Source of the DNA: a plasmid | Strand: one strand, 5' to 3' | Assembly (NCBI RefSeq): GCF_988243305.1 | Contig: NZ_OZ547138.1 | Length of the DNA: 64,000 bases | In this document: positions 1 to 64,000 of the stretch, one piece after another | Layout: every line of letters starts with the position of its first letter | How positions within the stretch are numbered: position 1 is the stretch's first letter | Notes under the pieces: generated by a model | What the model saw: only the letters and a program-made list of their open reading frames with translations | What the model was told of the DNA's origin: nothing | The model's database searches: none | Program-made: the position numbers and the translations under genes

Positions 1-18
1 ACCAGAAGGGCTTTTGTT

Positions 19-1314
19 TTAGCGTGCATAATATTTACCTGTAAATTGATAGTGGAAACGACCGTTCTCCAGTTGTCGTGTGACAGAGATAAAACGGACA
101 GAAGGCGCCTTCAGACGTTCAACCAGCTGGTATGCCGGGAGTAGCGTCTGTATCTGAAGGTCATACTCTTTCCACGGAGGCTGGATAATATTTCCGTTTT
201 CATCGGTGACACTGTTACTGACCTCCTGCCAGTCCAGCGTCAGTGGCATTGACTGAGCAAGCGTGGTCAGTTGTTCCTGCAGGACAGAGCTTTCCGGCAG
301 AGCATCAACGTCGACGGGATGTTCAGGCAGGCGGAAGCTGACTGGCAGGCCAATGCCGCCGATCTTTCCTTCCGGCATCACAATAAAGGGGCGGGTGCCC
401 GTCATATCACTGATGCGCCGGATGAAGTCAGTCACTGTCGCGCCAGCTGTATTAGTGTACGAGGCGCGAAGATTGCCGCTGCCGCCGTCAGTTGAACATT
501 CAGCCAGCGAATAACGCCATCCGGCGGCAGACAGTGGCAGTGACGTCCATATGTCAGCACATCCCTGGATAAATGCGTCGGTTTCGGGGAGTCCGGGCCA
601 GGGGGGACTGATTTGTTCCTCTGTGACCTGTCGGGCAGCTGCTGCCTGCGCGGCTTGTTCAGTCTTCCACCGTTCATAATACTGCCAGCCGTACCATGCA
701 GCGCCGAGAAGGGCGATGATCAGCGAGACAGTGATGAACTGCGCTCCCCGGGATACCGGATTCAGGCGCGCGGCAGCCGGATGTTTACCAGAGCCGGTCA
801 GGGTGGACAGCGGCAGGGCCTGATTCTGATCGCCTGCTGAAAATGCCACCGGTTCATAGCGTGTCCAGCCCTGCTCCGGTTCGGTGTTGATGGAAAGAAA
901 GGTATCCCGGGCTTCACGGACCTCTTCTCCGCTTCCCACCAGGTCACTGACGAGAACACCGTCGACAGCGGAAACAAAGCTGTAGCGCGGTGTTTCTCCG
1001 GGTAACGTCAGTTCCGTGATGGCATAGCCGCCCTGTTCAAGCAGTGGCAGGATCAGCAGGGCGAGGGAGAGGTACTGACGGGGTTTTCCGGGCAGTATGC
1101 GGCGACTGGCTGTGGCCACCATGGTGTGGGTGTTGGCATCTTCATTACTGAGATACTGACAGGCCAGGAAAAGGTCGGCTTTCTGTGCCCGGGCAAAGTC
1201 GCGGGCATGCCGGTACTGTGAGGGCAGTGTTTTCCATTCCAGACCGGCCAGAAACACATTGCGCCCTGCCGTCAGCGGAAACATCTGCCGCTCTGTCGGT
1301 GAAATATCCGTCAC
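19..1314 (-). CDS. pilO: Thin (type IV) pilus biogenesis protein PilO, IncI1 R64-type
   Basis: 431-aa ORF, last of a co-directional pilL-M-N-O run whose sizes match my memory of R64 (PilO 431 aa). It has one mid-protein TM segment (FITVSLIIALLGAAWYGW). Confidence 0.8.
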   Translation of the reverse strand: MTDISPTERQMFPLTAGRNVFLAGLEWKTLPSQYRHARDFARAQKADLFLACQYLSNEDANTHTMVATASRRILPGKPRQYLSLALLILPLLEQGGYAITELTLPGETPRYSFVSAVDGVLVSDLVGSGEEVREARDTFLSINTEPEQGWTRYEPVAFSAGDQNQALPLSTLTGSGKHPAAARLNPVSRGAQFITVSLIIALLGAAWYGWQYYERWKTEQAAQAAAARQVTEEQISPPWPGLPETDAFIQGCADIWTSLPLSAAGWRYSLAECSTDGGSGNLRASYTNTAGATVTDFIRRISDMTGTRPFIVMPEGKIGGIGLPVSFRLPEHPVDVDALPESSVLQEQLTTLAQSMPLTLDWQEVSNSVTDENGNIIQPPWKEYDLQIQTLLPAYQLVERLKAPSVRFISVTRQLENGRFHYQFTGKYYAR

Positions 1315-1334
1315 GATCGTCCTCCTTGTGCAAA

Positions 1335-2954
1335 TCAGATGATATTGGGCGTGATCAGCACCACGAGAATGGTGTCGTCGTTTTCACTGTTGATCCCACC
1401 GCCAAGACCGAAGAATCCCGGCGTGCCTACACCCTGTTTTCCGCTGCGACGTCCTGACTGCTGGAAGCCACTGATAATGACCGTCTGCCCGGATTTCAGA
1501 TCCACGGTCTGATTGATGGTTTTCAGATCCACATTCGGCAGCTGGGCTTTACTTCCACCGCTCTCATAATTCTCAATAACCGGTTTGTCGGAGAGACTCA
1601 TGGAATAGAGCAACTGCAGTGTCTGTGAGTCCGGGAGAATGAACGGCAGAAGGGTCATGTTAAAACCGGTGGTGATGGTGGCCGCATTCAGGGAGGTGGA
1701 TGAGCCGACATTGGCAGTGGTATCCGTCGTCACACTCTCTATGTAACTCTGCTGATTGGCGATCTGCATTGGCACCGGCGTCAGGTTTTTGGTGACGGCA
1801 GAGTTCTGGGTCACCACACTGACATCCCCCTGGGAAGACAATGCTTTCAGGAAGGCTTTTGAACCGGTGAGTTTACCGTCCACAATGGAAACACCACCTG
1901 TGATGGCATCACTGGCTGCACTGGTGAATGTGCTGCCGAGACTCAGTCCCAGCGTTCTGTCGCTGAAGACTGCGTTCCAGTCGATACCGGCCTGCTCATT
2001 GCGGGTTTTCCGGATACTCAGAATTTCCACATTCAGCACCACCTGACGTTTCATCTCTTCATTGCGTTTTTCAATGAATGCCCGGACCGTTTCCAGAACC
2101 TGTGGATTATCTGTGACGGTGATAAAGCCCGTGGACATGAACATGCGTCCGATACCCGGGGTCAGCATTGATGTGACCGCATTTTTCACATCCTGATACA
2201 GCGCAGACTTCATATCCACTGTGGTGGTCTGGGTATTGCTGGCATCACCGGAAATGGCATCTGATGCACTGCCTCCTGATGAGCCGTTTGAGGACATGGT
2301 GCCGCTGACCACAGTAGCGTTATAGGCCACCTGACTGTCCATATAGGTGATGGGGAAGGTCTGTGTCTCGAGATAATAGAAGATGATATGCGAGCCGTCA
2401 TAGCGCCAGGATATACCGAGACGGGAGGAGACCGCATTCAGCAGGGTCGTCAGGCCGGAGGCATTCAGTTCAGACAGTGCTGCGGTATTTCCCGGCAGAC
2501 GGGATGGTGGCGTGTCAGATGCGCCAATGGCGGCAAGGGGAACCATGCCGCTCGCATCCGGTGGGGGTAACGCGCCCTGGATTTGTTGTGTGCTGCCGGT
2601 TGTGGATGTATTCAGGTATGCCAGTACATCAGGTGTGATCCGTACCGGAATATGGCAGCTTTCCGTGATCCGCTGAACCACCTGCTGAAGGGTGATGCTC
2701 TGACGGGTATGAATGACAATGGGACAACCGGGAACGGTTTTGCCGGTGTTTTTATCCATGACCGGACGGGGATTGATCCATTGTCGTGAGGATTCCTTAA
2801 CAACCGGCGTCCGGGTTCGCAGATCAGACATCATTTCCCGTGCCCGTTGTTGTTCCGCAACGGCTTCCTTTCTTGTGCTCTCAAGCTGTCTGTAACTGGC
2901 ACAGCCCTGTAACAGAGCGGCGGCAATCATAATGGCAAGAATTTTTTTATTCAT
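1335..2954 (-). CDS. pilN: Thin-pilus secretin lipoprotein PilN
   Basis: 539-aa ORF with a lipoprotein signal (AALLQGC). The C-terminal half looks secretin-like (Gly/Ser/Thr-rich beta region ending ILVVLITPNII). Position is between pilM and pilO. Confidence 0.85.
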   Translation of the reverse strand: MNKKILAIMIAAALLQGCASYRQLESTRKEAVAEQQRAREMMSDLRTRTPVVKESSRQWINPRPVMDKNTGKTVPGCPIVIHTRQSITLQQVVQRITESCHIPVRITPDVLAYLNTSTTGSTQQIQGALPPPDASGMVPLAAIGASDTPPSRLPGNTAALSELNASGLTTLLNAVSSRLGISWRYDGSHIIFYYLETQTFPITYMDSQVAYNATVVSGTMSSNGSSGGSASDAISGDASNTQTTTVDMKSALYQDVKNAVTSMLTPGIGRMFMSTGFITVTDNPQVLETVRAFIEKRNEEMKRQVVLNVEILSIRKTRNEQAGIDWNAVFSDRTLGLSLGSTFTSAASDAITGGVSIVDGKLTGSKAFLKALSSQGDVSVVTQNSAVTKNLTPVPMQIANQQSYIESVTTDTTANVGSSTSLNAATITTGFNMTLLPFILPDSQTLQLLYSMSLSDKPVIENYESGGSKAQLPNVDLKTINQTVDLKSGQTVIISGFQQSGRRSGKQGVGTPGFFGLGGGINSENDDTILVVLITPNII

Positions 2955-2984
2955 GGGAGATCCGTGATTTATTCAGATTCGTGA

Positions 2985-3422
2985 CTAATTCATCCAGAGG
3001 ATGACGTGATCGGGGATCACTGACGGAAGTGTGATGGAAAGCGCTCTGCCGGCAGTGTCCAGCAGTCGGCCGTTTTCCACCCTGCCGAGCAGAGCAGAGT
3101 CATTACACTGTTCCCTGAGCGCGGCCATCAGGCCCGGGGTTTCTGTAGCCCAGACAAAAACACGTTGCTGGCTGATGATATGACTGACGGTATCCGTCCC
3201 GGGAATCCCGAGCTGAGTGGATGTCAGCCGCCCTCCGGCTGTCCGTCGTTCCGGATGCTGATGCAGGTAATCATTGATGGCGTTCATATAACGAATGAAC
3301 GTTGCTGCCTGTTGTGTATTTTCTGCGGCCTGATGACGGTGTTCGCTGCGGGAGAGCTGACTGGTGAACCAGAAATTGCCTGTGGTCGTGATGACCATGA
3401 TGAACACGATGAACCAGCCCAT
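2985..3422 (-). CDS. pilM: Thin-pilus protein PilM
   Basis: 145-aa ORF with an N-terminal TM segment, 4 nt downstream of pilL. Size and position are as in R64 pilM. Confidence 0.75.
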   Translation of the reverse strand: MGWFIVFIMVITTTGNFWFTSQLSRSEHRHQAAENTQQAATFIRYMNAINDYLHQHPERRTAGGRLTSTQLGIPGTDTVSHIISQQRVFVWATETPGLMAALREQCNDSALLGRVENGRLLDTAGRALSITLPSVIPDHVILWMN

Positions 3423-3426
3423 AAGG

Positions 3427-4497
3427 TTATTCCTGTGGACGATCTGTCACCCGCAGCAGACATTGTGCTGTGCTGGTCCGGGCATACAGCGGTTTTTCCA
3501 CCGGGGTGTAGAGTGCGAAGAGCTGTTCCAGCGCCTGGCGGAAACTGCCGGTGAAAACCAGAGGGGCATCGATGCTGTAGTTGACAGGTGTTTCCCAGCG
3601 TAGCGTCCAGGTGCCGTGGGGGCATTTTTCGGATGATGTCCAGCGGGCCAGTCCGTCTTTCAGGGTGGTCCCTTTTTCCATTTTCCACTGCCGTGGCGGT
3701 ATGACCTTCTGCGGTGGTGGCACTACCGGTTTCGTGGCCACCGGGGCTGGCGTGGTTGTTCTGCTCTCTGGTGTTCCGGATGTCCCGGTGGTGGTCTGAG
3801 CCCGGGAAACGCTGACGGCAGGTGTCACTGGTGTCGGGCCTGCCGGCGTTGCGGTGCTGCCCCTGAACGGATTACGCGGTGTATCAGCAGCTTTCTGTGA
3901 ACCCTGCGGTGCCGTGACGTCGACCGGCGGTGTTGCAGAGGTCGTGACAGTCAGTATTTTCCTGTTCCAGTCCATATGTCCGTAAAGCTGCTGGCCGGCC
4001 AGCAGCGCATTCAGTGCCCGGTGCCACTGGTCATTAACGGACCAGACGGGGAGGCGTTTGTTCAGTGCCGGTATGGCAGCGTTCTGTTGCCGGAACTGCC
4101 AGCCGGGTGGCAGCAACGGGCGTATCCAGTCACTGACGGAGCGCTGACGTGCCTCACGTAAATAAACGACGGATGACTGACCGGGTTTACCGGTCATAAC
4201 CAGTGCGGGCAGCTGTGTGGCCTGAAGGAGCGGGCGGGGAGGCAGTGCGGTACTCTGGCTGCTGACTGCGGTTGTGGGCGTCGCTGTTGTTGTCGGGCGG
4301 GGCGGCGTCACAGGGCGGGTCACCGGTGGCGGAAGCAGACGTTTTTGCGTATGGGCGATAATGGCAGCGCTTTCGCGAATTTGTCCGTCGACGAACACCA
4401 GAGCCGGAGGCGTGGTGTCAGGAACAGGCGTGGCATTAAAGGCCGTACAGCCGCTGAGTAATGACGGCAGAAGGAGTGTAAGTGATTTCTTTTTCAT
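3427..4497 (-). CDS. pilL: Thin-pilus lipoprotein PilL
   Basis: 356-aa ORF with lipobox LLSGC and Pro/Thr-rich linkers. It is the first gene of the pilL-O run. Confidence 0.8.
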   Translation of the reverse strand: MKKKSLTLLLPSLLSGCTAFNATPVPDTTPPALVFVDGQIRESAAIIAHTQKRLLPPPVTRPVTPPRPTTTATPTTAVSSQSTALPPRPLLQATQLPALVMTGKPGQSSVVYLREARQRSVSDWIRPLLPPGWQFRQQNAAIPALNKRLPVWSVNDQWHRALNALLAGQQLYGHMDWNRKILTVTTSATPPVDVTAPQGSQKAADTPRNPFRGSTATPAGPTPVTPAVSVSRAQTTTGTSGTPESRTTTPAPVATKPVVPPPQKVIPPRQWKMEKGTTLKDGLARWTSSEKCPHGTWTLRWETPVNYSIDAPLVFTGSFRQALEQLFALYTPVEKPLYARTSTAQCLLRVTDRPQE

Positions 4498-4598
4498 AGA
4501 ATAAATCCGGTATGTATCGGGTTACGGTATAAGACAGGTGGCTGGTAACAGGTCTTCAGATAAATATAATATCATCAGGATATTGATGATGAACATTC

Positions 4599-5039
4599 AT
4601 GTTCGGGGTGATTATGAAAACTAAAACATTCCGGTTCCGGAAATATAAAAAGAAAAACGTCCTGCTGCAAATAATAGTTTCCAGGAAACAAGTGATATTG
4701 TTACGCAATATTATGACGGACTCTTTATTGTTTTGCTCGATAGGTTTTGTGTTTATGAATATGTGTGATTCAAAATATACGTTGATTTCTGGTGAGGGTG
4801 GTTTACGTGCTGATTGTGCCGATTATTTATTCTTTGCCGTATATGCAATTGCGTTGCTAATGATAATTTTATGGATGACAGCTTCAGTTATTTATTCTAT
4901 TGAAGAATATACGAGTCAGGAAAAATACGGTAAAAGTAAAGTCTATAGTTACTTCTGGTTTTTTATCTGGTTTTTTGTTTTTAACTGTGCTGTTTATTCT
5001 TCTCTGAAGGCAATAAATATAAAAGATATAATCAGCTAA
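4599..5039 (+). CDS. Hypothetical small membrane protein (low-GC islet)
   Basis: 146-aa ORF with several hydrophobic segments in a visibly AT-rich stretch. Start is uncertain (a second ATG gives MKTKTF). I recognise no family. Confidence 0.45.
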   Translation: MFGVIMKTKTFRFRKYKKKNVLLQIIVSRKQVILLRNIMTDSLLFCSIGFVFMNMCDSKYTLISGEGGLRADCADYLFFAVYAIALLMIILWMTASVIYSIEEYTSQEKYGKSKVYSYFWFFIWFFVFNCAVYSSLKAINIKDIIS

Positions 5040-5919
5040 TGGCAGCAGAGGGATTCACGATAAAACCAATGACGTAACCTGTTCCCGAGCAATAAAGGAC
5101 TGTTGCCGGGGATGTTTTTCGTGTATCCCATATCTTTGAATCTGTATCAGATGGCGTGTGTTCAATGACCGATAAACTGGCCGGAATGGTCGTGTTAAAA
5201 AAAATACTTAACGCGCCTGTAAATAAAGCAGCGGGAAGAGAAATGCTGGAATGATATATCCATGTGGAGAGTATCAGTGCCAGAATAGCATTTCCTGTAT
5301 TTATATAATAAAACCAGTCGTTATGGCGCAGATACCGGGTAACGGAGAGCCCCCTGGCGGACACGCCATCCGGGAAATGCAGCGCCAGAAGTAGGAGATA
5401 AATAACTGCTATTTCAGCCAGTGTAACAGGCAGCATAATGGAAAGACGTGACAGGAATGACATCAGCATGTCACTTATGACAGGATTAAGTCGTGTTGAA
5501 GATAATTCGTAAATGCCGGTTGTAAAACAGAACATATAACCCAGTCCGGCATAAGCAATAATGGAAACCGGCGTCAGTTTGTTTGATTTGTATGTTTTAT
5601 ACGTTCTCGTTGCTTCTTTAATGGTTAAAATTGTCAGCAGGGATGTGAGAATCATAACGGGTGGTATATATATGCAGATATATACCTGCAAAGGGTACTC
5701 AGTATCGTATACCCGGGTTGTTAATATAACGGACAGACTCAGTAAGGATATATTTCCGAAATGAAACCAGCGATACTGTTGAAGATACTGGAAAACAGTG
5801 ATGCCTGAAGAAAATGTCCATTTGCCGCGAGCATAAATAACAACCCAGAATAAAGAACTAATGATACATACCATCAGTATGCCGGGTAATATTGCAAAAA
5901 TAAATGATGATGTGCTCAT
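5032..5919 (-). CDS. Hypothetical polytopic membrane protein with two-fold internal repeat
   Basis: 295-aa ORF with about 8 hydrophobic segments. GITVFQYLQQYRWFHFGNISLLSLSVILTTRVY aligns with GLSVTRYLRHNDWFYYINTGNAILALILSTWIY. The DNA is AT-rich. Confidence 0.6.
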   Translation of the reverse strand: MSTSSFIFAILPGILMVCIISSLFWVVIYARGKWTFSSGITVFQYLQQYRWFHFGNISLLSLSVILTTRVYDTEYPLQVYICIYIPPVMILTSLLTILTIKEATRTYKTYKSNKLTPVSIIAYAGLGYMFCFTTGIYELSSTRLNPVISDMLMSFLSRLSIMLPVTLAEIAVIYLLLLALHFPDGVSARGLSVTRYLRHNDWFYYINTGNAILALILSTWIYHSSISLPAALFTGALSIFFNTTIPASLSVIEHTPSDTDSKIWDTRKTSPATVLYCSGTGYVIGFIVNPSAAIS

Positions 5920-6111
5920 TATTAAATCTCCATCAGCATGGTGATGCTTAAATTTTTACGGTTGTGAGGTGCGTAATAAATATCATGTGTAGTTGTGAAT
6001 AATAGCGTCAGCAACATATATAAAAATAATCTGCATTCCTGAAAAATATCGTGGTTGTGAAATATTTAATTTTTACCCCCTTTTATGGGGGATGAAAAGC
6101 AGGCTGTCAGG

Positions 6112-6354
6112 CTATAACTGAACGCGGTTTCTGGATTTTGGTGCTAATGTCACATCTTTCCATTCACAGCTGCTTCCGGGGATACGCTCTTTGCGTCGTA
6201 TTATACGGGAGTTCTGACACACAATAATTAAGCCATTGTCTGCCGTCTGAAATGGCATTATAGCGATGTTTATATCTTCTGTTGCAGGAATATAACTGAC
6301 TTTCTTTTCACATGTATTGGTGTATATGACAACTCTGAATTTTTCTGCGGACAT
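6112..6354 (-). CDS. Hypothetical 80-aa protein downstream of yqiK-like gene
   Basis: Internal ATG (MSAEKFRV) preceded by an AAGAGGA SD at 6-nt spacing. The track ORF extends to 6429, which I consider an over-extension. Confidence 0.45.
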   Translation of the reverse strand: MSAEKFRVVIYTNTCEKKVSYIPATEDINIAIMPFQTADNGLIIVCQNSRIIRRKERIPGSSCEWKDVTLAPKSRNRVQL

Positions 6355-6434
6355 TTTCAATCCTCTTTTAAACCAGAATATCCCGTGAGGGCATTCTTTG
6401 TGAAAAAGATGCCGGAAAAATTCCGGCACGGGGA

Positions 6435-8129
6435 TTAAACCTGTTGTGGTTCTGAGTTATCCGGAGCGGTTACCGGTTCGCTGACATCCGGAACCTTTTC
6501 CGGGGCAGGCATGACCAGTGGACGTGTCAGGGCTGTAAGTCCTTCACCGGATAAACCCACCTCTTTCAGCAGGGAGTCGATGAGCGGAGCCTGTGTACGG
6601 TAAGCCAGAGCGGCGGTTACTGCCTGTTCAGCGAGATTTCCGCCACTTATGTCGGTTGTTGCTGTTTTACCGCGGGTAACACCGCCATTCAGACCATCCA
6701 CCTGAATGATTTTAATACCGTCAATGGATTTCATTGGTTCTGTGGACTTCTCTATGACGGCAGGTAATGCATCCAGCAGGGCAAGACGGAAGCGGAGGCT
6801 GGTCTGCTCATCCGAAAGCACGTTAATGGCATCGTTCAGTGCGCGCTGTGCTTCTGCTTCTGCCAGACCTTTCTGACGGGTGGCCTCCGCCAGTTCAATA
6901 ATTGCTGCTGCCTGGAGTTCGGCTGCTTCTTTTTCAGCCTGTGCGCGAACCGTCAGTTCAACCGCTTTCGTTTCAGCTTCCTGAGCAGCAGCAATCAGGG
7001 CAACCTGTTTGGTACGGTCGGCCTCCGCAGTCTGGCGGGTGGTTTCCACATCCTGCTGGGCCTGTACGGCCTCAGCCAGTGCTTTACTTGCCCGGGCTTC
7101 TGCCTGTGACTGCTCTTCCGATTTTGCCGCCACGGCAATGGCTCTGGCCTGGCTGGCGATTTCGGTTGCCTGCTGTTGCTCAATTTCCCGTATGGCCACT
7201 TCCCGTTCGGCTTCGACCTGGCGGGTACGCACTATCTGCTGTCGTTCGATTTCGGCTTCCTCTATCTTACGTTCAGCCAGAATTCGCGCGGATTCTGCTT
7301 CACGACGTCGTTCAGCTTCAATAGCAGCAATACTGGCACTCTGCTCTGCCGTACGGGTTTTTACCCGTTGTTGTTGCTCCAGAGTCATGAAGGCTTCCTG
7401 CTGTTCAATCTCCAGACGTCGGGAGAGTGCATCCCGGTTTTTTTCCCTGATGGCCACTTCAACATCCTGCTCAACTTCGTTGCGTTCGCGGCGACGACGT
7501 TCTGTTTCCTGGGTCAGAAGGGTCAGGCCTTCAGCATCAAAGGCATTGTCAGGATTAAAATGTACCCGTGCAGTCTGGTTGAAACTTGTCAGCGACACAC
7601 TTTCAAGCTCCAGACCGTTTTTGGATAAGTCTTCCGCAACGGTGTTCTGCACACCCTGAACAAAGTTCTCGCGGGCATCCTGTAAATCCTGCATGCTCAT
7701 TCTGGCCGCCGTGGCCCGTAGGGCATCAACAAATTTATCCTCGACCAGACTACGCAGATCTTCAGGTGTGAGCGTGCGTTGTCCCAGCGTCTGGGCTGCA
7801 GTGGATATTCCTTCGGCTGATGGTTTTACCCGAAGAAAAAAGGCAACGGCAACATCAACACGCATACGGTCGCGGGTTATGAGACTTTCAGCCGCTGCAC
7901 GACTGACTTCCAGCTTCAGGGTGTTCATGTTGACGGGAATTGTTTCGTGAAAAATGGGCATAACAATTGCACCGCCACTCATTACCACTTTTTGGCCTCC
8001 CAGACCTGTGCGGACAAAGGCCTGCTCTGCCGATGCCCGGCGGTACAGGCGGGCAAATATCAGCCCGATAACGAACAGGGTGAGGACCAGCGCTATAACG
8101 GTAAACAACCATCCCGGAAGATTAAACAT
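6435..8129 (-). CDS. yqiK: SPFH/flotillin-family membrane protein (YqiK-like)
   Basis: 564-aa ORF with an N-terminal TM, an SPFH-like region, then a long Ala/Glu/Gln/Arg-rich coiled coil. Size and organisation match E. coli YqiK (about 553 aa), and it is paired with a YqiJ-like gene upstream. Confidence 0.85.
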   Translation of the reverse strand: MFNLPGWLFTVIALVLTLFVIGLIFARLYRRASAEQAFVRTGLGGQKVVMSGGAIVMPIFHETIPVNMNTLKLEVSRAAAESLITRDRMRVDVAVAFFLRVKPSAEGISTAAQTLGQRTLTPEDLRSLVEDKFVDALRATAARMSMQDLQDARENFVQGVQNTVAEDLSKNGLELESVSLTSFNQTARVHFNPDNAFDAEGLTLLTQETERRRRERNEVEQDVEVAIREKNRDALSRRLEIEQQEAFMTLEQQQRVKTRTAEQSASIAAIEAERRREAESARILAERKIEEAEIERQQIVRTRQVEAEREVAIREIEQQQATEIASQARAIAVAAKSEEQSQAEARASKALAEAVQAQQDVETTRQTAEADRTKQVALIAAAQEAETKAVELTVRAQAEKEAAELQAAAIIELAEATRQKGLAEAEAQRALNDAINVLSDEQTSLRFRLALLDALPAVIEKSTEPMKSIDGIKIIQVDGLNGGVTRGKTATTDISGGNLAEQAVTAALAYRTQAPLIDSLLKEVGLSGEGLTALTRPLVMPAPEKVPDVSEPVTAPDNSEPQQV

Positions 8130-8155
8130 AGTGAGAACCTCTGTATATGTCGGGA

Positions 8156-8776
8156 TTAAAGAACATCCGGCCAGGGATTCAGTTCGCCCAGCCAGCGGGA
8201 ACCGGAAAGACGGCAGACAATAATCACTTTGTCTCCTCGTCTGAATTCTTTCCCGGCCTCCGGCTCCAGCAACAGGTAATGAACCTGCCCGAAGCGGTCT
8301 GTGAAGCGACCTTCACAGGGGGAACCCGCCACTGCGTGATAACCAGTGATGGTGGCCATACAGCCGATGAATGCCTCCTCGGTGAGCGCCGTTGTTTCAT
8401 CACGGGGTAACCAGGGGGCAATCAGTCTGCCGGTGCGGTGTACGAGAGGACATGTCAGCAGCAGGCAAAGTGGTGCAAGGAGAATGTTCGGGGCAGGAGC
8501 CTGCAGCAGATGAATAATAAGACCCTGCAGGAGAATGCCGGATATACCAAAAAAACCTGCCAGCATACAGAGGACGATCAGCAGGGGGATCCGTCCGATG
8601 TTCAGCCAGTCCAACGCCTCTCCTGTCAGACCCTCCGGTAAATCAGGTGTATCCATAGCTGAAGAGAGGGAGTGTCCGCAGAGCAGGGCGATAAGTTCAG
8701 CGATACCAGTAAGCAGAACAAAAGTCAGGGCTGCCAGATAGGGTGCGTTATACGCGGTAAGTAACGTCAGTGTCAT
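8156..8776 (-). CDS. yqiJ: NfeD-like inner membrane protein (YqiJ-like)
   Basis: 206-aa ORF with 3-4 TM segments followed by a soluble C-terminal beta domain. It lies 27 nt upstream of the flotillin gene, the classic NfeD-SPFH operon arrangement. Confidence 0.75.
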   Translation of the reverse strand: MTLTLLTAYNAPYLAALTFVLLTGIAELIALLCGHSLSSAMDTPDLPEGLTGEALDWLNIGRIPLLIVLCMLAGFFGISGILLQGLIIHLLQAPAPNILLAPLCLLLTCPLVHRTGRLIAPWLPRDETTALTEEAFIGCMATITGYHAVAGSPCEGRFTDRFGQVHYLLLEPEAGKEFRRGDKVIIVCRLSGSRWLGELNPWPDVL

Positions 8777-9042
8777 TTTTCCTCCTGTGGCAGGTCAGTC
8801 AAACAACATTATGGCGTGAAGCTTCCGCTTCTTTAATTGTCAGAAGAAGCATATCGTCAGTCATCAGAAGACAAGGGGATGTCTGCAGGAGGGGATGATA
8901 ACAACAGAAGCCTCACGCCGGAATGCGCTTTATGACAACCGGAGAGGACGGATAATCAAAATTGGGACATCCACATCAGCAAACCGCTATTTGCGAAAAA
9001 AAGTCAGCGGAGAGTGGCTGCCGTTGTGGCTGTCCCGGTATT

Positions 9043-9708
9043 TCAGTGTAACAGGTGATTGCTGTGATCTATGCCCCATTCGGCTTTCGGTAAACCTGAA
9101 TACCCCACATGAAGAATGCGTGACAGCATGTTTCTGCCGCTGCCGTTCAGGCTGCATTCGCGTCCGTGCGCGAGTATAAAACCTTCATCCCGGAATATCT
9201 CTTCCACTTCTGAAGATTCGAGGGATGCCGGATGAATTAATGAAAATGCCACCGGTCTGAGCATTCTGCCCGTGGTGGAAAAGGTGTCTCTGGTACTGTT
9301 CAGTTGCAGGATATGACGTTTACCTGTTTGCGCACGGGAAAGTGTCTCACTCAGCAGCTGGTCGCTCCATGCGCACGTGCCAATCTGCCATCCCAGACTC
9401 CTGCACGCGGCAAGAGCCGAGCGGAAGCGGTACAGGTCGTATAATGCTGCGTTATTGCCACTTTCCAGCAGTGATTTCAGGGTGTTTGCTACCGGTATGT
9501 CTGAATTGGTGGCCAGCAGTTTTCGCAGGGTAGTGAACTCTTCAGCCATTCCTCTGAACTCGCGCATCTGACGGGCAGTGTCAAGCCAGTTCAGCAGGTA
9601 ACGCCGGCGACGCCGTTCGTTGTTTATGTTGTCCGGGGCGGTGGAGAGTGCTTCGAGCATATTCTCCAGTAACAGAATGACAGGGTTTTCCTGGGATAGA
9701 ATGGTCAT
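9043..9708 (-). CDS. Hypothetical protein in the position of IncI1 transfer regulator TraC
   Basis: 221-aa ORF directly downstream of the NusG-like traB gene. The assignment is by position only; I do not recognise the sequence. Confidence 0.55.
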   Translation of the reverse strand: MTILSQENPVILLLENMLEALSTAPDNINNERRRRRYLLNWLDTARQMREFRGMAEEFTTLRKLLATNSDIPVANTLKSLLESGNNAALYDLYRFRSALAACRSLGWQIGTCAWSDQLLSETLSRAQTGKRHILQLNSTRDTFSTTGRMLRPVAFSLIHPASLESSEVEEIFRDEGFILAHGRECSLNGSGRNMLSRILHVGYSGLPKAEWGIDHSNHLLH

Positions 9709-9848
9709 AAAGGCGTCCTGAAAAAATGCCCGACAGCCGCTCTCCGTACACCCTCAGGTGTCACCGGTGCCGGGCATTGTGGAAACAGAAGGGAAAAAAA
9801 TCCCGGCCATAAAGGCCGGGAAAAGTCGTCAAATTAAGACAGCAATTT

Positions 9849-10490
9849 TCATGTCAACGCTCCGTCATCAGATACCAGGTGCAGGAGCAGGGCGATCCTC
9901 GACTCCGGCAGAGGCTGTGCATCAAGCCGGAGGAGGTACTGGTAACGCGCTTTTGTCAGCCAGAGGGTGGAGGCAGCATCCAGCTCCTCCCTGGCTGCCG
10001 GATTGAGCGCAGGATCCGGGTACACTTTCATCAAAGACTGAACGATATCCTCCCTGACGGTTTTGATTTCACCGGCCATTTTCACGAAGTCCAGAAAGGC
10101 ACTGTGACGGCGAAGGTGAGTGAAGCTGTGGCTTTCGGGGTCTGCTTTCAGGAAAAAGTAACCGGGAAACACGGCGTGTATATGTCGACGGTAACCACAG
10201 ACTTTATCCGTGCGGCGGACCTTTTTCAGTATCAGGGGTGTCCAGGGAAGGACGTGTTGTTCGGAAAGCCAGGAAAAGAGATGTTCGCGGTTTTTGCCGG
10301 CAGGGATGTACTGTGCCAGATACCAGTTGCGTTGATGTAATTCACTGATATTCAAAATCCGGAACGCTCCGCGAAAATCGATCCCCGCAGGGGGGCTTCG
10401 ATGTTGTTGTGAACGGCGAATACATAAAGCATGTGTCGGAAACAGCGGCTGACCCACGTTCAGCCTGGCCTGCAGTTCTGACAGGCACAT
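9849..10490 (-). CDS. traB: NusG/RfaH-type transcription antiterminator TraB (IncI1 transfer regulator)
   Basis: The NGN-like core begins at NWYLAQYIPAGKNREHLFSWL, with a KOW-like tail. The true start may be TTG at 10355 (168 aa), because the 45-aa N-terminal extension has no NusG counterpart. Confidence 0.7.
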   Translation of the reverse strand: MCLSELQARLNVGQPLFPTHALCIRRSQQHRSPPAGIDFRGAFRILNISELHQRNWYLAQYIPAGKNREHLFSWLSEQHVLPWTPLILKKVRRTDKVCGYRRHIHAVFPGYFFLKADPESHSFTHLRRHSAFLDFVKMAGEIKTVREDIVQSLMKVYPDPALNPAAREELDAASTLWLTKARYQYLLRLDAQPLPESRIALLLHLVSDDGALT

Positions 10491-11029
10491 GATTTACGCA
10501 CTCTTGTAAGCCTTGTGGACGGTTTCGAGGCGGGCGAAAACCGACAACTCCTGCAAACAGGATTAATGGCTGAAAAATATATTACATAAGGATGTATCTG
10601 TGGCAAGAGTGAAGATAAGCAGTTGAATAGATCGTTATATTTGATAAGTCAGCATATTATTCTGATTTGTGTGCGGTGTCTGGAGGATTAGATCGTTTAA
10701 AAATTTTATGCGATCTCTTCTACTAAAAATGATGAAAAACACAGCATAAAAGATCGTTTGTGAAATTGTTCATTTTTTTGACAAAGTTCAAAAAAACGAC
10801 GCTTTTTAGGGGGTTAAAGAGGGCAACTGTAACCCTGAGAAATCGTGTCGGCTTTTCAAAGCGGTGGAAAAGGGGTATATTGCGGATCGTTATGCAGTGG
10901 CTTTTGGGATCCTCGCGGTTCGGAAAGCCAGAAAACGGCAGAATGCGCCATAAGGCATTCAGGATGTATGGCAGAAACGACGGCAGTTTGCCGGGGCCGG
11001 AAGGCTGAAAAAAGTTTCAGAAGGCCATA

Positions 11030-11100
11030 AAGGAAAACCCCCACTATCTTTCCTCGAACTTTGGCGGGCTCGTGAAAGATAGTAGGGGCGTTCACAGAAT
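11030..11100 (-). ncRNA. inc: Inc antisense RNA (RNAI-type copy-number control), approximate ends
   Basis: It is complementary to the strong leader stem-loop at 11038-11088, whose loop carries GGCG (11063-11066). This lies upstream of repY/repZ, the IncI1/IncB control architecture. Ends were not determined. Confidence 0.5.
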
Positions 11101-11115
11101 ACGGGATAAGTATAT

Positions 11116-11205
11116 ATGAAACCGTACCAGAGATTCAACCCTGTGCAGTGTATAAATACACGGCACAATCGCTCCGCCATAAGCGACAGCTTGTGGCAGG
11201 TCTGA
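11116..11205 (+). CDS. repY: repZ leader peptide RepY (29 aa)
   Basis: ATG at 11116 gives MKPYQRFNPVQCINTRHNRSAISDSLWQV followed by a stop. The 29 codons match the published RepY length, and the stop TGA (11203-11205) overlaps the start region of repZ. Confidence 0.8.
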   Translation: MKPYQRFNPVQCINTRHNRSAISDSLWQV

Positions 11206-12224
11206 AGAATACTTCATATAACGCAGTACACTGGAGTCAGTTAGCACCCGAAGAGCAGATCCGTTTCTGGGAAGACTATGAAGCGGGAAGGGCGACCACT
11301 TTCCTGGTTGAACCGGAAAGGAAGCGCACGAAGCGCCGTCGCGGTGAGCACTCCACCAAACCCAAATGCGAAAATCCGTCCTGGTATCGTCCGGAGCGCT
11401 ATAAGGCGCTGAGCGGGCAGCTCGGGCACGCCTACAACCGTCTGGTGAAAAAGGACCCGGTGACCGGCGAGCAGAGCCTGCGCATGCACATGTCTCTGCA
11501 TCCTTTTTACGTGCAGAAACGAACGTATGCTGGTCGCAAATATGCTTTCCGTCCGGAAAAACAACGCCTCCTCGATACCGTCTGGCCGGTTCTGGTCAGC
11601 TTCAGTGATGCGGTCACACATACCGTAGGCATGAGTGTTTCCCGTCTGGCCAGAGAAATCAGCCCGAAAGACAGCAAGGGGAAGGTTATTCCGGAACTGG
11701 AAGTGACGGTCTCCCGCCTTTCCCGTTTGCTGGCCGAACAGGTACGTTTTGGTGTGCTGGGTGTTTCAGAGGAAACCCTGTGGGACCGTGAAACCCGCCA
11801 GCGTCTGCCACGTTACGTCTGGATAACACCGGCAGGCTGGCAGATGCTGGGCGTCGACATGGTGAAACTTCACGAACAGCAGCAGAAGCGGTTGCGTGAA
11901 AGTGAAATCCGCCAGCAACTCATCCGGGAAGGCGTACTGCGTGAGGATGAAGATATCTCCGTACATGCGGCCAGAAAACGCTGGTATCTGCAGCGCAGTC
12001 AGGATGCACTGAAACACCGTCGTGCGAAAGCAGCAGCCAGTAAGCGCGCCAGACGCCTGAAGAAACTGCCTGCCGACCAGCAGATTCATGAGATGGCAGA
12101 GTATCTCAGGAAGCGTCTGCCGCCGGATGAAGCCTATTTTTGTTCCGATGACCATCTGAAGCGACTGGCCATCAGGGAGTTGCGTCAGCTTGAACTGACG
12201 CTGGCTGCCCCGCCACCGCACTAG
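11193..12224 (+). CDS. repZ: Replication initiator RepZ (IncFII-RepA superfamily, I-complex)
   Basis: A GTG at 11193 inside the end of repY gives 343 aa, the ColIb-P9 RepZ length. CGCC at 11175-11178 can pair with the leader loop GGCG (pseudoknot). The track start at 11148 is an alternative. Confidence 0.85.
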   Translation: MAGLKNTSYNAVHWSQLAPEEQIRFWEDYEAGRATTFLVEPERKRTKRRRGEHSTKPKCENPSWYRPERYKALSGQLGHAYNRLVKKDPVTGEQSLRMHMSLHPFYVQKRTYAGRKYAFRPEKQRLLDTVWPVLVSFSDAVTHTVGMSVSRLAREISPKDSKGKVIPELEVTVSRLSRLLAEQVRFGVLGVSEETLWDRETRQRLPRYVWITPAGWQMLGVDMVKLHEQQQKRLRESEIRQQLIREGVLREDEDISVHAARKRWYLQRSQDALKHRRAKAAASKRARRLKKLPADQQIHEMAEYLRKRLPPDEAYFCSDDHLKRLAIRELRQLELTLAAPPPH

Positions 12225-12390
12225 ACAGTACCATTCCCTCAGCACTGAATCATCGCCAGCCCCTCCGGGGCTTTCGGCGCTGGTTCCGCTCAGCCCAAAA
12301 TCCGCAGTAATCATCTTAAATCCCCTCAGAGGGGCATATCTGTCCATAAAACCACGCATCAGTCATCAGAACGTGGCCACGTTGTTTCAG

Positions 12391-12399
12391 TTATCCACA
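12391..12399 (+). promoter_or_regulatory. DnaA box (TTATCCACA) at the expected left edge of oriV
   Basis: Perfect consensus 9-mer 167 bp after the repZ stop. This resembles the repA-CIS-ori layout of the R1/IncI family. Confidence 0.6.
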
Positions 12400-12799
12400 T
12401 AAATCCGCAAACAAAGAACTTTGAGAAGCTGCAAGCCTAAAACAGCAAACCTGCAATATAGTCTTAACCCCATTATTTAATCCCCTGCGTTGCTTCGCCG
12501 CAGGGAAAGTCTTTATCTCTGAAACCACTGTGAATAAATACAAAGAGGCCTTCGCTTGCAGCGGCCAAGGCCGCGCCGCTCAGAATCTAAAAGCACCTCC
12601 CACGCTGACGCGCGGGCCCCGGAACCTCACCGTTCTGAGACCACAGCAAAAAAAAATCAGGAATAAAAACACCACATAAATGCAGCACCGTGCCCACCCC
12701 TCATAACTGAAAAGCGAGGCCGCCCCCGCCCAAAGGGCGGGAACAACATCGCTTTTAATTATGAATGTTGTAACTACATTATCATCGCTGTCAGTCTTC

Positions 12800-13010
12800 T
12801 GGCTGGATGTTCTCAGTACACGCTCGTAAGCGGCCCTGACGGCCCGCTAACGCGGAGATACGCCCCGACTTCGGGTAAACCCTCGTCGGGACCACTCCGA
12901 CCGCGCACAGAAACTGTCTCATGGCTGAAAGCGGGTATGGCTTAGCAGGGCTGGGGATGGGTAAGGTGAAATCTATCAATCAGTACCGGCTGACGCCGGG
13001 CTTCGGCGGT
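12800..13010. other. Possible primase G-site / single-strand initiation region downstream of ori
   Basis: Non-coding GC-rich segment with several short hairpins (for example ccccgacttcgggg-type) about 400 bp beyond the DnaA box. It is reminiscent of the G4-type ssi of the R1/R100 family. Called from memory only. Confidence 0.3.
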
Positions 13011-13133
13011 TTTACTCCGGTATCACATGTAACCACAGCGTGCCGCCTTCCATGCCGCTGGCGCGGCATATCCTGGTGACGATATCTGAATCGTTATATA
13101 CTGTGTATATACGTAGTAATGACGAGGTGATAA

Positions 13134-13403
13134 ATGGCACAGGTTAATATGAGTTTAAGAATCGACGCTGAACTGAAGGATGCTTTTATGGCCGCTGCAA
13201 AAAGCATGGACCGTAATGGCTCTCAGTTAATTCGGGATTTTATGCGCCAGACCGTTGAACGGCAGCATAATACCTGGTTCCGTGACCAGGTTGAGGCAGG
13301 ACGTCAGCAACTCGAGCGCGGCGATGTGCTTCCCCATGACATGGTCGAATCTTCCGCTGCTGCATGGCGGGATGAAATGAGCAGGAAGGTTGCCGGTAAA
13401 TGA
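13134..13403 (+). CDS. yacA: RelB/ParD-family antitoxin (YacA)
   Basis: 89-aa ORF with an RHH-like N-terminus (MSLRIDAELKDAFMAAAK). Its stop overlaps the toxin start (ATGA). This is the yac locus position next to repZ in IncI1. Confidence 0.85.
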   Translation: MAQVNMSLRIDAELKDAFMAAAKSMDRNGSQLIRDFMRQTVERQHNTWFRDQVEAGRQQLERGDVLPHDMVESSAAAWRDEMSRKVAGK

Positions 13404-13681
13404 TGGAGATATTCTGGACCATGCTGGCCAGCCAGGACAGGAAGCGCATTCGTAAGTACATTGCGGAGCAGAACCTGATGGCCGCCATTGAACTGGACGA
13501 ACGGATTGGTTATTCAGCCAGCAGCCTGGCCGGGCAGCCGTATAAAGGCCGCAACGGTCGTGTGGAAGGTACCCGGGAACTGGTTATTCACCCGCATTTT
13601 GTTCTGGTTTATGAGGTCGACAGCCAGTGGGGAAAAGTGTATATCCTGCGCGTGTTGCATACTGCACAGAAGTGGCCATAG
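13400..13681 (+). CDS. yacB: RelE/ParE-family toxin (YacB)
   Basis: 93-aa ORF translationally coupled to the antitoxin, with a RelE/ParE-like C-terminus (RELVIHPHFVLVYEV...ILRVLHTAQ). Confidence 0.85.
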   Translation: MMEIFWTMLASQDRKRIRKYIAEQNLMAAIELDERIGYSASSLAGQPYKGRNGRVEGTRELVIHPHFVLVYEVDSQWGKVYILRVLHTAQKWP

Positions 13682-13720
13682 AGGGGCTGTCCGGATATAA
13701 GGAAAGGAGATGCAATAACC

Positions 13721-14569
13721 ATGAATAATGATGAGCTGGCCACCAGACGTGCGCAGGCGATTGCCGAAGACAGGTGTTTCTCGAAAGGACGTTTGCGCGA
13801 TGAATTCAGAATGAAACCAGCCCCCGGTGCTGAGCCGGTTAAGTGGTATAAAAACACTTATGGTGGCAGGTTCGCTGTATACCGAATTGCAGACTGTGTT
13901 CCGATGCGTGAGAAACGCCCTCTGACGAGTAAACAACAGCTGGCTGGCCAGCGACTTTCCGTTTTATCCAGACTTAACAGCACCAGTGGCCGGATGGCAC
14001 GGCAGGCATATGACTGGCTGAGTCTGGCACCGCTCTTTCTGGATACTGAAACGACAGGACTGGATAATACCGCGGAAGCCCTGGAAATCGGCCTGACCGA
14101 TGCGGCCGGTCAGGTGGTATTTGAAACCAGGCTGAAGCCCACGGTCGCCATCGGGGCGCAGGCCGCCGCTGTGCATGGTATCAGCGAGCAGGCTCTCTGC
14201 GGCGCACCATCATGGACAGATGTGGCGCGGCAACTGCGTCATGCAATCGGGGACCGACCAGTAATTATCTTTAATGCCCGGTTCGACATCCGCATTCTGA
14301 AACAGACTGCTGCCGCACATAGCGATCCGGCTGACTGGCTGGAAGAACTGACGGTATATTGTGCGATGGAGCTGGCTGCAGGATATTATGGGGCCACCAA
14401 CCGCTATGGCACGATTTCACTGGCCTGTGCTGCCAGTCAGGCCGGACTGACCTGGGAAGGGCAGGCACACTCAGCGATCGCCGACGCACGGATGACGGCA
14501 GGGGTGGTAAACGCTATTGCTGCATATCATCTGGAACTGCTGCAGGAACAGGCACGGCTGAAAATCTGA
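13721..14569 (+). CDS. yacC: DEDDh 3'-5' exonuclease (DnaQ-like; YacC)
   Basis: Exo motifs are visible: LFLDTETTGLD, IIFNARFDIRIL and HSAIADARM. 282 aa. Confidence 0.85.
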   Translation: MNNDELATRRAQAIAEDRCFSKGRLRDEFRMKPAPGAEPVKWYKNTYGGRFAVYRIADCVPMREKRPLTSKQQLAGQRLSVLSRLNSTSGRMARQAYDWLSLAPLFLDTETTGLDNTAEALEIGLTDAAGQVVFETRLKPTVAIGAQAAAVHGISEQALCGAPSWTDVARQLRHAIGDRPVIIFNARFDIRILKQTAAAHSDPADWLEELTVYCAMELAAGYYGATNRYGTISLACAASQAGLTWEGQAHSAIADARMTAGVVNAIAAYHLELLQEQARLKI

Positions 14570-14640
14570 CCGCCTGGCCTGTATACCGCAATCATTTACG
14601 TTATCCAGACGTAAATCCGCCGCTTGTTGCTGTCAGCATG

Positions 14641-14672
14641 TTAATGCTAATGTATGTGTACATTAGCATTAA
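14641..14672. promoter_or_regulatory. 32-bp perfect palindrome (14-bp arms, 4-nt centre)
   Basis: ttaatgctaatgta-tgtg-tacattagcattaa, 14 bp upstream of the 14686 ORF. A near-identical copy lies at 15194-15231. Confidence 0.7.
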
Positions 14673-14685
14673 TGAGGGATGATAT

Positions 14686-15159
14686 GTGAGAGACAAAACC
14701 AGGGAGGCCATGCGGCTTTTTTTAGGCGGCAGGTGCTACACGGCTGAAAAACTTGAAAAGGATTATCTGGCTGAAGTGGCTAATTACAGTAACGACCGCT
14801 GGGAAGCACCGCAACGTGCCTCACGCCTGGCTGCCAGCGTAAAGCGTTACAAGACATCAGAAATGCTGCGCTTTATTTTTGCTACCATTGCCTACGATCC
14901 CGATCCAGATTTAACCCCGCTAACTGTGAGACGTTTGTGCAAGGCATTGTTCGGCAGAACCGGAAGCCAGTGGCTGGTTGTTGAAGTTTTTGGGGAGAAG
15001 GGGCGTCAGCACCGCAGCGCGGACAGCAATCCGGAGATGGTGGAAAAAATGGCTGCCAGATATCGTCATGCCGCCGAACTACACTGGTCCGCAACGCTGG
15101 CAGAAATTGAACGGGTAAAGCGGCTTTATCAGACGAAAATTAAGAAATCCAAAAAATAA
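14686..15159 (+). CDS. Hypothetical 157-aa protein flanked by twin palindromes
   Basis: ORF with a GTG start at 14686 (alternative ATG at 14710). Basic C-terminus. No family recognised. Confidence 0.6.
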   Translation: MRDKTREAMRLFLGGRCYTAEKLEKDYLAEVANYSNDRWEAPQRASRLAASVKRYKTSEMLRFIFATIAYDPDPDLTPLTVRRLCKALFGRTGSQWLVVEVFGEKGRQHRSADSNPEMVEKMAARYRHAAELHWSATLAEIERVKRLYQTKIKKSKK

Positions 15160-15193
15160 GTGGGTTGACTGCCATTGTTGTTCTTCTCCTTCA

Positions 15194-15231
15194 TCATTAA
15201 TGTTAATGTATGCATACATTAGCATTAATGA
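15194..15231. promoter_or_regulatory. 38-bp palindrome (19-bp arms, one mismatch), second copy
   Basis: tcattaatgttaatgtatg/catacattagcattaatga, 35 bp after the stop of the 14686-15159 ORF. It shares the core TTAATGYTAATGTA with 14641-14672. Confidence 0.7.
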
Positions 15232-15293
15232 TGGTGCGTTAAAGTATCACTGGTATAATCTGGTAAAGAACATATTGAGAATGAGAACTTATC

Positions 15294-15527
15294 ATGTCGT
15301 CACGCAACTCTGTACATGATTTTATAATGCTGCTCCCGGCGCTGCTGTTGGTTGGGTGGTTAGTTTTGGTGATAATTCTCATGTTTAGGGATGATAAATG
15401 TGACAAAACTTACCGTGAAGGTTCGTTTCCCGAATTTATTTGTCTCCATTCTGATCGCTCGTCACTTCGAGAAACCGATTCTGAGAGACTCATTGTCAAA
15501 TATACAGAAATAAAATCACAAAAATAG
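15294..15527 (+). CDS. Hypothetical 77-aa single-TM protein
   Basis: ORF with one hydrophobic segment (LLPALLLVGWLVLVIILMF). Its 3' end lies in a repeat shared with 16220-16312, so it may be a by-product of a duplication. Confidence 0.35.
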   Translation: MSSRNSVHDFIMLLPALLLVGWLVLVIILMFRDDKCDKTYREGSFPEFICLHSDRSSLRETDSERLIVKYTEIKSQK

Positions 15528-15635
15528 GTAAAACCAATAATACTATAGCTAAAAAATAGTTACTTTTCTGTATCACCCTGTCTCTCTCTGCTTTTTCATG
15601 GCTACTGTCATATTTATGTCTGTTGCGCGGTTTTG

Positions 15636-15905
15636 TTACTTTTTCATGACCGAACCCGAAATTTTGCGCGTCAATAAGAGACGTTGTGTAAACTCAGTCC
15701 TTTTATCTGGCAGGTTAACCCCTATCAATCTTAGGATGAAACCACGCCATCCTCTGTTTGCCTGGTTATTAATTTCATAAAGACGATTGTTTTCCTCTCG
15801 TAGTTTTGTCCACTCTAAACAAAGTGTTATATCATCCAGTTCTGTGATGTGTTTCACTTTTCCATTGACAGTTACAGTGTTTATTCCATTTCCTGTGAGC
15901 ATCAT
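15636..15905 (-). CDS. Hypothetical 89-aa protein, third gene of the FinO-domain operon
   Basis: Start overlaps the stop of the upstream 177-aa gene (ATGA at 15902-15905). No family recognised. Confidence 0.55.
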   Translation of the reverse strand: MMLTGNGINTVTVNGKVKHITELDDITLCLEWTKLREENNRLYEINNQANRGWRGFILRLIGVNLPDKRTEFTQRLLLTRKISGSVMKK

Positions 15906-16435
15906 CTTATGCCTTTTTTATCTTCATTTGGGACCGTGCTTTTCTTCGGAGTATCACTATTCGTTAACTGCTGTTTATCAATAAAATTCCTGATGTTATC
16001 AAGTGCTTCCTTTGTTTTTAGAATGCGCTTGATATCCATTTCATCCCGCCCGGTCATTCTTTTTCCGGACAAAAGACGCTCAAGAAGCTCCTGTTTCGCA
16101 TCAGGAGAATCTTTGGCGAGATCCATCAGGTTAAGCAAATCTTCACGATCGAGAGGAAAGAAGTATTTTACAAAATACTTGAAAAGCGAAAGAAAGTAGT
16201 ATGCTGTCCATGCAATACAGAAACCGATTCTGAGAAACTCATTGTCAACTATACAGAAATACAGGTATACAATCAGGAGAATAGGTAAAATCCATAATAC
16301 TATAGCTAAAAAAATATATACGGGGATCAGGCGTCTGTATGCCCGTTCATGTTTATTCAGGATGAATAAAATCTTCTCCGCTTCTGAATCACACATAACA
16401 TTCTCTTCCCATTTTTTCTGATACGTAATGTCCAC
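15902..16435 (-). CDS. Hypothetical 177-aa two-TM membrane protein
   Basis: Two adjacent hydrophobic helices followed by a charged helical C-terminal domain. It lies 17 nt downstream of the FinO-domain gene. Confidence 0.6.
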   Translation of the reverse strand: MDITYQKKWEENVMCDSEAEKILFILNKHERAYRRLIPVYIFLAIVLWILPILLIVYLYFCIVDNEFLRIGFCIAWTAYYFLSLFKYFVKYFFPLDREDLLNLMDLAKDSPDAKQELLERLLSGKRMTGRDEMDIKRILKTKEALDNIRNFIDKQQLTNSDTPKKSTVPNEDKKGIR

Positions 16436-16451
16436 CTGTTATCAGGAGTGT

Positions 16452-17054
16452 TTATTGCCCAGAAATATTCTCCTGCTGTGCCTGCGTCCTGAGCCACTTT
16501 TGTTCTAATGTCGCCAGTCTGCGACCGGCACTCTGTGCTTCAGAGTCTGAGACCTGCCCTTTGGGGTGACCATCCAGGCCATAACGTGGGACGCCGGCGA
16601 CAGCTGTCCGCTGCAGATATACGCGGCGGGATGTGATGCAGGACACTGCACAGAGCCATTCGTCCATGGTCAGTTCTGTCTCCGGGTGTTCTGCCAGAAA
16701 TGCCGAAATATCATTGCTTATGCCAATTTTCAGGGGAATAAATCCACCACCTTCAGCACGAAGATGAGGAAACAGGGCCTTTATTTTTTCCACGCACTCG
16801 TGAGTATACTCACGGGTCCAGTGGGAGGGACGTGGAAAACGGTGTCTTTTCTTTTTCTTCTTCCTGGCTGGCGCTTCGGGGATATGTGTTTCGACGGCAG
16901 ATGAATTTATTCCGGCGGGGGCTGATTCTGCCGTCTGTTCAGTAAATACAGGTGCGATAATATCTGTTTTTTCGGATAAGGACGGTGGCGAAAAAGTACG
17001 ACGTTTTTTCACCACAATGACGGGAGTTTTCCTTTCTTCCTGATTTTTTCCCAT
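16452..17054 (-). CDS. ProQ/FinO-domain RNA-binding protein (FopA-like)
   Basis: The C-terminal half aligns with the ProQ N-terminal FinO domain: FPHL...PLKIGISNDI...SRRVYLQ...GVPRYGLDGHPKGQV. The N-terminus is basic and disordered (KKKKKRHR). Confidence 0.8.
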   Translation of the reverse strand: MGKNQEERKTPVIVVKKRRTFSPPSLSEKTDIIAPVFTEQTAESAPAGINSSAVETHIPEAPARKKKKKRHRFPRPSHWTREYTHECVEKIKALFPHLRAEGGGFIPLKIGISNDISAFLAEHPETELTMDEWLCAVSCITSRRVYLQRTAVAGVPRYGLDGHPKGQVSDSEAQSAGRRLATLEQKWLRTQAQQENISGQ

Positions 17055-17407
17055 AAATACCTCGGCTGGCTGGTTTTACTCTTTAATAATATCACAATCC
17101 ATAAATTAGTAAATTTCCCATCAGGTGATTTTTCATGGCTAATAAGTCCATTCTCTGAATATTTATACTCGAGGTAGTTACAGTTATGGCGTGACAGTCG
17201 AATTGATATTCTACTGAACCCTGACAGAAACATGGTTGATATATTCTCTCACTTTAATGTTGTCATGATATAAATAAAAACAATTCATTTGAAAGGATAT
17301 CAGAAGAAGATATCGGGGCGCACAGTTCATCTCTGCCTTTGTTTCATGGGGGGTTCTTTGTATATTTTACTTACTGTTTAAGCATGTACATAAGGAGTGC
17401 TTTCATT

Positions 17408-18754
17408 ATGCCAATGATACTTGTAAAGAAGAATCCCCGGGGCAAAGTGATTCGGGAGCTTAGCAGTGAGGAAGAGACTGCAGTAAAGACGGTCTGTGGA
17501 CTGAAAAGGCCAGCAACCATGGCACAACATAACCTGGCCAATGATCTTCTCCGGGAAATGCGTGAGTATGATGCATGGTTACAGTGTGACTGTATTCCGG
17601 GAGATTCGCCGGCCATGAATTTTGCTGCTCTTAAAAACAATACGGGTACTCTTTATCTGTCCAGTTTTAATCATGAGCATGCACCTGAATGCCCCATGTA
17701 TCGTCAGTTATCCGGAAATGAAGAGGAAACATCCTTCGGAGCAAGCCGGCATCCCGTTAGCACCCGTATAAATTACAGAAACTTTTTACCACCTGATGAC
17801 AGTAATTCTGTTATCAGACTGCAGGCCCGCTCTGCTTACCATAATGGTGAGCGCTCCTCCGTTCGCAAGAAACGTCCGCGCCTTGGCCGTTTACTCCTGT
17901 CGCTTATTGAAGATGCAGGGCTGAATAAACTGGATTCCCTGGCTAATCCCCGTATCCGGACTAATTATCGTGAGTGTCTTGATGCCATACGGCAGGTTAC
18001 ACTACAGCAGGAGTATATTCGGGGAAGAGCCTTATCTGAAATTATCCATTTCCGGCCAGGAATGTCTGAAAGGTCTCAGGAGCGGTTAATGGAAACGCTG
18101 GAGAATTCAGAACGACACTGGCCTGCCAGAAGAAAGCATATGTTCTTTCAGATTTTTATGGCGCAGCACATCTGTCGTGATGCTGTGGAAATTCACTGGG
18201 CGAACGGTAATATTCAGGTCATCAGACCTGTGCGGGGGATCAGTATTAATGGTGAAGCGCAGGGCGGAATACGTCCCCCTTACTGGGTTATTCTTGCTTT
18301 TTGCCGGAGTGCCGATGGCAGAATCATCTGCAGTGAAGGGTATGCTCATGCTCTTTATCAACTGACATGTCCGGTGCCTGTGGACAGCAAACTGGAACGA
18401 AACACGCTCACTGCTCTTCTGAATGTGGCCAGCTGGCTTAAAAGAAAGCCAGGTACGCCGGAATTAAGTCTGGAAAGGCCCCTGTTTGATACAGAAGTTT
18501 ATGTTAATGGTGAAAAGAAATATGTACTGCCGGATTTCATTGTCACAGCAAGGGCTCCTGACGGAAAGACGGCCAGAGTGGTCATCGAAACGATGGGATA
18601 TGAAGACAGTGATTACTGCGCGAGAAAATCCAGGCAGCATACCGGCATGAAGCAGATTGGTGTTCTGCATACCGATCCACCGAAATGGCTGGATAATGAT
18701 CATCCCCCTTTTAAGAAACATATGTACGGTGTTTTTATGCATCTCAGGTACTGA
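17408..18754 (+). CDS. Hypothetical 448-aa protein (yagA position upstream of cib)
   Basis: ATG at 17408 is preceded by AAGGAG. The track start at 17339 adds an implausible hydrophobic leader. Cys/His-containing N-terminal region. Identity is by position only. Confidence 0.65.
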   Translation: MPMILVKKNPRGKVIRELSSEEETAVKTVCGLKRPATMAQHNLANDLLREMREYDAWLQCDCIPGDSPAMNFAALKNNTGTLYLSSFNHEHAPECPMYRQLSGNEEETSFGASRHPVSTRINYRNFLPPDDSNSVIRLQARSAYHNGERSSVRKKRPRLGRLLLSLIEDAGLNKLDSLANPRIRTNYRECLDAIRQVTLQQEYIRGRALSEIIHFRPGMSERSQERLMETLENSERHWPARRKHMFFQIFMAQHICRDAVEIHWANGNIQVIRPVRGISINGEAQGGIRPPYWVILAFCRSADGRIICSEGYAHALYQLTCPVPVDSKLERNTLTALLNVASWLKRKPGTPELSLERPLFDTEVYVNGEKKYVLPDFIVTARAPDGKTARVVIETMGYEDSDYCARKSRQHTGMKQIGVLHTDPPKWLDNDHPPFKKHMYGVFMHLRY

Positions 18755-18930
18755 GATATTTTGTGGCTCAGTTCTGTAACTTTTCCCGTAACATTGTCTG
18801 TTGTTACGGGAAAGTCCGGTTTTTGTATTGCACCAGAGAATACCCAGACTGTGATGCTGCCACAGTGTCAGCAGGCTTTCTGAACGGTATAACACCACTT
18901 CATGTTAATGATAATTACTATCATTAAATC

Positions 18931-18993
18931 TTGACATGCCATTTTCTCCTTAATAAATTAGTACTGTATATGTATCCATATACGTAAGCAGTT
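18931..18993 (+). promoter_or_regulatory. cib promoter with overlapping double LexA (SOS) box
   Basis: TTGACA at 18931-18936, ATAAAT at 18953-18958, then tactgtatatgtatccatatacgtaagcagt at 18962-18992. That stretch is two overlapping CTGT-N8-ACAG-like boxes, typical of colicin promoters. Confidence 0.8.
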
Positions 18994-19032
18994 AATTCAT
19001 TTGTTTTCCTCAGAGGATGAAGGAGATACCGA

Positions 19033-20913
19033 ATGTCTGACCCTGTACGTATTACAAATCCCGGTGCAGAATCGCTGGGATATGATTCAGATGGCCATGA
19101 AATTATGGCCGTTGATATTTATGTAAACCCTCCACGTGTCGATGTCTTTCATGGTACCCCGCCTGCATGGAGTTCCTTCGGGAACAAAACCATCTGGGGT
19201 GGAAACGAGTGGGTCGATGATTCCCCAACCCGAAGTGATATCGAAAAAAGGGACAAGGAAATCACAGCGTACAAAAACACGCTCAGCGCGCAGCAGAAAG
19301 AGAATGAGAATAAGCGTACTGAAGCTGAAAAACGCCTTTCTGCGGCAATTGCTGCAAGGGAAAAAGATGAAAACACACTGAAAACACTCCGTGCCGGAAA
19401 CGCAGATGCCGCTGATATTACACGACAGGAGTTCAGACTCCTGCAGGCAGAGCTGAGAGAATACGGATTCCGTACTGAAATCGCCGGATATGATGCCCTC
19501 CGGCTGCATACAGAGAGCCGGATGCTGTTTGCTGATGCTGATTCTCTTCGTATATCTCCCCGCGAGGCCAGGTCGTTAATCGAACAGGCTGAAAAACGGC
19601 AGAAGGATGCGCAGAACGCAGACAAGAAGGCCGCTGATATGCTTGCTGAATACGAGCGCAGAAAAGGTATTCTGGACACGCGGTTGTCAGAGCTGGAAAA
19701 AAATGGCGGGGCAGCCCTTGCCGTTCTTGATGCACAACAGGCCCGTCTGCTCGGGCAGCAGACACGGAATGACAGGGCCATTTCAGAGGCCCGGAATAAA
19801 CTCAGTTCGGTGACGGAATCGCTTAAGACGGCCCGTAATGCATTAACCAGAGCTGAACAACAGCTGACGCAACAGAAAAACACGCCTGACGGCAAAACGA
19901 TAGTTTCCCCTGAAAAATTCTCGGGGCGTTCATCAACAAATCATTCTATTGTTGTGAGTGGTGATCCGAGGTTTGCCGGTACGATAAAAATCACAACCAG
20001 CGCGGTCATCGATAACCGTGCAAACCTGAATTATCTTCTGACCCATTCCGGTCTGGACTATAAACGCAATATTCTGAATGACCGGAATCCGGTGGTGACA
20101 GAGGATGTGGAAGGTGACAAGAAAATTTATAATGCTGAAGTTGCTGAATGGGATAAGTTACGGCAACGATTGCTTGATGCCAGAAATAAAATCACCTCTG
20201 CTGAATCTGCGATAAATTCGGCGAGAAATAACGTCAGTGCCAGAACAAATGAACAAAAGCATGCAAATGACGCTCTTAATGCCCTGTTGAAGGAAAAAGA
20301 GAATATCCGTAGCCAGCTTGCTGACATCAATCAGAAAATAGCTGAAGAGAAAAGAAAAAGGGATGAAATAAATATGGTAAAGGATGCCATAAAACTCACC
20401 TCTGATTTCTACAGAACGATATATGATGAGTTCGGTAAACAAGCATCCGAACTTGCTAAGGAGCTGGCTTCTGTATCTCAAGGGAAACAGATTAAGAGTG
20501 TGGATGATGCACTGAACGCTTTTGATAAATTCCGTAATAATCTGAACAAGAAATATAACATACAAGATCGCATGGCCATTTCTAAAGCCCTGGAAGCTAT
20601 TAATCAGGTCCATATGGCGGAGAATTTTAAGCTGTTCAGTAAGGCATTTGGTTTTACCGGAAAAGTTATTGATCGTTATGATGTTGCTGTGGAGTTACAA
20701 AAGGCTGTAAAAACGGACAACTGGCGTCCATTTTTTGTAAAACTTGAATCACTGGCAGCAGGAAGAGCTGCTTCAGCAGTTACAGCATGGGCGTTTTCCG
20801 TCATGCTGGGAACCCCTGTAGGTATTCTGGGTTTTGCAATTATTATGGCGGCTGTGAGTGCGCTTGTTAATGATAAGTTTATTGAGCAGGTCAATAAACT
20901 TATTGGTATCTGA
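19033..20913 (+). CDS. cib: Colicin Ib (pore-forming)
   Basis: 626 aa. The N-terminus MSDPVRITNPGAESLGYDSDGHEIMAVDIYV is shared by colicins Ia and Ib. The channel domain ends VNKLIGI, whereas Ia ends FWGI as I recall it. It is paired with the 115-aa Ib-type immunity gene. Confidence 0.9.
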   Translation: MSDPVRITNPGAESLGYDSDGHEIMAVDIYVNPPRVDVFHGTPPAWSSFGNKTIWGGNEWVDDSPTRSDIEKRDKEITAYKNTLSAQQKENENKRTEAEKRLSAAIAAREKDENTLKTLRAGNADAADITRQEFRLLQAELREYGFRTEIAGYDALRLHTESRMLFADADSLRISPREARSLIEQAEKRQKDAQNADKKAADMLAEYERRKGILDTRLSELEKNGGAALAVLDAQQARLLGQQTRNDRAISEARNKLSSVTESLKTARNALTRAEQQLTQQKNTPDGKTIVSPEKFSGRSSTNHSIVVSGDPRFAGTIKITTSAVIDNRANLNYLLTHSGLDYKRNILNDRNPVVTEDVEGDKKIYNAEVAEWDKLRQRLLDARNKITSAESAINSARNNVSARTNEQKHANDALNALLKEKENIRSQLADINQKIAEEKRKRDEINMVKDAIKLTSDFYRTIYDEFGKQASELAKELASVSQGKQIKSVDDALNAFDKFRNNLNKKYNIQDRMAISKALEAINQVHMAENFKLFSKAFGFTGKVIDRYDVAVELQKAVKTDNWRPFFVKLESLAAGRAASAVTAWAFSVMLGTPVGILGFAIIMAAVSALVNDKFIEQVNKLIGI

Positions 20914-20924
20914 CACATAATGAT

Positions 20925-20948
20925 GCCCTTTCATTTTCCTGAAAGGGC
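20925..20948. terminator. Hairpin shared by convergent cib and imm
   Basis: gccctttc-attttcct-gaaagggc, located between the cib stop and overlapping the imm 3' end. Confidence 0.55.
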
Positions 20949-21278
20949 TTTGCAGAGTATAAAAATTAAGTAAATGGCAACCACAGGAACTGATATAACG
21001 AAACAGAATAATTCAAATATTGCAGTTAAGCTTCCGCCAACTGGATTTGTAAAGAAGTCTTTTTGCCAGAATTCTTTCCCTGTAAACCTTATTACCATTT
21101 TCTGTATTATCCTCATTGAAAAAGGAAAAGTAATGGCACTGATAATGCATCCGATGAACGCATAAAACATTCTTGCATTTTCCTGGTTATCTTTCCATCC
21201 CAGATAAAAAACTGTAAGAATAATGAGGATTGGTATCAGGCTTTTCAGTAAATACTTTACAGATATATCCAGTTTCAT
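20931..21278 (-). CDS. imm: Colicin Ib immunity protein
   Basis: 115-aa, 3-TM protein starting MKLDISVKYLLKSLIPILIILTVFYLGW, convergent with cib. The length matches Ib immunity (Ia immunity is 111 aa). Confidence 0.85.
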   Translation of the reverse strand: MKLDISVKYLLKSLIPILIILTVFYLGWKDNQENARMFYAFIGCIISAITFPFSMRIIQKMVIRFTGKEFWQKDFFTNPVGGSLTAIFELFCFVISVPVVAIYLIFILCKALSGK

Positions 21279-21418
21279 CTGGTTTCTCCTTTATTGTTAT
21301 CGTGTACCGGTGCGTGATAACATAATCACAGCATGATAATAATAATCAATAACAATAAGCTGTGTCACGTTTACATCATGGAACGGAGGTGCTCCTGTGA
21401 CCTTTGAGCAGAAAAAAG

Positions 21419-22238
21419 GGCACTGTTGCAAAGTTAGCGATGAGGCAGCCTTTTGTCTTATTCAAAGGCCTTACATTTCAAAAACTCTGCTTACCAGGCG
21501 CATTTCGCCCAGGGGATCACCATAATAAAATGCTGAGGCCTGGCCTTTGCGTAGTGCACGCATCACCTCAATACCTTTGATGGTGGCGTAAGCCGTCTTC
21601 ATGGATTTAAATCCCAGCGTGGCGTTGATTATCCGTTTCAGTTTGCCATGATCGCATTCAATCACGTTGTTCCGGTACTTAATCTGTCGGTGTTCAACGT
21701 CAGACGGGCACCGGCCTTCGCGTTTGAGCAGAGCAAGCGCGCGACCATAGGCGGGCGCTTTATCCGTGTTGATGAATCGTGGGATCTGCCACTTCTTCAC
21801 GTTGTTGAGGATTTTACCCAGAAACCGGTATGCAGCTTTGCTGTTACGACGGGAGGAGAGATAAAAATCGACAGTGCGGCCCCGGCTGTCGACGGCCCGG
21901 TACAGATACGCCCAGCGGCCATTGACCTTCACGTAGGTTTCATCCATGTGCCACGGGCAAAGATCGGAAGGGTTACGCCAGTACCAGCGCAGCCGTTTTT
22001 CCATTTCAGGCGCATAACGCTGAACCCAGCGGTAAATCGTGGAGTGATCGACATTCACTCCGCGTTCAGCCAGCATCTCCTGCAGCTCACGGTAACTGAT
22101 GCCGTATTTGCAGTACCAGCGTACGGCCCACAGAATGATGTCACGCTGAAAATGCCGGCCTTTGAATGGGTTCATGTGCAGCTCCATCAGCAAAAGGGGA
22201 TGATAAGTTTATCACCACCGACTATTTGCAACAGTGCC
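21419..22238 (-). mobile_element. IS26 (copy 1, 820 bp)
   Basis: 14-bp terminal IRs: GGCACTGTTGCAAA at 21419-21432 and its complement at 22225-22238. The length is exactly 820 bp. Flanking 8-mers (gaaaaaag / gactggtt) differ, so there is no TSD. Confidence 0.97.
21471..22175 (-). CDS. tnp26: IS26 transposase Tnp26 (Asn at residue 184)
   Basis: 234 aa from MNPFKGRHFQRDIILWAVRWYCKYG. Reads KRIINATLGF where copy 2 has KRIIGATLGF. Confidence 0.97.
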   Translation of the reverse strand: MNPFKGRHFQRDIILWAVRWYCKYGISYRELQEMLAERGVNVDHSTIYRWVQRYAPEMEKRLRWYWRNPSDLCPWHMDETYVKVNGRWAYLYRAVDSRGRTVDFYLSSRRNSKAAYRFLGKILNNVKKWQIPRFINTDKAPAYGRALALLKREGRCPSDVEHRQIKYRNNVIECDHGKLKRIINATLGFKSMKTAYATIKGIEVMRALRKGQASAFYYGDPLGEMRLVSRVFEM

Positions 22239-22754
22239 GACTGGTTTCATATCACCATGAGGCTGAAGGTGCTCATGCAATATGCCCGGGGACTGCTGGT
22301 ATCAGATCCAGAGGCGGGGAGTAAAGTTCTGGCACTGCTGGAAAGCATTAAACGATATCTCTGGCATGGCAATGTTGTCGCTGCGCTGGAACATATTGAT
22401 AATTGCGTTATGTATTGCGATGACCCTGAACTCAGCTATCCTAGCCTGAAATCCCTGCAAAAACATCTGGATGAAATGTATACCTACATCCGGAATAATA
22501 AGATGATGATCCCAAACTACGGCGAAATGCGTCGGTACGGAGAGCCGGTATCAACCGCGTTTGTGGAATCCACGATCAATGAAGTGATCGCCAGACGAAT
22601 GGCCAAAAAGCAGCAGATGCAGTGGAGCAGAAAAGGGGCTCATTATTTGTTACAGACCCGGACCGCCGTTTTGAATAACGAACTGCAGGATAAATTTGTC
22701 TGCTGGTATCCGGGTTTTCAAAGTGACGGGAAGGGACCAGCGATGGCAGCATAG
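22239..22754 (+). pseudogene. 3' fragment of an ISKra4-family (ISKpn19-like) transposase, cut by IS26
   Basis: 171 codons are in frame directly from the IS26 end (DWFHITMRLKV...QWSRKGAHYLLQTRTAVLNNEL). No N-terminal part is present. The ISKpn19 name comes from the usual qnrS1 context, from memory. Confidence 0.6.
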
Positions 22755-22777
22755 CTCACGCTGCCCCAATATTTTTT

Positions 22778-23215
22778 ATGCTCTCGGTCGTATGGAAGCT
22801 GGACCGCCTCGGTCGTGATCTTCGTCATCTCATTAATACAGTGCACGACCTGACCGCGAGGGGGACCGGTCTGAAAGTGCTGACCGGTCACGGGGCGACT
22901 ATCGACACAACAACGGCCGCTGGCAAGCTTGTCTTCGGTATCTTTGCCGCACTGGCGGAGTTTGAGCGCGAACTGATTGCTGAAAGAACGACTGCAGGTC
23001 TGGCATCAGCAAGAGCCCGTGGGCGGAACGGCGGCCGACCTTATAAAATGACGCCAGTCAAACTGCGACTGGCAATGGCATCAATGGGACAATCAGAAAC
23101 AAAGGTCAGTACGCTATGCCAGGAACTTGGGATAACCCGGCAAACTTTGTACAGGCATATTTCCCCTGTTGGTCAACTGCGGGCGGACGGGATCAAGCTG
23201 CTCAACCGTGGATAA
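22778..23215 (+). pseudogene. N-terminally truncated serine recombinase/resolvase (tnpR fragment)
   Basis: Begins at the VVWKLDRLGR motif, so the catalytic Ser region is missing. The C-terminal HTH (ITRQTLYRH) is retained. Confidence 0.8.
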
Positions 23216-23289
23216 TTTGAACGGACGGAAAAATCTGGGGTTCCGGCGTAGTACCCCTATCACCTCCACATTTTTGCAACAGTGCCTTA

Positions 23290-23521
23290 TAAATGGCAGC
23301 CTTATGTTTACTTGCCAAGATGGGCTACCATATGATGTTTTATACTGAGCAATATTAATATTATCTTTAATGGAAAAATTAAGCCCACTAAGTGACCCAC
23401 TGCTATATGGCTCTATTGTGAAGACGCCTGAGGGTAAAAATTTATACATGGTTGTCCCTATGTCTATTATTGCAAGGTTGACAATATTATTCGTTTTATA
23501 AATTTGAGCGTTTAAAATCAC
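23290..23521 (-). pseudogene. Possible amidase-gene remnant
   Basis: The AT-rich ORF contains LSGLNFSIKDNINIAQYKTSYGSPSW, which resembles the amidase-signature N-terminal region. It then runs into the antisense of the tnpR fragment. Weak call. Confidence 0.3.
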
Positions 23522-23533
23522 ACATCAAAGCAA

Positions 23534-24190
23534 TTAGTCAGGATAAACAACAATACCCAGTGCTTCGAGAATCAGTTCTTGCTGCCAGGCTGCAATTTTG
23601 ATACCTGATGTATCGACTTTGCGGGGATCTAAACCGTCGAGTTCGGCGTGGCATAAATTGGCACCCTGTAGGCTAAATTGCCCCCAGACATCTTCGGAAA
23701 AAACACCTCGACTTAAGTCTGACTCTTTCAGTGATGCACCCGCTAGGTTCGTTCCTATCCAGCGATTTTCAAACAACTCACATTTTTCTAAACAAACCCT
23801 CTCCATATTGGCATAGGAAAGATTACATCCAGAAATAAATGCTGAGCAAAAGTACATACGATTACTCACTTGATGGGCAAAGTTTGTTCGGGAAAAGTTG
23901 GCACCTTTTAAATCACACGCACGGAACTCTATACCGTAGCAATTGGCATTACTGAAGTTTGCCATCGCAAGTTGGCATTGTTGGAAACTTGCATCACGAA
24001 GATCTGCGACATCAAAGTGGCAGCCTTCGATATCACCCTGTTCAATGAACTTGCAGTTGACGAATGTCGTATCACGCAAGTTAGCACGTCGAAAGTCGCT
24101 GCGAATGAATGTGCAAGCGGTGAAGGTGAGATCACTTAAGTCTTTATGTGAAAAGTTGTGGTGCCGATATGTATGATTGTAGGTTTCCAT
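23534..24190 (-). CDS. qnrS1: Quinolone-resistance pentapeptide-repeat protein QnrS1
   Basis: 218 aa: METYNHTYRHHNFSHKDLSDLTFTACTFIRSDFRRANLRD...ILEALGIVVYPD. It matches QnrS1 as I remember it. Confidence 0.93.
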   Translation of the reverse strand: METYNHTYRHHNFSHKDLSDLTFTACTFIRSDFRRANLRDTTFVNCKFIEQGDIEGCHFDVADLRDASFQQCQLAMANFSNANCYGIEFRACDLKGANFSRTNFAHQVSNRMYFCSAFISGCNLSYANMERVCLEKCELFENRWIGTNLAGASLKESDLSRGVFSEDVWGQFSLQGANLCHAELDGLDPRKVDTSGIKIAAWQQELILEALGIVVYPD

Positions 24191-24493
24191 GAGTACTCCT
24201 TGTTGAAAGGAGGGCTAGACTACCATTATACATATGCCAAGACATTAAAATAAAAGCCTGTTACATCAACACATTACAACCCCTCAATTTACCTGTTTTA
24301 AGTGGTCAAATTGGCGCGTAGAGCGCCTATCGCTCTTGCATTGGCACGCGGCCCTGTTGAAAAAAGTTATTCGCTTTAGATAGGGTTAGGAGAGCCGTGC
24401 TTCGCCGGTAAAAAATCGGACTATCCGACGCAGGGCGGACTCATCGGCGGAGAAGCAAACTTTGACTATATCTCCCTACACTTGGAAGAGGGC

Positions 24494-25609
24494 TAGACTG
24501 GCCCCATAGATCACCAGACACTTCGACTCTCTTAAAATAAGAGGTAGTCTTGGAACTATGTTTAATACCAGTCAGAACGATAAGATGGTTGAAGTGTTAT
24601 CAGGACCTGAGCGGCGTCGGCGTCGTACACCGCAGGAAAAAATTGCCATTATTCAGCAGACTATGGAGCCCGGTATGACCGTGTCTCATGTCGCGCGCCT
24701 GCATGGCATCAATGCAAACCAGATATTCAAATGGCGCAAGCAATATTAAGACGGTTCACTGACGGCTGTTGCATCGGGCGAGGAAGTGGTGCCGGCCTCC
24801 GAACTCGCTGCCGCCAATAAGCAAATTCGCGAACTCCAGCGCCTTCTGGGCAAAAAGACGATGGAAGCCGAGATACTCAAAGAGGCCGTGGAGTTCGGCC
24901 GGGCAAAAAAATGGATTGCGCATGCGCCCTCGTTGCCTGGGAACGACGAATAAGCGACGTTTGCAGAAGTCTTGGCGTGTCGCGTGCGCAGTTGAGCATT
25001 CGGGTTCACCGGCCATCTGACTGACAGGATCGCAGACGGCAGCCCCGTTCTGACGATACCACCGTATTGTCCCGGATAAACATGGCGGTGGCTGACCTGC
25101 CGACGTATGGTTATCGCCGTGTGTGGGCGCTGCTGCGACGGGAGTCGGAGCGGGACGGCCTGCCTGTGGTTAATGCAAAGCGGGTGTATCGCATTATGAG
25201 AACGCATAATCTGCTTCTTGAACGTAAACCCGCTGATCCTTGCCGTAAGCGGGCCCATAAGGGGCGCGTAGCAGTAGCGGAAAGTAACCGGCGCTGGTGC
25301 TCAGATGGCTTTGAGTTCCGCTGTGATAATGGCGAAAAGCTGCGGGTGACCTTCGCGCAGGACTGCTGCGACAGGGAGATCATTGACTGGGCAGCGAGCA
25401 CCGGAGGCTATGACAAAGAAACGGTGCAGGATGTCATGCTGGGTGCGGTGGAAAAACGCTTCGGAAGGCAGTTGCCAACAGTGCCGGCGTTCGCCCGGTT
25501 GCTGGGACTGGAGCCTTGTACGACAGCAGTGCGAAGCCCGGAAAGCAATGGCATAGCAGAAAGCTTCGTGATGACGATAAAACGGGACTACATCAGCATC
25601 AGGATTTTA
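24494..25609 (+). mobile_element. Decayed IS3-family (IS2 group, ISEcl2-like) element, truncated by Tn3-family IR
   Basis: IS2-like IRL begins tagactggcccc at 24494. orfA (24558-) has a TAA at 24747 in place of a sense codon. orfB (25067-) lacks about 17 codons including the WLTDNG DDE region, and ends at DYISI where the Tn3 IR begins. Confidence 0.8.
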
Positions 25610-25647
25610 GGGGTCTGACGCTCAGTGGAACGAAAACTCACGTTAAG
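25610..25647 (+). repeat. Tn3-family 38-bp terminal inverted repeat (tnpA end)
   Basis: ggggtctgacgctcagtggaacgaaaactcacgttaag. The exact inverse copy is at 30132-30169. Confidence 0.97.
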
Positions 25648-28439
25648 CAACGTTTTCTGCCTCTGACGCCTCTTTTAATGGTCTCAGATGTCCTTTGGTC
25701 ACCAGTTCTGCCAGCGTGAAGGAATAATGGCCGAGCATATTGATATGTCCGTGGCAAAGCGGGGAGAGGCGTGCGATATCTTCATCATTCAGTGTTTCAC
25801 CCTGCGCCCGGAGATGATCCAGGGCTGCCTGCATATAAATAGTGTTCCATAACACGACGGCGTTAGTGACCAGCCCCAGTGTGCCCAGTTGATCTTCCTG
25901 ACCGTCGGTATATCGTTTTCTTATCTCACCTTTTTGACCGTGACAGATGGCTCTGGCAACGGCATGGCGACTTTCTCCCCGATTAAGCTGGGTCAGAATG
26001 CGCCGGCGGTAATCTTCATCATCAATATAATTAAGCAGATACAGCGTTTTGTTGATGCGCCCCACTTCAATGATTGCCTGAGTCAGTCCGGAAGGACGTT
26101 CACTTTTCAGCAATGAACGGACCAGCACTGAAACCTGTACTTTGCCCAGCTTCAGGGAGCCAGCGGTCCGGATCATTTCGTCCCACTGAAGGACTATTTT
26201 TCGGGGATCTGATTGCCCTCTGGCAATATCATTCAGCACGCCATAGTCGGCATCATGGTCCATTCGCCAGAAAACCGAAGCACCGGCATCAGCCAGGCGT
26301 GGAGAAAACTGGTATCCCAGCAGCCAGAAAAGGCCAAAGACAAGTTCGCTGGCACCTGCTGTATCGGTCATAATTTCGGTTGGATTCAGCCCGGTCTCCT
26401 GTTCCAGAAGACCTTCCAGCACAAAGATAGAGTCCCTCAGCGTCCCCGGTATAACGATGCCATGAAAGCCGGAATACTGATCGGACACAAAGTTGTACCA
26501 GGTGATCCCTCTGTTATTACCAAAGTATTTGCGGTTCGGTCCGGCATTGATTGTTCTGACTGGCGTAACAAAGCGCATTCCATCTGCAGATGCCACTTCT
26601 CCTCCACCCCATATCTGTGCCAGTGGCAGCGTTGCCTGAAAATCAACCAGTCTGGCATTAGCGCTGGTGATAGTTTCAGCCCGCAGATAGTTCGCTTTTG
26701 TCCAGTTCAGCCGGTGTCGGGTCAGTGCAGGAACATTTGATCTGATCAGTGGTTCCAGACCGATATTGCAGGCTTCAGCCATCAGCACGGCGCTGATGCT
26801 GACGGGCAGATCATCAACTCTGGCACTGGCTTCACTAGCATGGAAAAACTCATCAGCAAATCCGGTATGGGCGTTAATTTCGAGCAGCAACTCCGTTAAA
26901 TCCACCGGAGGGAGTAGATCACTGATCATTTTGCTCAGTCGTTTCAGACTGTCCGGCTCATCAAGACTGGCGAGGGGAGAAATTGTCAACCGGGGCTTCG
27001 GGCCAGAAACATCGAGTTCGACAGCCTCATTTTCGCAAAGACGTGCAGCAACCTGTCTGTAACGACTATCAAGCTGATGACCCAGAGATTTTATTGCTTC
27101 CTGCGGGTCTGTCGGGTGCCCCAAAGAACGATAAACCTTAATCCGGTTTGCCTGCCAGTCAGCACCCTGTAGTAATCTTGCACGAGGATCTCCCCACCGG
27201 TTACTGCCGGTAACGTAGACATCCCTCCGCCTCAGACTATCCTGCAGTTTACTGAGAAAGCAGAGCGTGTATCCCCTGCGGGTGATATGTTTTTCCTTGT
27301 TAATCACCAGCCGTTTCCATGACCGACTGATAATTTCCGTTGGTGCGTCGTCAAAAAACTGCCGCCGTGAGCTGAACTCCCGGCTGAGGTAGTCACAGGC
27401 ATTCAGAGTGGTAACCCCGGCAGGTGCGGATGAAAATTTAACGGTATTCAGCAGATGGGGCAGGAAACGACGAACGCGCCCGTACTGCTCCACCATTTCT
27501 TCATGAAAATTATCGTCTGAGGGCCGGGCAATTTCACGGACAAGCGTGATGATTTCAGCCAGCTTTTGCCTTGGGATGTAGCTGAACACCTCAGCACGAA
27601 TCGATTCGTCCGGTGTTTCTTCTTTCAGCAGGTACGAACATGCGCTGGCGAGCGCCAATGCAGATTTATCCAGATCCTTCAGCGAGCGGAGCCGTTTTTT
27701 CTGCCCAATCTTTCTGGCGTCACGGATGATAACGGCCAGCATGGCGTCCAGAACGTCCAATGCATCATCCAGCGCCAGCGTTTCCCATGCAAGGACAAAG
27801 GCAACCAGAACCGCCATCCTTTTCTGCGGTGACATCCTGGCAATATTGAACACCGAAGTCATACCAGCATAACGTGCGAGATTTTTCAGGCGCACAGCCG
27901 GGAGTGTACTCAGGTTTTCAGCATGCAGGCCAAAATCGTTCAGAGTTTTCCAGCGTTCAATTGCTTCATTAAACGCCGGACCACTGATGGTCACAGGGCC
28001 CTTTTTCAGTGATTCCAGTAAAGACAGGCGGCTGCAATCAGTTGGCCCCAGCAGCATCTCCAGCTGTGAACGCTGTTCGGCTGACGGTATCAGTGCCAGT
28101 TTGTTCCACAGGCGCAACGTCGCCTTTTCCCTTACCTCTGAAATCAACCGGGTCAGCGTAGTGGCTCCGGGGAGAATAATACGATGTTGCATAAGCCACC
28201 CTGTCGCCAGATCGAAAAGCAGGCCAGGACGTTCGTTGCTTATCCAGCTCCGGGTATATAAAAGACGGGTAAGGCGAAATGTCCAGGGCCAGGCAAATTC
28301 ACGATACTGATAGTGCTGACGTATCAGCGCTGCATGCTCACGGCGGGTATTTTCCCTCTGACCGTATTCTGCAAGAACGGTGATATCACGAATCCCGAGC
28401 TGTCTGGCGGTAAAATGCCGGACGCCGGAAGGAATATGA
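25643..28439 (-). pseudogene. tnpA: Tn3/Tn2 transposase tnpA lacking the first 70 codons
   Basis: The frame reads HIPSGVRHFTARQLG...EASEAENVA (931 of 1001 aa). Homology stops at 28439, where the blaCTX-M transposition unit begins. The track ORF starts only at an internal Met (28192). Confidence 0.95.
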
Positions 28440-28451
28440 CCTGGGACCTAC

Positions 28452-28784
28452 GTGCGCCCGCACCGACACCCTCACACCTTCGAGCTACTGTTGCCATTAA
28501 GGGGTCGTTTCGTGGTGCTGAATTTTGACGATCGGGGTACCGTCACCCATCGGGCGATATTGGGGGAAACCTGTACGGTGCTGGAGATGGCCGCAGGAAC
28601 CTGGCATGCCGTGCTGTCGCTGGATACCGGTGGCATAATTTTTGAAGTAAAACACGGTGGCTATCAACCCGTGGCTGCCGATGACTATGCGCACTGGGCT
28701 CCAGCGGAAGGAGAACCAGGAACCACGGAGCTTATGGCCTGGTATGCGCAAGCGCAGGTGGGCGACAGCACTTTTGCCGTCTAA
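28452..28784 (+). CDS. WbuC-family cupin (orf477-delta) downstream of blaCTX-M
   Basis: 110-aa frame (…LLLPLRGRFVVLNFDDRGTV…WHAVLSLDTGGIIFEVKHGGY) convergent with blaCTX-M-15, the usual companion of group-1 CTX-M units. The 5' end is probably truncated. Confidence 0.75.
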   Translation: MRPHRHPHTFELLLPLRGRFVVLNFDDRGTVTHRAILGETCTVLEMAAGTWHAVLSLDTGGIIFEVKHGGYQPVAADDYAHWAPAEGEPGTTELMAWYAQAQVGDSTFAV

Positions 28785-28830
28785 GGCGATAAACAAAAAC
28801 GGAATGAGTTTCCCCATTCCGTTTCCGCTA

Positions 28831-30022
<1,192 letters not shown>

Positions 30023-30131
30023 CTGTCAGACCAAGTTTACTCATATATACTTTAGATTGATTTAAAACTTCATTTTTAATTTAAAAGGATCTAGGTGAAG
30101 ATCCTTTTTGATAATCTCATGACCAAAATCC

Positions 30132-30169
30132 CTTAACGTGAGTTTTCGTTCCACTGAGCGTCAGACCCC
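30132..30169 (-). repeat. Tn3-family 38-bp terminal inverted repeat (bla end)
   Basis: cttaacgtgagttttcgttccactgagcgtcagacccc, the exact complement of 25610-25647. Confidence 0.97.
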
Positions 30170-30247
30170 GATAACAAGATAACAAGATAACAAGATAACA
30201 AGGTGTTATCTTGTTATCTTGTTATCTTGTTATCTCAAGGTGTTATC
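30170..30247. repeat. Palindromic array of 8-bp GATAACAA iterons (putative centromere/operator)
   Basis: Four GATAACAA units (30170-30201) face TGTTATC(TTGTTATC)x3 (30204-30234), giving a perfect 31-bp-arm palindrome. One more TGTTATC lies at 30241-30247. The array starts at the first base after the Tn3 IR. Confidence 0.8.
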
Positions 30248-30545
30248 TTTGTTTTACTTCTGCTATCAATCGTGATACCTCTGTTTTTGATAGTGTTTTA
30301 AGTGCTTCTACCGCCGCCCTGACAACATCAGAACGATTCACTCTGCCTTTACCTGAAACCATCTCAGCCGTTATAAGGGCATCAATGTCTTTTAGGTTTT
30401 CTTCAAAAAAAGAAATACTCACTGGTTTTGCTTTGCTTACAACCGATGATTTATCTGATGACTTTTTGGTATTATCAAGGCCAGCCGTGCCACCGTTAAT
30501 AAATGCTGCCTCGTCACGAGGTGAAGTGTTTGCTCTATTTCTCAC
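30243..30545 (-). CDS. Ribbon-helix-helix centromere-binding protein (ParG-like)
   Basis: 100-aa ORF coupled to parA (4-nt overlap). The N-terminus is flexible and basic. The C-terminus is RHH-like (RVNRSDVVRAAVEALKTL). Confidence 0.65.
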   Translation of the reverse strand: MRNRANTSPRDEAAFINGGTAGLDNTKKSSDKSSVVSKAKPVSISFFEENLKDIDALITAEMVSGKGRVNRSDVVRAAVEALKTLSKTEVSRLIAEVKQR

Positions 30546-31168
30546 AGAATAACCTCTTTCACTAACGCTTCGATTTCTTGCTGGGCTTTATCATTTTGCG
30601 TTTCAAAAATTGTCATTGATTCGGCCCAAGCATCTCGATGTGCTTTACGATCACATACCCGGGAGTTTGCCAGATGCATTTCAGGGTAATCCTTAAGTAC
30701 TTCAGCTGCCTCATTGGCTTCATTAACAAACATATTTGTGGGCGTCATGTTTAAAACGAGATATCCCCGAACATCCTCATTAAAATCTTTTGCTGCTGTA
30801 AAAACGGAGCATGTATGAGGCACAACATCCAGGTCCATCTGAGATGGGCGCAAAGGAGAAATGAATACATCTGCGGCCATCAATCCACTACGCATTTCTG
30901 CGCTATCACGGCCAGCACAGTCTGCAATAACAAAATCATAGGATTTTTCGTGTTCCTTTAACATGGCTTTGATGTTACCTGTCGCGCCTGTAACCGGAAT
31001 ATGAGGGAGATCTTCAGGGCGATTGTTGTACCAGGTTAATACTGATTTCTGGTCATCTGCGTCGACAATAATCACTCTATTGCCTAGTGACATCAGATAC
31101 GCAGCTATAGATACCGCCAGTGTACTTTTACCTACCCCACCCTTTTGACTACCTAATACTATTATCAT
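30542..31168 (-). CDS. parA: Small ParA/ParF-type partition ATPase
   Basis: 208 aa with a deviant Walker A (GSQKGGVGKST), plus the DADDQ and IADCAGRD motifs. Confidence 0.88.
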   Translation of the reverse strand: MIIVLGSQKGGVGKSTLAVSIAAYLMSLGNRVIIVDADDQKSVLTWYNNRPEDLPHIPVTGATGNIKAMLKEHEKSYDFVIADCAGRDSAEMRSGLMAADVFISPLRPSQMDLDVVPHTCSVFTAAKDFNEDVRGYLVLNMTPTNMFVNEANEAAEVLKDYPEMHLANSRVCDRKAHRDAWAESMTIFETQNDKAQQEIEALVKEVIL

Positions 31169-31294
31169 TATAGCCTCATATTAAGCTGTTAAGTTAACAA
31201 CTTAATATTGCCATCTGAACACGAACCATGCAATTATTTTTGTTATGTTAACAACTTAGTAAGTTGTTAAGTATTTGATTTATAGATTAATTAA

Positions 31295-31358
31295 GATAAC
31301 AAGACAACAAGATAACAAGATAACAAGATAACAAGATAACAAGATAACAAGATAACAA
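31295..31358 (+). repeat. Eight tandem 8-bp GATAACAA iterons upstream of parA
   Basis: The units are contiguous from 31295 to 31358; the second is GACAACAA. They sit between the impB stop and the parA promoter region, which also carries gttaacaactta repeats. Confidence 0.8.
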
Positions 31359-31379
31359 TATTATGGGTGGATTACATAT

Positions 31380-32651
31380 TCATAACTGGGCTACTGGCAA
31401 ATCTGTCCATCTGGTGGTATACGCAGGAGAAAGCATTTCCCGTTTCATTTGCCATTCAGGGGCGGTTCCTCGCCCCGCAAACCACACTTTCCCTTTTCCC
31501 GACTGGTTCAGTTCATCGAGTGTTTTCATTAACTTTTCACTGTTTTTACGGGGCTGGATTTCATCAAATAATCCCGGCTGCGCTATACCCGATGGTGTGA
31601 AATCAGCCAGCATGACTCCTGCCTTCATATAGCGGTACCCTTCACGCCAGACATGGTTTAAGGCTCTGCATGCGGCGGCAATAATGTCCCGGCTGTCCTG
31701 TGTGGGCAATGGAAGCTTTTCCACAGCGGCATTGCTGTAACAGGGTTCTTTTACTGCAAAGGGGGATGTCCGTACAAATGTCGTCACCTGCCGGCAATAC
31801 TGACGCTCCCCACGTAGTTTCTCTGCGGCCCGCTCTGCATACTGAACAACAGCCTGGTGCATGGCATCTTTGTCTGTGATTCGTTCACCAAAACTGCGAC
31901 TACAGACAATCTGCTGTTTTGCCGGTGGTGCTTCTTCCAGGGATATGCAGGACTCGCCGTTGAGTTCGCGTACCGTACGCTCAAGAATGACGCTGAAGTT
32001 TTTCCGGATGAATGCCGTGTTAGCCTGCGCCAGCTGCAGTGCTGTGTTAATACCCAGCGCATTCAGCTTTTCCGTCAGTCTGCGTCCTACTCCCCAGACC
32101 TCACCAACTGGCTGCAGCCCCAGTAGCTTCAAGGTCCGATTACGGTTTTCTGCCGTCAGCGCGACCACACCGGAAAACTGTGGCCATTGCTTTGTTGCCC
32201 ACTGGGCACTTTTAGCCAGCGTTTTTGTAGGCGCAATGCCCACCCCCATGGTGAGTCCTGTCCAGCTCTTTACCTGTTCCCTGAGCTGATGACCAAAAAT
32301 CTCCGGAGAGATGCAATGATTTATCCCCCGCAAATCAATGAACATTTCATCAATTGAGTAGGGCTCAACTGCGGGAGAAAGCGACTCCAGAACAGCCATA
32401 ACCCGTTGGCTCATGCTGTGGTACAGCGCATAATTGCTGGAAAATACATGTATTTTCTTCTCCAGGCGCATTTGTCTCACCTGAAACCAGGGCTGCCCCA
32501 TTCTGATGCCAAGGGCTTTTGCCTCCGGGCTGCGCGCGATCACACAGCCATCGTTATTGCTGAGTACGATGACCGGTTCGTTGCGAAGGTCCGGGCGGAA
32601 AACTTTTTCACATGAGGCGTAGAAACTGTTGATATCAGCCAGTGCAAACAT
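31380..32651 (-). CDS. impB: Y-family error-prone polymerase subunit ImpB (UmuC-like)
   Basis: 423 aa. MFALADINSFYASCEKVFRPDL is the canonical UmuC/ImpB start. It overlaps the impA stop (TGATG). Confidence 0.92.
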   Translation of the reverse strand: MFALADINSFYASCEKVFRPDLRNEPVIVLSNNDGCVIARSPEAKALGIRMGQPWFQVRQMRLEKKIHVFSSNYALYHSMSQRVMAVLESLSPAVEPYSIDEMFIDLRGINHCISPEIFGHQLREQVKSWTGLTMGVGIAPTKTLAKSAQWATKQWPQFSGVVALTAENRNRTLKLLGLQPVGEVWGVGRRLTEKLNALGINTALQLAQANTAFIRKNFSVILERTVRELNGESCISLEEAPPAKQQIVCSRSFGERITDKDAMHQAVVQYAERAAEKLRGERQYCRQVTTFVRTSPFAVKEPCYSNAAVEKLPLPTQDSRDIIAAACRALNHVWREGYRYMKAGVMLADFTPSGIAQPGLFDEIQPRKNSEKLMKTLDELNQSGKGKVWFAGRGTAPEWQMKREMLSPAYTTRWTDLPVAQL

Positions 32652-33088
32652 CAGCGTAACTCCCGCGTCCTGTGTATCACGTGAGTGACAACACCAAAAA
32701 TACAGATGTTTTCCGGATACAGTGTGCGGAACTCCGGGCTGTCTGAAACCGGCTCCAGTGCCGGGCGTGGGCGCAACAGCAGTCGTTTGACGGTGAACTC
32801 ACCGTCGATCTCAGCGATAACGATGTCCCCGTGTTGTGGTTTTTCGGCCCTGTCCACTACCAGCAGATCACCATTCTGCACGCCAGCCTGGTTCATCGAT
32901 TCACCGCTGGCGCGCAGAAAGAAGGTGGCTGCAGGTCTGCTGATGCAATAGCTGTTCAGATCCAGTTCCTGCTCAGCATAATCAGTGGCAGGCGAAGGAA
33001 AACCGGCCTGGCAACGATCGGCAAACAACGGTCGCACGTAACTGTCATCGCCTGAAGGGTCAGCCGGACGGTGATAAACGGTACTCAT
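32651..33088 (-). CDS. impA: ImpA (UmuD-like, LexA-type self-cleaving)
   Basis: 145 aa with an S24 peptidase-like core (GESMNQAGVQNGDLLVVDR…FTVKRL). Confidence 0.9.
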   Translation of the reverse strand: MSTVYHRPADPSGDDSYVRPLFADRCQAGFPSPATDYAEQELDLNSYCISRPAATFFLRASGESMNQAGVQNGDLLVVDRAEKPQHGDIVIAEIDGEFTVKRLLLRPRPALEPVSDSPEFRTLYPENICIFGVVTHVIHRTRELR

Positions 33089-33333
33089 GCTGCAGGCAGC
33101 CAGCTGTCGTCCTGCCAGATTTCTTCCAGCAGAGACAGGATACGTTCTTTATCCTTGTCGTTGCGGGCTCCTGTGACAGATACAGACGGGGCGCTGCCCT
33201 GGTCTATACGCAGCCAGATTTCCGGGTAGTGTGGTTTCAGACGTTGTTCGATTTCATTCTGTAGCGCCTGAAGTGTGCCTGATTTGAGGTTTTTTGTGCT
33301 CTGGCGGTCGAAAAGAATTTCAATGCGGATCAT
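33085..33333 (-). CDS. impC: ImpC
   Basis: 82 aa from MIRIEILFDRQSTKNLKSG, overlapping the impA start (ATGA). The track ORF (to 33504) runs through the promoter and LexA box, so the shorter start is preferred. Confidence 0.8.
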   Translation of the reverse strand: MIRIEILFDRQSTKNLKSGTLQALQNEIEQRLKPHYPEIWLRIDQGSAPSVSVTGARNDKDKERILSLLEEIWQDDSWLPAA

Positions 33334-33355
33334 GTTCTCATCTCCCTTTTCTTTA

Positions 33356-33375
33356 TGCTGTATGTTTATACAGTA
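33356..33375 (-). promoter_or_regulatory. LexA box of the impCAB operon
   Basis: The minus strand reads tactgtataaacatacagca (CTGT-N8-ACAG), 25 bp upstream of the impC ATG. Confidence 0.85.
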
Positions 33376-33534
33376 TTCTAATAACTGAATCCGCACACAG
33401 TCAAATGTCATTGTTGTGACTAAAAAACGCTCAATTCTCTGAGTGTGTGGCTGTATGCCTGCTGTGGGCTGCTGTGTCCAGCTTATCCACAGCATTTTGC
33501 GCACGGTTCTGTGAATAAAATACCTGGTTACCCA

Positions 33535-33695
33535 GGCCGTGCCGGCACGTTAACCGGGCTGCATCCGATGCAAGTGTGTCGCTGTCGCCGGCCTCCTCAC
33601 CCGGTCACGTTTCGTCGTTCCTCCTCCACGCGCTGCGGCTTCGGGGCCGCACCTGCATTCGTATGCGGTCGCCCGGTTACAGGTGCGGCACGGCC
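33535..33695. promoter_or_regulatory. Long imperfect hairpin element upstream of first leading-region gene
   Basis: 33535-33544 (ggccgtgccg) pairs with 33686-33695, with further imperfect pairing inward. The 3' tail ...catgtgagaggagaattcccATG resembles the tails of the family-A elements. Confidence 0.5.
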
Positions 33696-33727
33696 TGATG
33701 GAGGCCGCATGTGAGAGGAGAATTCCC

Positions 33728-34654
33728 ATGCCAAACTGGTGCTCGAATCGTATGTATTTTTCTGGTGAACCGGCACAGATCGCTGAGATTAAACGACTGG
33801 CCAGCGGCGCAGTCACACCGTTTTATCGCCGCGCCACAAATGAAGGTATTCAGCTGTTTCTGGCCGGAAGTGCCGGACTTCTGCAGACCACTGAAGATGT
33901 GCAGTTTGAACCGTGCCCCGGACTGACGGCTGCCGGACGTGGTGTTGTATCGCCGGAGAATATCGCGTTCACACGCTGGCTGACACACCTGCAGAACGGT
34001 GTGCTACTGGATGAACAAAACTGCCTGATGCTGCATGAACTCTGGCTGCAGAGCGGTACTGGACAGCGTCGCTGGGAAGGATTACCGGACGATGTCAGGG
34101 ATACCATCACCGCACTTTTCACCGCAAAAAGAGGTGACTGGTGTGGCTTCTGGAGTAACGAGGATGTATCGGTGTGGTGGAACCGTCTGTGTGACAACGT
34201 ACTGCCGGAAAAAACCATGCCGTTTGACCTGCTGACGGTTTTGCCGACCCGCCTGGATATTGAAGTGAATGGCTTTAACGGCGGTGTTCTGAACGGTGTT
34301 CCTTCTGCATATCACTGGTATACAGAACGGTATGGCGTGAAGTGGCCTTGTGGGTATGACCTGAATATCAGCAGTCAGGGGGAAAACTTCATTCAGGTAG
34401 ATTTCGACACGCCGTGGTGTCAGCCGGAAAGCGACGTTGTTGCAGAATTAAGCCGCCGTTTCAGCTGCACAATGGAGCACTGGTATGCCGAACAGGGCTG
34501 CAATTTCTGTGGCTGGCAGCGATATGAGCGTGGCGAGCTTGTTGATGTGCTGTGGGGGGAGCTGGAATGGTCTTCCCCGACAGATGACGATGAGCTGCCG
34601 GAAGTCACCGGACCTGCGTGGATAGTCGACAATGTGGCGCATTATGGCGGATGA
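33728..34654 (+). CDS. Leading-region protein (MPNWCSNRMYFSG… family; I recall it as DUF1281-like)
   Basis: 308 aa from the ATG at 33728, which follows a GAGAGGAG SD. A conserved MPNWC start is seen in plasmid leading regions. Function is unknown. Confidence 0.7.
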   Translation: MPNWCSNRMYFSGEPAQIAEIKRLASGAVTPFYRRATNEGIQLFLAGSAGLLQTTEDVQFEPCPGLTAAGRGVVSPENIAFTRWLTHLQNGVLLDEQNCLMLHELWLQSGTGQRRWEGLPDDVRDTITALFTAKRGDWCGFWSNEDVSVWWNRLCDNVLPEKTMPFDLLTVLPTRLDIEVNGFNGGVLNGVPSAYHWYTERYGVKWPCGYDLNISSQGENFIQVDFDTPWCQPESDVVAELSRRFSCTMEHWYAEQGCNFCGWQRYERGELVDVLWGELEWSSPTDDDELPEVTGPAWIVDNVAHYGG

Positions 34655-34756
34655 AGTATGACGGAGACGGGCGGGCAACCGCCCGTTTCTTTTCCGGTAA
34701 AGGATGTCGCCGGGCTCCTCTTTTTACTGCGCCGGCTGACGCGGCGCGGCAGGAAC

Positions 34757-34978
34757 GCTGCCTGTGGTCAGTGTCCCGCGTCCGGTGGGCACGGGACGGG
34801 CGCTTTTACCGCTCCCGGCTGGCACCGGTGACAGTGTACGCCAGCCCGTCGCCCTTTTCTGATGAACGCCCTTCAAGCCGCTTTCGCGGCATAGCCTTGC
34901 CGTCAGAAAGACGACGGCTGCGGTATTCCACGGTCGGCCTGACCCGTTACCGGACGCGGTGAACAGCCCACAGGCAGC
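34757..34978. promoter_or_regulatory. Long imperfect hairpin element upstream of the methyltransferase gene
   Basis: Nested perfect pairings: 34757-34767 with 34968-34978, and 34776-34786 with 34949-34959. It lies in a 384-bp GC-rich non-coding gap, and the left border motif aaggatgtcgcc (about 34700) is shared with family A. Confidence 0.5.
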
Positions 34979-35038
34979 GGGGAACGGGCACCACAGGGGT
35001 GCCCTCCCGGTGTCCTCTGTAAGAGAAGGAGCGTTGTT

Positions 35039-35722
35039 ATGTCCCGTTTTGTCCTCGGTAACTGCATCGATGTTATGGCCCGTATTCCTGATAACGCCAT
35101 TGATTTCATACTGACTGACCCGCCGTACCTCGTCGGTTTTCGTGACCGTTTCGGGCGCACCATCGCTGGCGATAAAACCGATGAATGGCTGCAACCGGCC
35201 TGTAATGAAATGTACCGCGTACTCAAAAAAGACGCGCTGATGGTGAGCTTCTACGGCTGGAACCGCGTCGATCGCTTTATGGCCGCCTGGAAAAATGCGG
35301 GATTCAGCGTTGTTGGTCACCTGGTCTTCACCAAAAACTACACATCGAAGGCCGCATATGTGGGCTATCGCCACGAATGCGCCTACATCCTGGCAAAAGG
35401 CCGTCCACGTCTGCCACAAAACCCGCTGCCGGACGTGCTGGGCTGGAAATATTCGGGCAATCGTCATCACCCGACGGAAAAGCCCGTTACCAGCCTGCAA
35501 CCGCTGATTGAGAGCTTCACACACCCGAACGCAATTGTGCTGGACCCGTTTGCAGGCAGCGGCTCAACCTGCGTCGCTGCCCTCCAGTCCGGACGCCGGT
35601 ATATCGGTATCGAGCTGCTTGAGCAGTATCACCGTGCCGGGCAGCAACGCCTTGCCGCCGTGCAACGGGCCATGCAGCAGGGGGCCGCGAATGATGACTG
35701 GTTTATGCCGGAGGCTGCGTAA
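35039..35722 (+). CDS. Orphan DNA N6-adenine/N4-cytosine methyltransferase (leading region)
   Basis: 227 aa with a DPPY motif (ILTDPPYLVG) and a C-terminal SAM-binding motif (VLDPFAGSGSTCVAA), the beta-class order. No restriction partner is nearby. Confidence 0.88.
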   Translation: MSRFVLGNCIDVMARIPDNAIDFILTDPPYLVGFRDRFGRTIAGDKTDEWLQPACNEMYRVLKKDALMVSFYGWNRVDRFMAAWKNAGFSVVGHLVFTKNYTSKAAYVGYRHECAYILAKGRPRLPQNPLPDVLGWKYSGNRHHPTEKPVTSLQPLIESFTHPNAIVLDPFAGSGSTCVAALQSGRRYIGIELLEQYHRAGQQRLAAVQRAMQQGAANDDWFMPEAA

Positions 35723-35944
35723 ATGAACTATGCCGGACACGAAAAACTGCGCGCCGACGTGGCGGAGGTGGCCAATGCCATGTGCGACCTGCGTACAACC
35801 ATGAATGAGATGGAGCAGCGGTACAGCTTTAATGCCGACACCCTGCCGGAACGTCTGGTGCGTCAGACGCTGTTTCGCGCAAACCGCCTCCTGATGGAGG
35901 CATATACCGAAATTCTTGAACTGGATGCGTGCTTCAAAGATTAA
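35723..35944 (+). CDS. Hypothetical 73-aa protein
   Basis: The ATG abuts the methyltransferase stop. Predicted helical. Unknown function. Confidence 0.55.
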   Translation: MNYAGHEKLRADVAEVANAMCDLRTTMNEMEQRYSFNADTLPERLVRQTLFRANRLLMEAYTEILELDACFKD

Positions 35945-35956
35945 GGAGGAGACGAA

Positions 35957-36391
35957 ATGTACGGAACATGCGAAACGCTCTGCCGTGAGCTGGCAGCAAA
36001 GTATCCGGGAAACACGCCGCTGATGCTGCTTATCTGGTCCCCGGAAGAGATTCAGGCCCTCGCTGACGGAATGGATATTTCTCTGTCCGATCATGAAATC
36101 AGAACCGTCCTGGCGCGCCTGGAGGACATCCCGGAAGACCAGCGGACTGAATCCGGTATTTCTTCCGGTGCGGCGATGGAGATTATCAATAACGTGAGAG
36201 AAAACCGCCAGGTGACCGTCCCTGCTGAACTGCTGGCGTCCCTGATTCAGACCGCCGAACAGGCACTGTGGAAACGTGAGTGGGCCGCCCGTGATAACGG
36301 CCTCGCCGTCCCGGAATGCGTCACCCGCCGACAGGCGGTGGTTAATCAGGCCCGCGCCCTGCTGAAAAACAACACACGCGAAAACGACTGA
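35957..36391 (+). CDS. Hypothetical 144-aa leading-region protein (paralog of 38092-38514)
   Basis: Preceded by an AAGGAGGAG SD. It shares an ...R(Q/H)VTVPAxxL... core and overall layout with the 140-aa ORF at 38092. Confidence 0.65.
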   Translation: MYGTCETLCRELAAKYPGNTPLMLLIWSPEEIQALADGMDISLSDHEIRTVLARLEDIPEDQRTESGISSGAAMEIINNVRENRQVTVPAELLASLIQTAEQALWKREWAARDNGLAVPECVTRRQAVVNQARALLKNNTREND

Positions 36392-36435
36392 TGTTATCGC
36401 CGCCTGCGGGCGGCGATTCAGGGAGACCATGAATC

Positions 36436-37206
36436 ATGAACGAAACGCTGAATGCACTGATTTATCGCCACGCCAGCAACCTGCTGCTGGCGCAGGGCTG
36501 GCCGGAAGAGACGGATGTTGACCAGCGTAATCCGAAGTATCCGGGCTGGATCAGCATTTACGTGCGGCTGGATGTGCCCCGGCTGGCGACGTTACTTATC
36601 AACCGTCACGGCGGCGTACTGCCGCCGCTCCTGGCCTCCGCCATTCAGAAACTGACCGGAACCGGGGCGGAACTGGTACTGTCCGGCAGTCAGTGGCAGT
36701 CGCTGCCGGTACTTCCGGCAGACGGAACACAGGTGTTTTTCCCGTATGCCGGAGAATGGCTGACCGAAGACGAAATCAGGGCAGTTCTTGATGCAGTGCG
36801 CAATGCAGTACGAAGCATCTGTTACCAAGTGGCAGAAGATGCCCGGCGTATCCGGGCGGCGCTGACCACCACCGGTCAGACGTTGCTGACCCGCCAGACG
36901 CGCCGCTTTCGTCTGGTTGTGAAGGAAAGCGATTACCCCTGCTGGCTTGATGAAGATGACGAAAATCTGCCCGTGGTGCTCGATGCCATTCTGAACCGTG
37001 GCGCTCGTTTTTCGTCGGTGGAAATGTATCTGGTCAGTGAGTGTGTGGAGCATATCCTGTCCAGTGGGCTGGCCTGCGATGTGCTGCGTATACCTGATGA
37101 ACCGTCCCGTCGCTGGTTTGACCGGGATATTCTGCGGGAGGTGGTCCTGGAAGCCCGGACTGAAATCCGCAGCATGGCGGATGCACTGGCGAAAATCCGG
37201 AAATGA
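36436..37206 (+). CDS. Hypothetical 256-aa leading-region protein
   Basis: Co-directional ORF with good coding appearance. No recognisable motifs. Confidence 0.65.
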
Positions 37207-37266
37207 TGACGCTGGCGGGGAAAATCTCCGCCTTTTCCAGCCGGTCCCCGGAAAGAGCAAAAGGAT

Positions 37267-37619
37267 GTCGCCGCAGGCTCCGCTTTACCCGGCCATGCGG
37301 GGCATGGCCTTGTGGGTTTTCAGTTATGTGGCCTCAGCGTCGTGTGCGGGCTGTGCCGTGCCTCCATCGTAGCCGGGCTTCTGCGGGCGGGTTGCAAGGT
37401 AAGGTGAACCGCTGCGGTCACCCGGTCCCTCCTTCCCGTCTGCCGTGATTTTCCGGTCGTTCACCCGCTCAGATTTCGCGGTCTCACCCTCCAACTCCCG
37501 TCAGCCGTGCGCGTCAGGCTGCGGCTTCCCTTGCGCCCTTGCAACCCTGCAGGTCCGGCAAAGATGGAGGCACGGCACCGCCCGGTGTCGCGGAATATGT
37601 GAACAACGGAGGAAATCCC
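37267..37619. repeat. Family-A hairpin element, copy 1 (ssi/Frpo-like candidate ssDNA promoter)
   Basis: About 353 bp, near-identical to 44215-44568. 37353-37368 pairs perfectly with 37563-37578 (21 bp with 1 mismatch over 37348-37368/37563-37583). It ends at the ATG of the klcA/ardB-like gene. Confidence 0.7.
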
Positions 37620-38045
37620 ATGCAGTATGCGAAACCTGTCACTCTGAACGTTGAAGAGTGCGACCGTCTGTCTTTTCTGCCTTACCTGTTTGGCCTGGAT
37701 TTTCTGTATGCCGAAGCGTCTGTATACGCGCTGGCGAAAAAAATGATGCCGGAATATGAAGGCGGATTCTGGCACTTCATCCGCCTGCCGGACGGTGGCG
37801 GTTACATGATGCCGGATGGCGACCGTTTTCATCTGGTCAACGGTGAAAACTGGTTTGACCGTACCGTGAGTGCTGATGCCGCAGGCATCATTTTGACTTC
37901 CCTTGTGATTAACCGCCAGTTGTGGCTGTACCACGACAGCGGGGATGCAGGGTTGACACACCTGTACAGGATGCGCGATGCGCAGTTGTGGAGCCACATC
38001 GAATTTCACCCCGAATGCAACGCGATTTACGCGGCACTTGACTGA
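37620..38045 (+). CDS. KlcA/ArdB-family antirestriction protein
   Basis: 141 aa: ...RLSFLPYLFGLDFLYAEASVYALAKKMMPEYEGGFWHFIRLPDGGGYMMP... This matches the KlcA/ArdB pattern. The track start at 37539 lies inside the repeat. Confidence 0.75.
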   Translation: MQYAKPVTLNVEECDRLSFLPYLFGLDFLYAEASVYALAKKMMPEYEGGFWHFIRLPDGGGYMMPDGDRFHLVNGENWFDRTVSADAAGIILTSLVINRQLWLYHDSGDAGLTHLYRMRDAQLWSHIEFHPECNAIYAALD

Positions 38046-38091
38046 TTAACGGACGGGGCGGCAATGCCGCCCCTGTAAAGGAGACGAGAAC

Positions 38092-38514
38092 ATGTACTGT
38101 ACTGTTAAAGAAATCATCCGCGATGTACTGGATACAGACGTGCCGGACAGTGAATGCGTTTTTGCCGTGGTGCTGACCCGTGGGGATGTGCGTCACATAG
38201 CCCAGGACTGGAACCTGTCAGACGATGAGCTGGAAACCGTCATGCAGCGACTGGACGATGCCTTTGAGCATGGTGCGGATGTCAGCGTTGTTCACGACGT
38301 TGTTCGTGAACTGATGGAAGAAAAGCGCGCCAGCCGTCATGTGACAGTCCCGGCGGTGATGCTGGAAAAAGTGATGGCGCTGGCAGGCAGTGAAATGAAG
38401 CGCCTGTATGCCGTCGGGAGTGAGAACGGGGGCGACGGTGACGCATTCGTCAGGGAGGAACGCGAAGCAATGGACGTTGTGTTACAGGCGCTGGACGGGG
38501 AGACGATGTCATGA
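38092..38514 (+). CDS. Hypothetical 140-aa leading-region protein (paralog of 35957-36391)
   Basis: Preceded by an AAGGAGACGAG SD. Acidic, with the shared RHVTVPAVML core. Confidence 0.65.
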   Translation: MYCTVKEIIRDVLDTDVPDSECVFAVVLTRGDVRHIAQDWNLSDDELETVMQRLDDAFEHGADVSVVHDVVRELMEEKRASRHVTVPAVMLEKVMALAGSEMKRLYAVGSENGGDGDAFVREEREAMDVVLQALDGETMS

Positions 38515-38702
38515 ATATCAGCACAGAAACCCGCGAAATTCTGCGTAATTACAGGGCCGTGATTAATGCGCGGCGTCGTGAAATGGGGCAGAAACCGCTC
38601 ACCACCGCGCAGATTGTTGATGAAATCTGCGATTTTGTGGCGAATCAGCAGGCGGTTTTCCTGGGCGGTCACTACATCCTTCAGGGCAGCAGAAACAGGT
38701 GA
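38511..38702 (+). CDS. Hypothetical 63-aa protein
   Basis: Start overlaps the upstream stop (ATGA). Short and unrecognised. Confidence 0.45.
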   Translation: MNISTETREILRNYRAVINARRREMGQKPLTTAQIVDEICDFVANQQAVFLGGHYILQGSRNR

Positions 38703-38905
38703 TACAGGGGCAGGCGGTGGAGGCCGCCTGTCAGCCCGCGCGAAAACCCCAGGCAGGCTGACGCCTGCCGGAAACGCGGGGTGCAGCGCCTGCGGCGCTG
38801 CCGGCCCGGCTTTCCGGTCAGAAGGTAGTGTATGGCTGTATGCAGGGAACAGGAGTGATATTCCGTGACACTGTCACCGTTTCTGGCTGTCTTTTATTGC
38901 GCCCA

Positions 38906-39471
38906 CTTCGGCTCCCGGCTGCCTGGCGGCATCCGGTCGTCAGGCCCGACTCCGACGGGCAGCTGCTGGCGCACCCGCCAGTCTCCGCCGAACCCGCTGG
39001 CGCGGTTTCGGGCTGCCGCTACGGTCCGATGCGTGAAAACCCGGCTTGCAGCGACCGTTCCGGTCGCGCCGCCCCTGTCGCGCCGTGACCTGCGCTCCCT
39101 GCACACCTGACGGTGTGTGAGGAAACTGCGCCTGATGGCGCAGCAGTCCTCCCTCCTGCCGCCACTCCTGCGGCCTGTTTCCCGCTGTGGACTTTCCGGG
39201 GGGCAGACGTAACCCCCTCCCGTTCCATCTGTCCAGGGTGAGATGCACCGGCCACAAAATTTTTAGCCATGAACCCGGCAAAAAATTTTGCGTCCGCCCC
39301 CGGACAGCTGCCCCGTGAGGCGGTAAACGGGCCCCCATCGGAAAGGTCCACTGCGGGGAGAAAACCCTGTGAAGTGGACGGCAGGAGGAGCTTTCGCTCC
39401 TCTGAAGGGGCACATGAACGTCCCGTCGCCGGTATCCGGTTTATCTCACATCTTTCAGTCAGGAGGTTCTT
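38906..39471. repeat. Family-B hairpin element, copy 1 (upstream of ssb)
   Basis: About 566 bp with high similarity to 45251-45800, and its 3' two-thirds to 48281-48653. 39152-39161 pairs with 39379-39388, and 39181-39199 pairs imperfectly with 39339-39358. It ends at the ssb ATG. Confidence 0.7.
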
Positions 39472-39999
39472 ATGAGTGCACGTGGTATCAACAAGGTCAT
39501 CCTCGTCGGGCGTCTGGGCAATGATCCGGAGGTCCGTTACATCCCCAACGGGGGCGCAGTGGCAAACCTGCAGGTGGCCACGTCAGAAAGCTGGCGCGAC
39601 AAACAGACGGGGGAGATGCGGGAGCAGACGGAATGGCACCGCGTGGTGCTGTTCGGCAAGCTCGCGGAAGTGGCAGGTGAATATCTGCGCAAGGGCGCGC
39701 AGGTCTACATCGAGGGGCAACTCCGTACCCGTAGCTGGGAAGATAACGGTATCACCCGTTACGTCACTGAAATTCTTGTTAAGACCACGGGCACCATGCA
39801 GATGCTGGGGAGTGCACCACAGCAGAACGCTCAGGCGCAACCGAAGCCTCAGCAGTACGGCCAGCCACAGAGTGCTGACGCAACGAAAAAAGGGAGCGCG
39901 AAAACGAAAGGCCGTGGACGTAAGGCTGCGCAGCCGGAGCCTCAGCCGCAACCGCCGGAGGGTGAGGATTACTGGTTTTCAGACGATATCCCGTTCTGA
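39472..39999 (+). CDS. ssb: Plasmid single-stranded DNA-binding protein
   Basis: 175 aa. Starts [48 protein letters not shown] and has an acidic tail DDIPF. Confidence 0.95.
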
Positions 40000-40055
40000 A
40001 TGACTGACTGTGAAAACCGCCCCGTCCAGTGCGGGGCATCACCGGAGATATGAGG

Positions 40056-40289
40056 ATGAGCGAATATTTCAGAATATTTCAGGGGCTGCCTGACGGCTCC
40101 TTTACCCGCGAACAGGCTGAAGCCGTTGCCGCACAGTACCGGAATGTCTTTATCGAGGATGATCAGGGAACGCATTTTCGCCTGGTTGTCCGCAATAACA
40201 GTGGCCTGGTCTGGCGTACCTGGAATTTTGAGGACGGTGCCGGGTACTGGATGAACCATGTCATCCGGAATTTCGGCATTCTTAAGTAA
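40056..40289 (+). CDS. Small leading-region protein (YubL-like)
   Basis: 77 aa from [16 protein letters not shown], with a GGAG SD 8 nt upstream. It occupies the position between ssb and the ParB-like gene, as in F. Confidence 0.6.
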
Positions 40290-40347
40290 GAGAGGTGCCG
40301 GACGCGCGAACGTCCGGCAGGACATAAGCAATTATAAGGGGATGATT

Positions 40348-42306
40348 ATGCCTGTAACGAAGTGTGAACCAGAAACCACCCGCAAAGCAAGCCGTAAATC
40401 TGTAAAAACGCAGGAAACTGTCCTGTCTGCCCTGCTGGCGCAGACGGAGGAAGTGAGCGTGCCGCTGGCCTCGCTGATTAAATCACCGCTGAATGTGCGC
40501 ACGGTGCCGTATTCTGCGGAGTCCGTCAGCGAACTGGCGGAGTCCATTAAGGGCGTTGGCCTGTTGCAGAATCTGGTCGTGCATACCCTGCCTGGTGACC
40601 GTTACGGTGTCGCCGCAGGTGGTCGCCGACTGGCTGCACTCAACATGCTGGCAGAGCGTGGCATTATTCCGGCTGACTGGCCTGTACGCGTGAAGGTTAT
40701 TCCGCAGGAGCTGGCGACTGCCGCATCAATGACTGAAAACGGTCATCGTCGGGATATGCACCCTGCCGAACAGATTGCCGGATTCCGTGCGATGGCGCAG
40801 GAAGGCAAAACGCCTGCACAAATCGGTGATTTGCTGGGCTATTCGCCCCGCCACGTTCAGCGAATGCTGAAACTGGCAGACCTTGCGCCTGTCATCCTCG
40901 ATGCGCTGGCAGAAGACCGCATCACCACAGAGCACTGTCAGGCGCTGGCGCTGGAGAACGACACCGCGCGTCAGGTGCAGGTGTTTGAAGCCGCCTGCCA
41001 GTCGGGATGGGGCGGTAAACCGGAAGTACAGACCATTCGTCGTCTGGTGACCGAAAGTGAAGTGGCGGTGGCGGGGAACAGTAAATTCCGCTTTGTGGGG
41101 GCTGATGCCTTCTCGCCAGATGAACTGCGCACTGATTTGTTCAGCGACGACGAGGGTGGCTATGTGGACTGTGTTGCGCTCGATGCCGCCCTGCTGGAAA
41201 AACTCCAGGCTGTTGCAGAGTTCCTTCGGGAAGCCGAAGGCTGGGGATGGTGCGCCGGACGCATGGAGCCTGTCGGTGAGTGCCGTGAGGATGCCGGAAC
41301 ATACCGCTGTCTGCCGGAGCCGGAAGCGGTGCTGACGGAGGCGGAAGAAGAACGCCTGAACGAACTGATGACGCGTTACGACGCGCTGGAAAACCAGTGT
41401 GAGGAATCCGACCTGCTGGAAGCAGAAATGAAGCTGATTGACTGCATGGCGAAGGTCAGGGCGTGGACGCCGGAGATGCGTGCCGGAAGTGGCGTGGTGG
41501 TGTCCTGGCGTTATGGAAACGTATGTGTCCAGCGTGGTGTGCAGTTGCGCAGTGAAGATGACGCGACTGATGACGCTGACCGCACGGAACAGGTGCAGGA
41601 GAAAGCGTCAGTGGAGGAAATCAGTCTGCCGTTGCTGACGAAAATGTCTTCCGAACGCACGCTGGCAGTCCAGGCAGCACTGATGCAGCAACCGGACAAA
41701 TCCCTGACACTGCTGGCATGGACGCTCTGCCTGAATGTGTTTGACAGCGGAGCGTACAGTAAACCAGCACAAATCAGCCTGGAATGTAAACATTATTCGC
41801 TGACCAGCGATGCGCCGTCAGGGAAGGAAGGTGCCGCATTCCTGGCGCTGATGGCAGAAAAAGCCCGTCTTGCGGCCCTGTTACCGGAGGGATGGTCACG
41901 GGACATGACGACGTTCCTGTCACTCAGTCAGGAGGTGCTGTTATCCCTGCTCAGTTTCTGCACCGCATGCAGCCTTAACGGTGTCCAGACCCGCGAGTGT
42001 GGTCGCACGTCACGCAGTCCGCTTGACTCACTGGAGAGCGCCATCGGTTTTCACATGCGCGACTGGTGGCAGCCGACGAAAGCAAACTTCTTCGGACACC
42101 TGAAAAAGCCGCAGATTATCGCAGCCCTGAATGATGCCGGACTGTCCGGTGCCGCACGGGACGCAGAGAAGATGAAGAAAGGCGATGCCGCTGAACATGC
42201 AGAGTTCCATATGAAAGACAACCGCTGGGTGCCTGGCTGGATGTGTTCACCACGTCCACAGACGGATGCCACTGAACGCGCCGATAACCTGGCTGATGCC
42301 GCCTGA
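40348..42306 (+). CDS. ParB/Srx-nuclease-domain leading-region protein (652 aa)
   Basis: ParB N-terminal motifs are visible: SPLNVRTVPY and VVHTLPGDRYGVAAGGRRLAAL. The start was chosen at MPVTK after an AAGGGG SD. The length matches the F leading-region ParB-like ORF from memory. Confidence 0.8.
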   Translation: MPVTKCEPETTRKASRKSVKTQETVLSALLAQTEEVSVPLASLIKSPLNVRTVPYSAESVSELAESIKGVGLLQNLVVHTLPGDRYGVAAGGRRLAALNMLAERGIIPADWPVRVKVIPQELATAASMTENGHRRDMHPAEQIAGFRAMAQEGKTPAQIGDLLGYSPRHVQRMLKLADLAPVILDALAEDRITTEHCQALALENDTARQVQVFEAACQSGWGGKPEVQTIRRLVTESEVAVAGNSKFRFVGADAFSPDELRTDLFSDDEGGYVDCVALDAALLEKLQAVAEFLREAEGWGWCAGRMEPVGECREDAGTYRCLPEPEAVLTEAEEERLNELMTRYDALENQCEESDLLEAEMKLIDCMAKVRAWTPEMRAGSGVVVSWRYGNVCVQRGVQLRSEDDATDDADRTEQVQEKASVEEISLPLLTKMSSERTLAVQAALMQQPDKSLTLLAWTLCLNVFDSGAYSKPAQISLECKHYSLTSDAPSGKEGAAFLALMAEKARLAALLPEGWSRDMTTFLSLSQEVLLSLLSFCTACSLNGVQTRECGRTSRSPLDSLESAIGFHMRDWWQPTKANFFGHLKKPQIIAALNDAGLSGAARDAEKMKKGDAAEHAEFHMKDNRWVPGWMCSPRPQTDATERADNLADAA

Positions 42307-42357
42307 TGAACAACCACACCGCCCCGCCGGAGACGGGGCGGCAGAGGGAGAAATACG

Positions 42358-42795
42358 ATGATGAATACCGAACTGACACTGAATGCCCTGCAGTCCATGA
42401 ATGCCCAGGAATATGAAGAAATCCGTGCTGCGGGAAGCGATATGCGCCGTAATCTCACTCACGAGGTGATGCGTGAAGTGGACGCACCGGCTAACTGGAT
42501 GATGAACGGAGAGTATGGCAGCGAGTTCGGGGGCTTTTTCCCCGTCCAGGTTCGTTTCACGCCAGCCCACGAACGTTTCCACCTGGCATTATGTTCGCCG
42601 GGAGACGTCTCTCAGCTCTGGATGCTGGTTCTGGTGAATGGTGGTGGACAGCCTTTCGCCGTCGTTCAGGTGCAACATATCTTCACGCCTGTCGCGATCA
42701 GTCACACGCTGGCGCTTGCCGCGACACTGGATGCGCAGGGATACAGTGTTAACGACATCATCCATATCCTGATGGCAGAAGGAGGTCAGGCATGA
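42358..42795 (+). CDS. psiB: Plasmid SOS inhibition protein PsiB
   Basis: The sequence …[72 protein letters not shown]… is near-identical to F PsiB as I recall it. Confidence 0.93.
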
Positions 42796-43511
42796 GCGCA
42801 CGTTCACGGGCACTGATCCCCCTCAGCGCAGAACAACAGGCCGCCATGCAGGCGGTGGCTGTCACAGAACAACGTCGTCGTCAGGGACGCACACTTTCAG
42901 CATGGCCTTATGCCACCGCTTTCTTTCGCTGCCTGAATGGCAGTCGCCGGATTTCGCTGACCGATCTCCGCTTTTTTGCCCCTGCGCTGACGAAGGAGGA
43001 ATTTCATGGCAACCGTCTCCTGTGGCTGGCTGCCGTGGATAAACTGATTGAAAGTTTTGGGGAAGTCTGTGTTCTTCCCCTGCCATCCGATGCGGGGCAC
43101 CGTCTGTTCCCGTCCGTGCCTTTTCGTGAAGGTGAGCGTCGTCGTCAGAAAACCACGCTGACAGAGCAGAAATACAGCCGCCAGCGGGAACGTGAGGCAG
43201 AACGACGGGAACTGGAATACCAGACATGTTTTGCTCAGGCGCAGATTGACCTTGCGTTTCATACTCCCGCCACGGTCGGAAGCTGGTTGTCCCGCTGGTC
43301 TGGTGTTGTTGAGGAGCATGATCTGGAAACGATTTTCTGGGGGTGGTGCGGGCGTTTTCCATCACTGTCATCATTTGACCGGTTTTTCTGGCAGGAGGAA
43401 CCACTCTGGCGGCTGATTTTTGAAGCCGGTGAGGCCGGTCGTGGTGCACCGGTACAGGTACGTGCACTTGAGCAGTGGATGATCCCGAACAAGCTGGAGA
43501 ACGTAATATGA
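42792..43511 (+). CDS. psiA: PsiA
   Basis: 239 aa, overlapping the psiB stop. Canonical psiB-psiA pair. Confidence 0.88.
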
Positions 43512-44104
43512 TGAAATCAGACGAAAAATACCAGGTTCCCGCGTGGATGCGACCTCTGTTGCCGTTGCTCTGCAACACCGGGGGGAACGATCCGGAAGAA
43601 CTGCTGAATGATACAGAAACCACTGCCAGTGCGAATGTTGTCCGTTATGTACTGATAGTTGCTGTGCGGTCGCAGGTTGATCTGCTGCAGCTTCTGTACA
43701 GGAAAGGGCTGTTGCGCACAGAGATACCAGGTGGCTTTTCACCGGAAGAAGCGCAGGCACTCCTGGATAATCTGGTGCGCAGCCATATCAGCAAGGCGCT
43801 GTCGGGCGAGCGAATGGCAGCCCGTGACAGAAATGCCGATCTGGCCTGGATTGGACAGCAACTGGTCGATGCCGCCTGGTTTGTCCGTGCCACACTGGAA
43901 GCGCATGGGATGAGCGTCGGAAATGAGAGTCCCCCTGCTCCGCCGGAGACAATGCCGGACATACAGACACGGGAACTGGTGATGTTGATCAAGCGACTGG
44001 CATCATCGCTGAAAGCGGTGAAACCGGACAGTTGTGTGGTGCGTGAAGCGCAGGACTGGCTGCGCGACAGAAAACTTGTGAGCATCACGGATGTTCTCCG
44101 GTGA
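43508..44104 (+). CDS. Hypothetical 198-aa leading-region protein
   Basis: The ATG overlaps the psiA stop (ATGA). Starts [26 protein letters not shown]. Unknown function. Confidence 0.6.
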   Translation: MMKSDEKYQVPAWMRPLLPLLCNTGGNDPEELLNDTETTASANVVRYVLIVAVRSQVDLLQLLYRKGLLRTEIPGGFSPEEAQALLDNLVRSHISKALSGERMAARDRNADLAWIGQQLVDAAWFVRATLEAHGMSVGNESPPAPPETMPDIQTRELVMLIKRLASSLKAVKPDSCVVREAQDWLRDRKLVSITDVLR

Positions 44105-44214
44105 ACCAGTGGAGGTATGCTTGAGGGGCAGGGACATGCCAGTCATGATCGTTTCATATCAGGGGTGGTCTGGAGGTCATGCGGTGTGCTCCCTGCTCTC
44201 GCCGGAATAAGGAA

Positions 44215-44568
44215 GTCGCCGGCGGCTCCGCTTTTACCCGGCCATGCGGGGCATGGCCTTGTGGGTTTTCAGTTATGTGGCCGCCGTGTCGTGTGCGGGC
44301 TGTGCCGTGCCTCCATCGTAGCCGGGCTTCTGCGGGCGGGATGCAAGGTAAGATGAACCGCTGCGGTCACCCGGTCCCTCCTTCCCGTCTGCCGTGATTT
44401 TCCGGTCGTTCACCCGCTCAGATTTCGCGGTCTCACCCTCCAACTCCCGTCAGCCGTGCGCGTCGGGCTGCGGCTTTCCTTGCGCCCTTGCATCCCTGCA
44501 GGCCCGGCAAAGATGGAGGCACGGCACCGCCCGGTGTCGCAGAACATGTGACTATGGAGGATTCGGGA
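44215..44568. repeat. Family-A hairpin element, copy 2 (upstream of ardA)
   Basis: Near-identical to 37267-37619. 44302-44317 pairs perfectly with 44512-44527. It ends at the ardA ATG. Confidence 0.7.
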
Positions 44569-45069
44569 ATGTCTGTTGTTGCACCTGCTGTATACGTTGG
44601 AACCTGGCACAAATACAACTGTGGAAGCATCGCCGGACGCTGGTTTGACCTGACCACGTTTGATGATGAGCGCGACTTTTTCGCCGCCTGCCGTGCTCTT
44701 CACCAGGATGAAGCCGATCCTGAACTGATGTTTCAGGATTATGAGGGATTCCCGGGGAATATGGCCTCTGAATGTCATATCAACTGGGCCTGGGTTGAAG
44801 GCTTCCGCCGGGCACGGGATGAAGGCTGCGAAGAGGCTTATCGTCTCTGGGTGGATGATACCGGTGAGACGGATTTTGACAGCTTCCGCGATGCCTGGTG
44901 GGGCGAGGCTGACAGTGAGGAGGCTTTTGCGGTTGAGTTCGCCAGTGATACCGGCCTGCTGGCTGACGTGCCGGAGACGGTGGCGCTCTATTTTGACTAT
45001 GAGGCGTATGCGCGGGATTTATTCCTGGACTCCTTCACCTTTATTGACGGTCATGTGTTCCGTCGGTGA
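44569..45069 (+). CDS. ardA: Antirestriction protein ArdA (type I R-M inhibitor, DNA mimic)
   Basis: 166 aa starting MSVVAPAVYVGTWHKYNCGSIAGRWFDLTTFDDERDFFAAC. Highly acidic, with a GGAGG SD. The track start at 44488 lies in the repeat. Confidence 0.92.
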   Translation: MSVVAPAVYVGTWHKYNCGSIAGRWFDLTTFDDERDFFAACRALHQDEADPELMFQDYEGFPGNMASECHINWAWVEGFRRARDEGCEEAYRLWVDDTGETDFDSFRDAWWGEADSEEAFAVEFASDTGLLADVPETVALYFDYEAYARDLFLDSFTFIDGHVFRR

Positions 45070-45250
45070 TTTACTCCCCCGCTCCGGCGGGGGTATGGCC
45101 TGCCAGGCCGCCGGAAAACCCTGGCAGGCTTACGCCTGCCTGAAATGCAGGAGGGCCGCGCCTGCGGCGCTGCCCTTCCTGCCCGTCATGGTGTGAGGCA
45201 TTTTTCTGTTATGTCGTTTCTGTTGTTCTGATTTCCGGAGGCGGGGACAC

Positions 45251-45800
45251 CTTCGGCTCCCGGCTGCCTGGCGGCATCCGGTCGTCAGGCCCGACTCCGA
45301 CAGGCAGCTGCTGGCGCACCCGCCAGTCTCCGCCGAACCCGCTGGCGCGGTTTCGGGCTGCCGCTACGGTCCGATGTCTGAAAAACCAGGCTTGCAGCGA
45401 CCGTTCCGGTCGCGCCGCCTCTGTCGCGCCGTGACCTGCGCTCCCTGCACACCTGACGGTGTGTAAGGAAACTGCGCCTGATGGCGCAGTTGTCTGCCCT
45501 TCCGCCGCCACCCCTGCGGCCTGTTTCCCGCTGTGGACTTTCCGGGGGCTGAAGCGGCCACAACACGTGTCAGCCGTCCAGGGGGGAGATGTACCAGCCA
45601 CAAAACTTTTTGCCGCAAGCGTCAAAAACTTTTGCGTCTGCCCCCGGACAACTGCCCCGTGCCGTGGCTGTCGCTGCCCCATCGGAAAGGTCCACTGCGG
45701 GGAGAAACCCCGAAGAAGTGGACGGCAGAAGGGGCTTTCGCCCCTCCGGGGGAGCAACCGGTCGGCCCGGCGACCTGATTCAGCAGAAGGAGACGTTTTC
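45251..45800. repeat. Family-B hairpin element, copy 2
   Basis: Aligns by eye along its whole length with 38906-39471. It ends at the ATG of the unknown 144-aa ORF. Confidence 0.7.
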
Positions 45801-46235
45801 ATGACAGTCAGCAGCACGATTTCCGTTTTTTGCCGCGACGGGGTGTTCCGTACCGTTTACTGCCACCTGCACGGTGAGCCGACCTGGAACGGTCGCATCC
45901 TGCATACCCACTATGCCACCGGTCAGCAGGCCGAAGCCCTGGTTGAACACGGTGATATCCGTTGCCTCGGTCCCCGTTGCGACAAACCCGCCGGGCATAC
46001 GCTTCAGAACCCGGTGGACGGTGTGACGGCTTATTACGGACGTGACAGTGGTTTCCGGATGGACAGTGAGGCGCGTGAGTACCGTTCTTTCAGGGAGGCC
46101 ATCGCCACGGAAAGCACTGAAGAGGTGCGCTTCCATTATGTGTTCATCGACGGCTACTGGAAGGTGATGTACCGCACGCCGGAAGGCTGGAAGATGAAGT
46201 CGCTTGCGCTGGCACTGCGCCGCTGTCCGAAATGA
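45801..46235 (+). CDS. Hypothetical 144-aa protein directly behind a family-B element
   Basis: ATG at 45801 after an AAGGAGA SD. Starts MTVSSTISVFCRDGVFRTVYCHLHGEPTWNGRIL. The track start at 45459 lies inside the repeat and is rejected. Confidence 0.65.
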   Translation: MTVSSTISVFCRDGVFRTVYCHLHGEPTWNGRILHTHYATGQQAEALVEHGDIRCLGPRCDKPAGHTLQNPVDGVTAYYGRDSGFRMDSEAREYRSFREAIATESTEEVRFHYVFIDGYWKVMYRTPEGWKMKSLALALRRCPK

Positions 46236-46328
46236 AAAAAAGGCAGGGCGATAAACCCTGCCTCTCTCCGCCGGCGCTTCCCCGCCAGGAAGCCCGGCAT
46301 CTCAATCACTATCTATGGAGATTATGCC

Positions 46329-46595
46329 ATGAGACCATCAATTATCTTCGCAACCGCCGAGTATGTAAAGCGTCTGCGTGAAGAGTGCCTGCGGGAGAAT
46401 AAACCCCTGCACCGCCATACCCGCTTCAGACGTCAGGAGCTGGCACAGGATGAGATTAACCCGGACGTCCTGGCGATGAGCGGTCATATCGCCAGACGCT
46501 GCAGTGAGCAGAAGCGGGTGCGTATCCCCGCTATGAAAGCCAGCGAATGGGGCCACCTGCTCCGCGCGCTTGAAATTGAACGGGTCTGCCACTGA
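46329..46595 (+). CDS. Hypothetical 88-aa basic protein
   Basis: Preceded by a GGAG SD. Arg-rich. Unknown function. Confidence 0.5.
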   Translation: MRPSIIFATAEYVKRLREECLRENKPLHRHTRFRRQELAQDEINPDVLAMSGHIARRCSEQKRVRIPAMKASEWGHLLRALEIERVCH

Positions 46596-46659
46596 TTAAC
46601 CCTTGCCGTCTGCCTGTGCAGGCGGCAGGATACGTTCAGACATCTCACCAGGAGGAACC

Positions 46660-47562
46660 GTGAGTAAGAAGAAAAACACCACAACGCCCACGCCGCATGA
46701 TGCCGCGTTCCGGTCGTTCCTGGCGAATCCCGACGTCGCCAGAGATTTTCTGGAACTGCATCTTCCGGCGGAGTACCGGCAGTTGTGCGACCTGTCCACG
46801 CTGAAGCTGGAACCCGCCACCTTTGTAGAGCCGGACCTGCATCAGTACGCCAGCGATATCCTCTGGAGCGTGAAAACCACCGGGGGTGAAGACGGCTATG
46901 TTTATACGCTCATCGAGCACCAGAGCACCGAAAATCTGTACATGCCTTTTCGCATGTTACGTTACAGTGTGGCGGCGATGCAGAGACATCTGGAGCAGCA
47001 CAAAACGTTGCCACTGGTGATTCCGGTGCTGTTCTATCACGGTGAGCGCAGCCCGTACCCGTACAGCATGAACTGGCTGGACTGTTTTGAGAATCCGGCA
47101 CTTGCGGCTAAAATATACACAAAGCCGTTTCCGCTGGTTGATATCACTGTCGTTGATGACAATGAAATCATGAATCATCGCCGGATGGCCGCACTGACGC
47201 TGCTGATGAAGCATATCCGCCATCGTGACATGATGGAGCTGCTGGACAAACTCCCGAAGGTCATGGTGGAAATTTCAGACGAGCAGGTGCGTGTTCTGAT
47301 TCATTACATCGTTAACGCAGGGGACTCTGTATCACCGGAATTTATGCGGGCGCTGGCTGAGCGTCTGCCGCAGCATGAGGATAAACTGATGACTATCGCA
47401 GAACGTCTTGAGCAAAAAGGTCGCCAGGAGGGCAGGATGGAAGGTGCGCTTGAAAAAGCCCTGGCTATTGCGTGCCAGCTTCAGAAAATGGGGATGACGC
47501 CGGAGCAGATTAAGCAGGCTACCGGGCTTTCCGATGACGAACTGAAGAAAATCACTCACTGA
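46660..47562 (+). CDS. Rpn-family (YhgA-like, PD-(D/E)XK) recombination-promoting nuclease
   Basis: 300 aa from a GTG after a GGAGGA SD. Contains HDAAFRSFL…, DILWSVK…, YVYTLIEHQS and PLVIPVLFYHG motifs typical of Rpn/transposase_31 proteins. It also has the characteristic C-terminal MTIAERLEQKGRQEG… tail. Confidence 0.8.
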   Translation: MSKKKNTTTPTPHDAAFRSFLANPDVARDFLELHLPAEYRQLCDLSTLKLEPATFVEPDLHQYASDILWSVKTTGGEDGYVYTLIEHQSTENLYMPFRMLRYSVAAMQRHLEQHKTLPLVIPVLFYHGERSPYPYSMNWLDCFENPALAAKIYTKPFPLVDITVVDDNEIMNHRRMAALTLLMKHIRHRDMMELLDKLPKVMVEISDEQVRVLIHYIVNAGDSVSPEFMRALAERLPQHEDKLMTIAERLEQKGRQEGRMEGALEKALAIACQLQKMGMTPEQIKQATGLSDDELKKITH

Positions 47563-47574
47563 TGAGAGTATCAC

Positions 47575-47599
47575 AGCCCGGCAAAATGCCGGGCTTTTT
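47575..47599 (+). terminator. Rho-independent terminator after rpn
   Basis: agcccggca-aaa-tgccgggct followed by TTTT. Confidence 0.7.
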
Positions 47600-47624
47600 A
47601 TCCAGCAGGAGCAGAGCAAACAGT

Positions 47625-47795
47625 ATGACGCTTGCAGAACGTCTTATACAGAAAGGTTTTGAAAAAGGCGCTCTTGAAGTGGCGCGGGAAATAGCCTGTC
47701 GGCTTCGGGATATGGGCTGGCCGCCGAAACGGATTCAGGAGGCTACCGGACTTTCCGGTGAAGAACTGAAAAAACTGTTTCCTGATGAGCAGTAG
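47625..47795 (+). CDS. Free-standing 56-aa paralog of the Rpn C-terminal tail
   Basis: MTLAERLIQKGFEKGALEVAREIACRLRDMGWPPKRIQEATGLSGEELKKLF aligns with the Rpn tail MTIAERLEQKGRQEG..EKALAIACQLQKMGMTPEQIKQATGLSDDELKKI. AGGAG lies 13 nt upstream. Confidence 0.5.
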   Translation: MTLAERLIQKGFEKGALEVAREIACRLRDMGWPPKRIQEATGLSGEELKKLFPDEQ

Positions 47796-47825
47796 CCTGG
47801 CATTCAGCCAGGCTGTGAATCACGC

Positions 47826-48077
47826 TCACACATCCTCTGCCGTTTCCCCCAGTTCATTTTCCAGACGCCTGATGATATCTGCCTTACGCATCCCCTGCAT
47901 GTGAGGCAGCAGGTCACGGACTGAAAGAGCCTGGGTGGTCCTCCAGACGGTGACGTCCACCTGTTCCGCATTTTCCCAGGCGTGCCATGTTCTCTGCGTC
48001 ACGCCAAATTCTCTGGCCGCTTTTTCGCGTGACCAGAGCATGCTTTTTCGCCAGATTCGCAGTTCCCAGTCGGTCAT
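47826..48077 (-). CDS. Small HTH DNA-binding protein (XRE-like)
   Basis: 83 aa. REKAAREFGVTQRTWHAWEN is a helix-turn-helix. Twin palindromic operators lie upstream. Confidence 0.7.
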   Translation of the reverse strand: MTDWELRIWRKSMLWSREKAAREFGVTQRTWHAWENAEQVDVTVWRTTQALSVRDLLPHMQGMRKADIIRRLENELGETAEDV

Positions 48078-48092
48078 AAAATACCTTTGAAA

Positions 48093-48178
48093 AAGTGAAA
48101 AAACTTCACTTTATTTTATCACCATAATCACCAAATCAGCGCGAAAAATAAGTGTGAAAAAGTGAAGAAATTTCACTT
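48093..48178. promoter_or_regulatory. Two 19-bp palindromes AAGTGAA-N5-TTCACTT (putative operators of the HTH gene)
   Basis: Copies at 48093-48111 and 48160-48178, 67 bp centre-to-centre. They bracket an AT-rich promoter-like stretch immediately upstream of the 47826-48077 gene. Confidence 0.65.
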
Positions 48179-48280
48179 TTTTTAATTGCAGATGTCGTGC
48201 TGTTTTCTCTGTTTTCACCTGTGCGGGAGTGGTGTGCCAGTGACCACCACATGCCATTGTTGTGCCGTCGTTTTTCTTCA

Positions 48281-48653
48281 GTCGCGCCGGATGCGGCGCT
48301 CCCTGCACACCTGACGGTGTGTAAGGCCACTGCGCCTGATGGCGCAGCTGTCTCTGCCTGTCTGCCGCCGCACTGCGGCCTGTTCTCCGCAGACGGACTT
48401 TCCGGGGGAACATACACGACCACATCCCGTTTCAGTTATCCAGGGGAGAGATGTACCAGCCACAAAACTTTTTGCCGCAGGCGTCAAAAACTTTTGCGTC
48501 TGCCCCCGGACAACTGCCCCGTGACGTGGTGAGCATCCCCCGTCGGAAAGGTCCACTGCGGGGAAATCCCCGAAGACCCGGACGGCAGAAGGAGCTTCGC
48601 TCCTCCGGGAAATGACCTGGCTGACCCGGCAGTCGTGACGATGAGGAGACAAT
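48281..48653. repeat. Family-B hairpin element, copy 3 (lacks the first ~170 bp)
   Basis: Aligns with the 3' two-thirds of copies 1 and 2 from gtcgcgccg…ccctgcacacctgacggtgtgt onward. It ends at the start of the 283-aa ORF. Confidence 0.65.
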
Positions 48654-49505
48654 GTGATGAATCAGACTTTACCCACTGCTGACCTGAATACTGCCGGCAC
48701 GACAGATATTATTCCGTCTGTGGCCATCGACCGCATTATCGCGCAGCGTAACGAAGGTATTGCACTGTTCATGCAGGCGATGGAATGCCTGGCGACAGCA
48801 CGCAGGATTCTGCTCGATGCTTCTGGTGACATTTTTCTCTACGGGTTTGAAGACTGCGTGACTGACTCTGTTCGATGCATGGATAAACCGGAAGAAGCAA
48901 AAAAGAATATCACCCGTCTTGCCGACCGTAAAATCTGGGACCGCCTGATGGCGGATACGGGGATGTACACCTTCATGAGTTCATGCCAGCGTGATGAGTG
49001 GAACAGCCAGCTGATGAGCGACACCTGTCCTGAAATCACCCTGGACAATGTGCTGGCAACTTTTCGCCATCTGAATGCCAGCAAGATGCAGACATTTGAA
49101 CAGAGACTGATTGATGTCTACCGGAAATTGTCATGGGATTACAGAACCAATAATCCCTGCCGTCTGGGCAAGAAAATCATTATTGAAAACCTGCTGTACC
49201 GCTGGAGTAACGGGCGTGTGACGCTGGACTGCAGCGGACGGGAGGCACTGGATGACCTGGTACGTCCGTTTTATCTGCTGGAGGGACGCAACGTTCCTGA
49301 CTTCAGGAACAGCATCGGGGCGCAGTATGGTGAATATCTCGGGAACGGCGATAATGTCGGTAAGCTGTTAGAAGGGGAATATTTTACGGTGCGTGGCTAC
49401 CAGAAAGGGACCGTACACATTGTCTTTAAGCGTCCTGACCTTGTTGAAAAACTGAATGATATTATTGCACGGCATTATCCTGGTGCATTGCCGCCACGAG
49501 TCTGA
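48654..49505 (+). CDS. Hypothetical 283-aa leading-region protein
   Basis: GTG at 48654 or ATG at 48657, after a GAGGAG SD. No motif I can name with confidence. Confidence 0.65.
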   Translation: MMNQTLPTADLNTAGTTDIIPSVAIDRIIAQRNEGIALFMQAMECLATARRILLDASGDIFLYGFEDCVTDSVRCMDKPEEAKKNITRLADRKIWDRLMADTGMYTFMSSCQRDEWNSQLMSDTCPEITLDNVLATFRHLNASKMQTFEQRLIDVYRKLSWDYRTNNPCRLGKKIIIENLLYRWSNGRVTLDCSGREALDDLVRPFYLLEGRNVPDFRNSIGAQYGEYLGNGDNVGKLLEGEYFTVRGYQKGTVHIVFKRPDLVEKLNDIIARHYPGALPPRV

Positions 49506-49516
49506 TTAAACAGAAA

Positions 49517-49547
49517 AGCCCTGGTATTTATGCCGGGGCTTTTTTTC
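49517..49547. terminator. Hairpin plus T-run between convergent genes
   Basis: agccctgg-tatttatg-ccggggct (1 mismatch) followed by TTTTTTT. Confidence 0.55.
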
Positions 49548-49589
49548 TGTAATCATCATAATCTCAGAACACGATGTGACATTGTCACA

Positions 49590-49931
49590 TCAATTGTTGT
49601 TCATATCGATGCCATCTTTCCTGCCTGAATCTGTCTTTTTAGGTGCTGTTTTAGAGGAAGAACGGCGGGATGGTTTTTTCGATTCTGCTTCCCGAATAAT
49701 GTCGCGAAGTGCTTTCTCTCCTACTTCATACCCTGCATTTTTGAGCGTGTCACGAACATCTGCCAGTGTATAACCCTTTGTCCTTACCAGGACAATGATG
49801 TCATCACGAATGGCATCAAGAAAATCACGCAATGTTTTCCGTTGAGCGGTGAGGTCCGGCAATTCCGATAAGGCAGCTTTTGCCAGCTGGATGTCATCAT
49901 CTGAGTAAAATTTTTTAGAAGCCATTGGCAC
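49590..49931 (-). CDS. Hypothetical 113-aa protein adjacent to oriT
   Basis: Divergent from nikA. Helical N-terminal half and a basic Ser/Lys-rich tail. Possibly an oriT-region DNA-binding accessory protein; unverified. Confidence 0.55.
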   Translation of the reverse strand: MPMASKKFYSDDDIQLAKAALSELPDLTAQRKTLRDFLDAIRDDIIVLVRTKGYTLADVRDTLKNAGYEVGEKALRDIIREAESKKPSRRSSSKTAPKKTDSGRKDGIDMNNN

Positions 49932-50048
49932 TTTCTCTCTGTTTTATGTTGAAGCCTGATTTTATCACCAAAACTGCCTCCTGGCAGGGCTGCGCCCTGC
50001 CTCTGCCGTCTGCATAAGACTATGATGCACAAAAATAACAGGCTATAA

Positions 50049-50135
50049 TTGACCGAAAAACGGGACAGGATGTGGGAATGTCGGACCGCGCACGCGCACT
50101 CAGACATTCCCCACCTGGTCAGGGCTTTGCCCCGA
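50049..50135 (-). other. oriT: oriT (IncI1/R64-type) with predicted nick site
   Basis: The minus strand reads GGGGTGTCGGGGCAAAGCCCTGACC…GGGAATGTCTGAGTGCGCGTGCGCGGTCCGACATTCCCACATCCTG/TCCCG. There are inverted repeats at 50074-50082 and 50103-50111. The RP4/R64-like ATCCTG/T nick motif places nic between 50066 and 50065. Confidence 0.7.
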
Positions 50136-50156
50136 CACCCCGGTAAGGAGCAGACC

Positions 50157-50489
50157 ATGAGTGAGAAGAAAACCCGAACGGGCAGTGAGAACAGGAAGAG
50201 AATTGTAAAATTCACGGCGAGATTCACGGAGGATGAGGCTGAAATCGTAAGAGAAAAAGCGGAGTCAAGTGGACAGACGGTTTCAACATTTATACGAAGT
50301 TCTTCACTGGATAAGGTGGTTAACTGCCGTACTGACGACCGTATGATTGATGAGATTATGCGTCTTGGCCGCCTTCAGAAGCATCTGTTTGTGGAGGGAA
50401 AACGCACTGGTGATAAGGAGTATGCAGAGGTTCTTGTTGCCATTACTGAATATGTCAATGCTCTGCGAAGAGACTTAATGGGACGCTGA
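50157..50489 (+). CDS. nikA: Relaxosome accessory protein NikA (RHH)
   Basis: 110 aa, the R64 NikA length. AAGGAG SD. It lies immediately downstream of oriT and upstream of nikB. Confidence 0.88.
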   Translation: MSEKKTRTGSENRKRIVKFTARFTEDEAEIVREKAESSGQTVSTFIRSSSLDKVVNCRTDDRMIDEIMRLGRLQKHLFVEGKRTGDKEYAEVLVAITEYVNALRRDLMGR

Positions 50490-50500
50490 GATAACTGCTG

Positions 50501-53212
50501 ATGAATGCCATTATTCCGCACAAAAGACGTGACGGCAGGTCTTCCTTTGAAGACCTGATTGCGTACACGTCTGTGCGGGATGATGTGCAGGAAAATGAGC
50601 TCACAGAAGACAGCGAAATCAAGAGTGATGTCCCTCACCGCAACCGTTTCAGACGGCTTGTTGATTATGCAACACGCCTGCGTAACGAAAAATTTGTCTC
50701 CCTGATTGATGTGATGAAGGACGGCAGTCAGTGGGTAAATTTCTATGGCGTAACCTGTTTCCATAACTGCAATTCACTGGAAACAGCTGCTGAAGAGATG
50801 CAGTACAAGGCGGACAAAGCTGTTTTTTCCCGTAATGATACAGACCCCGTTTTCCACTACATTCTTTCCTGGCCTGCGCATGAAAGCCCGCGTCCTGAGC
50901 AGCTTTTTGACTGTGTGCGTCACACACTGAAATCTCTTGAACTCTCAAAACATCAGTACGTGGCTGCCGTTCATACGGACACGGATAATCTGCATGTGCA
51001 TGTTGCCGTGAATCGTGTACATCCTGAAACTGGTTATATTAACTGGCTTTCCTGGAGCCAGGAAAAACTCAGCCGTGCATGTCGTGAACTTGAACTTAAG
51101 CACGGATTCGCGCCTGATAATGGCTGCTTTGTGCATGCACCCGGCAACCGTATTGTGCGCAAAACAGCGCTGGTACGTGAGCGCCGTAATGCCTGGCGAC
51201 GCGGGAAAAAGCAGACGTTCAGGGAATATATTGCGCAGATGTCGATTGCCGGGCTGCGTGAAGAGCCCGCACAAGACTGGTTGTCTTTGCATAAACGGCT
51301 GGCCAGTGATGGTCTGTATATCACGATGCAGGAAGGGGAACTGGTGGTGAAGGATGGCTGGGACAGAGCGCGGGAAGGTGTTGCACTCAGTTCGTTCGGA
51401 CCGTCATGGACAGCTGAAAAACTGGGGCGGAAACTGGGGGAATATCAGCCTGTACCGACAGATATTTTCAGTCAGGTGGGGACACCCGGTCGTTATGATC
51501 CGGAAGCCATAAACGTTGATATCCGGCCGGAAAAAGTGGCAGAAACGGAGAGTCTGAAACAGTACGCCTGCCGTCATTTTGCCGAACGCTTACCGGAAAT
51601 GGCGAGAAATGGTGAGCTGGAAAGTTGCCTGGATGTGCACAGAACTCTGGCAAAGGCTGGATTATGGATGGGGATCCAGCACGGGCATCTGGTACTGCAT
51701 GATGGATTTGATAAACAACAGACACCAGTACGTGCAGACAGTGTGTGGCCGTTAATGACGCTGGATTATATGCAGGATCTGGATGGTGGATGGCAGCCTG
51801 TACCGAAGGATATTTTTACTCAGGTTATACCCGGAGAACGATTCCGGGGACGTAATCTTGGTACTCAGGCTGTCAGTGATTACGAATGGTATCGTATTCG
51901 GATGGGGACAGGTCCACAGGGAGCAATAAAGCGCGAACTGTTTTCCGATAAGGAAAGTCTGTGGGGGTACACGACTGTTCAGTGTGAGTCGTTGATTGAA
52001 GATATGATCGCGGGCGGGAATTTCAGCTGGCAGGCGTGCCATGAGATGTTTGCGCGTAAAGGGCTTATGTTGCAGAAACAGCATCATGGTCTTGTGATTG
52101 TGGATGCGTTTAATCATGAGCTCACACCAGTGAAGGCCAGCAGTATCCACCCGGATTTGACGTTATCCAGGGCTGAGCCGCAGGCAGGGCCATTTGAGAT
52201 TGCAGGTGCAGATATATTTGAACGGGTGAAGCCTGAATGTCGCTACAATCCGGAACTTGCTGCCAGCGATGAAGTGGAGCTCGGCTTCCGGCGCGATCCT
52301 GTACTGCGTCGTGAACGCCGTGAAGCCCGTGCAGCTGCGCGGGAAGATTTGCGCGCGCGTTATCTTGCATGGAAGGAGCACTGGCGTAAACCCGACTTAC
52401 GTTACGGAGAACGGTTACGGGAAATTCATGCTGCCTGCCGTCGGCGCAAGGCGTATATCCGTGTGCAGTTCCGGGATCCACAATTGCGTAAGCTGCATTA
52501 CCATATTGCAGAAGTGCAGCGTATGCAGGCGCTGATCAGGCTGAAGGAGAGTGTGAAGGAAGAGCGGTTGTCACTGATTGCGGAGGGTAAGTGGTATCCT
52601 TTGTCCTACCGGCAGTGGGTGGAGCAACAGGCGGTACAGGGAGACAGAGCTGCATTATCACAGTTACGTGGCTGGGATTATCGTGATCGTCGCAAAGACA
52701 AGCGACGAACAACGAATGCCGACCGCTGCGTGATTCTCTGTGAACCGGGAGGAACTCCACTTTATGAAGACACTGGCGTTCTCGAAGCCCGTCTGCAGAA
52801 AGATGGCAGTGTGCGTTTTCGTGATCGGAGGAATGGCGAGTTAGTCTGTGTGGATTATGGGGACCGTGTGGTGTTCTACCATCATCAGGACAGAAATGAA
52901 CTGGTGGATAAGCTGAATCTGATTGCTCCTGTATTGTTTGATCGTGAGCCAAGAATGGGTTTTGAACCGGAAGGCTCATATCAACAGTTTAATGATGTAT
53001 TTGCGGAAATGGTGGCCTGGCATAATGCAGCTGGAATAACCGGAAGTGGACACTTTGTAATCAGCCGCCCGGATGTGGATTTACATCGTCAGCGTAGTGA
53101 ACAGTACTACCACGAATATATCAGGCAACAGAAAAGCATATCCGGGGGGCATGGCGCATCTTATGCTCCAGTTCAGGATAATGAGTGGACGCCACCATCA
53201 CCTGGAATGTAG
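50501..53212 (+). CDS. nikB: Relaxase NikB (MOBP family)
   Basis: 903 aa. The N-terminal relaxase domain has the HTDTDNLHVHVAVNRV histidine motif. Its size is close to R64 NikB. Confidence 0.9.
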   Translation: MNAIIPHKRRDGRSSFEDLIAYTSVRDDVQENELTEDSEIKSDVPHRNRFRRLVDYATRLRNEKFVSLIDVMKDGSQWVNFYGVTCFHNCNSLETAAEEMQYKADKAVFSRNDTDPVFHYILSWPAHESPRPEQLFDCVRHTLKSLELSKHQYVAAVHTDTDNLHVHVAVNRVHPETGYINWLSWSQEKLSRACRELELKHGFAPDNGCFVHAPGNRIVRKTALVRERRNAWRRGKKQTFREYIAQMSIAGLREEPAQDWLSLHKRLASDGLYITMQEGELVVKDGWDRAREGVALSSFGPSWTAEKLGRKLGEYQPVPTDIFSQVGTPGRYDPEAINVDIRPEKVAETESLKQYACRHFAERLPEMARNGELESCLDVHRTLAKAGLWMGIQHGHLVLHDGFDKQQTPVRADSVWPLMTLDYMQDLDGGWQPVPKDIFTQVIPGERFRGRNLGTQAVSDYEWYRIRMGTGPQGAIKRELFSDKESLWGYTTVQCESLIEDMIAGGNFSWQACHEMFARKGLMLQKQHHGLVIVDAFNHELTPVKASSIHPDLTLSRAEPQAGPFEIAGADIFERVKPECRYNPELAASDEVELGFRRDPVLRRERREARAAAREDLRARYLAWKEHWRKPDLRYGERLREIHAACRRRKAYIRVQFRDPQLRKLHYHIAEVQRMQALIRLKESVKEERLSLIAEGKWYPLSYRQWVEQQAVQGDRAALSQLRGWDYRDRRKDKRRTTNADRCVILCEPGGTPLYEDTGVLEARLQKDGSVRFRDRRNGELVCVDYGDRVVFYHHQDRNELVDKLNLIAPVLFDREPRMGFEPEGSYQQFNDVFAEMVAWHNAAGITGSGHFVISRPDVDLHRQRSEQYYHEYIRQQKSISGGHGASYAPVQDNEWTPPSPGM

Positions 53213-53315
53213 GGATGAGGAGTGGATATTAAAAATCTTAACTTGTATTAGTTAAGATTTTCTTTGCTCTGACAGAGCTATGGTACTGAGATCTATATGG
53301 ATTGAGGAGCAATAT

Positions 53316-53711
53316 ATGGGGGTAAAGAAAATCGTTATGCTGGCTATTTTAGTCAGCTTTGTGGCGGGATGTGCGCCATTACATCCTTCAAATTGCCATA
53401 AAACTACAGCCCTGGGTAGTTGCAGTTCAGGACGTTGGGATGATCAGGATGAATGGGGGGAGCAAGCACGGGGAATCAGGGATGCAATTAATGCTAAACT
53501 TGATGATCCGCAAAAATGGAAAAGGAAAAAATGCAGGTTGCATATGGAATTCTCCCGGGATGGCACGGCGTTAAAAATATCAACCAGTAATGGCGATAAA
53601 GCCTATTGCGAAGCGATAAAGTCAGCAGCCCATAAAGCTAAATTCCCGGCCTTCAACAATCCGGAAGTTTATAGAGATTTTCAAAAATCCGGCTTTGACA
53701 TGCGCGGTTAG
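53316..53711 (+). CDS. Lipoprotein with TolA C-terminal (domain III)-like domain
   Basis: 131 aa from the ATG after a GAGGAG SD. Lipobox VAGC. IRDAINAKLDDPQKWKRKKCRLHMEFSRDGTALKISTSNGDKAYCEAIKSAAHKAKFPAF aligns with E. coli TolA IKSAIESKFYDASSYAGKTCTLRIKLAPDGMLLDIKPEGGDPALCQAALAAAKLAKIPKP. Confidence 0.7.
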   Translation: MGVKKIVMLAILVSFVAGCAPLHPSNCHKTTALGSCSSGRWDDQDEWGEQARGIRDAINAKLDDPQKWKRKKCRLHMEFSRDGTALKISTSNGDKAYCEAIKSAAHKAKFPAFNNPEVYRDFQKSGFDMRG

Positions 53712-53996
53712 CTCCACGACATATCTGTAGGGCTAACAGAAGACTGTCAGGTTGGCTGATTACTACACTGGAACCTGAGGTACTTTGCCTCAGGTTATGT
53801 TGACATACTCAAAAATAGATTCTTACATTATCCCGGTAACGGCGTCCTTCATCGGCCTGCCAGTTACCATCAATGGTATTGGTACCCTCGTTCTTTCTGT
53901 CTGTGATGTTAATAAGGGCAAAATTAATCAGCATGTCTGGCAGGAATGATTCCGCGTCTGGCACAGCCAGGCACCTGATGGCATGAAATGCCGCTA

Positions 53997-54023
53997 AGCC
54001 CGCGTAATTGCGGGCTTTTTTTT
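53997..54023 (+). terminator. Rho-independent terminator
   Basis: agcccgc-gtaatt-gcgggct followed by a T8 run. Confidence 0.65.
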
Positions 54024-54253
54024 GTTTGTGTTTGGCACGATCTGGCAACGGGAGGAAGCGCCAAGCACCGTTTGAGCATGGCATTAAAGCTGGTATTATG
54101 GTTTGGCGATGCCATGATTGATGCCGATACCATGCTGCGTTCTTTTGTGTGTTCATGGTATTAATATTCTATAAGTTACTGTTTCGTAAGAAAAAATACG
54201 ATAAATTCGAGATTTTTTCAGCATGGTATCGGAGACGAAGAAGGACAAGGTAC

Positions 54254-54802
54254 ATGCTGACCGATACCAAGCTGCGCAATCTCAAGCCCAGGGACAAACT
54301 CTACAAAGTGAATGACCGGGAAGGTCTCTATGTGGCAGTGACTCCAGCCGGCTCCATCTCGTTCCGTTACAACTACTCAATCAACGGTCGGCAGGAGACC
54401 ATCACCTTTGGGCGTTATGGTGTCGGTGGCATCACCCTGGCCGAAGCCCGCGAGCTGTTGGGTGACGCCAAGAAGATGGTTGCGGCGGGCAAGTCGCCGG
54501 CCAAGGAGAAAGCCCGAGACAAGGCGCGGGTGAAAGATGCAGAGACGTTCGGTGCCTGGGCGGAGAAGTGGCTGCGTGGCTACCAGATGGCCGACTCCAC
54601 CCGCGATATGCGCCGCTCGGTTTATGAGCGTGAGCTGAAGCCGAAATTCAGCAATCAGAAGCTGGTGGAGATCACCCACGAAGACTTGCGGGCGCTGGCT
54701 GATGCCATTGTTGAGCGAGGCGCACCGGCCACCGCCGTTCATGTGCGTGAAATCGTGTTGCAGGTATTTCGCTGGGCCATCGAGCGTGGGCAGAAGGTCG
54801 AA
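54254..54802 (+). pseudogene. N-terminal 183 codons of a P4-type tyrosine integrase, cut by IS26
   Basis: MLTDTKLRNLKPRDKLYKVNDREGLYVAVTPAGSISFRYNY is the typical arm-binding N-terminus. The frame runs straight into the IS26 IR at 54803, and the catalytic domain is absent. Confidence 0.85.
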
Positions 54803-55622
54803 GGCACTGTTGCAAATAGTCGGTGGTGATAAACTTATCATCCCCTTTTGCTGATGGAGCTGCACATGAACCCATTCAAAGGCCGGCATTTTCAGCGTGA
54901 CATCATTCTGTGGGCCGTACGCTGGTACTGCAAATACGGCATCAGTTACCGTGAGCTGCAGGAGATGCTGGCTGAACGCGGAGTGAATGTCGATCACTCC
55001 ACGATTTACCGCTGGGTTCAGCGTTATGCGCCTGAAATGGAAAAACGGCTGCGCTGGTACTGGCGTAACCCTTCCGATCTTTGCCCGTGGCACATGGATG
55101 AAACCTACGTGAAGGTCAATGGCCGCTGGGCGTATCTGTACCGGGCCGTCGACAGCCGGGGCCGCACTGTCGATTTTTATCTCTCCTCCCGTCGTAACAG
55201 CAAAGCTGCATACCGGTTTCTGGGTAAAATCCTCAACAACGTGAAGAAGTGGCAGATCCCGCGATTCATCAACACGGATAAAGCGCCCGCCTATGGTCGC
55301 GCGCTTGCTCTGCTCAAACGCGAAGGCCGGTGCCCGTCTGACGTTGAACACCGACAGATTAAGTACCGGAACAACGTGATTGAATGCGATCATGGCAAAC
55401 TGAAACGGATAATCGGCGCCACGCTGGGATTTAAATCCATGAAGACGGCTTACGCCACCATCAAAGGTATTGAGGTGATGCGTGCACTACGCAAAGGCCA
55501 GGCCTCAGCATTTTATTATGGTGATCCCCTGGGCGAAATGCGCCTGGTAAGCAGAGTTTTTGAAATGTAAGGCCTTTGAATAAGACAAAAGGCTGCCTCA
55601 TCGCTAACTTTGCAACAGTGCC
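54803..55622 (+). mobile_element. IS26 (copy 2, 820 bp, inverted relative to copy 1)
   Basis: IRs at 54803-54816 and 55609-55622. Flanking 8-mers (aggtcgaa / ggattgaa) differ, so there is no TSD. Confidence 0.97.
54866..55570 (+). CDS. tnp26: IS26 transposase Tnp26 (Gly at residue 184)
   Basis: 234 aa, identical to copy 1 except KRIIGATLGF. Confidence 0.97.
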   Translation: MNPFKGRHFQRDIILWAVRWYCKYGISYRELQEMLAERGVNVDHSTIYRWVQRYAPEMEKRLRWYWRNPSDLCPWHMDETYVKVNGRWAYLYRAVDSRGRTVDFYLSSRRNSKAAYRFLGKILNNVKKWQIPRFINTDKAPAYGRALALLKREGRCPSDVEHRQIKYRNNVIECDHGKLKRIIGATLGFKSMKTAYATIKGIEVMRALRKGQASAFYYGDPLGEMRLVSRVFEM

Positions 55623-55691
55623 GGATTGAATATAACCGACGTGACTGTTACATTTAGGTGGCTAAACCCGTCAAGCCCTCAGGAGTGAATC

Positions 55692-56597
55692 ATGACCGTA
55701 GTCACGACCGCCGATACCTCCCAACTGTACGCACTTGCAGCCCGACATGGGCTCAAGCTCCATGGCCCGCTGACTGTCAATGAGCTTGGGCTCGACTATA
55801 GGATCGTGATCGCCACCGTCGACGATGGACGTCGGTGGGTGCTGCGCATCCCGCGCCGAGCCGAGGTAAGCGCGAAGGTCGAACCAGAGGCGCGGGTGCT
55901 GGCAATGCTCAAGAATCGCCTGCCGTTCGCGGTGCCGGACTGGCGCGTGGCCAACGCCGAGCTCGTTGCCTATCCCATGCTCGAAGACTCGACTGCGATG
56001 GTCATCCAGCCTGGTTCGTCCACGCCCGACTGGGTCGTGCCGCAGGACTCGGAGGTCTTCGCGGAGAGCTTCGCGACCGCGCTCGCCGCCCTGCATGCCG
56101 TCCCCATTTCCGCCGCCGTGGATGCGGGGATGCTCATCCGTACACCGACGCAGGCCCGTCAGAAGGTGGCCGACGACGTTGACCGCGTCCGACGCGAGTT
56201 CGTGGTGAACGACAAGCGCCTCCACCGGTGGCAGCGCTGGCTCGACGACGATTCGTCGTGGCCAGATTTCTCCGTGGTGGTGCATGGCGATCTCTACGTG
56301 GGCCATGTGCTCATCGACAACACGGAGCGCGTCAGCGGGATGATCGACTGGAGCGAGGCCCGCGTTGATGACCCTGCCATCGACATGGCCGCGCACCTTA
56401 TGGTCTTTGGTGAAGAGGGGCTCGCGAAGCTCCTCCTCACGTATGAAGCGGCCGGTGGCCGGGTGTGGCCGCGGCTCGCCCACCACATCGCGGAGCGCCT
56501 TGCGTTCGGGGCGGTCACCTACGCACTCTTCGCCCTCGACTCGGGTAACGAAGAGTACCTCGCTGCGGCGAAGGCGCAGCTCGCCGCAGCGGAATGA
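55692..56597 (+). CDS. mph(A): Macrolide 2'-phosphotransferase Mph(A)
   Basis: 301 aa starting MTVVTTADTSQLYALAARHGLKLHGPLTVNELGLDYRIVIATV. High GC. Standard IS26-mph(A) junction. Confidence 0.93.
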   Translation: MTVVTTADTSQLYALAARHGLKLHGPLTVNELGLDYRIVIATVDDGRRWVLRIPRRAEVSAKVEPEARVLAMLKNRLPFAVPDWRVANAELVAYPMLEDSTAMVIQPGSSTPDWVVPQDSEVFAESFATALAALHAVPISAAVDAGMLIRTPTQARQKVADDVDRVRREFVVNDKRLHRWQRWLDDDSSWPDFSVVVHGDLYVGHVLIDNTERVSGMIDWSEARVDDPAIDMAAHLMVFGEEGLAKLLLTYEAAGGRVWPRLAHHIAERLAFGAVTYALFALDSGNEEYLAAAKAQLAAAE

Positions 56598-57832
56598 GCG
56601 AACGTCGATATAGCCCGCTCGCGACGCTGTTCGCGGCGACCTTTCTCTTCCGGATCGGCAACGCGGTGGCGGCCCTCGCGCTTCCATGGTTCGTCCTGTC
56701 TCATACAAAGAGCGCGGCCTGGGCGGGCGCCACGGCCGCTAGCAGCGTCATCGCGACCATCATCGGCGCGTGGGTTGGTGGTGGCCTCGTCGATCGGTTC
56801 GGGCGCGCGCCCGTCGCATTGATCTCGGGTGTGGTGGGCGGCGTGGCCATGGCGAGCATCCCACTGCTCGATGCCGTTGGCGCCCTCTCGAACACTGGGC
56901 TGATCGCTTGCGTGGTGCTCGGTGCCGCGTTCGACGCACCCGGTATGGCCGCGCAGGACAGTGAGCTGCCCAAACTCGGCCACGTCGCCGGGCTCTCCGT
57001 TGAGCGCGTCTCGTCACTGAAAGCGGTGATCGGGAACGTCGCGATTCTAGGTGGCCCGGCCCTTGGGGGGGCCGCAATCGGCCTGCTTGGCGCTGCGCCA
57101 ACGCTCGGGCTGACGGCGTTCTGCTCCGTCCTTGCAGGTCTGCTCGGCGCGTGGGTGCTTCCCGCGCGTGCCGCTCGGACGATGACCACGACGGCGACTC
57201 TCTCCATGCGCGCCGGCGTCGCTTTTCTCTGGAGCGAACCCCTGCTGCGCCCTCTCTTTGGTATAGTGATGATCTTCGTGGGCATCGTTGGCGCCAACGG
57301 CAGCGTCATCATGCCTGCGCTGTTTGTAGATGCAGGACGCCAAGTAGCAGAGCTCGGGCTGTTCTCCTCAATGATGGGGGCTGGTGGTCTCCTTGGCATT
57401 GCCATTCATGCGTCGGTCGGCGCCCGGATATCAGCGCAGAACTGGCTGGCGGTGGCATTTTGTGGCTCTGCGGTGGGCTCGCTTCTGCTTTCACAGTTGC
57501 CAGGCGTGCCGGTGCTGATGTTGTTGGGCGCGCTCGTGGGACTGCTGACCGGCTCAGTCTCTCCCATTCTCAACGCTGCCATCTACAACCGCACGCCGCC
57601 AGAACTTCTCGGCCGGGTACTCGGCACGGTCTCGGCGGTGATGCTGTCAGCCTCGCCCATGGTTATGCTTGCGGCCGGCGCGTTTGTCGACCTTGCTGGT
57701 CCGCTCCCTGGCCTCGTTGTATCGGCCGTGTTTGCGGGGCTCGTGGCTCTACTCTCGCTCCGTCTTCAATTTGCTACAATGGCGGCGGCAGCCACAGCCT
57801 CCGCCCCAACCCATACAGAAGGTGAACACTGA
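56594..57832 (+). CDS. mrx: MFS-type membrane protein Mrx(A)
   Basis: 412-aa polytopic protein, overlapping the mph(A) stop. Canonical second gene of the mph(A) operon. Confidence 0.88.
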   Translation: MSERRYSPLATLFAATFLFRIGNAVAALALPWFVLSHTKSAAWAGATAASSVIATIIGAWVGGGLVDRFGRAPVALISGVVGGVAMASIPLLDAVGALSNTGLIACVVLGAAFDAPGMAAQDSELPKLGHVAGLSVERVSSLKAVIGNVAILGGPALGGAAIGLLGAAPTLGLTAFCSVLAGLLGAWVLPARAARTMTTTATLSMRAGVAFLWSEPLLRPLFGIVMIFVGIVGANGSVIMPALFVDAGRQVAELGLFSSMMGAGGLLGIAIHASVGARISAQNWLAVAFCGSAVGSLLLSQLPGVPVLMLLGALVGLLTGSVSPILNAAIYNRTPPELLGRVLGTVSAVMLSASPMVMLAAGAFVDLAGPLPGLVVSAVFAGLVALLSLRLQFATMAAAATASAPTHTEGEH

Positions 57833-58416
57833 TGCCCCGCCCCAAGCTCAAGTCCGATGACGAGGTACTCGAGGCCGCCACCGTAGTGCTGAAGCGTTGC
57901 GGTCCCATAGAGTTCACGCTCAGCGGAGTAGCAAAGGAGGTGGGGCTCTCCCGCGCAGCGTTAATCCAGCGCTTCACCAACCGCGATACGCTGCTGGTGA
58001 GGATGATGGAGCGCGGCGTCGAGCAGGTGCGGCATTACCTGAATGCGATACCGATAGGCGCAGGGCCGCAAGGGCTCTGGGAATTTTTGCAGGTGCTCGT
58101 TCGGAGCATGAACACTCGCAACGACTTCTCGGTGAACTATCTCATCTCCTGGTACGAGCTCCAGGTGCCGGAGCTACGCACGCTTGCGATCCAGCGGAAC
58201 CGCGCGGTGGTGGAGGGGATCCGCAAGCGACTGCCCCCAGGTGCTCCTGCGGCAGCTGAGTTGCTCCTGCACTCGGTCATCGCTGGCGCGACGATGCAGT
58301 GGGCCGTCGATCCGGATGGTGAGCTAGCTGATCATGTGCTGGCTCAGATCGCTGCCATCCTGTGTTTAATGTTTCCCGAACACGACGATTTCCAACTCCT
58401 CCAGGCACATGCGTAA
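57832..58416 (+). CDS. mphR(A): TetR-family macrolide-responsive repressor MphR(A)
   Basis: 194 aa with an N-terminal TetR HTH (FTLSGVAKEVGLSRAALIQRF). Confidence 0.9.
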   Translation: MPRPKLKSDDEVLEAATVVLKRCGPIEFTLSGVAKEVGLSRAALIQRFTNRDTLLVRMMERGVEQVRHYLNAIPIGAGPQGLWEFLQVLVRSMNTRNDFSVNYLISWYELQVPELRTLAIQRNRAVVEGIRKRLPPGAPAAAELLLHSVIAGATMQWAVDPDGELADHVLAQIAAILCLMFPEHDDFQLLQAHA

Positions 58417-58854
58417 ACGGAGGTGTGCAGAGTCCCTGCGGCAGGCGACGAACACGACCGTCGTCGATTAGTACCGGTACGGTCGGTGGTATCGAAGTCT
58501 TGATCACCACTCAGGTCTACGGCTTACAAATGGTGACCATCCCGATACTTGCGTCAGAGCACCGGGCCGATTCTTTGACAGTGAATCACTCCCGTAAGGT
58601 TGTGCCGGTGTGGGTGTCCCGGGTCGAGACGATACTCCGCCAATGCGCCCAGCAAACAACCTGGCCATCGCAGGTGGTGGGGAGCGGTGTGGCGGATGAG
58701 TTGGACAAGTTGGTGTAGCAGCACGAGCACGGCGAGATAACATCGCAGGAGTTCGACATGCTCAAGAGACAGCTGATTGCGAATCGCGATGCAGATTCAT
58801 AACCCGATTGCGGGTTGGCTTCACTCCACCATCACCGAGCAGACTAGCACGGCG

Positions 58855-59734
58855 GGCTCTGTTGCAAAGATTGGCGGCAGTCAGAGGTAGGCTGTCGCTC
58901 TGCGCCGATCAGGCGGCTGCTGCGAAATGGTGGTTGAGCATGCCCATGGCCTCCGTCAGCGCCGAGGGCCCAATGCCAAAAGCTCTCTCCACAAGGCGCA
59001 CCTCGCCCCTGATGCCGGGCTGCAGGCACCAGGGGCGAGCCTGTCCTTTGCGCAGGGCTCGCATGACTTCGAATCCCTTGATCGTGGCATAGGCCGTGGG
59101 GATCGATTTGAAACCGCGCACCGGCTTGATCAGTATCTTGAGCTTTCCGTGATCGGCCTCGATCACGTTATTGAGATACTTCACCTGCCGGTGGGCCGTC
59201 TCCCGGTCCAGCTTTCCTTCGCGCTTCAATTCGGTGATCGCTGCACCATAGCTCGGCGCTTTGTCGGTATTGAGCGTGGCAGGCTTTTCCCAGTGCTTCA
59301 GGCCTCGCAGGGCCTTGCCCAGGAACCGCTTCGCTGCCTTGGCGCTGCGGGTCGGCGACAGGTAGAAATCGATCGTGTCGCCCCGCTTGTCGACTGCCCG
59401 GTACAGGTAGGTCCACTTGCCCCGCACCTTGACGTAGGTTTCATCCAGGCGCCAGCTCGGATCAAAGCCACGCCGCCAGAACCAGCGCAGCCGCTTCTCC
59501 ATCTCCGGGGCGTAGCACTGGACCCAGCGATAGATCGTCGTATGGTCGACCGAAATGCCGCGTTCCGCCAGCATTTCCTCAAGGTCGCGATAGCTGATCG
59601 GATAGCGACAATACCAGCGCACCGCCCACAGGATCACATCACCCTGGAAATGGCGCCACTTGAAATCCGTCATCGTTCCGTCCGTCCAATCTCCGCCAAG
59701 CATGCTCAAGCTTCACGATTTTTGCAACAGAGCC
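58855..59734 (-). mobile_element. IS6100 (880 bp)
   Basis: IRs GGCTCTGTTGCAAA at 58855-58868 and its complement at 59721-59734. The length is exactly 880 bp. Confidence 0.95.
58909..59673 (-). CDS. IS6100 transposase
   Basis: 254 aa from MTDFKWRHFQGDVILWAVRWYCRYPISYRDLEEML (IS6 family). The track start at 59709 is 12 codons too long. Confidence 0.93.
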   Translation of the reverse strand: MTDFKWRHFQGDVILWAVRWYCRYPISYRDLEEMLAERGISVDHTTIYRWVQCYAPEMEKRLRWFWRRGFDPSWRLDETYVKVRGKWTYLYRAVDKRGDTIDFYLSPTRSAKAAKRFLGKALRGLKHWEKPATLNTDKAPSYGAAITELKREGKLDRETAHRQVKYLNNVIEADHGKLKILIKPVRGFKSIPTAYATIKGFEVMRALRKGQARPWCLQPGIRGEVRLVERAFGIGPSALTEAMGMLNHHFAAAA

Positions 59735-59899
59735 CACACGAGTATTGAGCATAGTCGAGATTGGTGCAGATCACTTCTGATATTGAACTGTCAGGAGCTG
59801 GCTGCACAACAGCCATTACGCCCAATCAACTGGTGCAGTCGTCTTCTGAAAATGACAATCCAGTTAGGGTATAGCTCAACCTGACATAGAAGCAAAAAC

Positions 59900-60205
59900 T
59901 CAACCACCTTCTACCAACTCTCCGAACAGCTCCTTGACCTTTGTTTTCGCATCAGCAAGTGCAGTTCTGCCTTGTTCAGTGATGTCATAAACACGCCGTT
60001 CACGTCGCCCGGTGCGTTCGTGGCGTGAGGTCAGATAGCCTTTTTTTTCCAGGCCGTGCAGCATCGGGTACACGGTGCCAGCGCTCATCTCGTAGCCGTG
60101 TCGGCGTAGCTCTTCGATGATCCCCAGCCCAAAGACAGGTTCCTCGGCTGCATGGTGAAGGATGTGCAGGCGGATCAAACCGCCGTAGAGGTCTTTGTCA
60201 GTCAT
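59900..60205 (-). CDS. padR: PadR-family transcriptional regulator
   Basis: 101-aa winged-helix protein (GYEMSAGTVYPMLHGLEKKGYL) downstream of chrA. Confidence 0.85.
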   Translation of the reverse strand: MTDKDLYGGLIRLHILHHAAEEPVFGLGIIEELRRHGYEMSAGTVYPMLHGLEKKGYLTSRHERTGRRERRVYDITEQGRTALADAKTKVKELFGELVEGG

Positions 60206-60215
60206 TTTTTGTGCC

Positions 60216-61421
60216 TCACAGAGCGACGCTCAACAGCCACCCAGCTGCACCGCTACCGAGGACAACCAGCCACGGCGGGAGCTTCCAGAACATAAGTGCG
60301 ACAAGGGCAACTAATGCCAAGCCGAAGTCTTGCGGCTGAAAGATGGCGCTAGTCCATACAGGCTGATACAGCGCGGCCAGCAGCAAGCCGACTACAGCGG
60401 CATTGATCCCGGCCAGCGCAGCTTGGATGCCTGTATTGCGGCGCAAACGCTCCCAAAATGGCATTGATCCGACGACCAGCAAGAACGAGGGCGCGAAGAT
60501 AGCCAGCAGACACACAATGCCGCCGATCCAGCCCGACGGGGCGGTGTTCATCGAGGCACCAAGAAACGCGGCGAACGTGAACAAAGGGCCGGGCACCGCT
60601 TGAGCTGCCCCGTACCCCGCGAGAAAGGATTCATTGTTGACCCAGCCGGAGGGCACCACTTCGGCTTGCAGTAATGGCAGCACAACGTGACCACCGCCGA
60701 ACACCAGTGATCCGACACGATAGAAGGAATCCACCATTGCCATGGTTTGACTTGGCATCAGTTCGGCCAACACCGGCAGGCCAATCAGCAAGACAAAGAA
60801 CAGCGAGAGCCAAAGCACGCCGGCCCGGTGACTGACCGTGATAGGTAGGGGGTCATGCTCAACAACTTTCGCTGGCTTGAACAATAACCGGCCTGCGATG
60901 CCTGCGATAGCAATCACGCCAACCTGTCCCCACGCGGACGGCACAAGTAAAACGACGCAGGTAGCAATTGCCATGATGGTGACTCGCAGCCCATCCGTGC
61001 ATAGGTTACGCGCCATGCCCCATACTGCTTGAGCGACCACGGCCACAGCCACCACTTTTAAGCCATGCAACGCGCCCTGCGAGACGTAATCGCCATAGCT
61101 GGAGATGCCGAGCGCAAAAAGGATCAAGGCTATGGCAGACGGCAGCGTGAAGCCAGCCCAAGCAGCCAGCGCCCCGCTGTATCCAGCCCGAGACAGTCCT
61201 ACCGCTATGCCGACCTGGCTGCTTGCAGGCCCTGGCAAGAACTGACAAAGCGCGACCAAGTCAGCATAGCTCCGTTCGGAGAGCCAGCGCCGCCGTGTGA
61301 CAAATTCGGCGCGGAAGTAGCCCAAGTGCGCAATGGGGCCGCCAAAAGATGTCAATCCAAGCCGCAGAAAAATAAGAAAGACCGACCATGGTCTGCTGTC
61401 ATCGGTAGGGTTATTCGTCAT
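60216..61421 (-). CDS. chrA: Chromate ion transporter ChrA
   Basis: 401-aa polytopic protein with a duplicated CHR domain (FLRLGLTSFGGPIAHLGY… and …GSLVFGGGHVVLPLL). Confidence 0.9.
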   Translation of the reverse strand: MTNNPTDDSRPWSVFLIFLRLGLTSFGGPIAHLGYFRAEFVTRRRWLSERSYADLVALCQFLPGPASSQVGIAVGLSRAGYSGALAAWAGFTLPSAIALILFALGISSYGDYVSQGALHGLKVVAVAVVAQAVWGMARNLCTDGLRVTIMAIATCVVLLVPSAWGQVGVIAIAGIAGRLLFKPAKVVEHDPLPITVSHRAGVLWLSLFFVLLIGLPVLAELMPSQTMAMVDSFYRVGSLVFGGGHVVLPLLQAEVVPSGWVNNESFLAGYGAAQAVPGPLFTFAAFLGASMNTAPSGWIGGIVCLLAIFAPSFLLVVGSMPFWERLRRNTGIQAALAGINAAVVGLLLAALYQPVWTSAIFQPQDFGLALVALVALMFWKLPPWLVVLGSGAAGWLLSVAL

Positions 61422-61576
61422 ACTTTCGCCTTCATGATCTGCAACGAGTTGATCAATAATAAGCGAAATTCGATAACGAAATTCGATATAAATCTAGAAA
61501 AAAATACCTCTATGTGTACTACGCAGTTTTAGCTGTGGCTTTCACAGGAGCACGCTTACTTACGGCTTAGCGTGCT

Positions 61577-61780
61577 TTATTTTCCGTTTTCTGAGGCGAT
61601 CCCTAGGAGCTCGGATCTCAGGACGAAGGTCTCCGCGAATGTCCGGTCGATCCGCGCGACGTCCCAGGCGGGCGTTCCCTTGGCGGACATCCACGCCGCA
61701 GCGTCGTGCATCAGCCGCACAACCTCGTCGATATCACCCGAGCAGGCGACCCGAACGTTCGGAGGCTCCTCGCTGTCCAT
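61577..61780 (-). pseudogene. orf5: Truncated orf5 (GNAT acetyltransferase) of the class 1 integron 3'-CS
   Basis: MDSEEPPNVRVACSGDIDEVVRLMHDAAAWMSAKGTPAWDVARIDRTFAETFVLRSELL then diverges and stops at the chrA-module junction. Confidence 0.85.
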
Positions 61781-61907
61781 TCGCTCCCCTGGCGCGGTAT
61801 GAACCGCCGCCTCATAGTGCAGTTTGATCCTGACGAGCCCAGCATGTCTGCGCCCACCTTCGCGGAACCTGACCAGGGTCCGCTAGCGGGCGGCCGGAAG
61901 GTGAATG

Positions 61908-62747
61908 CTAGGCATGATCTAACCCTCGGTCTCTGGCGTCGCGACTGCGAAATTTCGCGAGGGTTTCCGAGAAGGTGATTGCGCTTCGCAGATCTCCAGG
62001 CGCGTGGGTGCGGACGTAGTCAGCGCCATTGCCGATCGCGTGAAGTTCCGCCGCAAGGCTCGCTGGACCCAGATCCTTTACAGGAAGGCCAACGGTGGCG
62101 CCCAAGAAGGATTTCCGCGACACCGAGACCAATAGCGGAAGCCCCAACGCCGACTTCAGCTTTTGAAGGTTCGACAGCACGTGCAGCGATGTTTCCGGTG
62201 CGGGGCTCAAGAAAAATCCCATCCCCGGATCGAGGATGAGCCGGTCGGCAGCGACCCCGCTCCGTCGCAAGGCGGAAACCCGCGCCTCGAAGAACCGCAC
62301 AATCTCGTCGAGCGCGTCTTCGGGTCGAAGGTGACCGGTGCGGGTGGCGATGCCATCCCGCTGCGCTGAGTGCATAACCACCAGCCTGCAGTCCGCCTCA
62401 GCAATATCGGGATAGAGCGCAGGGTCAGGAAATCCTTGGATATCGTTCAGGTAGCCCACGCCGCGCTTGAGCGCATAGCGCTGGGTTTCCGGTTGGAAGC
62501 TGTCGATTGAAACACGGTGCATCTGATCGGACAGGGCGTCTAAGAGCGGCGCAATACGTCTGATCTCATCGGCCGGCGATACAGGCCTCGCGTCCGGATG
62601 GCTGGCGGCCGGTCCGACATCCACGACGTCTGATCCGACTCGCAGCATTTCGATCGCCGCGGTGACAGCGCCGGCGGGGTCTAGCCGCCGGCTCTCATCG
62701 AAGAAGGAGTCCTCGGTGAGATTCAGAATGCCGAACACCGTCACCAT
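61908..62747 (-). CDS. sul1: Sulfonamide-resistant dihydropteroate synthase Sul1
   Basis: 279 aa from [23 protein letters not shown]. The track ORF start at 62834 is an over-extension. Confidence 0.95.
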
Positions 62748-63088
62748 GGCGTCGGCCTCCGCAGCGACTTCCACGATGGGGATCGGGCGAGCAAAAAGGC
62801 AGCAATTATGAGCCCCATACCTACAAAGCCCCACGCATCAAGCTTTTGCCCATGAAGCAACCAGGCAATGGCTGTAATTATGACGACGCCGAGTCCCGAC
62901 CAGACTGCATAAGCAACACCGACAGGGATGGATTTCAGAACCAGAGAAAGAAAATAAAATGCGATGCCATAACCGATTATGACAACGGCGGAAGGGGCAA
63001 GCTTAGTAAAGCCCTCGCTAGATTTTAATGCGGATGTTGCGATTACTTCGCCAACTATTGCGATAACAAGAAAAAGCCAGCCTTTCAT
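62741..63088 (-). CDS. qacEdelta1: Truncated SMR efflux protein QacEdelta1
   Basis: 115 aa: [27 protein letters not shown]…[13 protein letters not shown]. It overlaps the sul1 start, as in the 3'-CS. Confidence 0.95.
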
Positions 63089-63190
63089 GATATATCTCCC
63101 AATTTGTGTAGGGCTTATTATGCACGCTTAAAAATAATAAAAGCAGACTTGACCTGATAGTTTGGCTGTGAGCAATTATGTGCTTAGTGC

Positions 63191-63247
63191 ATCTAACGCA
63201 TAGTTGAGCGGCGGGCGCAGCCCGTCCGCTTGAACGCCGAGTTAGGC
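63191..63247 (-). other. attC (59-be) of the aadA cassette at the cassette/3'-CS junction
   Basis: The minus strand has the inverse core GCCTAAC (63247-63241) and the core GTTAGAT (63197-63191), followed by the canonical 3'-CS start GCACTAAGCACATAATTGCTCACAGCC. Confidence 0.8.
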
Positions 63248-63293
63248 ATCAGATGCCCTCGGCGCGGGTCGATGCACTTTTCGCACATGCCGC

Positions 63294-64000
63294 TCAACGC
63301 AAGATTCTCTCAATCGTTGCTTTGGCATATCGAACGAACGCGGCCGTCTCTTCGACGCGCATTGCTAGGTCGTCGTCCTCGCTACCCAGGTACGCCGCGC
63401 GTGCCTTGCAGATGAGGGGCCGATGCTCGGCAGGCAAACGCTCCGATACCCATGCGGCAGCAACGTCCTTAGGAGCAATGAGACCAGTTGAAGCGCTGTA
63501 CCAAATGCGAGCAAGAGCAAGAACGACGTTCCGCTCGTCACCCTTCCAATCCGACTCTGCATTCCACTGGGCAATAGTGTCGAAAAGCGCCTTGGAGAAA
63601 TGCTCCTTCGGCACCGGCTCGAAAAACGTGGCTGCGGATGGGCCTAGAAGCGCAAGGCTGTGTTGCCTCGCCTTGGTCAGCAAAATCGCAAGATCGTGAT
63701 CCAGAACGGCAGGCTCGAACGTTCCGGAAAGGATGTCGTGGCGGAGCCACTCACCGAACTGAAGCTCACGCCGCGCCGGATAGCGCCAAGGCACTACTTC
63801 GCTTCGAGCGACAACAGTTAGCTCCAGCGGTCGCCATGTTCCGCCATCGCCTGGCGGTGATGAGACTTTCAGCAAATCGAGCATTAGCGCCTGCCGGAGC
63901 GAATCGTTAGGTGCGGCGCTGACGGTCACGAGCAAGTCTATGTCGCTGTCCGGCTTCAGCCCTCCATCGATCGCAGATCCGAACAGGTGGATTGTGTCCA
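63294..64000 (-). CDS. aadA5: Aminoglycoside (3'')(9) adenylyltransferase, aadA5-like, 5' end beyond window
   Basis: The frame reads …DTIHLFGSAIDGGLKPDSDIDLLVTVSAAPNDSLRQALMLDLLKVSS…RYAKATIERILR followed by a stop. The C-terminus and internal sequence match aadA5 from memory. The start codon lies outside the window. Confidence 0.8.
   Translation of the reverse strand, partial: DTIHLFGSAIDGGLKPDSDIDLLVTVSAAPNDSLRQALMLDLLKVSSPPGDGGTWRPLELTVVARSEVVPWRYPARRELQFGEWLRHDILSGTFEPAVLDHDLAILLTKARQHSLALLGPSAATFFEPVPKEHFSKALFDTIAQWNAESDWKGDERNVVLALARIWYSASTGLIAPKDVAAAWVSERLPAEHRPLICKARAAYLGSEDDDLAMRVEETAAFVRYAKATIERILR

Follow-up and report, generated by a model that had tools for sequence, protein, structure and literature searches.

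The window, by which we mean the whole 64,000-nucleotide (64-kb) stretch of plasmid DNA that was analyzed, belongs to an I-complex plasmid of the IncI-gamma/K1 type and was 100% identical to an IncI-gamma/K1 plasmid record. On its minus strand lie traB (positions 9849 to 10490), which encodes a NusG-family transfer activator and is the presumed regulated gene, and, downstream in the same presumed operon, a traC-like gene (9043 to 9708). Both were identified from the open reading frame list and from annotation, and the traB and traC annotations of the 100%-identical record and of relatives agree with the I-complex layout. TraB is needed for transfer or pil gene expression in pESBL, pMS7163B, and pESI. 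The true start of traB may be a TTG codon at 10355, which would give a protein of 168 amino acids. As in the tra regulatory region of I-complex plasmids, the adjacent genes for the NusG-type TraB and for TraC are divergent to repY/repZ with its Inc RNA and pseudoknot. These two RNA elements (PK-repZ and Inc RNA, 11030-11180) were located by an Rfam search, in which PK-repZ scored 173.9 bits; beyond these two known elements the search gave no hits, including none in the GATC array described below. A predicted rep promoter (TTTTCA, 17 nt, TATATT) is located at 10853 to 10881 on the plus strand. The preliminary description had reported no open reading frame of at least 60 amino acids on the traB strand upstream of traB and had pointed out that R64 has traA there. 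Between 10491 and 10760, the only open reading frames were indeed of 35 and 48 amino acids; the IncI1 plasmid pESBL carries traA upstream of traB, and the window plasmid lacks it.

Between traB and the rep control region, the 8-mer AGATCGTT occurs on the plus strand at 10629-10636 (box 1), 10690-10697 (box 2), and 10751-10758 (box 3). These are its only three occurrences in the window, and their start-to-start distances are exactly 61 and 61 bp, which agrees with the preliminary description. The fourth GATC that it had placed near 10712 is present at 10712-10715 and proved to belong to an inverted copy (GCGATCT, which is AGATCGC on the other strand). Two further GATCs are found at 10885 and 10908. 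The setting is AT rich, with a local G+C content of 31% versus 53% across the window. The number of AGATCGTT copies alone is ordinary, since about 2 are expected and at least 3 were found in 31 of 100 shuffles. Equally spaced 8-mer triples were scanned at spacings of 12 to 150 bp, using 300 shuffles and three null models. The AGATCGTT triple was the only one in the window besides an 8-bp tandem repeat at 31293, and any such triple arose in just 2 of the 300 shuffles under each null model. A decayed 61-bp tandem duplication was rejected as the origin of this pattern, because Tandem Repeats Finder finds none and no more than about 12 nt are common to the repeats. Several other candidate features were dropped: a CRP-like site at 10759-10774, which is not conserved in relatives, and, by eye, an oriC-like 13-mer (GATCTnTTnTTTT), a DnaA box, and IHF sites, all of which matched weakly. 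The I-complex origin lies downstream of rep, which also counts against the oriC-like reading.

We compared the four GATC sites with the GATC box of the pap operon, TAAAAGATCGTYTAAAT (PMC4417163). They matched it at 13, 13, 12, and 12 of 17 positions, as GATC boxes of the pap family do: the experimentally studied pef boxes scored 13 and 12 of 17, equal to the boxes here. Among the 376 oriented GATC sites in the window, the four GATCs had the two top scores and two of the three that follow, and an unrelated GATC site at 3441 also reached 12 of 17. Box 1 (12 of 17) is part of an extended 15-mer, CAGTTGAATAGATCG, at 10620-10634. Box 2, in the context gATTAGATCGTTTAAAa, matched at 13 of 17 positions. 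Box 3, in the context CAGCATAAAAGATCGTTTG, showed 13 contiguous matches to the pap box (TAAAAGATCGTTT); its ATAAAAGATCG is identical to the pef GATC-I box, and its left half, CAGCATA, is a perfect Lrp half-site. The inverted box (10709 to 10723, minus strand; TGCGATCTCTTCTAC on the plus strand) stands 21 and 40 bp away from boxes 2 and 3, respectively, and it matched 14 of the 15 positions of the pef GATC-II box TGCGATCTTTTCTAC and, in reverse orientation, 12 of the 17 of the pap box. When the array was aligned with the pef regulatory region, the two best local matches were the two pef boxes, with order and orientation kept. Extended homology to the pef regulatory region was rejected, because the similarity is confined to the two boxes. 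A scan of genome contigs for the 17-bp pap box was uninformative: among the matches listed were scattered single hits in unrelated AT-rich genomes and no pap-like locus.

Between boxes 1 and 2, at 10650-10664, we found CAGCATATTATTCTG, a perfect match to the Escherichia coli Lrp SELEX consensus YAGHAWATTWTDCTR, as quoted in PMC5554404. This is the sole perfect Lrp consensus in the window; at least one occurred in 48 of 2,000 locally shuffled windows, and by our own calculation about 7e-4 would be expected in an AT-rich stretch of the size of the array. The array region, the pap box, and the Lrp consensus are all AT rich, so chance similarity is raised. Among 45 distinct relatives, the Lrp site existed in 15 sequence variants with zero mismatches to the consensus in 27 relatives, one in 16, and two in 2. 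Variation was concentrated at the degenerate positions of the consensus (11.3 variants per column, versus 1.0 at the fixed positions), indicating that the consensus is selectively maintained. The site is also perfect in IncI1, in pESI-like plasmids, and in pCFSAN057252, and the sites of B/O-type plasmids and IncI1 also fit a second published Lrp consensus, AGAATwwwATTCT. The presence of this site lends weight to Lrp, which the preliminary description had listed among candidate regulators. TraB and the TraC-position protein, which it had also named as candidates, gain no support from the evidence presented here.

The GATC-bearing Lrp-like 15-mers begin with the Lrp half-site YAG. The centers of the Lrp-like 15-mers fall at 10627, 10657, 10688, 10718, and 10749, in steps of 30, 31, 30, and 31 bp, a 30.5-bp lattice that was read off post hoc. 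By our own calculation from the coordinates, this lattice fits poorly in a lineage whose TraB is 56% identical. The preliminary description had equated the box spacing with about six helical turns; the 61 bp stands, and it corresponds to 5.8 turns rather than six. A better account of the distance is an Lrp array in which it spans two steps of about 30.5 bp.

A consensus scan predicted a sigma-70 promoter directed towards traB on the minus strand (10579 to 10606), with a -35 element TTGCCA at 10606 to 10601, a 16-nt spacer, and a -10 element TAATAT at 10584 to 10579. From this prediction, transcription towards traB would start near 10572, which would place the center of box 1 at about -60 and the perfect Lrp consensus, which is conserved across lineages at the sequence level, about 85 bp upstream of the start. 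The predicted -35 element was invariant in the 45 relatives, and the aligned position in IncI1 reads TTGTAG, 16 nt, TAGAAT. A second Lrp-like site with two mismatches overlaps the predicted -10 element at 10570-10584. The predicted +1 to +15 coincide with a conserved palindrome, CAGGATTAATGGCTG (10558 to 10572; CAG-N9-CTG, Lrp-like with four mismatches), of which 14 of 15 columns were invariant and which is 62 bp from the box 1 15-mer. On the rep side, an inverted repeat at 10770 to 10799 forms a conserved A/T palindrome, TCATTTTTTTGA-N6-TCAAAAAAACGA. It was invariant in 26 of 30 columns, is kept in IncI1 and pESI-like plasmids, and lies at the border of the tra-linked module, to which the neighboring predicted rep promoter does not belong.

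The preliminary description had made its proposal depend on the conservation of the motifs in close relatives. Among the 45 distinct relatives, the motifs and the exact 61- plus 61-bp spacing were kept in 40, while the spacers diverged. Variants per column amounted to 0.38 in the boxes and 0.25 in the GATC tetramers, compared with 9.0 and 4.6 in the two spacers, and in the footprint over the 45 relatives the phased-triple placement ranked with the best 6 of 226. These results indicate that the boxes are under purifying selection. The box 1 GATC was lost in only 4 of the 45 relatives, and its TAGATCGTT was invariant in nine plasmid sequences including IncI1. The ATTAGATCGT of box 2 was invariant in all 45, with GATCGT kept in IncI1, and in one lineage this box was amplified to two or three tandem copies of TAGATCG. 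The GATC of the inverted box was invariant in 45 of 45 relatives and in IncI1. Box 3 was almost invariant in the 45 relatives, and the aligned IncI1 position has no GATC.

IncI1, whose TraB is about 65% identical, thus keeps boxes 1 and 2, the inverted box, and the Lrp site. The more distant lineage with the 56%-identical TraB has an upstream perfect Lrp site, a GATC cluster, and a TTAGATCGTT box. In IncI1, the array is more than 1 kb from traB. pESI-like plasmids carry the module beside traA-traB-traC with no I-complex rep gene nearby, and the homology that they keep stops before the predicted rep promoter; therefore, the module belongs to the tra side and not to rep. Altogether, the module was found in about 2,000 of 72,556 plasmids (546 K/B/O/Z/I-gamma records and 1,450 IncI1-type records, including pESI-like plasmids). 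A scan of species-representative genomes for TraB relatives found none.

The array resembles the pap family (pap, pef, fae, daa, sfa, and clp, in which Lrp, Dam, and PapI act at GATC boxes) in its parts but not in its architecture. As in that family, the GATCs lie in AT-rich sequences, here putative Lrp sites, which are spaced by roughly three turns of the helix and precede a predicted sigma-70 promoter, and a high-quality match to the Lrp consensus is present. In pap, Lrp sites 2 and 5 contain the GATCs. However, pap has an inverted pair 102 to 103 bp apart (102 bp in pef), whereas the array has three direct boxes at 61 and 61 bp plus one inverted box, so that the inverted-pair architecture is absent here. 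The pap family has two sets of three Lrp sites about three helical turns apart that Lrp binds cooperatively; the array shows one perfect consensus and Lrp-like 15-mers in steps of 30 to 31 bp. The presumed target gene encodes a NusG-type transfer activator, there is no fimbrial operon, and the divergent neighbor is a replication control region, unlike in the pap family. No PefI or PefB homologue was found in the window (tblastn and phmmer; lowest E value, 0.2) or in positions 50001-100000 of the record (lowest, 0.47). The search for PapI/PefI and PapB/PefB homologues covered about 114 kb of the plasmid (all but about 15 kb at 100001-115029), and the stretch searched contained neither a local PapI-type coregulator nor a PapB-type regulator.

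A functional parallel is provided by traJ of pSLT, the F-like Salmonella virulence plasmid, which is repressed by Dam. Camacho and Casadesus (2002, 2005) reportedly found that Lrp acts at pSLT traJ, with strand-specific hemimethylation. In that system, as in our proposal, Lrp and Dam act upstream of the promoter of a positive conjugation regulator, and whether a plasmid copy can express traJ is determined by how it is methylated after replication. At the sequence level, the window likewise shows an Lrp site upstream of the predicted promoter of a positive transfer regulator. pSLT differs in having a single GATC in another context, ATGTTGATCTATAAAA, without a phased box triple, and for this context we rejected the traJ GATC as a pap-type box. 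The regulator there is TraJ and transfer is of the MPF_F type, in contrast to the NusG-like TraB and MPF_I here. The Hft locus of IncI1 pESBL and R64-drd11 is also a cis-acting noncoding region between the tra regulators and rep that sets transfer frequency. The array is not the published Hft: Hft is located next to traA at NC_018659.1 35394-35663 (L003 2395-2664), the GATC/Lrp module of that plasmid is at about L003 2920-3080, so that their coordinates do not overlap, and both Hft and traA are absent from the window plasmid. The GATCs of that module are at NC_018659.1 35926, 35934, 35966, 36009, 36028, 36050, and 36071. In published IncI1 work, control of traA/traB is assigned to the Hft region and a 54-bp element, and the GATC/Lrp stretch goes unmentioned. 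SeqA clusters (oriC and the dnaA promoter) and the OxyR/Dam switches (agn43 and opvAB) are likewise multi-GATC promoter regions whose methylation is read by a DNA-binding protein. However, SeqA needs only GATC, and agn43 and opvAB have OxyR half-sites, whereas the flanks here are of the pap/Lrp type and no OxyR-like motif was noticed.

On balance, we lean towards the reading that the three AGATCGTT motifs are pap-type GATC boxes in an Lrp/Dam control region of about 200 bp at the promoter of the transfer-activator operon, presumably traB-traC in the window plasmid and traA-traB-traC in IncI1. Through this array, Lrp probably controls conjugation in a methylation-sensitive manner in a large family of resistance plasmids. 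The earlier suggestion of phased regulator sites or a methylation-sensitive switch is thus strengthened by the conservation, the pap GATC-box core, and the perfect Lrp site, all features of the sequence. Host Lrp would nucleate at the perfect consensus at 10650-10664 and then spread cooperatively to weaker sites in steps of 30 to 31 bp. The direct GATC boxes would take alternate positions of this array, which would account for the exact spacing of 61 bp (2 x 30.5). Since GATC lies inside these putative weaker sites, Lrp occupancy there should depend on Dam methylation, and bound Lrp would in turn shield the GATCs from Dam. Lrp may activate or repress the predicted promoter. In either case, traB transcription, and so conjugation competence, would be coupled to the Lrp level, and through it to nutrition, as well as to how the given plasmid copy has been methylated in the past, including its hemimethylation upon replication or conjugative entry. 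We found no earlier description of the module in the literature and no paper on Lrp or Dam control of I-complex tra genes.

The main alternative, which we regard as rather unlikely, is that the boxes bind another sequence-specific protein recognizing (T)AGATCGT(T), with GATC incidental and methylation without a role. TraC, a TraA-like protein, a small plasmid protein, or a nucleoid complex of H-NS/Hha or IHF would be candidates. The invariant core is indeed wider than GATC (ATTAGATCGT and AAAGATCGTTTG), a 31% G+C island is typical of H-NS territory, and IncI1 control already involves the plasmid-specific elements TraA and Hft. In addition, lrp deletion in a strain with pESI, whose module is of the IncI1 form, did not significantly change pilV mRNA (bulk quantitative reverse transcription-PCR, data not shown in the source; PMC5013300), a result that counts against the Lrp reading and is the only related published datum on lrp or dam hosts. 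However, another protein would explain neither the match to the pap/pef boxes nor the perfect Lrp site with variation that follows the degenerate positions of the consensus, and no IHF or DnaA consensus match was seen by inspection. Because the module is kept with TraB proteins of 56 to 65% identity, with or without traA, a conserved host factor is a likelier binder than a plasmid-specific protein that coevolves with the boxes. One host factor other than Lrp is SeqA, which sequesters the dnaA promoter. A sequestration cluster, in which GATCs hemimethylated by replication or conjugative entry would bind SeqA and so transiently shut the divergent traB and/or rep promoters, seems to us improbable, even though 126 bp of AT-rich DNA contain four GATCs and about 280 bp contain six. 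The GATC pair at 10691 and 10712 is 21 bp, or two helical turns, apart, and IncI1 has GATCs at L003 3010, 3029, 3051, and 3072 (19 to 22 bp apart) and also at L003 2927 and 2935, within the predicted promoter spacer. A GATC spacing of 19 to 22 bp suits SeqA. Nevertheless, SeqA needs GATC only, so that the conserved flanks (AGATCGTT and its likeness to the pap box) and the Lrp consensus would be unexplained; the exact 61 bp is too wide for a SeqA pair, and denser GATC clusters exist elsewhere in the window, such as five in 130 bp at 59080.

The position of the array, 95 to 225 bp upstream of the predicted rep -35 element at 10853, raises the further question of whether it is an upstream control region of the repY/repZ promoter instead of the transfer genes, coupling, for example, copy number to methylation. 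The related motif GGATCGTTAT at about +1 of the predicted rep promoter, an IncI1 AGATCGTT directly upstream of the rep -35 element, and the approximate doubling of pESBL copy number by nearby Hft insertions would fit such a role. We nonetheless give it little credence, since pESI-like plasmids keep the array and traA-traB-traC without an adjacent I-complex rep and the rep-proximal motifs are not conserved between K-type and I1-type plasmids. To our knowledge, minimal I-complex replicons need no sequence upstream of the rep promoter, which also argues against control of rep. Finally, the repeat might be a chance recurrence or a functionless neutral relic, such as a decayed duplication. The unremarkable 8-mer count leaves room for this, and a per-window chance of about 0.7% will be met at times when many windows are scanned. 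It is highly improbable all the same, because the boxes have kept their sequence and spacing beside diverging spacers, the repeat persists across lineages with 56 to 65% TraB identity, and no tandem-repeat ancestry is detectable.

More tentatively, the pap-type GATC boxes and Lrp could form a true epigenetic ON/OFF conjugation switch in I-complex plasmids, a possibility suggested by the sequence that we hold to be doubtful. Such a switch would cover IncI1, IncK, IncB/O, IncZ, IncI-gamma, and pESI-like plasmids. The methylation pattern inherited by each plasmid copy would decide traB expression, so that only a subpopulation would be transfer proficient, and single-strand entry into a recipient, by leaving the DNA un- or hemimethylated, would turn the switch ON for some generations. 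ACGATC, which is present in the direct boxes, is the element used by PapI, and chromosomal PapI-family proteins of ExPEC or Salmonella could therefore cross-regulate plasmid transfer.

In E. coli, Salmonella, and Shigella, the plasmids that bear the module are major vehicles of ESBL and AmpC genes. It is poorly understood how these plasmids keep their transfer genes mostly off and why fresh transconjugants are briefly hyperfertile; in the literature on transfer control in these plasmids, we found only work on Hft, TraA, and TraB in pESBL and on TraB and FNR in pESI that addresses it. The Lrp/Dam reading names specific bases to mutate and can be checked directly against existing methylome data. 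If it is true, an Lrp/Dam input atop the cascade would tie plasmid spread to nutrient state and to replication and transfer history. If the ON/OFF switch is also true, it would supply the long-missing mechanism for the transient high-frequency transfer ("epidemic spread") of newly infected ColI-type hosts.

The three direct GATC motifs (AGATCGTT; boxes 1 to 3) lie in a gap of 31% G+C that separates traB from the replication control region. The minus strand encodes traB (NusG family, 9849-10490) and, downstream of it, a traC-like gene (9043-9708). The plus strand carries the PK-repZ pseudoknot and Inc RNA of replication control (11030-11180, 173.9 bits) and RepA/RepZ (end at 12224). The E. coli plasmid p1-S1-KEN-03-A, typed as IncI-gamma/K1, MOBP, and MPF_I, was 100% identical to the window over the queried 10480-10860, and its record was collinear with the window (99.98% over the 50 kb compared). 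Annotations disagree on where traB starts, placing it at an ATG at 10490 (213 aa) or at a TTG at 10355 (168 aa); IncI1 TraB has 177 aa, and the NusG N-terminal domain starts near residue 55. Because the 135 nt at 10355-10490 are conserved as DNA even where traB does not follow, they may be leader rather than coding sequence. Downstream of traC, an OB-fold (NfeD-like) gene and a flotillin-family gene (6435-8776) occupy the place of pilI and the remaining pil genes in IncI1 plasmids. The leading region carries an annotated DNA methylase gene (~35031-35714; record NZ_CP145695.1 23884-24567), which may be a relative of M.EcoGIX, the single-strand-specific enzyme that pESBL carries.

As the preliminary description had reported, AGATCGTT occurs at 10629, 10690, and 10751, spaced at exactly 61 bp; these were its sole occurrences in the window. 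The fourth GATC, also listed there, lies at 10712 and was present in an inverted copy (GCGATCT). The count of this 8-mer is ordinary, but the arrangement is unusual: with all 8-mers and spacings of 12-150 bp taken in, any equally spaced triple appeared in just 2 of 300 shuffles under each of three null models. Apart from the boxes, the window contained just one real triple, a true 8-bp tandem repeat of AAGATAAC (31293-31358, 8.2 copies, 96% matches). This repeat lies in the gap adjoining a ParA-family gene and a Y-family polymerase gene and may be a partition (centromere-like) site. Tandem Repeats Finder detected no repeat at the box region, and the box copies have only ~12 nt in common, thereby ruling out a decayed duplication as their origin. 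Related motifs occur at the predicted rep promoter. In the K/B/O/Z/I-gamma type the motif is GGATCGTTAT at ~+1 (10884-10893); in IncI1 it is AGATCGTT and lies 7 nt upstream of the -35 (3176-3183 of L003, the pESBL stretch NC_018659.1 33000-37700). No position is common to the two groups.

The traB-rep intergenic regions collected from plasmid records across identity bands and from 55 TraB-encoding metagenome contigs comprised 45 distinct sequences, of which 40 kept three GATCG at 61 + 61 bp. The mean number of variant sequences per column was 0.38 over the 24 box columns and 0.25 over the four GATC tetramers, against 9.0 and 4.6 in the two spacers and 2.94 in the entire non-coding stretch. Among 226 placements of three 8-column blocks with 61-bp spacing, the true placement and its overlapping neighbours ranked highest. 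IncI1 (pESBL), whose TraB is only ~65% identical, retained TAGATCGTT (box 1), GATCGT (box 2, 62 bp away), and the inverted GATC, with extra GATCs and none at the box-3 position. Thus, the motifs and spacing are retained in relatives while the spacers have diverged, and the lack of conservation that would have counted against a regulatory role was not found. In the EHEC O145/O26-type IncFIB + IncI-gamma/K1 lineage, box 2 is a 7-bp tandem TAGATCG, repeated two or three times (L002 3240-3290 and L009, aligned to window 10686-10712), which adds GATCs at 7-bp distance and displaces box 3 by 7 bp in L002. In the interval separating box 3 from the rep promoter, a strongly conserved A/T palindrome, TCATTTTTTTGA-N6-TCAAAAAAACGA (10770-10799), has its counterpart TTTTTTTGACGCAGGTCAAG at the equal position in IncI1 and pESI-like plasmids.

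The 17 bp common to both pap GATC sites (Lrp sites 2 and 5) are TAAAAGATCGTYTAAAT, according to a Dam structural paper (PMC4417163). AGATCGTT forms the core of this box, and box 3 (TAAAAGATCGTTT) shows 13 contiguous matches to it. Over the 17 bp, the four GATCs scored 13, 13, 12, and 12; out of the window's 376 oriented GATC sites, they took the two highest scores and two of the three that follow, and an unrelated site at 3441 also scored 12. In the pef regulatory region of pSLT, used as a positive control, the boxes scored 13 and 12 and are 102 bp apart, inverted as in pap. Using short-word BLAST, the array's two best matches to this region were both pef boxes, in kept order and orientation (TGCGATCTcTTCTAC, 14/15; ATAAAAGATCG, 11/11), with nothing noteworthy beyond them. 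However, the architecture of the array is unlike that of pap, and searches with PefI and PefB (tblastn and phmmer; window and record 50001-100000) found no PapI/PapB homologue.

A candidate Lrp site, CAGCATATTATTCTG (10650-10664), separates box 1 from box 2 and agrees at all 15 positions with YAGHAWATTWTDCTR, the E. coli Lrp SELEX consensus in the form quoted in PMC5554404. The window has no other perfect match, and 48 of 2000 locally shuffled windows contained one anywhere; the AT-rich background raises chance similarity to both the box and Lrp motifs. The site occurs in 15 sequence variants in the 45 relatives (27 perfect, 16 with one mismatch), with a mean of 1.0 variants per column at the nine fixed positions and 11.3 at the six degenerate ones, as would be expected if the constraint is Lrp's own specificity. 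A second published Lrp consensus, AGAATwwwATTCT, is also matched by the site as it occurs in B/O-type plasmids and IncI1 (CAGAATATTATTCTG/A). In pCFSAN057252, whose TraB is only 56% identical, the consensus is again perfect and has six GATCs around it within 135 bp, TTAGATCGTT among them; two lineages at 51-52% TraB identity are less clear, one having TCACAGATCGTTTAAAG (14/17). Counting against Lrp, pilV mRNA did not change significantly in a pESI lrp mutant ("data not shown"; PMC5013300).

A predicted sigma-70-like promoter faces traB on the minus strand (TTGCCA, 16 nt, TAATAT; 10606..10579), with a -35 invariant in the 45 relatives; the aligned IncI1 promoter is TTGTAG, 16 nt, TAGAAT. Relative to the predicted start (~10572), the centres lie at ~-60 (box 1), ~-85 (Lrp site), ~-121 (box 2), ~-141 (inverted box), and ~-182 (box 3). 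In IncI1, the segment corresponding to window 10340-10640 (traB 5' end/leader and predicted promoter, including the conserved GCAGTTCTGAC) is duplicated, with diverged copies at L003 1630-1930 and 2690-2980, so that the traA/Hft block looks like an insertion accompanied by promoter-leader duplication. One copy adjoins traB and the other lies upstream of Hft and traA; the GATC/Lrp array follows only the latter, in line with the published cascade, where traB is activated by TraA. The array is not the published Hft locus itself (L003 2395-2664, with the array at ~2920-3080). Two GATCs lie within the spacer of the predicted IncI1 tra-side promoter (L003 2927-2938), and four more follow at 3010, 3029, 3051, and 3072, at 19-22 bp intervals.

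That the array serves the rep promoter from upstream is improbable and is contradicted by pESI-like Salmonella megaplasmids (IncFIB replicon). These keep the IncI1-form module beside traA-traB-traC with no I-complex rep gene nearby, and homology ends just short of the predicted rep promoter, thereby placing the module on the tra side. Recognition of TAGATCGTT by another protein, with the GATC incidental, is rather unlikely. Somewhat less likely is SeqA sequestration at the GATC cluster: GATC spacing of 19-22 bp would suit SeqA, and a 21-bp pair occurs in the window and a 19-22 bp series in IncI1, but the conserved flanks, 61-bp spacing, and Lrp site would be left unexplained. Chance or a neutral relic is highly improbable as the source of the repeat.

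As for Lrp and Dam, the 15-mers ending in box 1 (CAGTTGAATAGATCG) and box 3 (CAGCATAAAAGATCG) and, on the other strand, the inverted box (TAGTAGAAGAGATCG) all have the Lrp half-site YAG at their start. When the perfect site is included, the centres fall at 10627, 10657, 10688, 10718, and 10749 (steps of 30, 31, 30, and 31 bp). Predicted positions +1 to +15 are occupied by a further conserved palindrome, CAG-N9-CTG, at a distance of 62 bp from the box-1 15-mer. Lrp sites in pap are spaced by three helical turns. The direct boxes may occupy alternate positions in an Lrp array of 30.5-bp step, which would give exactly 61 bp (2 x 30.5). The lattice also fits IncI1; because it was read post hoc and does not fit the 56%-identity lineage, it is considered a model rather than a result. 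Lrp binding and Dam methylation are mutually antagonistic in pap, and likewise at traJ of pSLT. Here, Lrp would nucleate at the consensus site and spread across the GATC-bearing sites, where binding and methylation would antagonise each other, and traB transcription would respond to the Lrp level and to each plasmid copy's methylation history. The array may act as either an activating or a repressing element.

The literature found on I-complex transfer control covers TraA, TraB, TraC, Hft, and FNR, with no mention of Lrp sites or GATC boxes at this locus. Adhesin switches and traJ are well-known cases of Lrp/Dam control. Judged from sequence, the array would represent pap-type boxes in a new architecture, before a NusG-type conjugation activator, in a module that reaches ~2000 sequenced resistance plasmids.

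Follow-up and report, generated by a model that had tools for sequence, protein, structure and literature searches.

Six operons of the plasmid pESBL are zygotically induced, up to about 500-fold, from ssDNA promoters of three classes, as documented by RNA-seq and by start sites mapped with 5'-RACE (Wen et al., NAR 2025; PMC12672017). These classes 1, 2 and 3 correspond to ssp1, ssp2 and ssp3 in the naming of Fraikin et al., and ssp2 doubles as a replication roadblock that is cleared by UvrD (bioRxiv 10.64898/2026.01.09.698686). In pESBL with an inverted oriT the methylase lies on the wrong strand (PMC7736820), and in plasmid F early expression is lost on deletion of Frpo (PMC9849209). Further known elements are Frpo1 and Frpo2 of F (Masai & Arai 1997; Couturier et al. 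2023) and ssi1-3 of ColIb-P9 (Bates et al. 1999; Nasim et al. 2004). Samuel et al. (2024) added the candidates Frpo'4 (ssp2 type), Frpo*1 and Frpo*3 from an island of an insect-gut metagenome, the latter two being of low certainty according to the authors, and described umu-like operons as boundaries of such islands.

The window analyzed here comprises 64,000 nucleotides of a plasmid, and its part from 33.3 to 50.1 kb is the leading, i.e. first-transferred, region of a conjugative plasmid of the IncI1 type (I-complex, MOBP, MPF_I). The same region is found with 100% identity in E. coli p1-S1-KEN-03-A, which types as I-complex (IncI-gamma/K1) replicon, MOBP and MPF_I, as does pESBL. The plasmid itself is an IncI1-type resistance plasmid. 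pESBL-EA11 is syntenic over the region at 96% identity, with an identical gene order from impCAB to nikAB. Judged by sequence, six of the seven hairpin plus gene units that we discern, E2 to E7, are orthologues of the ssDNA promoters already mapped experimentally in pESBL; they are 88-99% identical to these and have the same downstream genes, namely methylase, klcA, ssb, ardA, a hypothetical-gene/Rpn block and DUF4942. Anatomy, homology, strand and orientation as well as structural covariation were established in the present analysis; zygotic induction and start points of these six operons have been shown by others on the orthologues (PMC12672017). Function is transferred from these orthologues, and the copies in the window (88-100% identical) very probably act like them. 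The system is already known, with E1 plausibly as one extra member, and novelty is limited to E1, a seventh and the weakest hairpin, which has no earlier description as an ssDNA promoter.

At oriT, the minus strand reads CCCACATCCTG/TCCCG, the slash marking the predicted nic at 50066/50065 (minus strand, CATCCTG/T), which adjoins an inverted repeat GGGAATGTC...GACATTCCC. This position was read from the sequence with the help of YATCCTG/Y, the nick consensus of the MOBP/R64-RP4 group, and it agrees in strand and orientation with the original prediction. Genes nikA (50157-50489) and nikB (50501-53212) lie beyond nic on the opposite side, and the 5' end at 50065 is predicted to enter the recipient first, with transfer proceeding toward lower coordinates. 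NikB would nick the minus strand here. Since this strand would enter with its 5' end leading, the region would arrive single-stranded and provide the template for the plus-strand genes. Each element would then form a long imperfect hairpin on the transferred strand, the stem of which may mimic a duplex promoter, containing one hexamer that resembles -35 and, within a mismatched stretch, one that resembles -10, so that host sigma-70 RNA polymerase could transcribe the operon before a complementary strand exists. Conversion to the duplex would iron out the hairpin and turn the promoter off. Hairpin promoters on the incoming single strand that drive establishment and anti-defence genes, as originally proposed, are published for the orthologues (PMC12672017), and the proposal is supported as right but not new.

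All seven GC-rich intergenic stretches listed in the original prediction are present and each folds into a hairpin of 165-315 nt on the minus, i.e. transferred, strand, E1 being the weakest. The five arm pairs quoted for them proved 100% complementary (16/16, 10/10, 11/11, 11/11 and 10/10), and a repeat finder returned longer arms for E1 (33533-33559/33671-33697), E2 (34756-34786/34949-34979), E3 (37347-37376/37555-37584) and E5 (44296-44327/44502-44533). The hairpin bases stop 5-59 nt ahead of plus-strand gene starts (33752, 35039, 37620, 39472, 44569, 45801 and 48657), well in line with the 0-60 nt claimed. Among 24 annotated or Pfam-supported coding sequences 22 are on the plus strand; the claimed ratio of 20/22 results when two probably spurious ORFs over hairpins are omitted. 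The sequences fall into families, 37284-37583 resembling 44233-44532 (97% identity) and 38906-39471 resembling 45251-45800 and 48278-48653, and classes 1, 2 and 3 match the published pESBL classes, in agreement with the several sequence families originally proposed. When minus-strand DNA folding was compared with dinucleotide shuffles, E4, E6 and E7 reached z-scores of -6 to -8 (240-nt windows), and the minus strand is more stable than the plus strand by 4-16 kcal/mol in six of the seven elements. Repetition of the published hairpin mining (300-nt windows, below -75 kcal/mol) yielded exactly E2-E7, and no copies of the elements were found in the window beyond 33-50 kb. A simple consensus scan detected no consensus plus-strand sigma-70 promoter ahead of any of the operons. 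The suggested look for restored -35/-10 hexamers gave only weak matches in such simple scans: the non-template arms yielded one weak pair, TTGCAA-N20-TACGAT in E3, where the mismatches fall in the -10-like hexamer, and no pair at 8/12 matches in class 1, class 3 or E1.

Three elements, all on the minus strand, are assigned to class 1 by identity to ColIb and pESBL and by their folds. E7 (48279-48651, MFE hairpin 48349-48651), of the ssi1/ColIb 'Frpo1'/ssp1 type, precedes a DUF4942 gene (48657-49505), is 97% identical to its pESBL counterpart and folds at -80.4 kcal/mol versus -64.8 kcal/mol on the plus strand, with z down to -7.8. E6 (45421-45794, MFE hairpin 45492-45794), of the ssi2 type, is followed by an operon (45801-47795) of two hypothetical genes, an Rpn-family gene and one more hypothetical gene; it shares 94% identity with pESBL and folds at -93.3 (minus) versus -79.7 kcal/mol (plus), with z down to -8.1. 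E4 (39075-39466), of the ssi3 type, is 98.8% identical to pESBL and folds at -87.6 versus -75.0 kcal/mol (z -6 to -6.7); the base of its long hairpin at 39152 pairs either with 39379-39388, as quoted originally, or with 39460-39466 in the MFE structure. Downstream are ssb (39472-39999), DUF905, a ParB-like yfjB/herB homologue (40348-42306), psiB and psiA, followed by a hypothetical gene that ends at 44104. Alignment with ssi1-3 of ColIb-P9, taken from Supplementary file 4 of Samuel et al. and suggested at the outset as a check, revealed minus-strand identities of 98.2% for E7 (AJ238399:1459-1787), 87.3% for E6 ('Frpo2') and 98.5% for E4 ('Frpo3'). Frpo1/Frpo2 of F likewise form a long transferred-strand hairpin before ssb and psiB, and F ssiD has about 77% identity to class 1 in the central ~115 nt; F differs in having two class 1 copies instead of the three in IncI1, and the identity is confined to the core.

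Class 2 (ssp2 type) comprises E5 and E3, and class 3 (ssp3 type) is represented by E2, again all on the minus strand. E5 (44296-44533) precedes ardA (44569-45069), is 97% identical to E3, 89% to the element upstream of ardA in pESBL and 78.6% to Frpo'4 of Samuel et al., which has about 79% identity to both E3 and E5, and folds at -73.5 kcal/mol (z -4.9). E3 (37347-37584), with a fold of -73 kcal/mol (z -4.3) and identities of 88% to pESBL and 88.5% to F, is followed by a klcA/ardB-like gene (37620-38045), then by DUF1380 and by a hypothetical gene that extends to 38702. The ssp2 copies of the window differ from those of pESBL by about 11-12%, and the spacer in their non-template arm is 5 nt longer. 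E2 (34756-34979) shares 98.4% identity with pESBL and 96.4% with F, folds at -83.5 kcal/mol (z -5.4) and shows compensatory change at 10 of 74 pairs among six diverged ssp3 copies. It stands before a gene for an M.EcoGIX-type DNA methylase (35039-35722), a hypothetical gene, DUF1380 (35957-36391) and another hypothetical gene (36436-37206).

E1 (33533-33697, minus strand) is a candidate hairpin of the ssp2 family, proposed from its arms, fold, profile matches and covariation. It is short (165 nt), precedes a DUF1281/Api92-like gene (33752-34654) and has arms with 81% complementarity over 27 nt. Going by sequence comparison, E1 is a short, divergent relative of class 2 and homologous to both Frpo* candidates to which Samuel et al. 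(2024) assigned low certainty. It keeps the family arm CTTGCAT-N15-TAnnnT...GGCACGGC, profile matches have E-values of 2.4e-4 and 0.02, and its alignment to Frpo*1 and Frpo*3 spans the full hairpin, helices and conserved blocks being the same; these two come from a different element and have different downstream genes, and E1 is absent from that table. In the three diverged copies, 21 of 60 pairs covary as compared with 7.8±2.2 in shuffles, none of 500 shuffles reaching this value, and the number falls to 0-4 when the 3' partners slide by 1-3 columns.

We consider it plausible that E1 acts as an ssDNA promoter. It is, though, a serious possibility, in our estimate a little short of even, that E1 is inactive as such in this lineage and represents a decayed ssp2-type relic, a structured 5' leader or a regulatory palindrome, in which case expression of DUF1281 would be weak, late or based on duplex DNA. 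Of the seven promoter units originally claimed, E2-E7 have published orthologues, while E1 is missing from the list of only six induced operons of pESBL despite an identical copy there (100% identity; 96% in F). Its fold is the weakest of the seven (-56.4 kcal/mol, z -2.75; best 300-nt window -69.4 kcal/mol, a value matched by some coding stretches) and lacks asymmetry between minus and plus strands, some natural variants have lost the hairpin by deletion, and at least 366 plasmids carry an ssp3-type hairpin in its place. Against inactivity, compensatory change has maintained the E1-type structure, the family arm is retained, and the plus strand upstream contains no consensus duplex promoter. 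The published -75 kcal/mol filter would have skipped E1. Moreover, distant IncF plasmids of Klebsiella and Citrobacter have an ssp3-type hairpin in the E1 slot, suggesting that DUF1281 is normally driven by a promoter hairpin.

It appears rather unlikely that the main role of the hairpins lies in the synthesis of the complementary strand, be it as sites of RNA priming (single-strand initiation signals) or as programmed roadblocks timing duplex conversion, with downstream transcription being secondary. Frpo was indeed first described as a promoter for primer RNA, the ssi names derive from priming assays, early conversion downstream of ssp1 promoters is rifampicin-sensitive, and a stall where the ssp2 stem ends is resolved by UvrD (Fraikin et al.); a conserved DnaA-box inverted repeat adjoins E1. 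Such a role is, however, not exclusive of expression, as the same papers show both, and the position of all elements shortly ahead of a start codon in an orientation fit for expression, the strength of induction in pESBL and the finding that ssp3 in place of ssp2 restores part of the phenotype via expression argue for promoters. That the elements act as RNA or duplex DNA (terminators or insulators between operons, mRNA leaders, REP-like repeats), the transferred-strand hairpin being incidental, is highly improbable: the inverted repeats do fold in plus-sense RNA too and short GC-rich terminator-like hairpins closely precede E4 and E6, but the minus strand is favored by up to 16 kcal/mol in class 1, the stems, 165-315 nt long and with promoter-like motifs inside, do not resemble terminators, the elements match no Rfam family, and experiments show that their orientation with respect to oriT matters (Samuel et al.; PMC7736820).

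On its distal side the leading-region island is bounded by an impCAB-type operon (31380-33333, minus strand) that, according to the annotation of the identical record, encodes DinI-like and UmuD-like proteins and a Y-family polymerase; a LexA-box-like CTGT-N8-ACAG is located at 33358-33373. Between this operon and E1, on the distal margin of the region, we noted a DnaA box, TTATCCACA (33483-33491), accompanied by an inverted, box-like partner (33462-33518 in total). The arrangement resembles the R6K 'A-site', an ABC-primosome priming signal with a DnaA box in an ssDNA hairpin stem, in that a perfect, conserved box and an inverted partner able to pair in ssDNA occur in transferred DNA. It differs in having a predicted stem of little length and stability (-16.9 kcal/mol, z -2.8), and a role of the box as a duplex DnaA operator is equally possible. 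The box is invariant in the window, in F and in the Klebsiella and Citrobacter plasmids amid poorly conserved DNA, and perfect DnaA boxes occur twice in the 64 kb, with 0.32 expected.

The region at 33000-50500 is 100% identical to the E. coli plasmid p1-S1-KEN-03-A, which is typed as carrying an I-complex (IncI-gamma/K1) replicon, a MOBP relaxase and an MPF_I mating apparatus. The IncI1 plasmid pESBL-EA11 (pESBL in the following) is typed alike, shares the gene order and is 96% identical across the region, and related DNA occurs in more than 5000 enterobacterial plasmids. A nick-region motif, CATCCTG/T (the slash marks the nick), resides on the minus strand at 50066/50065, where the sequence reads CCCACATCCTG/TCCCG. 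It adjoins a 9-nt inverted repeat, GGGAATGTC/GACATTCCC, and the relaxase genes nikA and nikB are located downstream, on the lagging side, from 50157. The nick consensus of MOBP systems (IncI1/IncP-type, R64/RP4) is YATCCTG/Y. The minus-strand motif fits this consensus, in agreement with the nick originally predicted, and together with the inverted repeat and the position of nikAB it points at a putative MOBP-type oriT. With the nick on this strand, the minus strand would enter the recipient 5' first, from 50065 downwards, and would be the template of the plus-strand genes.

Gene order was taken from the annotation of the identical record. On the plus strand, a DUF1281 (Api92-like) gene (start 33752) is followed by a DNA methylase gene (35039-35722), a klcA/ardB-type antirestriction gene (start 37620), ssb (start 39472), a DUF905 gene, a ParB-like gene (40348-42306), psiB and psiA, ardA (start 44569), an Rpn-family gene and a DUF4942 gene (start 48657). 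Pfam added a DUF1380 gene at 35957-36391, and a DinI-like/UmuD/UmuC operon is encoded on the minus strand at 31380-33333. By position downstream of ssb, the ParB-like gene matches yfjB of F, which a 2026 preprint has renamed HerB and describes as a zygotically induced reprogrammer of host transcription.

Seven GC-rich intergenic elements of the leading region, here E1 to E7 from low to high coordinate, had been proposed as hairpin promoters acting on the incoming single strand. All inverted-repeat pairs reported for them are perfect complements, and the repeat finder extended the arms to 27-32 nt. It also revealed two repeat families, one made up of 37284-37583 and 44233-44532 (97% identical) and the other of 38906-39471, 45251-45800 and 48278-48653, which bears out the view that several sequence families are present; further copies of any element were not found elsewhere in the 64 kb. 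When folded as minus-strand DNA, every element forms a long hairpin. The values are -56.4 kcal/mol (z -2.75) for E1 (33533-33697), -83.5 kcal/mol (z -5.4) for E2 (34756-34979), and -73 kcal/mol (z -4.3) and -73.5 kcal/mol (z -4.9) for the 238-nt hairpins of E3 (37347-37584) and E5 (44296-44533), respectively. E4 (39075-39466), E6 (45421-45794) and E7 (48279-48651) reach -80 to -93 kcal/mol, with z from -6 to -8 in 240-nt windows, and fold 13-16 kcal/mol better than their plus strands. The hairpin base lies 5-59 nt before a start codon, as close as had been noted from the sequence. We repeated the published hairpin mining on the window (300-nt windows, 10-nt step, threshold < -75 kcal/mol) and recovered exactly E2-E7 and nothing else, while a permissive Rfam scan of 30-53 kb returned no relevant family.

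Elements E2-E7 have counterparts of established function. The classical single-strand promoters are Frpo of F and ssi1-3 of ColIb-P9. Using transconjugant RNA-seq, Wen et al. (NAR 2025, PMC12672017) found six strongly induced leading-region operons in pESBL, all of them with a large hairpin in front, and determined the start site of every one by 5'-RACE. They distinguished class 1 (ssi1-3/Frpo), class 2 (before klcA and ardA) and class 3 (before the M.EcoGIX methylase gene), renamed ssp1, ssp2 and ssp3 in later work. The pESBL orthologues of E1 to E7 are 100, 98.4, 88, 98.8, 89, 94 and 97% identical, respectively, and F contains E1, ssp3, ssp2 and the class 1 core. Alignment with the ColIb-P9 sequences in Supplementary file 4 of Samuel et al. 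gave minus-strand matches of E7 to ssi1 (48279-48607, 98.2%), E6 to ssi2 (45421-45748, 87.3%) and E4 to ssi3 (39075-39405, 98.5%), and ssiD of F is about 77% identical to the class 1 elements over 78-115 nt. E4, E6 and E7 thus combine class 1 homology with long and stable stem-loops in the transferred strand. E3 and E5 share 87-89% identity with both class 2 copies of pESBL and 88.5-89% with F, and precede the same genes (klcA/ardB-type and ardA) as the class 2 hairpins of these plasmids. E2, located before the methylase gene, is 98.4% identical to the class 3 element of pESBL and 96.4% to that of F, and its long hairpin is conserved with compensatory pairs: in the consensus structure of six ssp3-type hairpins from four plasmids both sides have changed in 10 of the 74 pairs, mostly in the basal long-range stem. 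On the strength of this homology, E7, E6 and E4 are ssi1, ssi2 and ssi3, E5 and E3 are ssp2, and E2 is ssp3.

That orthologues of E2-E7 are ssDNA promoters of leading-region operons is already known, and the promoter interpretation of the hairpins is supported by published work on orthologous elements. Our own analysis covers strand, orientation, hairpins, homology and covariation. On orthologues, others have described early ssDNA-specific transcription and where it starts, its shut-off once the duplex forms, and roles as primer and roadblock; for class 1, transcription from the single-stranded form only, early in the recipient, was demonstrated with orthologues in pESBL, ColIb-P9 and F (PMC12672017, PMC9849209); by analogy, the copies in the window would behave in the same way. 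Single-strand promoters set which plasmid genes are on in the first minutes after entry, among them genes for anti-restriction, SOS inhibition, ssDNA methylation and host reprogramming, and thereby influence the establishment of resistance plasmids in a new host. For the window the result is confirmatory, the raw sequence alone having yielded an architecture that had needed RNA-seq and 5'-RACE.

Promoter hexamers were sought by simple consensus sigma-70 scans. On the non-template arms (at least 8/12 matches, spacer 15-21) a single weak hexamer pair was found and nothing convincing for class 1; the scans placed neither the hexamers of classes 1 and 3 nor any start site. On the duplex, no canonical plus-strand promoter was detected before any operon. 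The arms of the ssp2-type elements E3 and E5, opposite the template, carry TTGCAA or TTGCAT followed by TACGAT with two mismatched positions, and this motif is kept in eight family members. At the same place the duplex plus strand of the window reads AAAGAT instead of TACGAT, and the corresponding pair in the ssp2 elements of pESBL and F is TAAGAT on the non-template arm versus TTTTAT on the duplex plus strand. Thus only the folded strand offers the better -10-like hexamer of ssp2, which would fit a promoter specific for single strands.

Some further features of the region concern coding potential and the borders of the units. Two annotated ORFs, 34651-34962 over the ssp3 hairpin and 38840-39088 over the ssi3 tail, were considered as coding sequences within E2 and E4 and rejected because the products are Arg/Pro-rich and lack Pfam matches and, for the former, because it bears no relation to the genuine small gene that diverged plasmids have at this place; both 'hypothetical proteins' are probably spurious gene calls. 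A coding stretch at 36370-36779, inside the hypothetical gene 36436-37206, has a minus-strand fold of -73.7 kcal/mol per 300 nt (z about -4), nearly equal to the weakest promoter hairpins, and no repeat or homology accounts for it. Additional long hairpins in the tails upstream of E4 and E6, or in the stretches that follow ardA and the klcA block, were discarded as candidates, as only short GC-rich terminator-like stems fold there. Related short GC-rich hairpins, CAGGCAGGC-N4-GCCTGCCTG, are present at 38741-38780 and 45112-45151 (also 45075-45100), about 40 nt beyond the final klcA-block gene and beyond ardA, respectively, and directly before the class 1 repeats; they are terminator-like but lack a T-run, and each unit may end with one. 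Only two genes of the leading region are on the minus strand, 47826-48308 and 48078-48186, an HTH regulator and a small ORF. They flank an AT-rich spacer in which a palindromic AAAAAGTGAAnAAnTTCACTTT motif of operator-like appearance occurs twice, and the arrangement looks like a regulated unit of the conventional type, inserted between ssi2 and ssi1.

What the window adds is a candidate seventh unit, in which E1 would drive DUF1281, evidence that promoter hairpins move between genes as cassettes, and a conserved DnaA box where the leading region ends distally. pESBL has the identical E1, but PMC12672017 reports six induced operons only, none of them assigned to DUF1281. The best 300-nt window of E1 folds at -69.4 kcal/mol and would thus escape mining at -75 kcal/mol, a threshold that E2-E7 all pass. 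In duplex views, its arms have ssp2-type architecture: CTTGCAT, a spacer of about 15 nt, a mismatched stretch containing a TAnnnT hexamer, and then GGCACGGC. Profiles of ssp2-family arms, built from eight members with E1 left out, matched E1 in nhmmer with E=2.4e-4 for the non-template and E=0.02 for the template arm, in correct order and orientation and as the sole extra hits in 64 kb. Over its whole length, E1 furthermore aligns with Frpo*1 and Frpo*3, which Samuel et al. (2024) gave as candidates of low certainty from an insect-gut metagenome. Among these three sequences only, 91% of cells are paired and both sides have changed in 21 of 60 pairs, compared with 7.8±2.2 in shuffles (0/500 reach this value) and 0-4 in slid controls; the TAnnGT segment forms an internal loop in all three. 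We conclude that E1 is a true ssp2-family hairpin under selection and that it occupies a promoter slot.

A serious rival, specific to E1, is that it is an inactive relic or a leader structure. The hairpin is deleted in two contigs, and in six of the seven elements the minus-strand fold is 4-16 kcal/mol more stable than that of the plus strand, E1 being the exception. Direct orthologues are moreover too alike for a covariation test: the search for diverged DUF1281 loci in genome and metagenome contigs returned only relatives of 86-98% identity, and upstream E1 copies are at least 98.3% identical, leaving covariation among them without power. Diversity was drawn instead from two tblastn DUF1281 hits (44-46% identity) and the sequences in the paper supplement. 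That E1 is an active promoter in IncI1/F plasmids is unproven and about equally likely to be right or wrong.

The slot before DUF1281 is open to exchange. In the distant IncF plasmids CP125752 (Klebsiella) and NZ_OM982652 (Citrobacter) the layout is kept, the DUF1281 proteins are 44-46% identical to that of the window and an ssp3-type hairpin precedes the gene. E1 is also replaced by an ssp3 element in ten contigs, nine from metagenomes and one from an Escherichia genome (recombinant loci named are L039, L047, L049, L050, L052, L059, L072, L082 and L008), where window positions 33711-33712 are joined to the ssp3 leader at 35016-35027. The junction falls where both leaders resemble each other, in a short stretch TGTRAGAGRAG before the ribosome-binding site, and L049 additionally contains a partial tandem duplication of DUF1281-ssp3. 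These are natural recombinants in which ssp3 stands in front of DUF1281, hairpin and leader in place of E1. In PLSDB, at least 366 plasmids have the ssp3 junction versus at least 4236 with E1.

Beside E1, a perfect DnaA box, TTATCCACA, is found at 33483-33491, with an inverted box-like sequence 17-19 nt later (33462-33518). The box is invariant in the window plasmid, F and the distant Klebsiella and Citrobacter IncF plasmids, while the surrounding spacer is poorly conserved. Box and inverted partner could pair on single-stranded DNA, reminiscent of DnaA-dependent (ABC-primosome) priming hairpins, and could equally be a duplex operator.

Tentatively, and with rather limited confidence in the whole, these observations can be joined. 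E1, Frpo*1 and Frpo*3 would form a short (165-186 nt) ssp2 subclass, and E1 would drive a seventh zygotic unit (DUF1281/Api92-like) that would have been missed in pESBL through the -75 kcal/mol threshold. The hairpins would be exchangeable cassettes, E1 and ssp3 being swapped at one constant junction some 40 nt ahead of the start codon, and the DnaA-box inverted repeat would perhaps be a DnaA-dependent priming signal from which the complementary strand is laid back over the whole leading region.

Hairpins may also serve as priming or roadblock sites, and for some classes this is real. A stall in the synthesis of the complementary strand, lasting until UvrD acts, is reported for ssp2 of F only (bioRxiv 10.64898/2026.01.09.698686). 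A priming or roadblock role is complementary to expression and no alternative to it. Action at the RNA level or as terminators is disfavoured by strand asymmetry, stem size and published orientation experiments (PMC7736820; Samuel et al.).

Outside the leading region, a perfect 65-nt palindrome at 30170-30236 comprises four GATAACAA repeats per arm (DNA fold z -10.6). It is situated directly downstream of a small gene that follows a ParA-family ATPase gene and is probably a partition (centromere-like) site.

Follow-up and report, generated by a model that had tools for sequence, protein, structure and literature searches.

The two copies of a repeated segment of approximately 350 bp, one immediately upstream of a klcA/ardB-type antirestriction gene and the other immediately upstream of ardA, are each identified here, with a probability of about 0.88, as a class 2 (ssp2-type) single-stranded DNA (ssDNA) promoter cassette of the IncI/IncF leading region. 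The identification draws on homology, strand, fold, promoter-like hexamers and context, all of which were observed in the 64,000-nt stretch of plasmid DNA under analysis (contig NZ_OZ547138.1, hereafter the window) and its published relatives. Two published names already exist for the element, and its recovery is therefore an independent rediscovery rather than a new finding; nonetheless, reading the raw sequence picked out a genuine regulatory element, whose first publication dates from December 2025, and rightly dismissed the open reading frames (ORFs) within it. Hairpins of this kind let a plasmid make anti-restriction proteins from the incoming single strand ahead of host nucleases, which helps to explain the successful establishment of IncI and IncF resistance plasmids; the element is present in about two-thirds of complete E. 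coli genomes. The additions to the literature are modest, namely a common variant with a rebuilt spacer, signs of gene conversion and a candidate family member upstream of a DUF1281 gene.

Extent of the repeat and its plasmid context

The repeat pair, its arms and the genes that follow it are as listed below.

37267..37619, plus (direction of transcription; the minus strand folds): class 2/ssp2-type cassette, copy A, 5' of the klcA/ardB-type gene, assigned by homology
44215..44568, plus: class 2/ssp2-type cassette, copy B, 5' of ardA, assigned by homology and minus-strand fold
37353..37368 (copy A) and 44302-44317 (copy B), plus: left 16-nt arm GTGCCGTGCCTCCATC, exact match
37563..37578 (copy A) and 44512-44527 (copy B), minus: right 16-nt arm, exact match
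37620..38045, plus: klcA/ardB-type antirestriction gene, 141 aa (PF03230 Antirestrict, E 2.7e-26; 'antirestriction protein' in NZ_CP145695.1)
44569..45069, plus: ardA antirestriction gene, 166 aa (PF07275 ArdA, E 1.9e-29; ArdA in NZ_CP145695.1)
50065..50073, minus: nick-region motif CACATCCTG/T (the slash marking the nick), by sequence, between a mobC-like gene and nikA, continuing as CACATCCTG/TCCCG

The initial annotation had described the two segments as alignable along their whole length with scattered indels of 1-3 nt, and the first part of this description held, with a mean column identity of 96% in a MAFFT alignment and 97% identity across an ungapped 300-nt core (37284-37583 versus 44233-44532) found by repeat search, but the two copies differ by a single 1-nt indel within the conserved part. 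A 350-bp repeat at 96% identity cannot be due to chance. The borders required adjustment at both ends, since the left limit lies approximately 6 nt further out, at AAGGA (37261/44209), and similarity does not reach the start codons as had been proposed, being lost approximately 16 nt short of each ATG, past the GTGA at 37604/44553; the Shine-Dalgarno regions are therefore not common to both copies. The perfect 16-bp inverted repeat reported for each copy, with arms about 195 nt apart, was recovered exactly, as the 16-mer GTGCCGTGCCTCCATC has precisely four occurrences with 0 mismatches, at 37353 (plus), 37563 (minus), 44302 (plus) and 44512 (minus), and its arms are separated by 194 nt in each copy. 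Pairing between the arms continues imperfectly both inward and outward, to approximately 30-32 nt at 90-91% complementarity.

The window is the leading region of an IncI-gamma/K1 plasmid, as indicated by a repZ pseudoknot at 11030-11180, which was the only match in an Rfam scan of the whole window, and by the element being 100% identical to its counterpart in the IncI-gamma/K1 plasmid NZ_CP145695.1. The gene order between approximately 33.5 and 50 kb (DUF1281 gene, methylase, klcA, ssb, parB-like, psiB, psiA, ardA and nikA/nikB, all on the plus strand) is that of a typical leading region. The motif CACATCCTG/T at 50073-50065 on the minus strand is presumably the IncP/IncI nick-region consensus of MOBP oriT sites, and nikA/nikB lie directly to its right (annotated as mobA and relaxase in NZ_CP145695.1, and as nikA/nikB in pESBL). 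As this nick-type motif is on the minus strand beside nikA, the minus strand is taken to be the transferred strand and hence the template of klcA and ardA, which are on the plus strand at 5.5-12.5 kb from the motif; the same orientation has been reported as general for leading-region anti-defence genes (Samuel et al.). A position in the leading region immediately 5' of an operon templated by the transferred strand is one of the features expected of class 2, and both copies show it. The proteins encoded downstream belong to different Pfam families (PF03230 versus PF07275) and have no mutual similarity, in agreement with the earlier proposal that two unrelated anti-restriction genes stand behind one cassette.

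Homology to published class 2 elements

Class 2 was defined in the IncI1 plasmid pESBL, for which expression profiling minutes after transfer revealed six induced operons, each behind a large hairpin (Wen et al., NAR 2025, PMC12672017). The hairpins 5' of klcA and ardA have high pairwise similarity and were termed class 2 ssDNA promoters, while three others of the ssi1-3/Frpo type constitute class 1 and the methylase hairpin constitutes class 3 (PMC12672017). Leading-region genes were induced up to approximately 500-fold 15 min after transfer, with klcA and ardA driven by class 2 within those 15 min; start sites were mapped by 5' RACE for all six promoters, and induction faded with conversion to double-stranded DNA and was prolonged in uvrD recipients (PMC12672017). 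The homologue in F was named ssp2 and drives yfgB/ardB (Fraikin et al., bioRxiv 10.64898/2026.01.09.698686); it also stalls complementary-strand synthesis at the end of the stem, a block that UvrD relieves (bioRxiv 10.64898/2026.01.09.698686). The same F element was found independently by a third group from codon-usage patterns (PMC13478746).

When compared with pESBL-EA11 and F, both window copies were collinear with the pESBL klcA- and ardA-upstream hairpins and the F ardB-upstream element over 347-349 nt at 85-89% identity, with blastn E-values of 1e-118 to 1e-129; copy A was 87-89% identical over 349 nt to the pESBL klcA-upstream hairpin (locus 7019-7366) and to F ssp2 (locus 10402-10750). 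Gene order is the same in F and pESBL. Given this match in both homology and context, membership of class 2 is direct. The shared features include the position directly 5' of klcA/ardB and ardA, the orientation relative to oriT, and a long hairpin with invariant basal stems (5 + 16 + 7 bp) and a conserved apical region, and the presence of a pair of class 2 copies is shared with IncI1 plasmids. In contrast, the stem between the -35 and -10 mimics has been rebuilt on both arms in the window. The middle helix is CTGC:GCAG rather than the GGCG:CGCC of F/pESBL, the non-template arm rather than the template arm carries the extra unpaired bases, and the -10 is TACGAT opposite ATCTTT rather than TAAGAT opposite ATAAAA. 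The initial annotation's notion of a regulatory cassette for early expression is thus supported, although it missed both the active form, i.e. the hairpin of the transferred strand, and the prior description.

Fold of the transferred strand and promoter-like boxes

The following features were located within the two copies.

37347..37584, minus: long hairpin of copy A (DNA folds)
44296..44533, minus: long hairpin of copy B (inverted-repeat search and DNA folds)
37392..37397, minus: -35-like TTGCAA of copy A on the non-template (3') arm, fully paired with 37539-37544 (sequence and MFE structure)
44341-44346, minus: -35-like TTGCAT of copy B, paired with 44488-44493 (sequence and MFE structure)
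37366..37371, minus: -10-like TACGAT of copy A on the non-template arm, facing ATCTTT at 37560-37565 (sequence and MFE structure)
44315-44320, minus: -10-like TACGAT of copy B, facing 44509-44514
37291..37321 (copy A) and 44240-44270 (copy B), plus: terminator-like hairpin GGCCATGC-GGG-GCATGGCC followed by TTGTGGGTTTTC (terminator scans)

The minus strand of the 353-nt copy A folds at -88.7 kcal/mol (z -4.19) and that of copy B at -92.6 kcal/mol (z -5.51), with 0 of 100 shuffled sequences as stable in either case, and both copies pass the cut-off of the published discovery screen (< -75 kcal/mol). Across 16 distinct cores, all 16 fold at -70 to -80 kcal/mol. The transferred strand was more stable than its complement by 3.6-11.4 kcal/mol in all five sequences tested, the 250-nt core of copy A giving -71.1 kcal/mol on the minus strand and -67.5 kcal/mol on the plus strand. 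The plus strand folds well too (z -3.6), and the strand is therefore not decided by folding alone.

From its base, the hairpin consists of a 5-bp CGGGC/GCCCG stem, the perfect 16-bp stem, the mismatched -10 region, a 5-7-bp GCCGG stem, a 4-bp CTGC:GCAG helix flanked by asymmetric loops, the 11-bp -35 helix, and finally a conserved apical region of approximately 130 nt with weak predicted structure. The basal 28 bp are invariant among the 16 distinct sequences, in which there are a few changes to G.T pairs and the remaining variation is confined to loops. Covariation, which the initial annotation had suggested as a check on the stems, lends thin support to the pairing. RNAalifold on a MAFFT alignment of the 16 distinct cores found zero compensatory pairs; between the window copies there is one compensatory change, T:A to A:T, in the -35 helix, together with a C:G to T:G change elsewhere, and the middle helix is exchanged as a whole between the variants (CTGC:GCAG versus GGCG:CGCC) with its pairing preserved. 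Since the -35 helix is misaligned by MAFFT when the two variants described below are combined, pair changes were counted within each variant.

The apical region (37400-37535 and 44350-44485) is more conserved than the promoter-mimic stem, including an 85-nt stretch that is invariant across five sequences, and is purine-rich on the transferred strand (GGGAAGGAGGG). This conservation is not accounted for by the promoter model and may be linked to roadblock function or protein binding.

Within the stem, the first and third bases of TACGAT face T.T and C.T mismatches, and the spacer between the -35 and -10 boxes measures 20 nt on the non-template arm but 15 nt on the template arm; in F/pESBL class 2 the longer spacer is on the other arm (15 and 19 nt, respectively). 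As the spacing is non-canonical and the asymmetry reversed, the boxes predicted here may differ from the published assignment. Start sites are predicted from the position of the -10 at approximately 37570-37574 in copy A and 44519-44523 in copy B, and the putative start site of copy A would be covered by the right 16-nt arm on the template arm. When the duplex form was scanned for promoters, neither region contained a sigma-70 consensus spaced at 16-18 nt, and this lack of a conventional duplex promoter agrees with activity in hairpin form only. The terminator-like hairpin lies within the 5' 80 nt of the repeat (copy A RNA fold -18.5 kcal/mol, z -2.26) and probably ends upstream transcripts, insulating the cassette.

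Distribution and variants

The element was present in 3639 of 5426 complete E. coli genomes, and 8192 of its 8301 places in these genomes were on plasmids. Although between three and eight BLAST places were returned per record, these could not be counted as extra copies, being mostly the element matching its own inverted arms; copy number is one in F, two in IncI plasmids and four in one plasmid with a tandem duplication. The genes following the element were surveyed for 28 copies in 18 sequences, and 25 of the 26 scorable downstream ORFs encode KlcA/ArdB or ArdA, with the remaining one in a deletion derivative. The description of the element as a portable early-expression cassette therefore stands with regard to early expression, by homology to the pESBL class 2 promoters, but portability is less apparent given this near-constant pairing with the same two gene types.

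Identity to the window core was bimodal in complete E. coli genomes, with 1624 records at 95% or above, 3450 at 80-90% and 17 between. What separates the two variants is the stretch of stem linking the -35 and -10 mimics, which is altered on both arms, with the side of the unpaired bases reversed. An exact swap of arms between the variants was considered and rejected, because the exchanged segments are not mutual reverse complements despite the reversed asymmetry. The window-type hairpin is common before klcA/ardB in complete E. coli genomes and rare before ardA, where no more than 55 of 1318 records reached at least 99% identity among matches spanning both hairpin and ardA (44296-44700). Further, the window copies are 95.6% alike, whereas the window ardA copy is 85-87% identical to the ardA copies of other plasmids. 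Since the two copies are closer to each other than to their positional counterparts, this pattern suggests gene conversion between them.

Two plasmids departed from the common arrangement. In the Salmonella Litchfield plasmid CP082601.1, the klcA-to-ardA block is tandemly duplicated (20001-35839) to give four class 2 copies, of which the third is truncated at element position 73, and the dispersed repeats seem to drive rearrangement. NZ_CP086528.1 lacks ssb through psiA, and a 128-aa ORF replaces ardA. An exact search of genome contigs with an apical 20-mer returned 13 stretches, mostly short contigs with little added diversity, including contigs assigned to Streptomyces, Opitutales, Ferruginibacter, Collinsella, Oscillospiraceae, Oscillibacter and Acinetobacter. 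Most of the contigs with implausible hosts carry the full enterobacterial cassette with klcA, and look like contaminating or mis-binned plasmid fragments.

Proposed mechanism and alternative explanations

Under the class 2 interpretation, the minus strand would enter the recipient during conjugation 5'-first from a nick near 50066, running toward lower coordinates, and would be briefly single-stranded. The inverted repeat of approximately 240 nt would then snap back into a long GC-rich hairpin whose stem mimics a duplex promoter, with complete pairing at the -35 (TTGCAA/TTGCAT) and some mismatches at the -10 (TACGAT opposite ATCTTT). Host sigma-70 RNA polymerase would start inside the basal 16-bp stem with the 5' arm as template and transcribe klcA (copy A) or ardA (copy B) ahead of complementary-strand synthesis. 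After conversion to duplex, the hairpin would be gone, the hexamers would lie 15 or 20 nt apart and the promoter would be silent, giving a transient pulse of expression. Judging by F ssp2, a hairpin this stable probably also holds up synthesis of the complementary strand until it is melted by UvrD, and an intrinsic terminator against upstream transcripts is probably supplied by the 5' part of the repeat. Early induction, the start sites and the roadblock are carried over from the published orthologues and would be expected to apply here, as would the corresponding behaviour of the remodelled-spacer variant.

The alternative of most weight, compatible with the above and possible if somewhat unlikely, is that the hairpin has been selected mainly as a roadblock or priming (ssi-type) signal, with the promoter secondary. 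The fold is very stable and the apical region is strongly conserved without a promoter role, and F ssp2 stalls complementary-strand synthesis precisely at the stem end; moreover, when ssp2 was swapped for ssp3, with equal promoter and no roadblock, transfer into EcoKI hosts was not restored (bioRxiv 10.64898/2026.01.09.698686). However, ssp2 is required for yfgB/ardB expression (bioRxiv 10.64898/2026.01.09.698686), the pESBL class 2 start sites were mapped inside the hairpins (PMC12672017), and all scorable copies, bar the one deletion derivative, are directly 5' of a gene with its own Shine-Dalgarno sequence. An ordinary double-stranded promoter with the inverted repeat as a repressor site is very unlikely, despite the location directly upstream of genes and the frequency of inverted repeats in operators, as arms 194 nt apart with approximately 60 nt of pairing per arm are far larger than an operator, no duplex sigma-70 consensus was found, and, in the published data, expression declines with conversion to double-stranded DNA and is prolonged in a uvrD mutant (PMC12672017). 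The good fold of the plus strand could be read as an RNA-level structure, i.e. a long 5' leader or riboregulator of a transcript begun upstream, but the element has no Rfam family match at gathering score, a terminator-like hairpin stands between the upstream gene and the element, and class 2 5' RACE starts sit where the -35/-10 boxes of the hairpin predict (PMC12672017), which makes this reading highly improbable.

Two further explanations concern the origin and coding capacity of the repeat rather than its regulation. The perfect 16-bp inverted repeats look terminal and are present in two copies in one replicon, as would be seen if a miniature inverted-repeat mobile element had inserted 5' of two genes. 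This is extremely unlikely, and an identity as such an element was rejected, because homology runs 86 nt to the left and approximately 25 nt to the right of the arms, complementarity carries on into the flanking sequence, there are no target-site duplications, and the context is constant in the 28 copies bar the one deletion derivative, with almost all places in E. coli plasmid-borne. The chance that the repeat encodes small proteins is close to negligible, even though ORFs exist in both copies (37203-37448 and 37445-37654, with twins at 44179-44397 and 44394-44648) and some database records have hypothetical proteins annotated under the class 2 element. Net indels of -5, -4, -3, +1, +4, +5 and +6 nt separate the homologues, some of which have in-frame stops, and substitutions are even over the three codon positions. 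The internal ORFs thus lack the protein-level conservation that the initial annotation had named as a refutation, in keeping with its view that they recur only through repetition of the DNA.

Other hairpins of the leading region

Further hairpins or hairpin-bearing repeats were located in the same region.

38906-39471, 45251-45800 and 48278-48653 (no strand assigned): three class 1 (Frpo/ssi1-3) repeats, matching the three ssi sites of pESBL and the two Frpo regions of F
33533-33697, minus strand folds: short hairpin 5' of the DUF1281 gene, arms of 27 nt, -52.2 kcal/mol, z -2.99
34700-35038, same strand as class 2: class 3 (ssp3/M.EcoGIX-type) hairpin 5' of the N6_N4 methylase gene at 35039, arms 34756-34786 and 34949-34979

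The class 1 repeats interleave with the class 2 copies and lie 5' of ssb, an ORF downstream of ardA, and a DUF4942 gene. Frpo and ssi1-3 (Masai and Arai 1997; Bates et al. 1999) likewise rely on the transferred strand snapping back into a hairpin that imitates a sigma-70 promoter, and share location and orientation in the leading region with class 2, but differ in the downstream genes. There was no match between class 2 and the three class 1 copies of the window by either blastn (word size 7, E<1e-3) or an nhmmer profile (E<10), and membership of the Frpo/ssi class was rejected for the two class 2 copies on this lack of sequence similarity.

The hairpin 5' of the DUF1281 gene (ATG at 33729; annotated CDS 33752-34654) is 100% invariant in five IncI plasmids, pESBL and three others among them, and 99% identical in F. 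It is collinear with class 2 of the F/pESBL type, with a local alignment score of 48 compared to 19.5 +/- 2.7 for shuffled sequences (0 of 1000 reaching the observed score), and its non-template arm reads TTGCAT-15-TAACGT-GCCGGCACGGC where pESBL class 2 reads TTGCAT-15-TAAGAT-GGAGGCACGGC. It is absent from the six promoters described for pESBL (PMC12672017), and no connection between DUF1281 and ssDNA promoters was found in the literature searched. The -75 kcal/mol screen would have missed this shorter hairpin. On sequence grounds, it could be a seventh, undescribed ssDNA promoter. Taken with the spacer variant, this raises the tentative idea, which we would not yet favour, that the class 2 lineage is larger and more plastic than described. 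On such a reading, the segment between the -35 and -10 mimics may be rebuildable on both arms at once, and gene conversion within a plasmid may carry a variant from the klcA copy over to that of ardA; if true, IncI plasmids would carry two ssp2-type roadblocks instead of one.

The class 3 hairpin (34756-34979) has a minus-strand fold of -96.2 kcal/mol (z -5.68) and is 96-98% identical in F and pESBL. It has only a 26-nt border motif in common with class 2, AAGGA[TA]GTCGCCG..GGCTCC (34700-34725; nhmmer E 0.054), and the hairpins themselves are unrelated; ssp3 is also reported to lack roadblock activity (bioRxiv 10.64898/2026.01.09.698686). A strong terminator at 34663-34698 precedes it. A 'hypothetical protein' CDS at 34651-34962 (WP_012615291.1 in NZ_CP145695.1) overlaps the class 3 hairpin, and the hypothetical-protein annotations under the class 2 and class 3 hairpins are probably spurious calls in GC-rich hairpin DNA.

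Follow-up and report, generated by a model that had tools for sequence, protein, structure and literature searches.

The window analysed here is a 64 000-nucleotide (nt) stretch of plasmid contig NZ_OZ547138.1 (assembly GCF_988243305.1). It carries three copies of a repeat whose shared core is identified by homology as the already known class 1 single-stranded DNA (ssDNA) promoters ssi3, ssi2 and ssi1 of the Frpo family. Judged from alignment and fold, the ∼170 nt at the 5′ end of copies 1 and 2 are a separate conserved element and not part of the promoter; we found no published description of this folded module. Overall the data are quite probably best explained by ssi promoter identity of the copies together with a separate boundary or accessory module acting on the transferred (T) strand.

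Three promoters in the leading region of an IncI plasmid

The window is assigned to the leading region of an IncI-gamma/K1 conjugative plasmid: a 666-bp query matched an IncI-gamma/K1 plasmid at 100%, and the leading-region gene order also fits. An oriT nick region (50060..50135, minus strand) reads …CACATCCTG/TCCCG…, with the nick at the slash, and was compared with the IncP/IncI nick-region consensus, YATCCTG/Y. Since the nick motif (∼50065) sits on the minus strand, the minus strand is identified as the T strand. A relaxase gene is found at 50501 in the annotation of an identical plasmid. Every gene headed by one of the three elements is a plus-strand gene lying between its element and oriT.

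Copies 1 (38906-39471) and 2 (45251-45800) are full length, and copy 3 (48281-48653) is without the 5′ part. The first-pass annotation had proposed these three copies; three-way alignment, a repeat finder and blastn against the window all agree with it. The core occurs exactly three times in the window (39076-39471, 45422-45746 and 48281-48605), copies 2 and 3 being 83.5% and 79.8% identical to copy 1 by blastn or alignment against the window, while the 5′ part occurs exactly twice (38899-39075 and 45251-45419, 97% identical). The copy 3 match was said to begin at …gtcgcgccg, and does so at 48281; the 170 nt preceding that core are unrelated to the 5′ module (49% identity).

The small perfect hairpins that had been noticed are present in all three copies with identical sequence: CACACCTGACGGTGTG starts at 39102, 45448 and 48306, and CTGCGCCTGATGGCGCAG at 39126, 45472 and 48330. 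In copy 1 the pair occupies 39102..39143 on the minus strand, with T-strand loops GTCA and ATCA. Doublets of A/T blocks likewise recur (39256/39280, 45602/45624 and 48464/48486), although the proposed form AAAA(C/T)TTTTGC is inexact for the first block of copy 1, which is AAAATTTTTAGC. The long imperfect hairpin of copy 1, also proposed earlier, was recovered both in folds and as a 254-nt self-inverted blast match on the minus strand, from 39152 (CCTCCTGCCG) to 39388 (CGGCAGGAGG). The main promoter hairpins of copies 2 and 3 lie at about 45498-45732 and about 48358-48592, both on the minus strand.

Each copy had been said to end at a start codon. Compared with the RefSeq annotation of the identical plasmid NZ_CP145695.1, this is right for ssb (39472) and the 144-aa open reading frame (ORF; 45801), but the third gene starts at the ATG at 48657, not at the GTG at 48654, a small discrepancy. 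Copy 1 is followed by a leader (39406..39471, plus strand) with the ribosome-binding site AGGAGG, then by ssb (39472..39999, plus strand), the first gene of an ssi3 operon annotated in NZ_CP145695.1 as ssb, DUF905, parB-like, psiB, psiA. Copy 2 heads the annotated 144-aa gene (45801..46235, plus strand), for whose product no Pfam family was matched. Copy 3 heads a DUF4942 gene (48657..49505, plus strand; annotation, and Pfam PF13708, E = 2e-50).

The suspicion that the repeat was of the ssDNA-promoter type was well founded, its core being homologous to ColIb-P9 ssi1-3. All three promoters are on the minus strand. Copy 1 (39075..39405) corresponds to ssi3 (Frpo3), with 98.5% identity over 331 nt to AJ238399.1:11381-11711, the reference taken from Samuel 2024 Suppl. 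Table 2. Copy 2 (45421..45748) is nearest to ssi2 (88.4%, against 87.2% for ssi1), and copy 3 (48279..48607) corresponds to ssi1 (98.2%). The first-pass annotation had not identified the shared ∼330 nt as the published ssi1-3/Frpo class 1 elements. ColIb-P9 ssi1, ssi2 and ssi3 (Bates et al. 1999) are the pESBL class 1 promoters (Wen et al. 2025, PMC12672017), the work in which ssi1-3 were named class 1 and their start sites mapped by 5′RACE in pESBL. They share with the present copies order, spacing, position relative to oriT, headed genes and the long T-strand hairpin, and at the above identities nothing sets them apart in the shared ∼330 nt; the published elements are, however, without the H1 hairpin and the 135-nt junction described below. 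Three Frpo repeats have been described in IncI1 plasmids, and recombination between Frpo repeats is documented (PMC3817090).

Frpo1/ssiD and Frpo2 of F (Masai and Arai 1997; Couturier et al. 2023, PMC9849209) belong to the same family and share its mechanism. Homology is found at the hairpin centre, where the cores are 75-78% identical to F ssiD, and in an H1 hairpin, GCGACCGGAACGGTCGC. The small hairpins of F differ in sequence but keep the hairpin form. Both F copies are also extended, running ∼120 nt past H1, but the extension differs in sequence (…GGGATGGAAGCCCGCCAGGGCGGAGACAGC…). The covariance model R1, used below for the module, finds no match in the F leading region, so that no homology to the module can be detected in what F carries in this slot.

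Folded as ssDNA, the minus strand gave z = -9.8, -10.0 and -7.0 for copies 1, 2 and 3, and none of 100 shuffles was as stable for any copy. In class 1 promoters of the Frpo/ssi family the hairpin would recreate sigma-70 -35 and -10 boxes and an A/T-rich, UP-like apex. The copy 1 hairpin carries its two A/T blocks at the apex, near 39256-39291. A -35-like TGGACA (5/6, T strand) at 39230-39235 is paired in the stem; no -10 hexamer could be assigned with confidence in this hairpin, and no relevant duplex sigma-70 promoter was found in either full copy.

Frpo and ssi elements are ssDNA promoters (PMC9849209, PMC11541004), and such activity with zygotic induction has been reported for near-identical ColIb-P9/pESBL elements and for F homologues (PMC9849209, PMC12672017). 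The mechanism, established in the literature for near-identical sequences, is extended to the window by sequence match. During conjugation the minus strand would be led into the recipient by its 5′ end, starting at the nick near 50065, and each ∼240-nt imperfect inverted repeat in the entering strand would form a long hairpin. This hairpin would mimic duplex promoter DNA, allowing host RNA polymerase to transcribe before the complementary strand exists. The genes transcribed early would be the ssb-psiB-psiA operon, the operon of the 144-aa ORF and the DUF4942 gene. Conversion to duplex would abolish the hairpin and turn the promoter off.

A folded module beside two of the promoters

The full repeat had been judged too long, at ∼550 nt, for one such promoter, and its 5′ ∼170 nt separable. 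Both judgements hold up: these ∼170 nt lie outside the published ssi boundaries, and they appear as a conserved module with a fold of its own. The published ssi end, at …GGCGCGACAG, is the exact point at which the copy 3 match stops. Over the 170-nt module copies 1 and 2 are 96.5% identical, against just 79.5% for their cores. The module has a G+C content of 71-75% and lies in the T strand on the 3′ side of the promoter hairpin, as H1 followed by a ∼135-nt multi-helix junction.

The junction (P1/Pm/H2/H3/P5/H4) forms the module core at 38899..39034 in copy 1 (R1 103.7 bits, E about 5e-23) and at 45244..45379 in copy 2 (R1 116.9 bits), both on the minus strand. H1, at 39051..39067 and 45397..45413 (minus strand; T-strand sequence GCGACCG-GAA-CGGTCGC in copy 1), links module to promoter and covaries as a hairpin across 39 sequence variants. 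Copy 3 has neither H1 nor module, and there is no R1 match nearby; its module slot is filled by a gene for an HTH regulator with two operator-like repeats (47826..48186, minus strand), and the junction between this gene and copy 3 is conserved in 1985 plasmids.

Comparative analysis identifies the module as a structured unit made up of one hairpin and a multi-helix junction. Aligned with plain MAFFT, it has 92.7% of its cells paired (28-51% with partners slid) and 177 compensatory cells, a level reached by none of 500 shuffles. Fitting the alignment to the model gives 95.3% paired cells, with compensatory change at 25 of the 34 pairs. The long-range pair 12-97 is CG in 23 sequences, AT in 18, TA in 2 and unpaired in 1. 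The RNAalifold alternative, which gives the CCCT motif the 3′ tail GGGG as its partner, fits less well (CG 20, AT 10, 14 unpaired) and was rejected. Folded by itself, the module has modest thermodynamic z-scores (-2.2 and -3.1).

A wobble test (31 G.T against 36 A.C, no RNA-like excess) was uninformative on strand, which was called instead by loop asymmetry. The hairpin loops of the module, read on the T strand, are G..A in 79 cases and T..C in 1. Loops of the types c(GNA)g and c(GNNA)g are hyperstable in DNA. The loop asymmetry points to a module folded as ssDNA rather than as RNA. No intrinsic terminator was found on either strand in 38899-39075 or 45244-45421.

The first-pass annotation had made its view depend on conservation outside the plasmid, and this is extensive. 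The module is present at 95% identity or more in >5000 PLSDB records, IncF plasmids included, and homologues at 70-85% identity occur in about 20 enterobacterial genera. The R1 model gives 103 matches, spread over 74 other loci in about 20 genera of enterobacteria; no copy was found in phage records or IMG/VR. The module adjoins long inverted repeats of at least four different apex types, surveyed by inverted-repeat alignment with shuffles, RNA-parameter folding of the 580-nt flanks being undiscriminating. Genes downstream of module loci include ssb, antirestriction genes and genes for DUF4942, DUF3560 and DUF5983.

RefSeq calls a hypothetical protein at 38840-39088. A protein-coding module was rejected: there is no Pfam match, and homologue indels are not multiples of three. 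Rfam 15, searched on both strands of 36500-50500, gave three chance-level matches (E 0.29-0.71, 19-21 bits), all far below gathering scores and none overlapping the module; one, Six3os1_1 (48292-48382), falls within the copy 3 promoter core.

Possible roles of the module

We favour the reading that the module is a boundary or accessory element, folded as ssDNA on the T strand. It may shield the promoter hairpin, as suggested by its position exactly where complementary-strand synthesis, or RNA polymerase running on from the operon upstream, would reach that hairpin; the promoter probably fires without it. Against this reading, the boundary role is argued from geometry only. In F, deletion of ssp2, a class 2 promoter, removes most of the strand-conversion delay, and ssp1b, with F-type sequence in the module slot, adds little (10.64898/2026.01.09.698686). 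Because so little extra delay arises across F ssp1b, a strong replication block at the module slot is disfavoured. The F ssp2 roadblock (Fraikin et al. 2026, 10.64898/2026.01.09.698686) is still a precedent for an ssDNA structure with a role beyond transcription, being a stable T-strand structure of the leading region that complementary-strand synthesis likewise reaches ahead of the downstream genes. But ssp2 is a promoter hairpin, whereas the module is not a long hairpin, has no promoter features and has no sequence in common with it. Nor is the module a general insulator between operons, because class 2 and 3 promoters, as seen for the two class 2 copies in the window, have co-oriented upstream genes or ORFs yet no module.

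Three other readings make the module part of the promoter, a relic or an RNA. That a single promoter unit spans all ∼550 nt, the module being needed for full class 1 activity through hairpin folding or SSB exclusion, is quite unlikely. The module does stand at a fixed short distance from a promoter-type hairpin in about 60 of 70 diverse instances, and it enters the recipient right after the hairpin. But it folds as its own domain, so that the 550 nt is not one indivisible hairpin, and it is probably dispensable for firing, because copy 3 (ssi1) is without it in 1985 plasmids; ssi1 is nevertheless in the most strongly induced class, the class 1 promoters that are the strongest ssDNA promoters of pESBL (PMC12672017), where the ssi1 junction is presumably that of the window. 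Also, the F ssiD sequence listed in the known Frpo/ssi set ends before the module slot. An F ssiD fragment of such extent is said to have been found active in vitro by Masai and Arai in 1997. It is extremely improbable that the module is a functionless passenger of an ancient duplication whose copies gene conversion keeps alike. The 96.5% identity of the window copies and the documented repeat-repeat recombination (PMC3817090) would fit such a history, but the 70-85% homologues in about 20 genera retain every helix through compensatory changes, and the module is more conserved than the adjoining promoter cores. An action as RNA, in plus-sense read-through from klcA or ardA, is also quite improbable, whether as 3′ stabiliser, processing site or anti-Shine-Dalgarno (CUCCGCC) silencer. 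Covariation alone cannot distinguish strands, both module copies sit 3′ of co-oriented operons (klcA and ardA), and CTCCGCC occurs twice on the plus strand. Against this, the 79 to 1 loop asymmetry favours the minus strand, the plus-sense U..C loops having no known stability; neither strand has a G.U excess; there is no Rfam match and no intrinsic terminator in the module; and the class 1 start site is downstream of the module, which is thus absent from that promoter's mRNA.

The remaining readings keep the module as folded T-strand DNA. It had been suggested that the 5′ part might be a primosome or primase site, and we hold it rather unlikely that the module is a priming signal, separate from the Frpo with its dependence on RNA polymerase, that would load the PriA primosome or guide primase on T strand coated with SSB. 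The module is a predicted folded, SSB-resistant ssDNA element on the strand needing to be copied, and hyperstable hairpins of a similar kind occur at known priming sites. G4 oric and the phiX174 n′ site are similar G+C-rich hairpin clusters with loops of c(GNA)g/c(GNNA)g type, but have no sequence or model similarity to the module. The CTG start of G4 oric adjoins stem-loop I, whose loop is c(GAAA)g; in the module the CTG after H2 is not conserved, the six following bases including CTG in just 23 of 44 sequences, with CTTACC in 12 and CCCGGC in 5. The module thus lacks what marks a G4-type primase site, and R1 gives only noise on phage G4 (best 7.5 bits). The phiX174-type primosome assembly site is hairpin DNA with an AAGCGG hexamer, which we confirmed in the phiX174 sequence; the phiX174 F-G spacer also contains GAAGCGG and GCGAAGC. 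GCGAAGC appears in 4 of 19 Pm variants of the module; of 44 sequences, 10 have AAGCGG ahead of H1 and 34 are without it. A single-strand origin of ssoA type has CS-6 (TAGCGT/A) in a terminal loop and an RSB site. TAGC is near-invariant in the module (43 of 44 sequences; the other has CAGC), but GC of this motif is part of the Pm stem, not of a loop, and the next base is G or C, so that the module does not fit CS-6. Complementary synthesis beyond the leading region is discontinuous and keeps pace with entry, so primers are needed, but in F early conversion downstream of class 1 promoters is rifampicin-sensitive, hence RNA-polymerase-dependent (10.64898/2026.01.09.698686). A primer from the module would moreover be extended through the promoter hairpin and switch it off early. 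We regard as unlikely a protein-binding platform for a host factor or a leading-region product (the ParB-like protein, SSB or PsiB) that would recognise the invariant single-stranded linkers CATCAGAC, GGCGGAG (twice), GACGAC and GGAGCCGAAGG. While helices vary freely, 47 columns located in linkers or the ascertained flanks of H2 are invariant, and the element spans IncI and IncF backbones with a common ssb-psiB gene block. But the invariance is partly ascertainment, the retrieval pattern having fixed 20 of these bases; no candidate protein was found; and the downstream genes vary between copies.

Significance for plasmid establishment

For this plasmid group the three promoters are textbook knowledge and bring nothing new. 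Their published boundaries, drawn by three-way homology, exclude conserved sequence. A wider reading, which we advance tentatively and think possible though not probable, is that the module represents an unrecognised class of cis-acting ssDNA element of conjugative plasmids: a folded T-strand junction partnering ss promoters across the Enterobacterales and governing engagement of the host polymerase or primosome. Such an element might either load a primosome for discontinuous synthesis, or delay conversion and read-through at the promoter.

Recent work indicates that both the expression of early genes and the time at which the strand is converted are set by ssDNA structures of the leading region. 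Whether resistance plasmids spread is decided by how they establish themselves during their first minutes in the new cell. The module could matter here, since it is conserved, structured and found in thousands of IncI and IncF resistance plasmids, beside the strongest early promoters, and offers a precisely delimited experimental target.

Promoter cores in the leading region

IncI-gamma/K1 conjugative plasmids of E. coli and Salmonella match a 666-bp query around copy 1 of the Family-B repeat at 100% identity. The plus strand carries, in order, a DNA methylase, a klcA-like antirestriction gene, ssb, DUF905, a parB-like gene, psiB, psiA, ardA, a 144-aa ORF, an Rpn-family gene, DUF4942, nikA/mobA and a relaxase, which is a leading region and then oriT. 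At ~50063-50130 the minus strand reads GGGGTGTCGGGGCAAAGCCCTGACCAG…CACATCCTGTCCCGTTTTTCGG, within which stands the nick-region motif of IncP/IncI plasmids, YATCCTG|Y; the match in the window is CACATCCTG|TCCCG (50060-50135, minus strand), with an inverted repeat before it. This makes the minus strand the transferred (T) strand. It is the template of every gene headed by the repeats and enters the recipient 5′ end first from the nick.

Three-way alignment, a repeat finder and blastn of pieces against the window agree on exactly three copies of a core of ~330-395 nt (39076-39471, 45422-45746 and 48281-48605; 80-84% identity to copy 1) and exactly two of a 5′ part (38899-39075 and 45251-45419; 97% identity), bearing out the first-pass annotation, in which copy 3 was without the 5′ part. 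The small perfect hairpins and the long imperfect hairpin lie where it had placed them, as do the A/T doublets, the first of which in copy 1 reads AAAATTTTTAGC. Its statement that every copy ends at a start codon holds for ssb (copy 1, 39472) and the 144-aa ORF (copy 2, 45801) and is slightly off for copy 3, where the abutting DUF4942 gene is annotated from an ATG at 48657, not the GTG at 48654.

The core promoters are already known. Reference Frpo/ssi sequences (Supplementary Table 2 of Samuel et al. 2024) were aligned to the minus strand: the core of copy 1 is ColIb-P9 ssi3 (39075-39405, 98.5% identity), that of copy 3 is ssi1 (48279-48607, 98.2%) and that of copy 2 is closest to ssi2 (45421-45748, 88.4%), with 75-78% identity to F ssiD/Frpo in the hairpin centre. 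The long T-strand hairpins of copies 1, 2 and 3 fold far more stably than shuffles (z = -9.8, -10.0 and -7.0), that of copy 1 spanning 39152-39388 on the minus strand by fold and self-inverted match, and no duplex sigma-70 promoter was found in the repeats. RNA polymerase is recruited to ssDNA by Frpo hairpins, on which early leading-gene expression in F depends (PMC9849209), and ssi1-3 of pESBL are class 1 ssDNA promoters, the strongest class, with mapped start sites (Wen et al. 2025, PMC12672017). IncI1 plasmids were earlier reported to carry three such repeats, which recombine with each other (PMC3817090), and an IncI-gamma study names three operons ssi3 to ssi1.

The klcA-like gene and ardA, both antirestriction genes, are headed by a second repeat pair (37284-37583 and 44233-44532, 97% identical), which corresponds to what Wen et al. 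2025 (PMC12672017) call class 2 ssDNA promoters; neither copy is preceded by the 5′ part of copies 1 and 2, hereafter the module. Also in the window are an A/T-rich direct-repeat pair (15470-15556 and 16219-16313; 83-95% identical, ~750 nt apart) and a 191-nt direct repeat of 73% identity (21976-22166 and 59474-59664, 37.5 kb apart).

Extent and structure of the module

Published ssi sequences stop at …GGCGCGACAG on the T strand, exactly where the match of copy 3 to copies 1 and 2 ends, a boundary apparently set by three-way homology; the 5′ ~170 nt falls outside the published element. The listed coordinates of ssi3 run to 11711, in a ColIb-P9 entry that we take to be ~11.7 kb long, so that 11711 would reach its end. 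No description of the module was found in the literature searched, although some older ssi papers lay outside that search and may hold an earlier mention. Its G+C content is 71-75%, against 53% for the window. Copies 1 and 2 share 96.5% identity in it (38906-39075 versus 45251-45421) but only 79.5% in the cores alongside, a difference that either stronger constraint or a gene-conversion tract of its own could explain.

On the T strand the module begins with hairpin H1, a linker with CATCAGAC, a 3-bp long-range helix (P1) and a mini-hairpin (Pm), continues with hairpin H2 (CCGAAACC…GGGTTCGG), GGCGGAG, hairpin H3 and GGCGGAGT, and ends with GACGAC and hairpin H4, both enclosed by the short helix P5, then a tail, GGAGCCGAAGGGGGCCA. 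The F plasmid (L002) has only H1, GCGACCGGAACGGTCGC, in common with it; a different ~120-nt sequence follows there, shared by Frpo2 (~8120-8250) and Frpo1 (~13510-13640).

The module is structured. Standard pairs make up 92.7% of cells in a plain MAFFT alignment, versus 28-51% with partners slid by 1-3 columns, and both-sided changes occur in 18 pairs and 177 cells, a level reached by none of 500 shuffles. A model-fitted alignment of 94 distinct sequences, which is biased towards structure and has its H2 flanks fixed by the retrieval of sequences, gives 95.3% paired cells and compensatory changes in 25 of 34 pairs. Pair 12-97 of P1 is CG in 23 sequences, AT in 18, TA in two and mismatched in one, and every hairpin keeps its fold across many different sequences. 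RefSeq annotates a hypothetical protein of 82 aa across the module (WP_024189960.1, 38840-39088); a Pfam search with it gave no match, and homologue indels and the differences in loop length are not multiples of three, so that protein coding is unlikely and the annotation is probably not a gene.

Terminal loops differ between strands: among unique hairpin variants the form G...A occurs 79 times on the T strand and once on the other, typical T-strand loops being c(GCA)g, c(GAA)g, c(GTCA)g and c(GCCA)g. The loops d(cGNAg) and d(cGNNAg) are classic hyperstable DNA loops, whereas GYCA-type loops differ from the GNRA loops of RNA. Loop forms and position speak for ssDNA folded on the T strand.

Distribution and partners of the module

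The first-pass annotation had staked a separable 5′ function on conservation outside this plasmid, and the module is found at ≥95% identity in more than 5000 PLSDB records, at about two places in each; one carrier is of the IncFIA/MOBF type, and there too the module stands before ssb. Scanning a single genome of each species for GCCCGAAACC-N6-16-TTCGGCGGAG yielded 120 loci, of which ~75 are real, 70-85% identical to the window copies and spread over Escherichia, Klebsiella, Enterobacter, Citrobacter, Serratia, Pantoea, Erwinia, Yersinia, Buttiauxella, Kluyvera, Leclercia, Lelliottia, Raoultella and other genera. The covariance model R1 (132 positions, 34 pairs), built from 44 homologues, matches the window exactly twice, at 45244-45379 (copy 2, 116.9 bits) and 38899-39034 (copy 1, 103.7 bits), with no match near copy 3 or on the F leading region. 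Over the window and 74 other loci it finds 103 copies, some outside the search pattern; where a locus has several, they share a strand in all but one case (L048, one per strand). No Rfam family matches the module, and phage records and IMG/VR hold no copy.

Near-identical enterobacterial plasmid modules lie on eight short contigs (L038, L052, L118, L003, L086, L087, L092 and L122) from assemblies labelled Streptomyces, Bacillus, Ferruginibacter, Geobacteraceae, Dysgonomonas and Erysipelotrichaceae, most likely through contamination. Copies also occur in an Enterobacter hormaechei chromosome (L111), presumably as part of an integrated element, and in a contig whose assigned species, Pseudomonas lundensis (L089/L112), belongs to a genus outside the enterobacteria.

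For ~60 of 70 distinct instances of the module, an imperfect inverted repeat of 220-320 nt, scoring far above shuffles, is found ~100-170 nt away, the module being on its 3′ side in the T strand. These partners have at least four apex types (A/T doublets, CGCGGTTTACCGCG, Serratia-type and CAAGGGCGCC), and some correspond to the Frpo′ and Frpo* candidates of Samuel et al.; downstream genes are ssb, DUF932-like, antirestriction, DUF4942, DUF3560 and DUF5983. Since it stands beside several types of core, the module is a portable partner of ssDNA promoters, and the proposed separability is upheld.

Copy 3 (ssi1) does without the module, at a junction kept in 1985 plasmids, and has in its slot an HTH regulator gene (minus strand) and two 42-nt direct repeats, each with an operator-like palindrome, GTGAAnAAAnTTCAC (47826-48186). 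Class 1 promoters, ssi1 included, are the most active in pESBL (PMC12672017), where we assume the same ssi1 junction. The F ssiD sequence tabulated by Samuel et al. 2024 ends short of the module slot. Because ssi1 lacks the module and yet belongs to the most active class, the module is probably dispensable for the promoter. An ssiD fragment of such extent was reportedly active in vitro in the hands of Masai and Arai in 1997.

Possible roles of the module

The first-pass annotation had offered a primosome or primase site, or a terminator or insulator, and no intrinsic terminator was found. A priming or primosome-loading site leads the rival explanations and is itself improbable. The phiX174 primosome-site region contains GAAGCGG and GCGAAGC, whereas of 44 module sequences just 10 have AAGCGG. 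A G4-like origin was rejected; the G4 origin has a c(GAAA)g hairpin beside its CTG start, R1 does not match G4, and the CTG after H2 is not conserved. A protein-binding platform ranks next and is slightly more doubtful. Least probable of the three is action as a plus-sense RNA: wobble counts (31 G.T versus 36 A.C), uninformative for strand, do not look RNA-like.

The T strand enters with the gene first, then the promoter hairpin, the small hairpins, H1 and the module. Read-through RNA polymerase from an upstream operon and the complementary-strand DNA polymerase both travel 3′ to 5′ on this strand, so that each would encounter the module immediately before it reaches the promoter hairpin. In the window, co-oriented operons driven by class 2 promoters lie upstream of both module copies. 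As caveats to a boundary function, the conversion delay in F maps to the class 2 promoter ssp2, with little added across ssp1b (10.64898/2026.01.09.698686), and class 2 and class 3 promoters are without the module. From the geometry and the co-oriented upstream operons we favour the module as a boundary or accessory element of the T strand, which would shield the class 1 hairpin.
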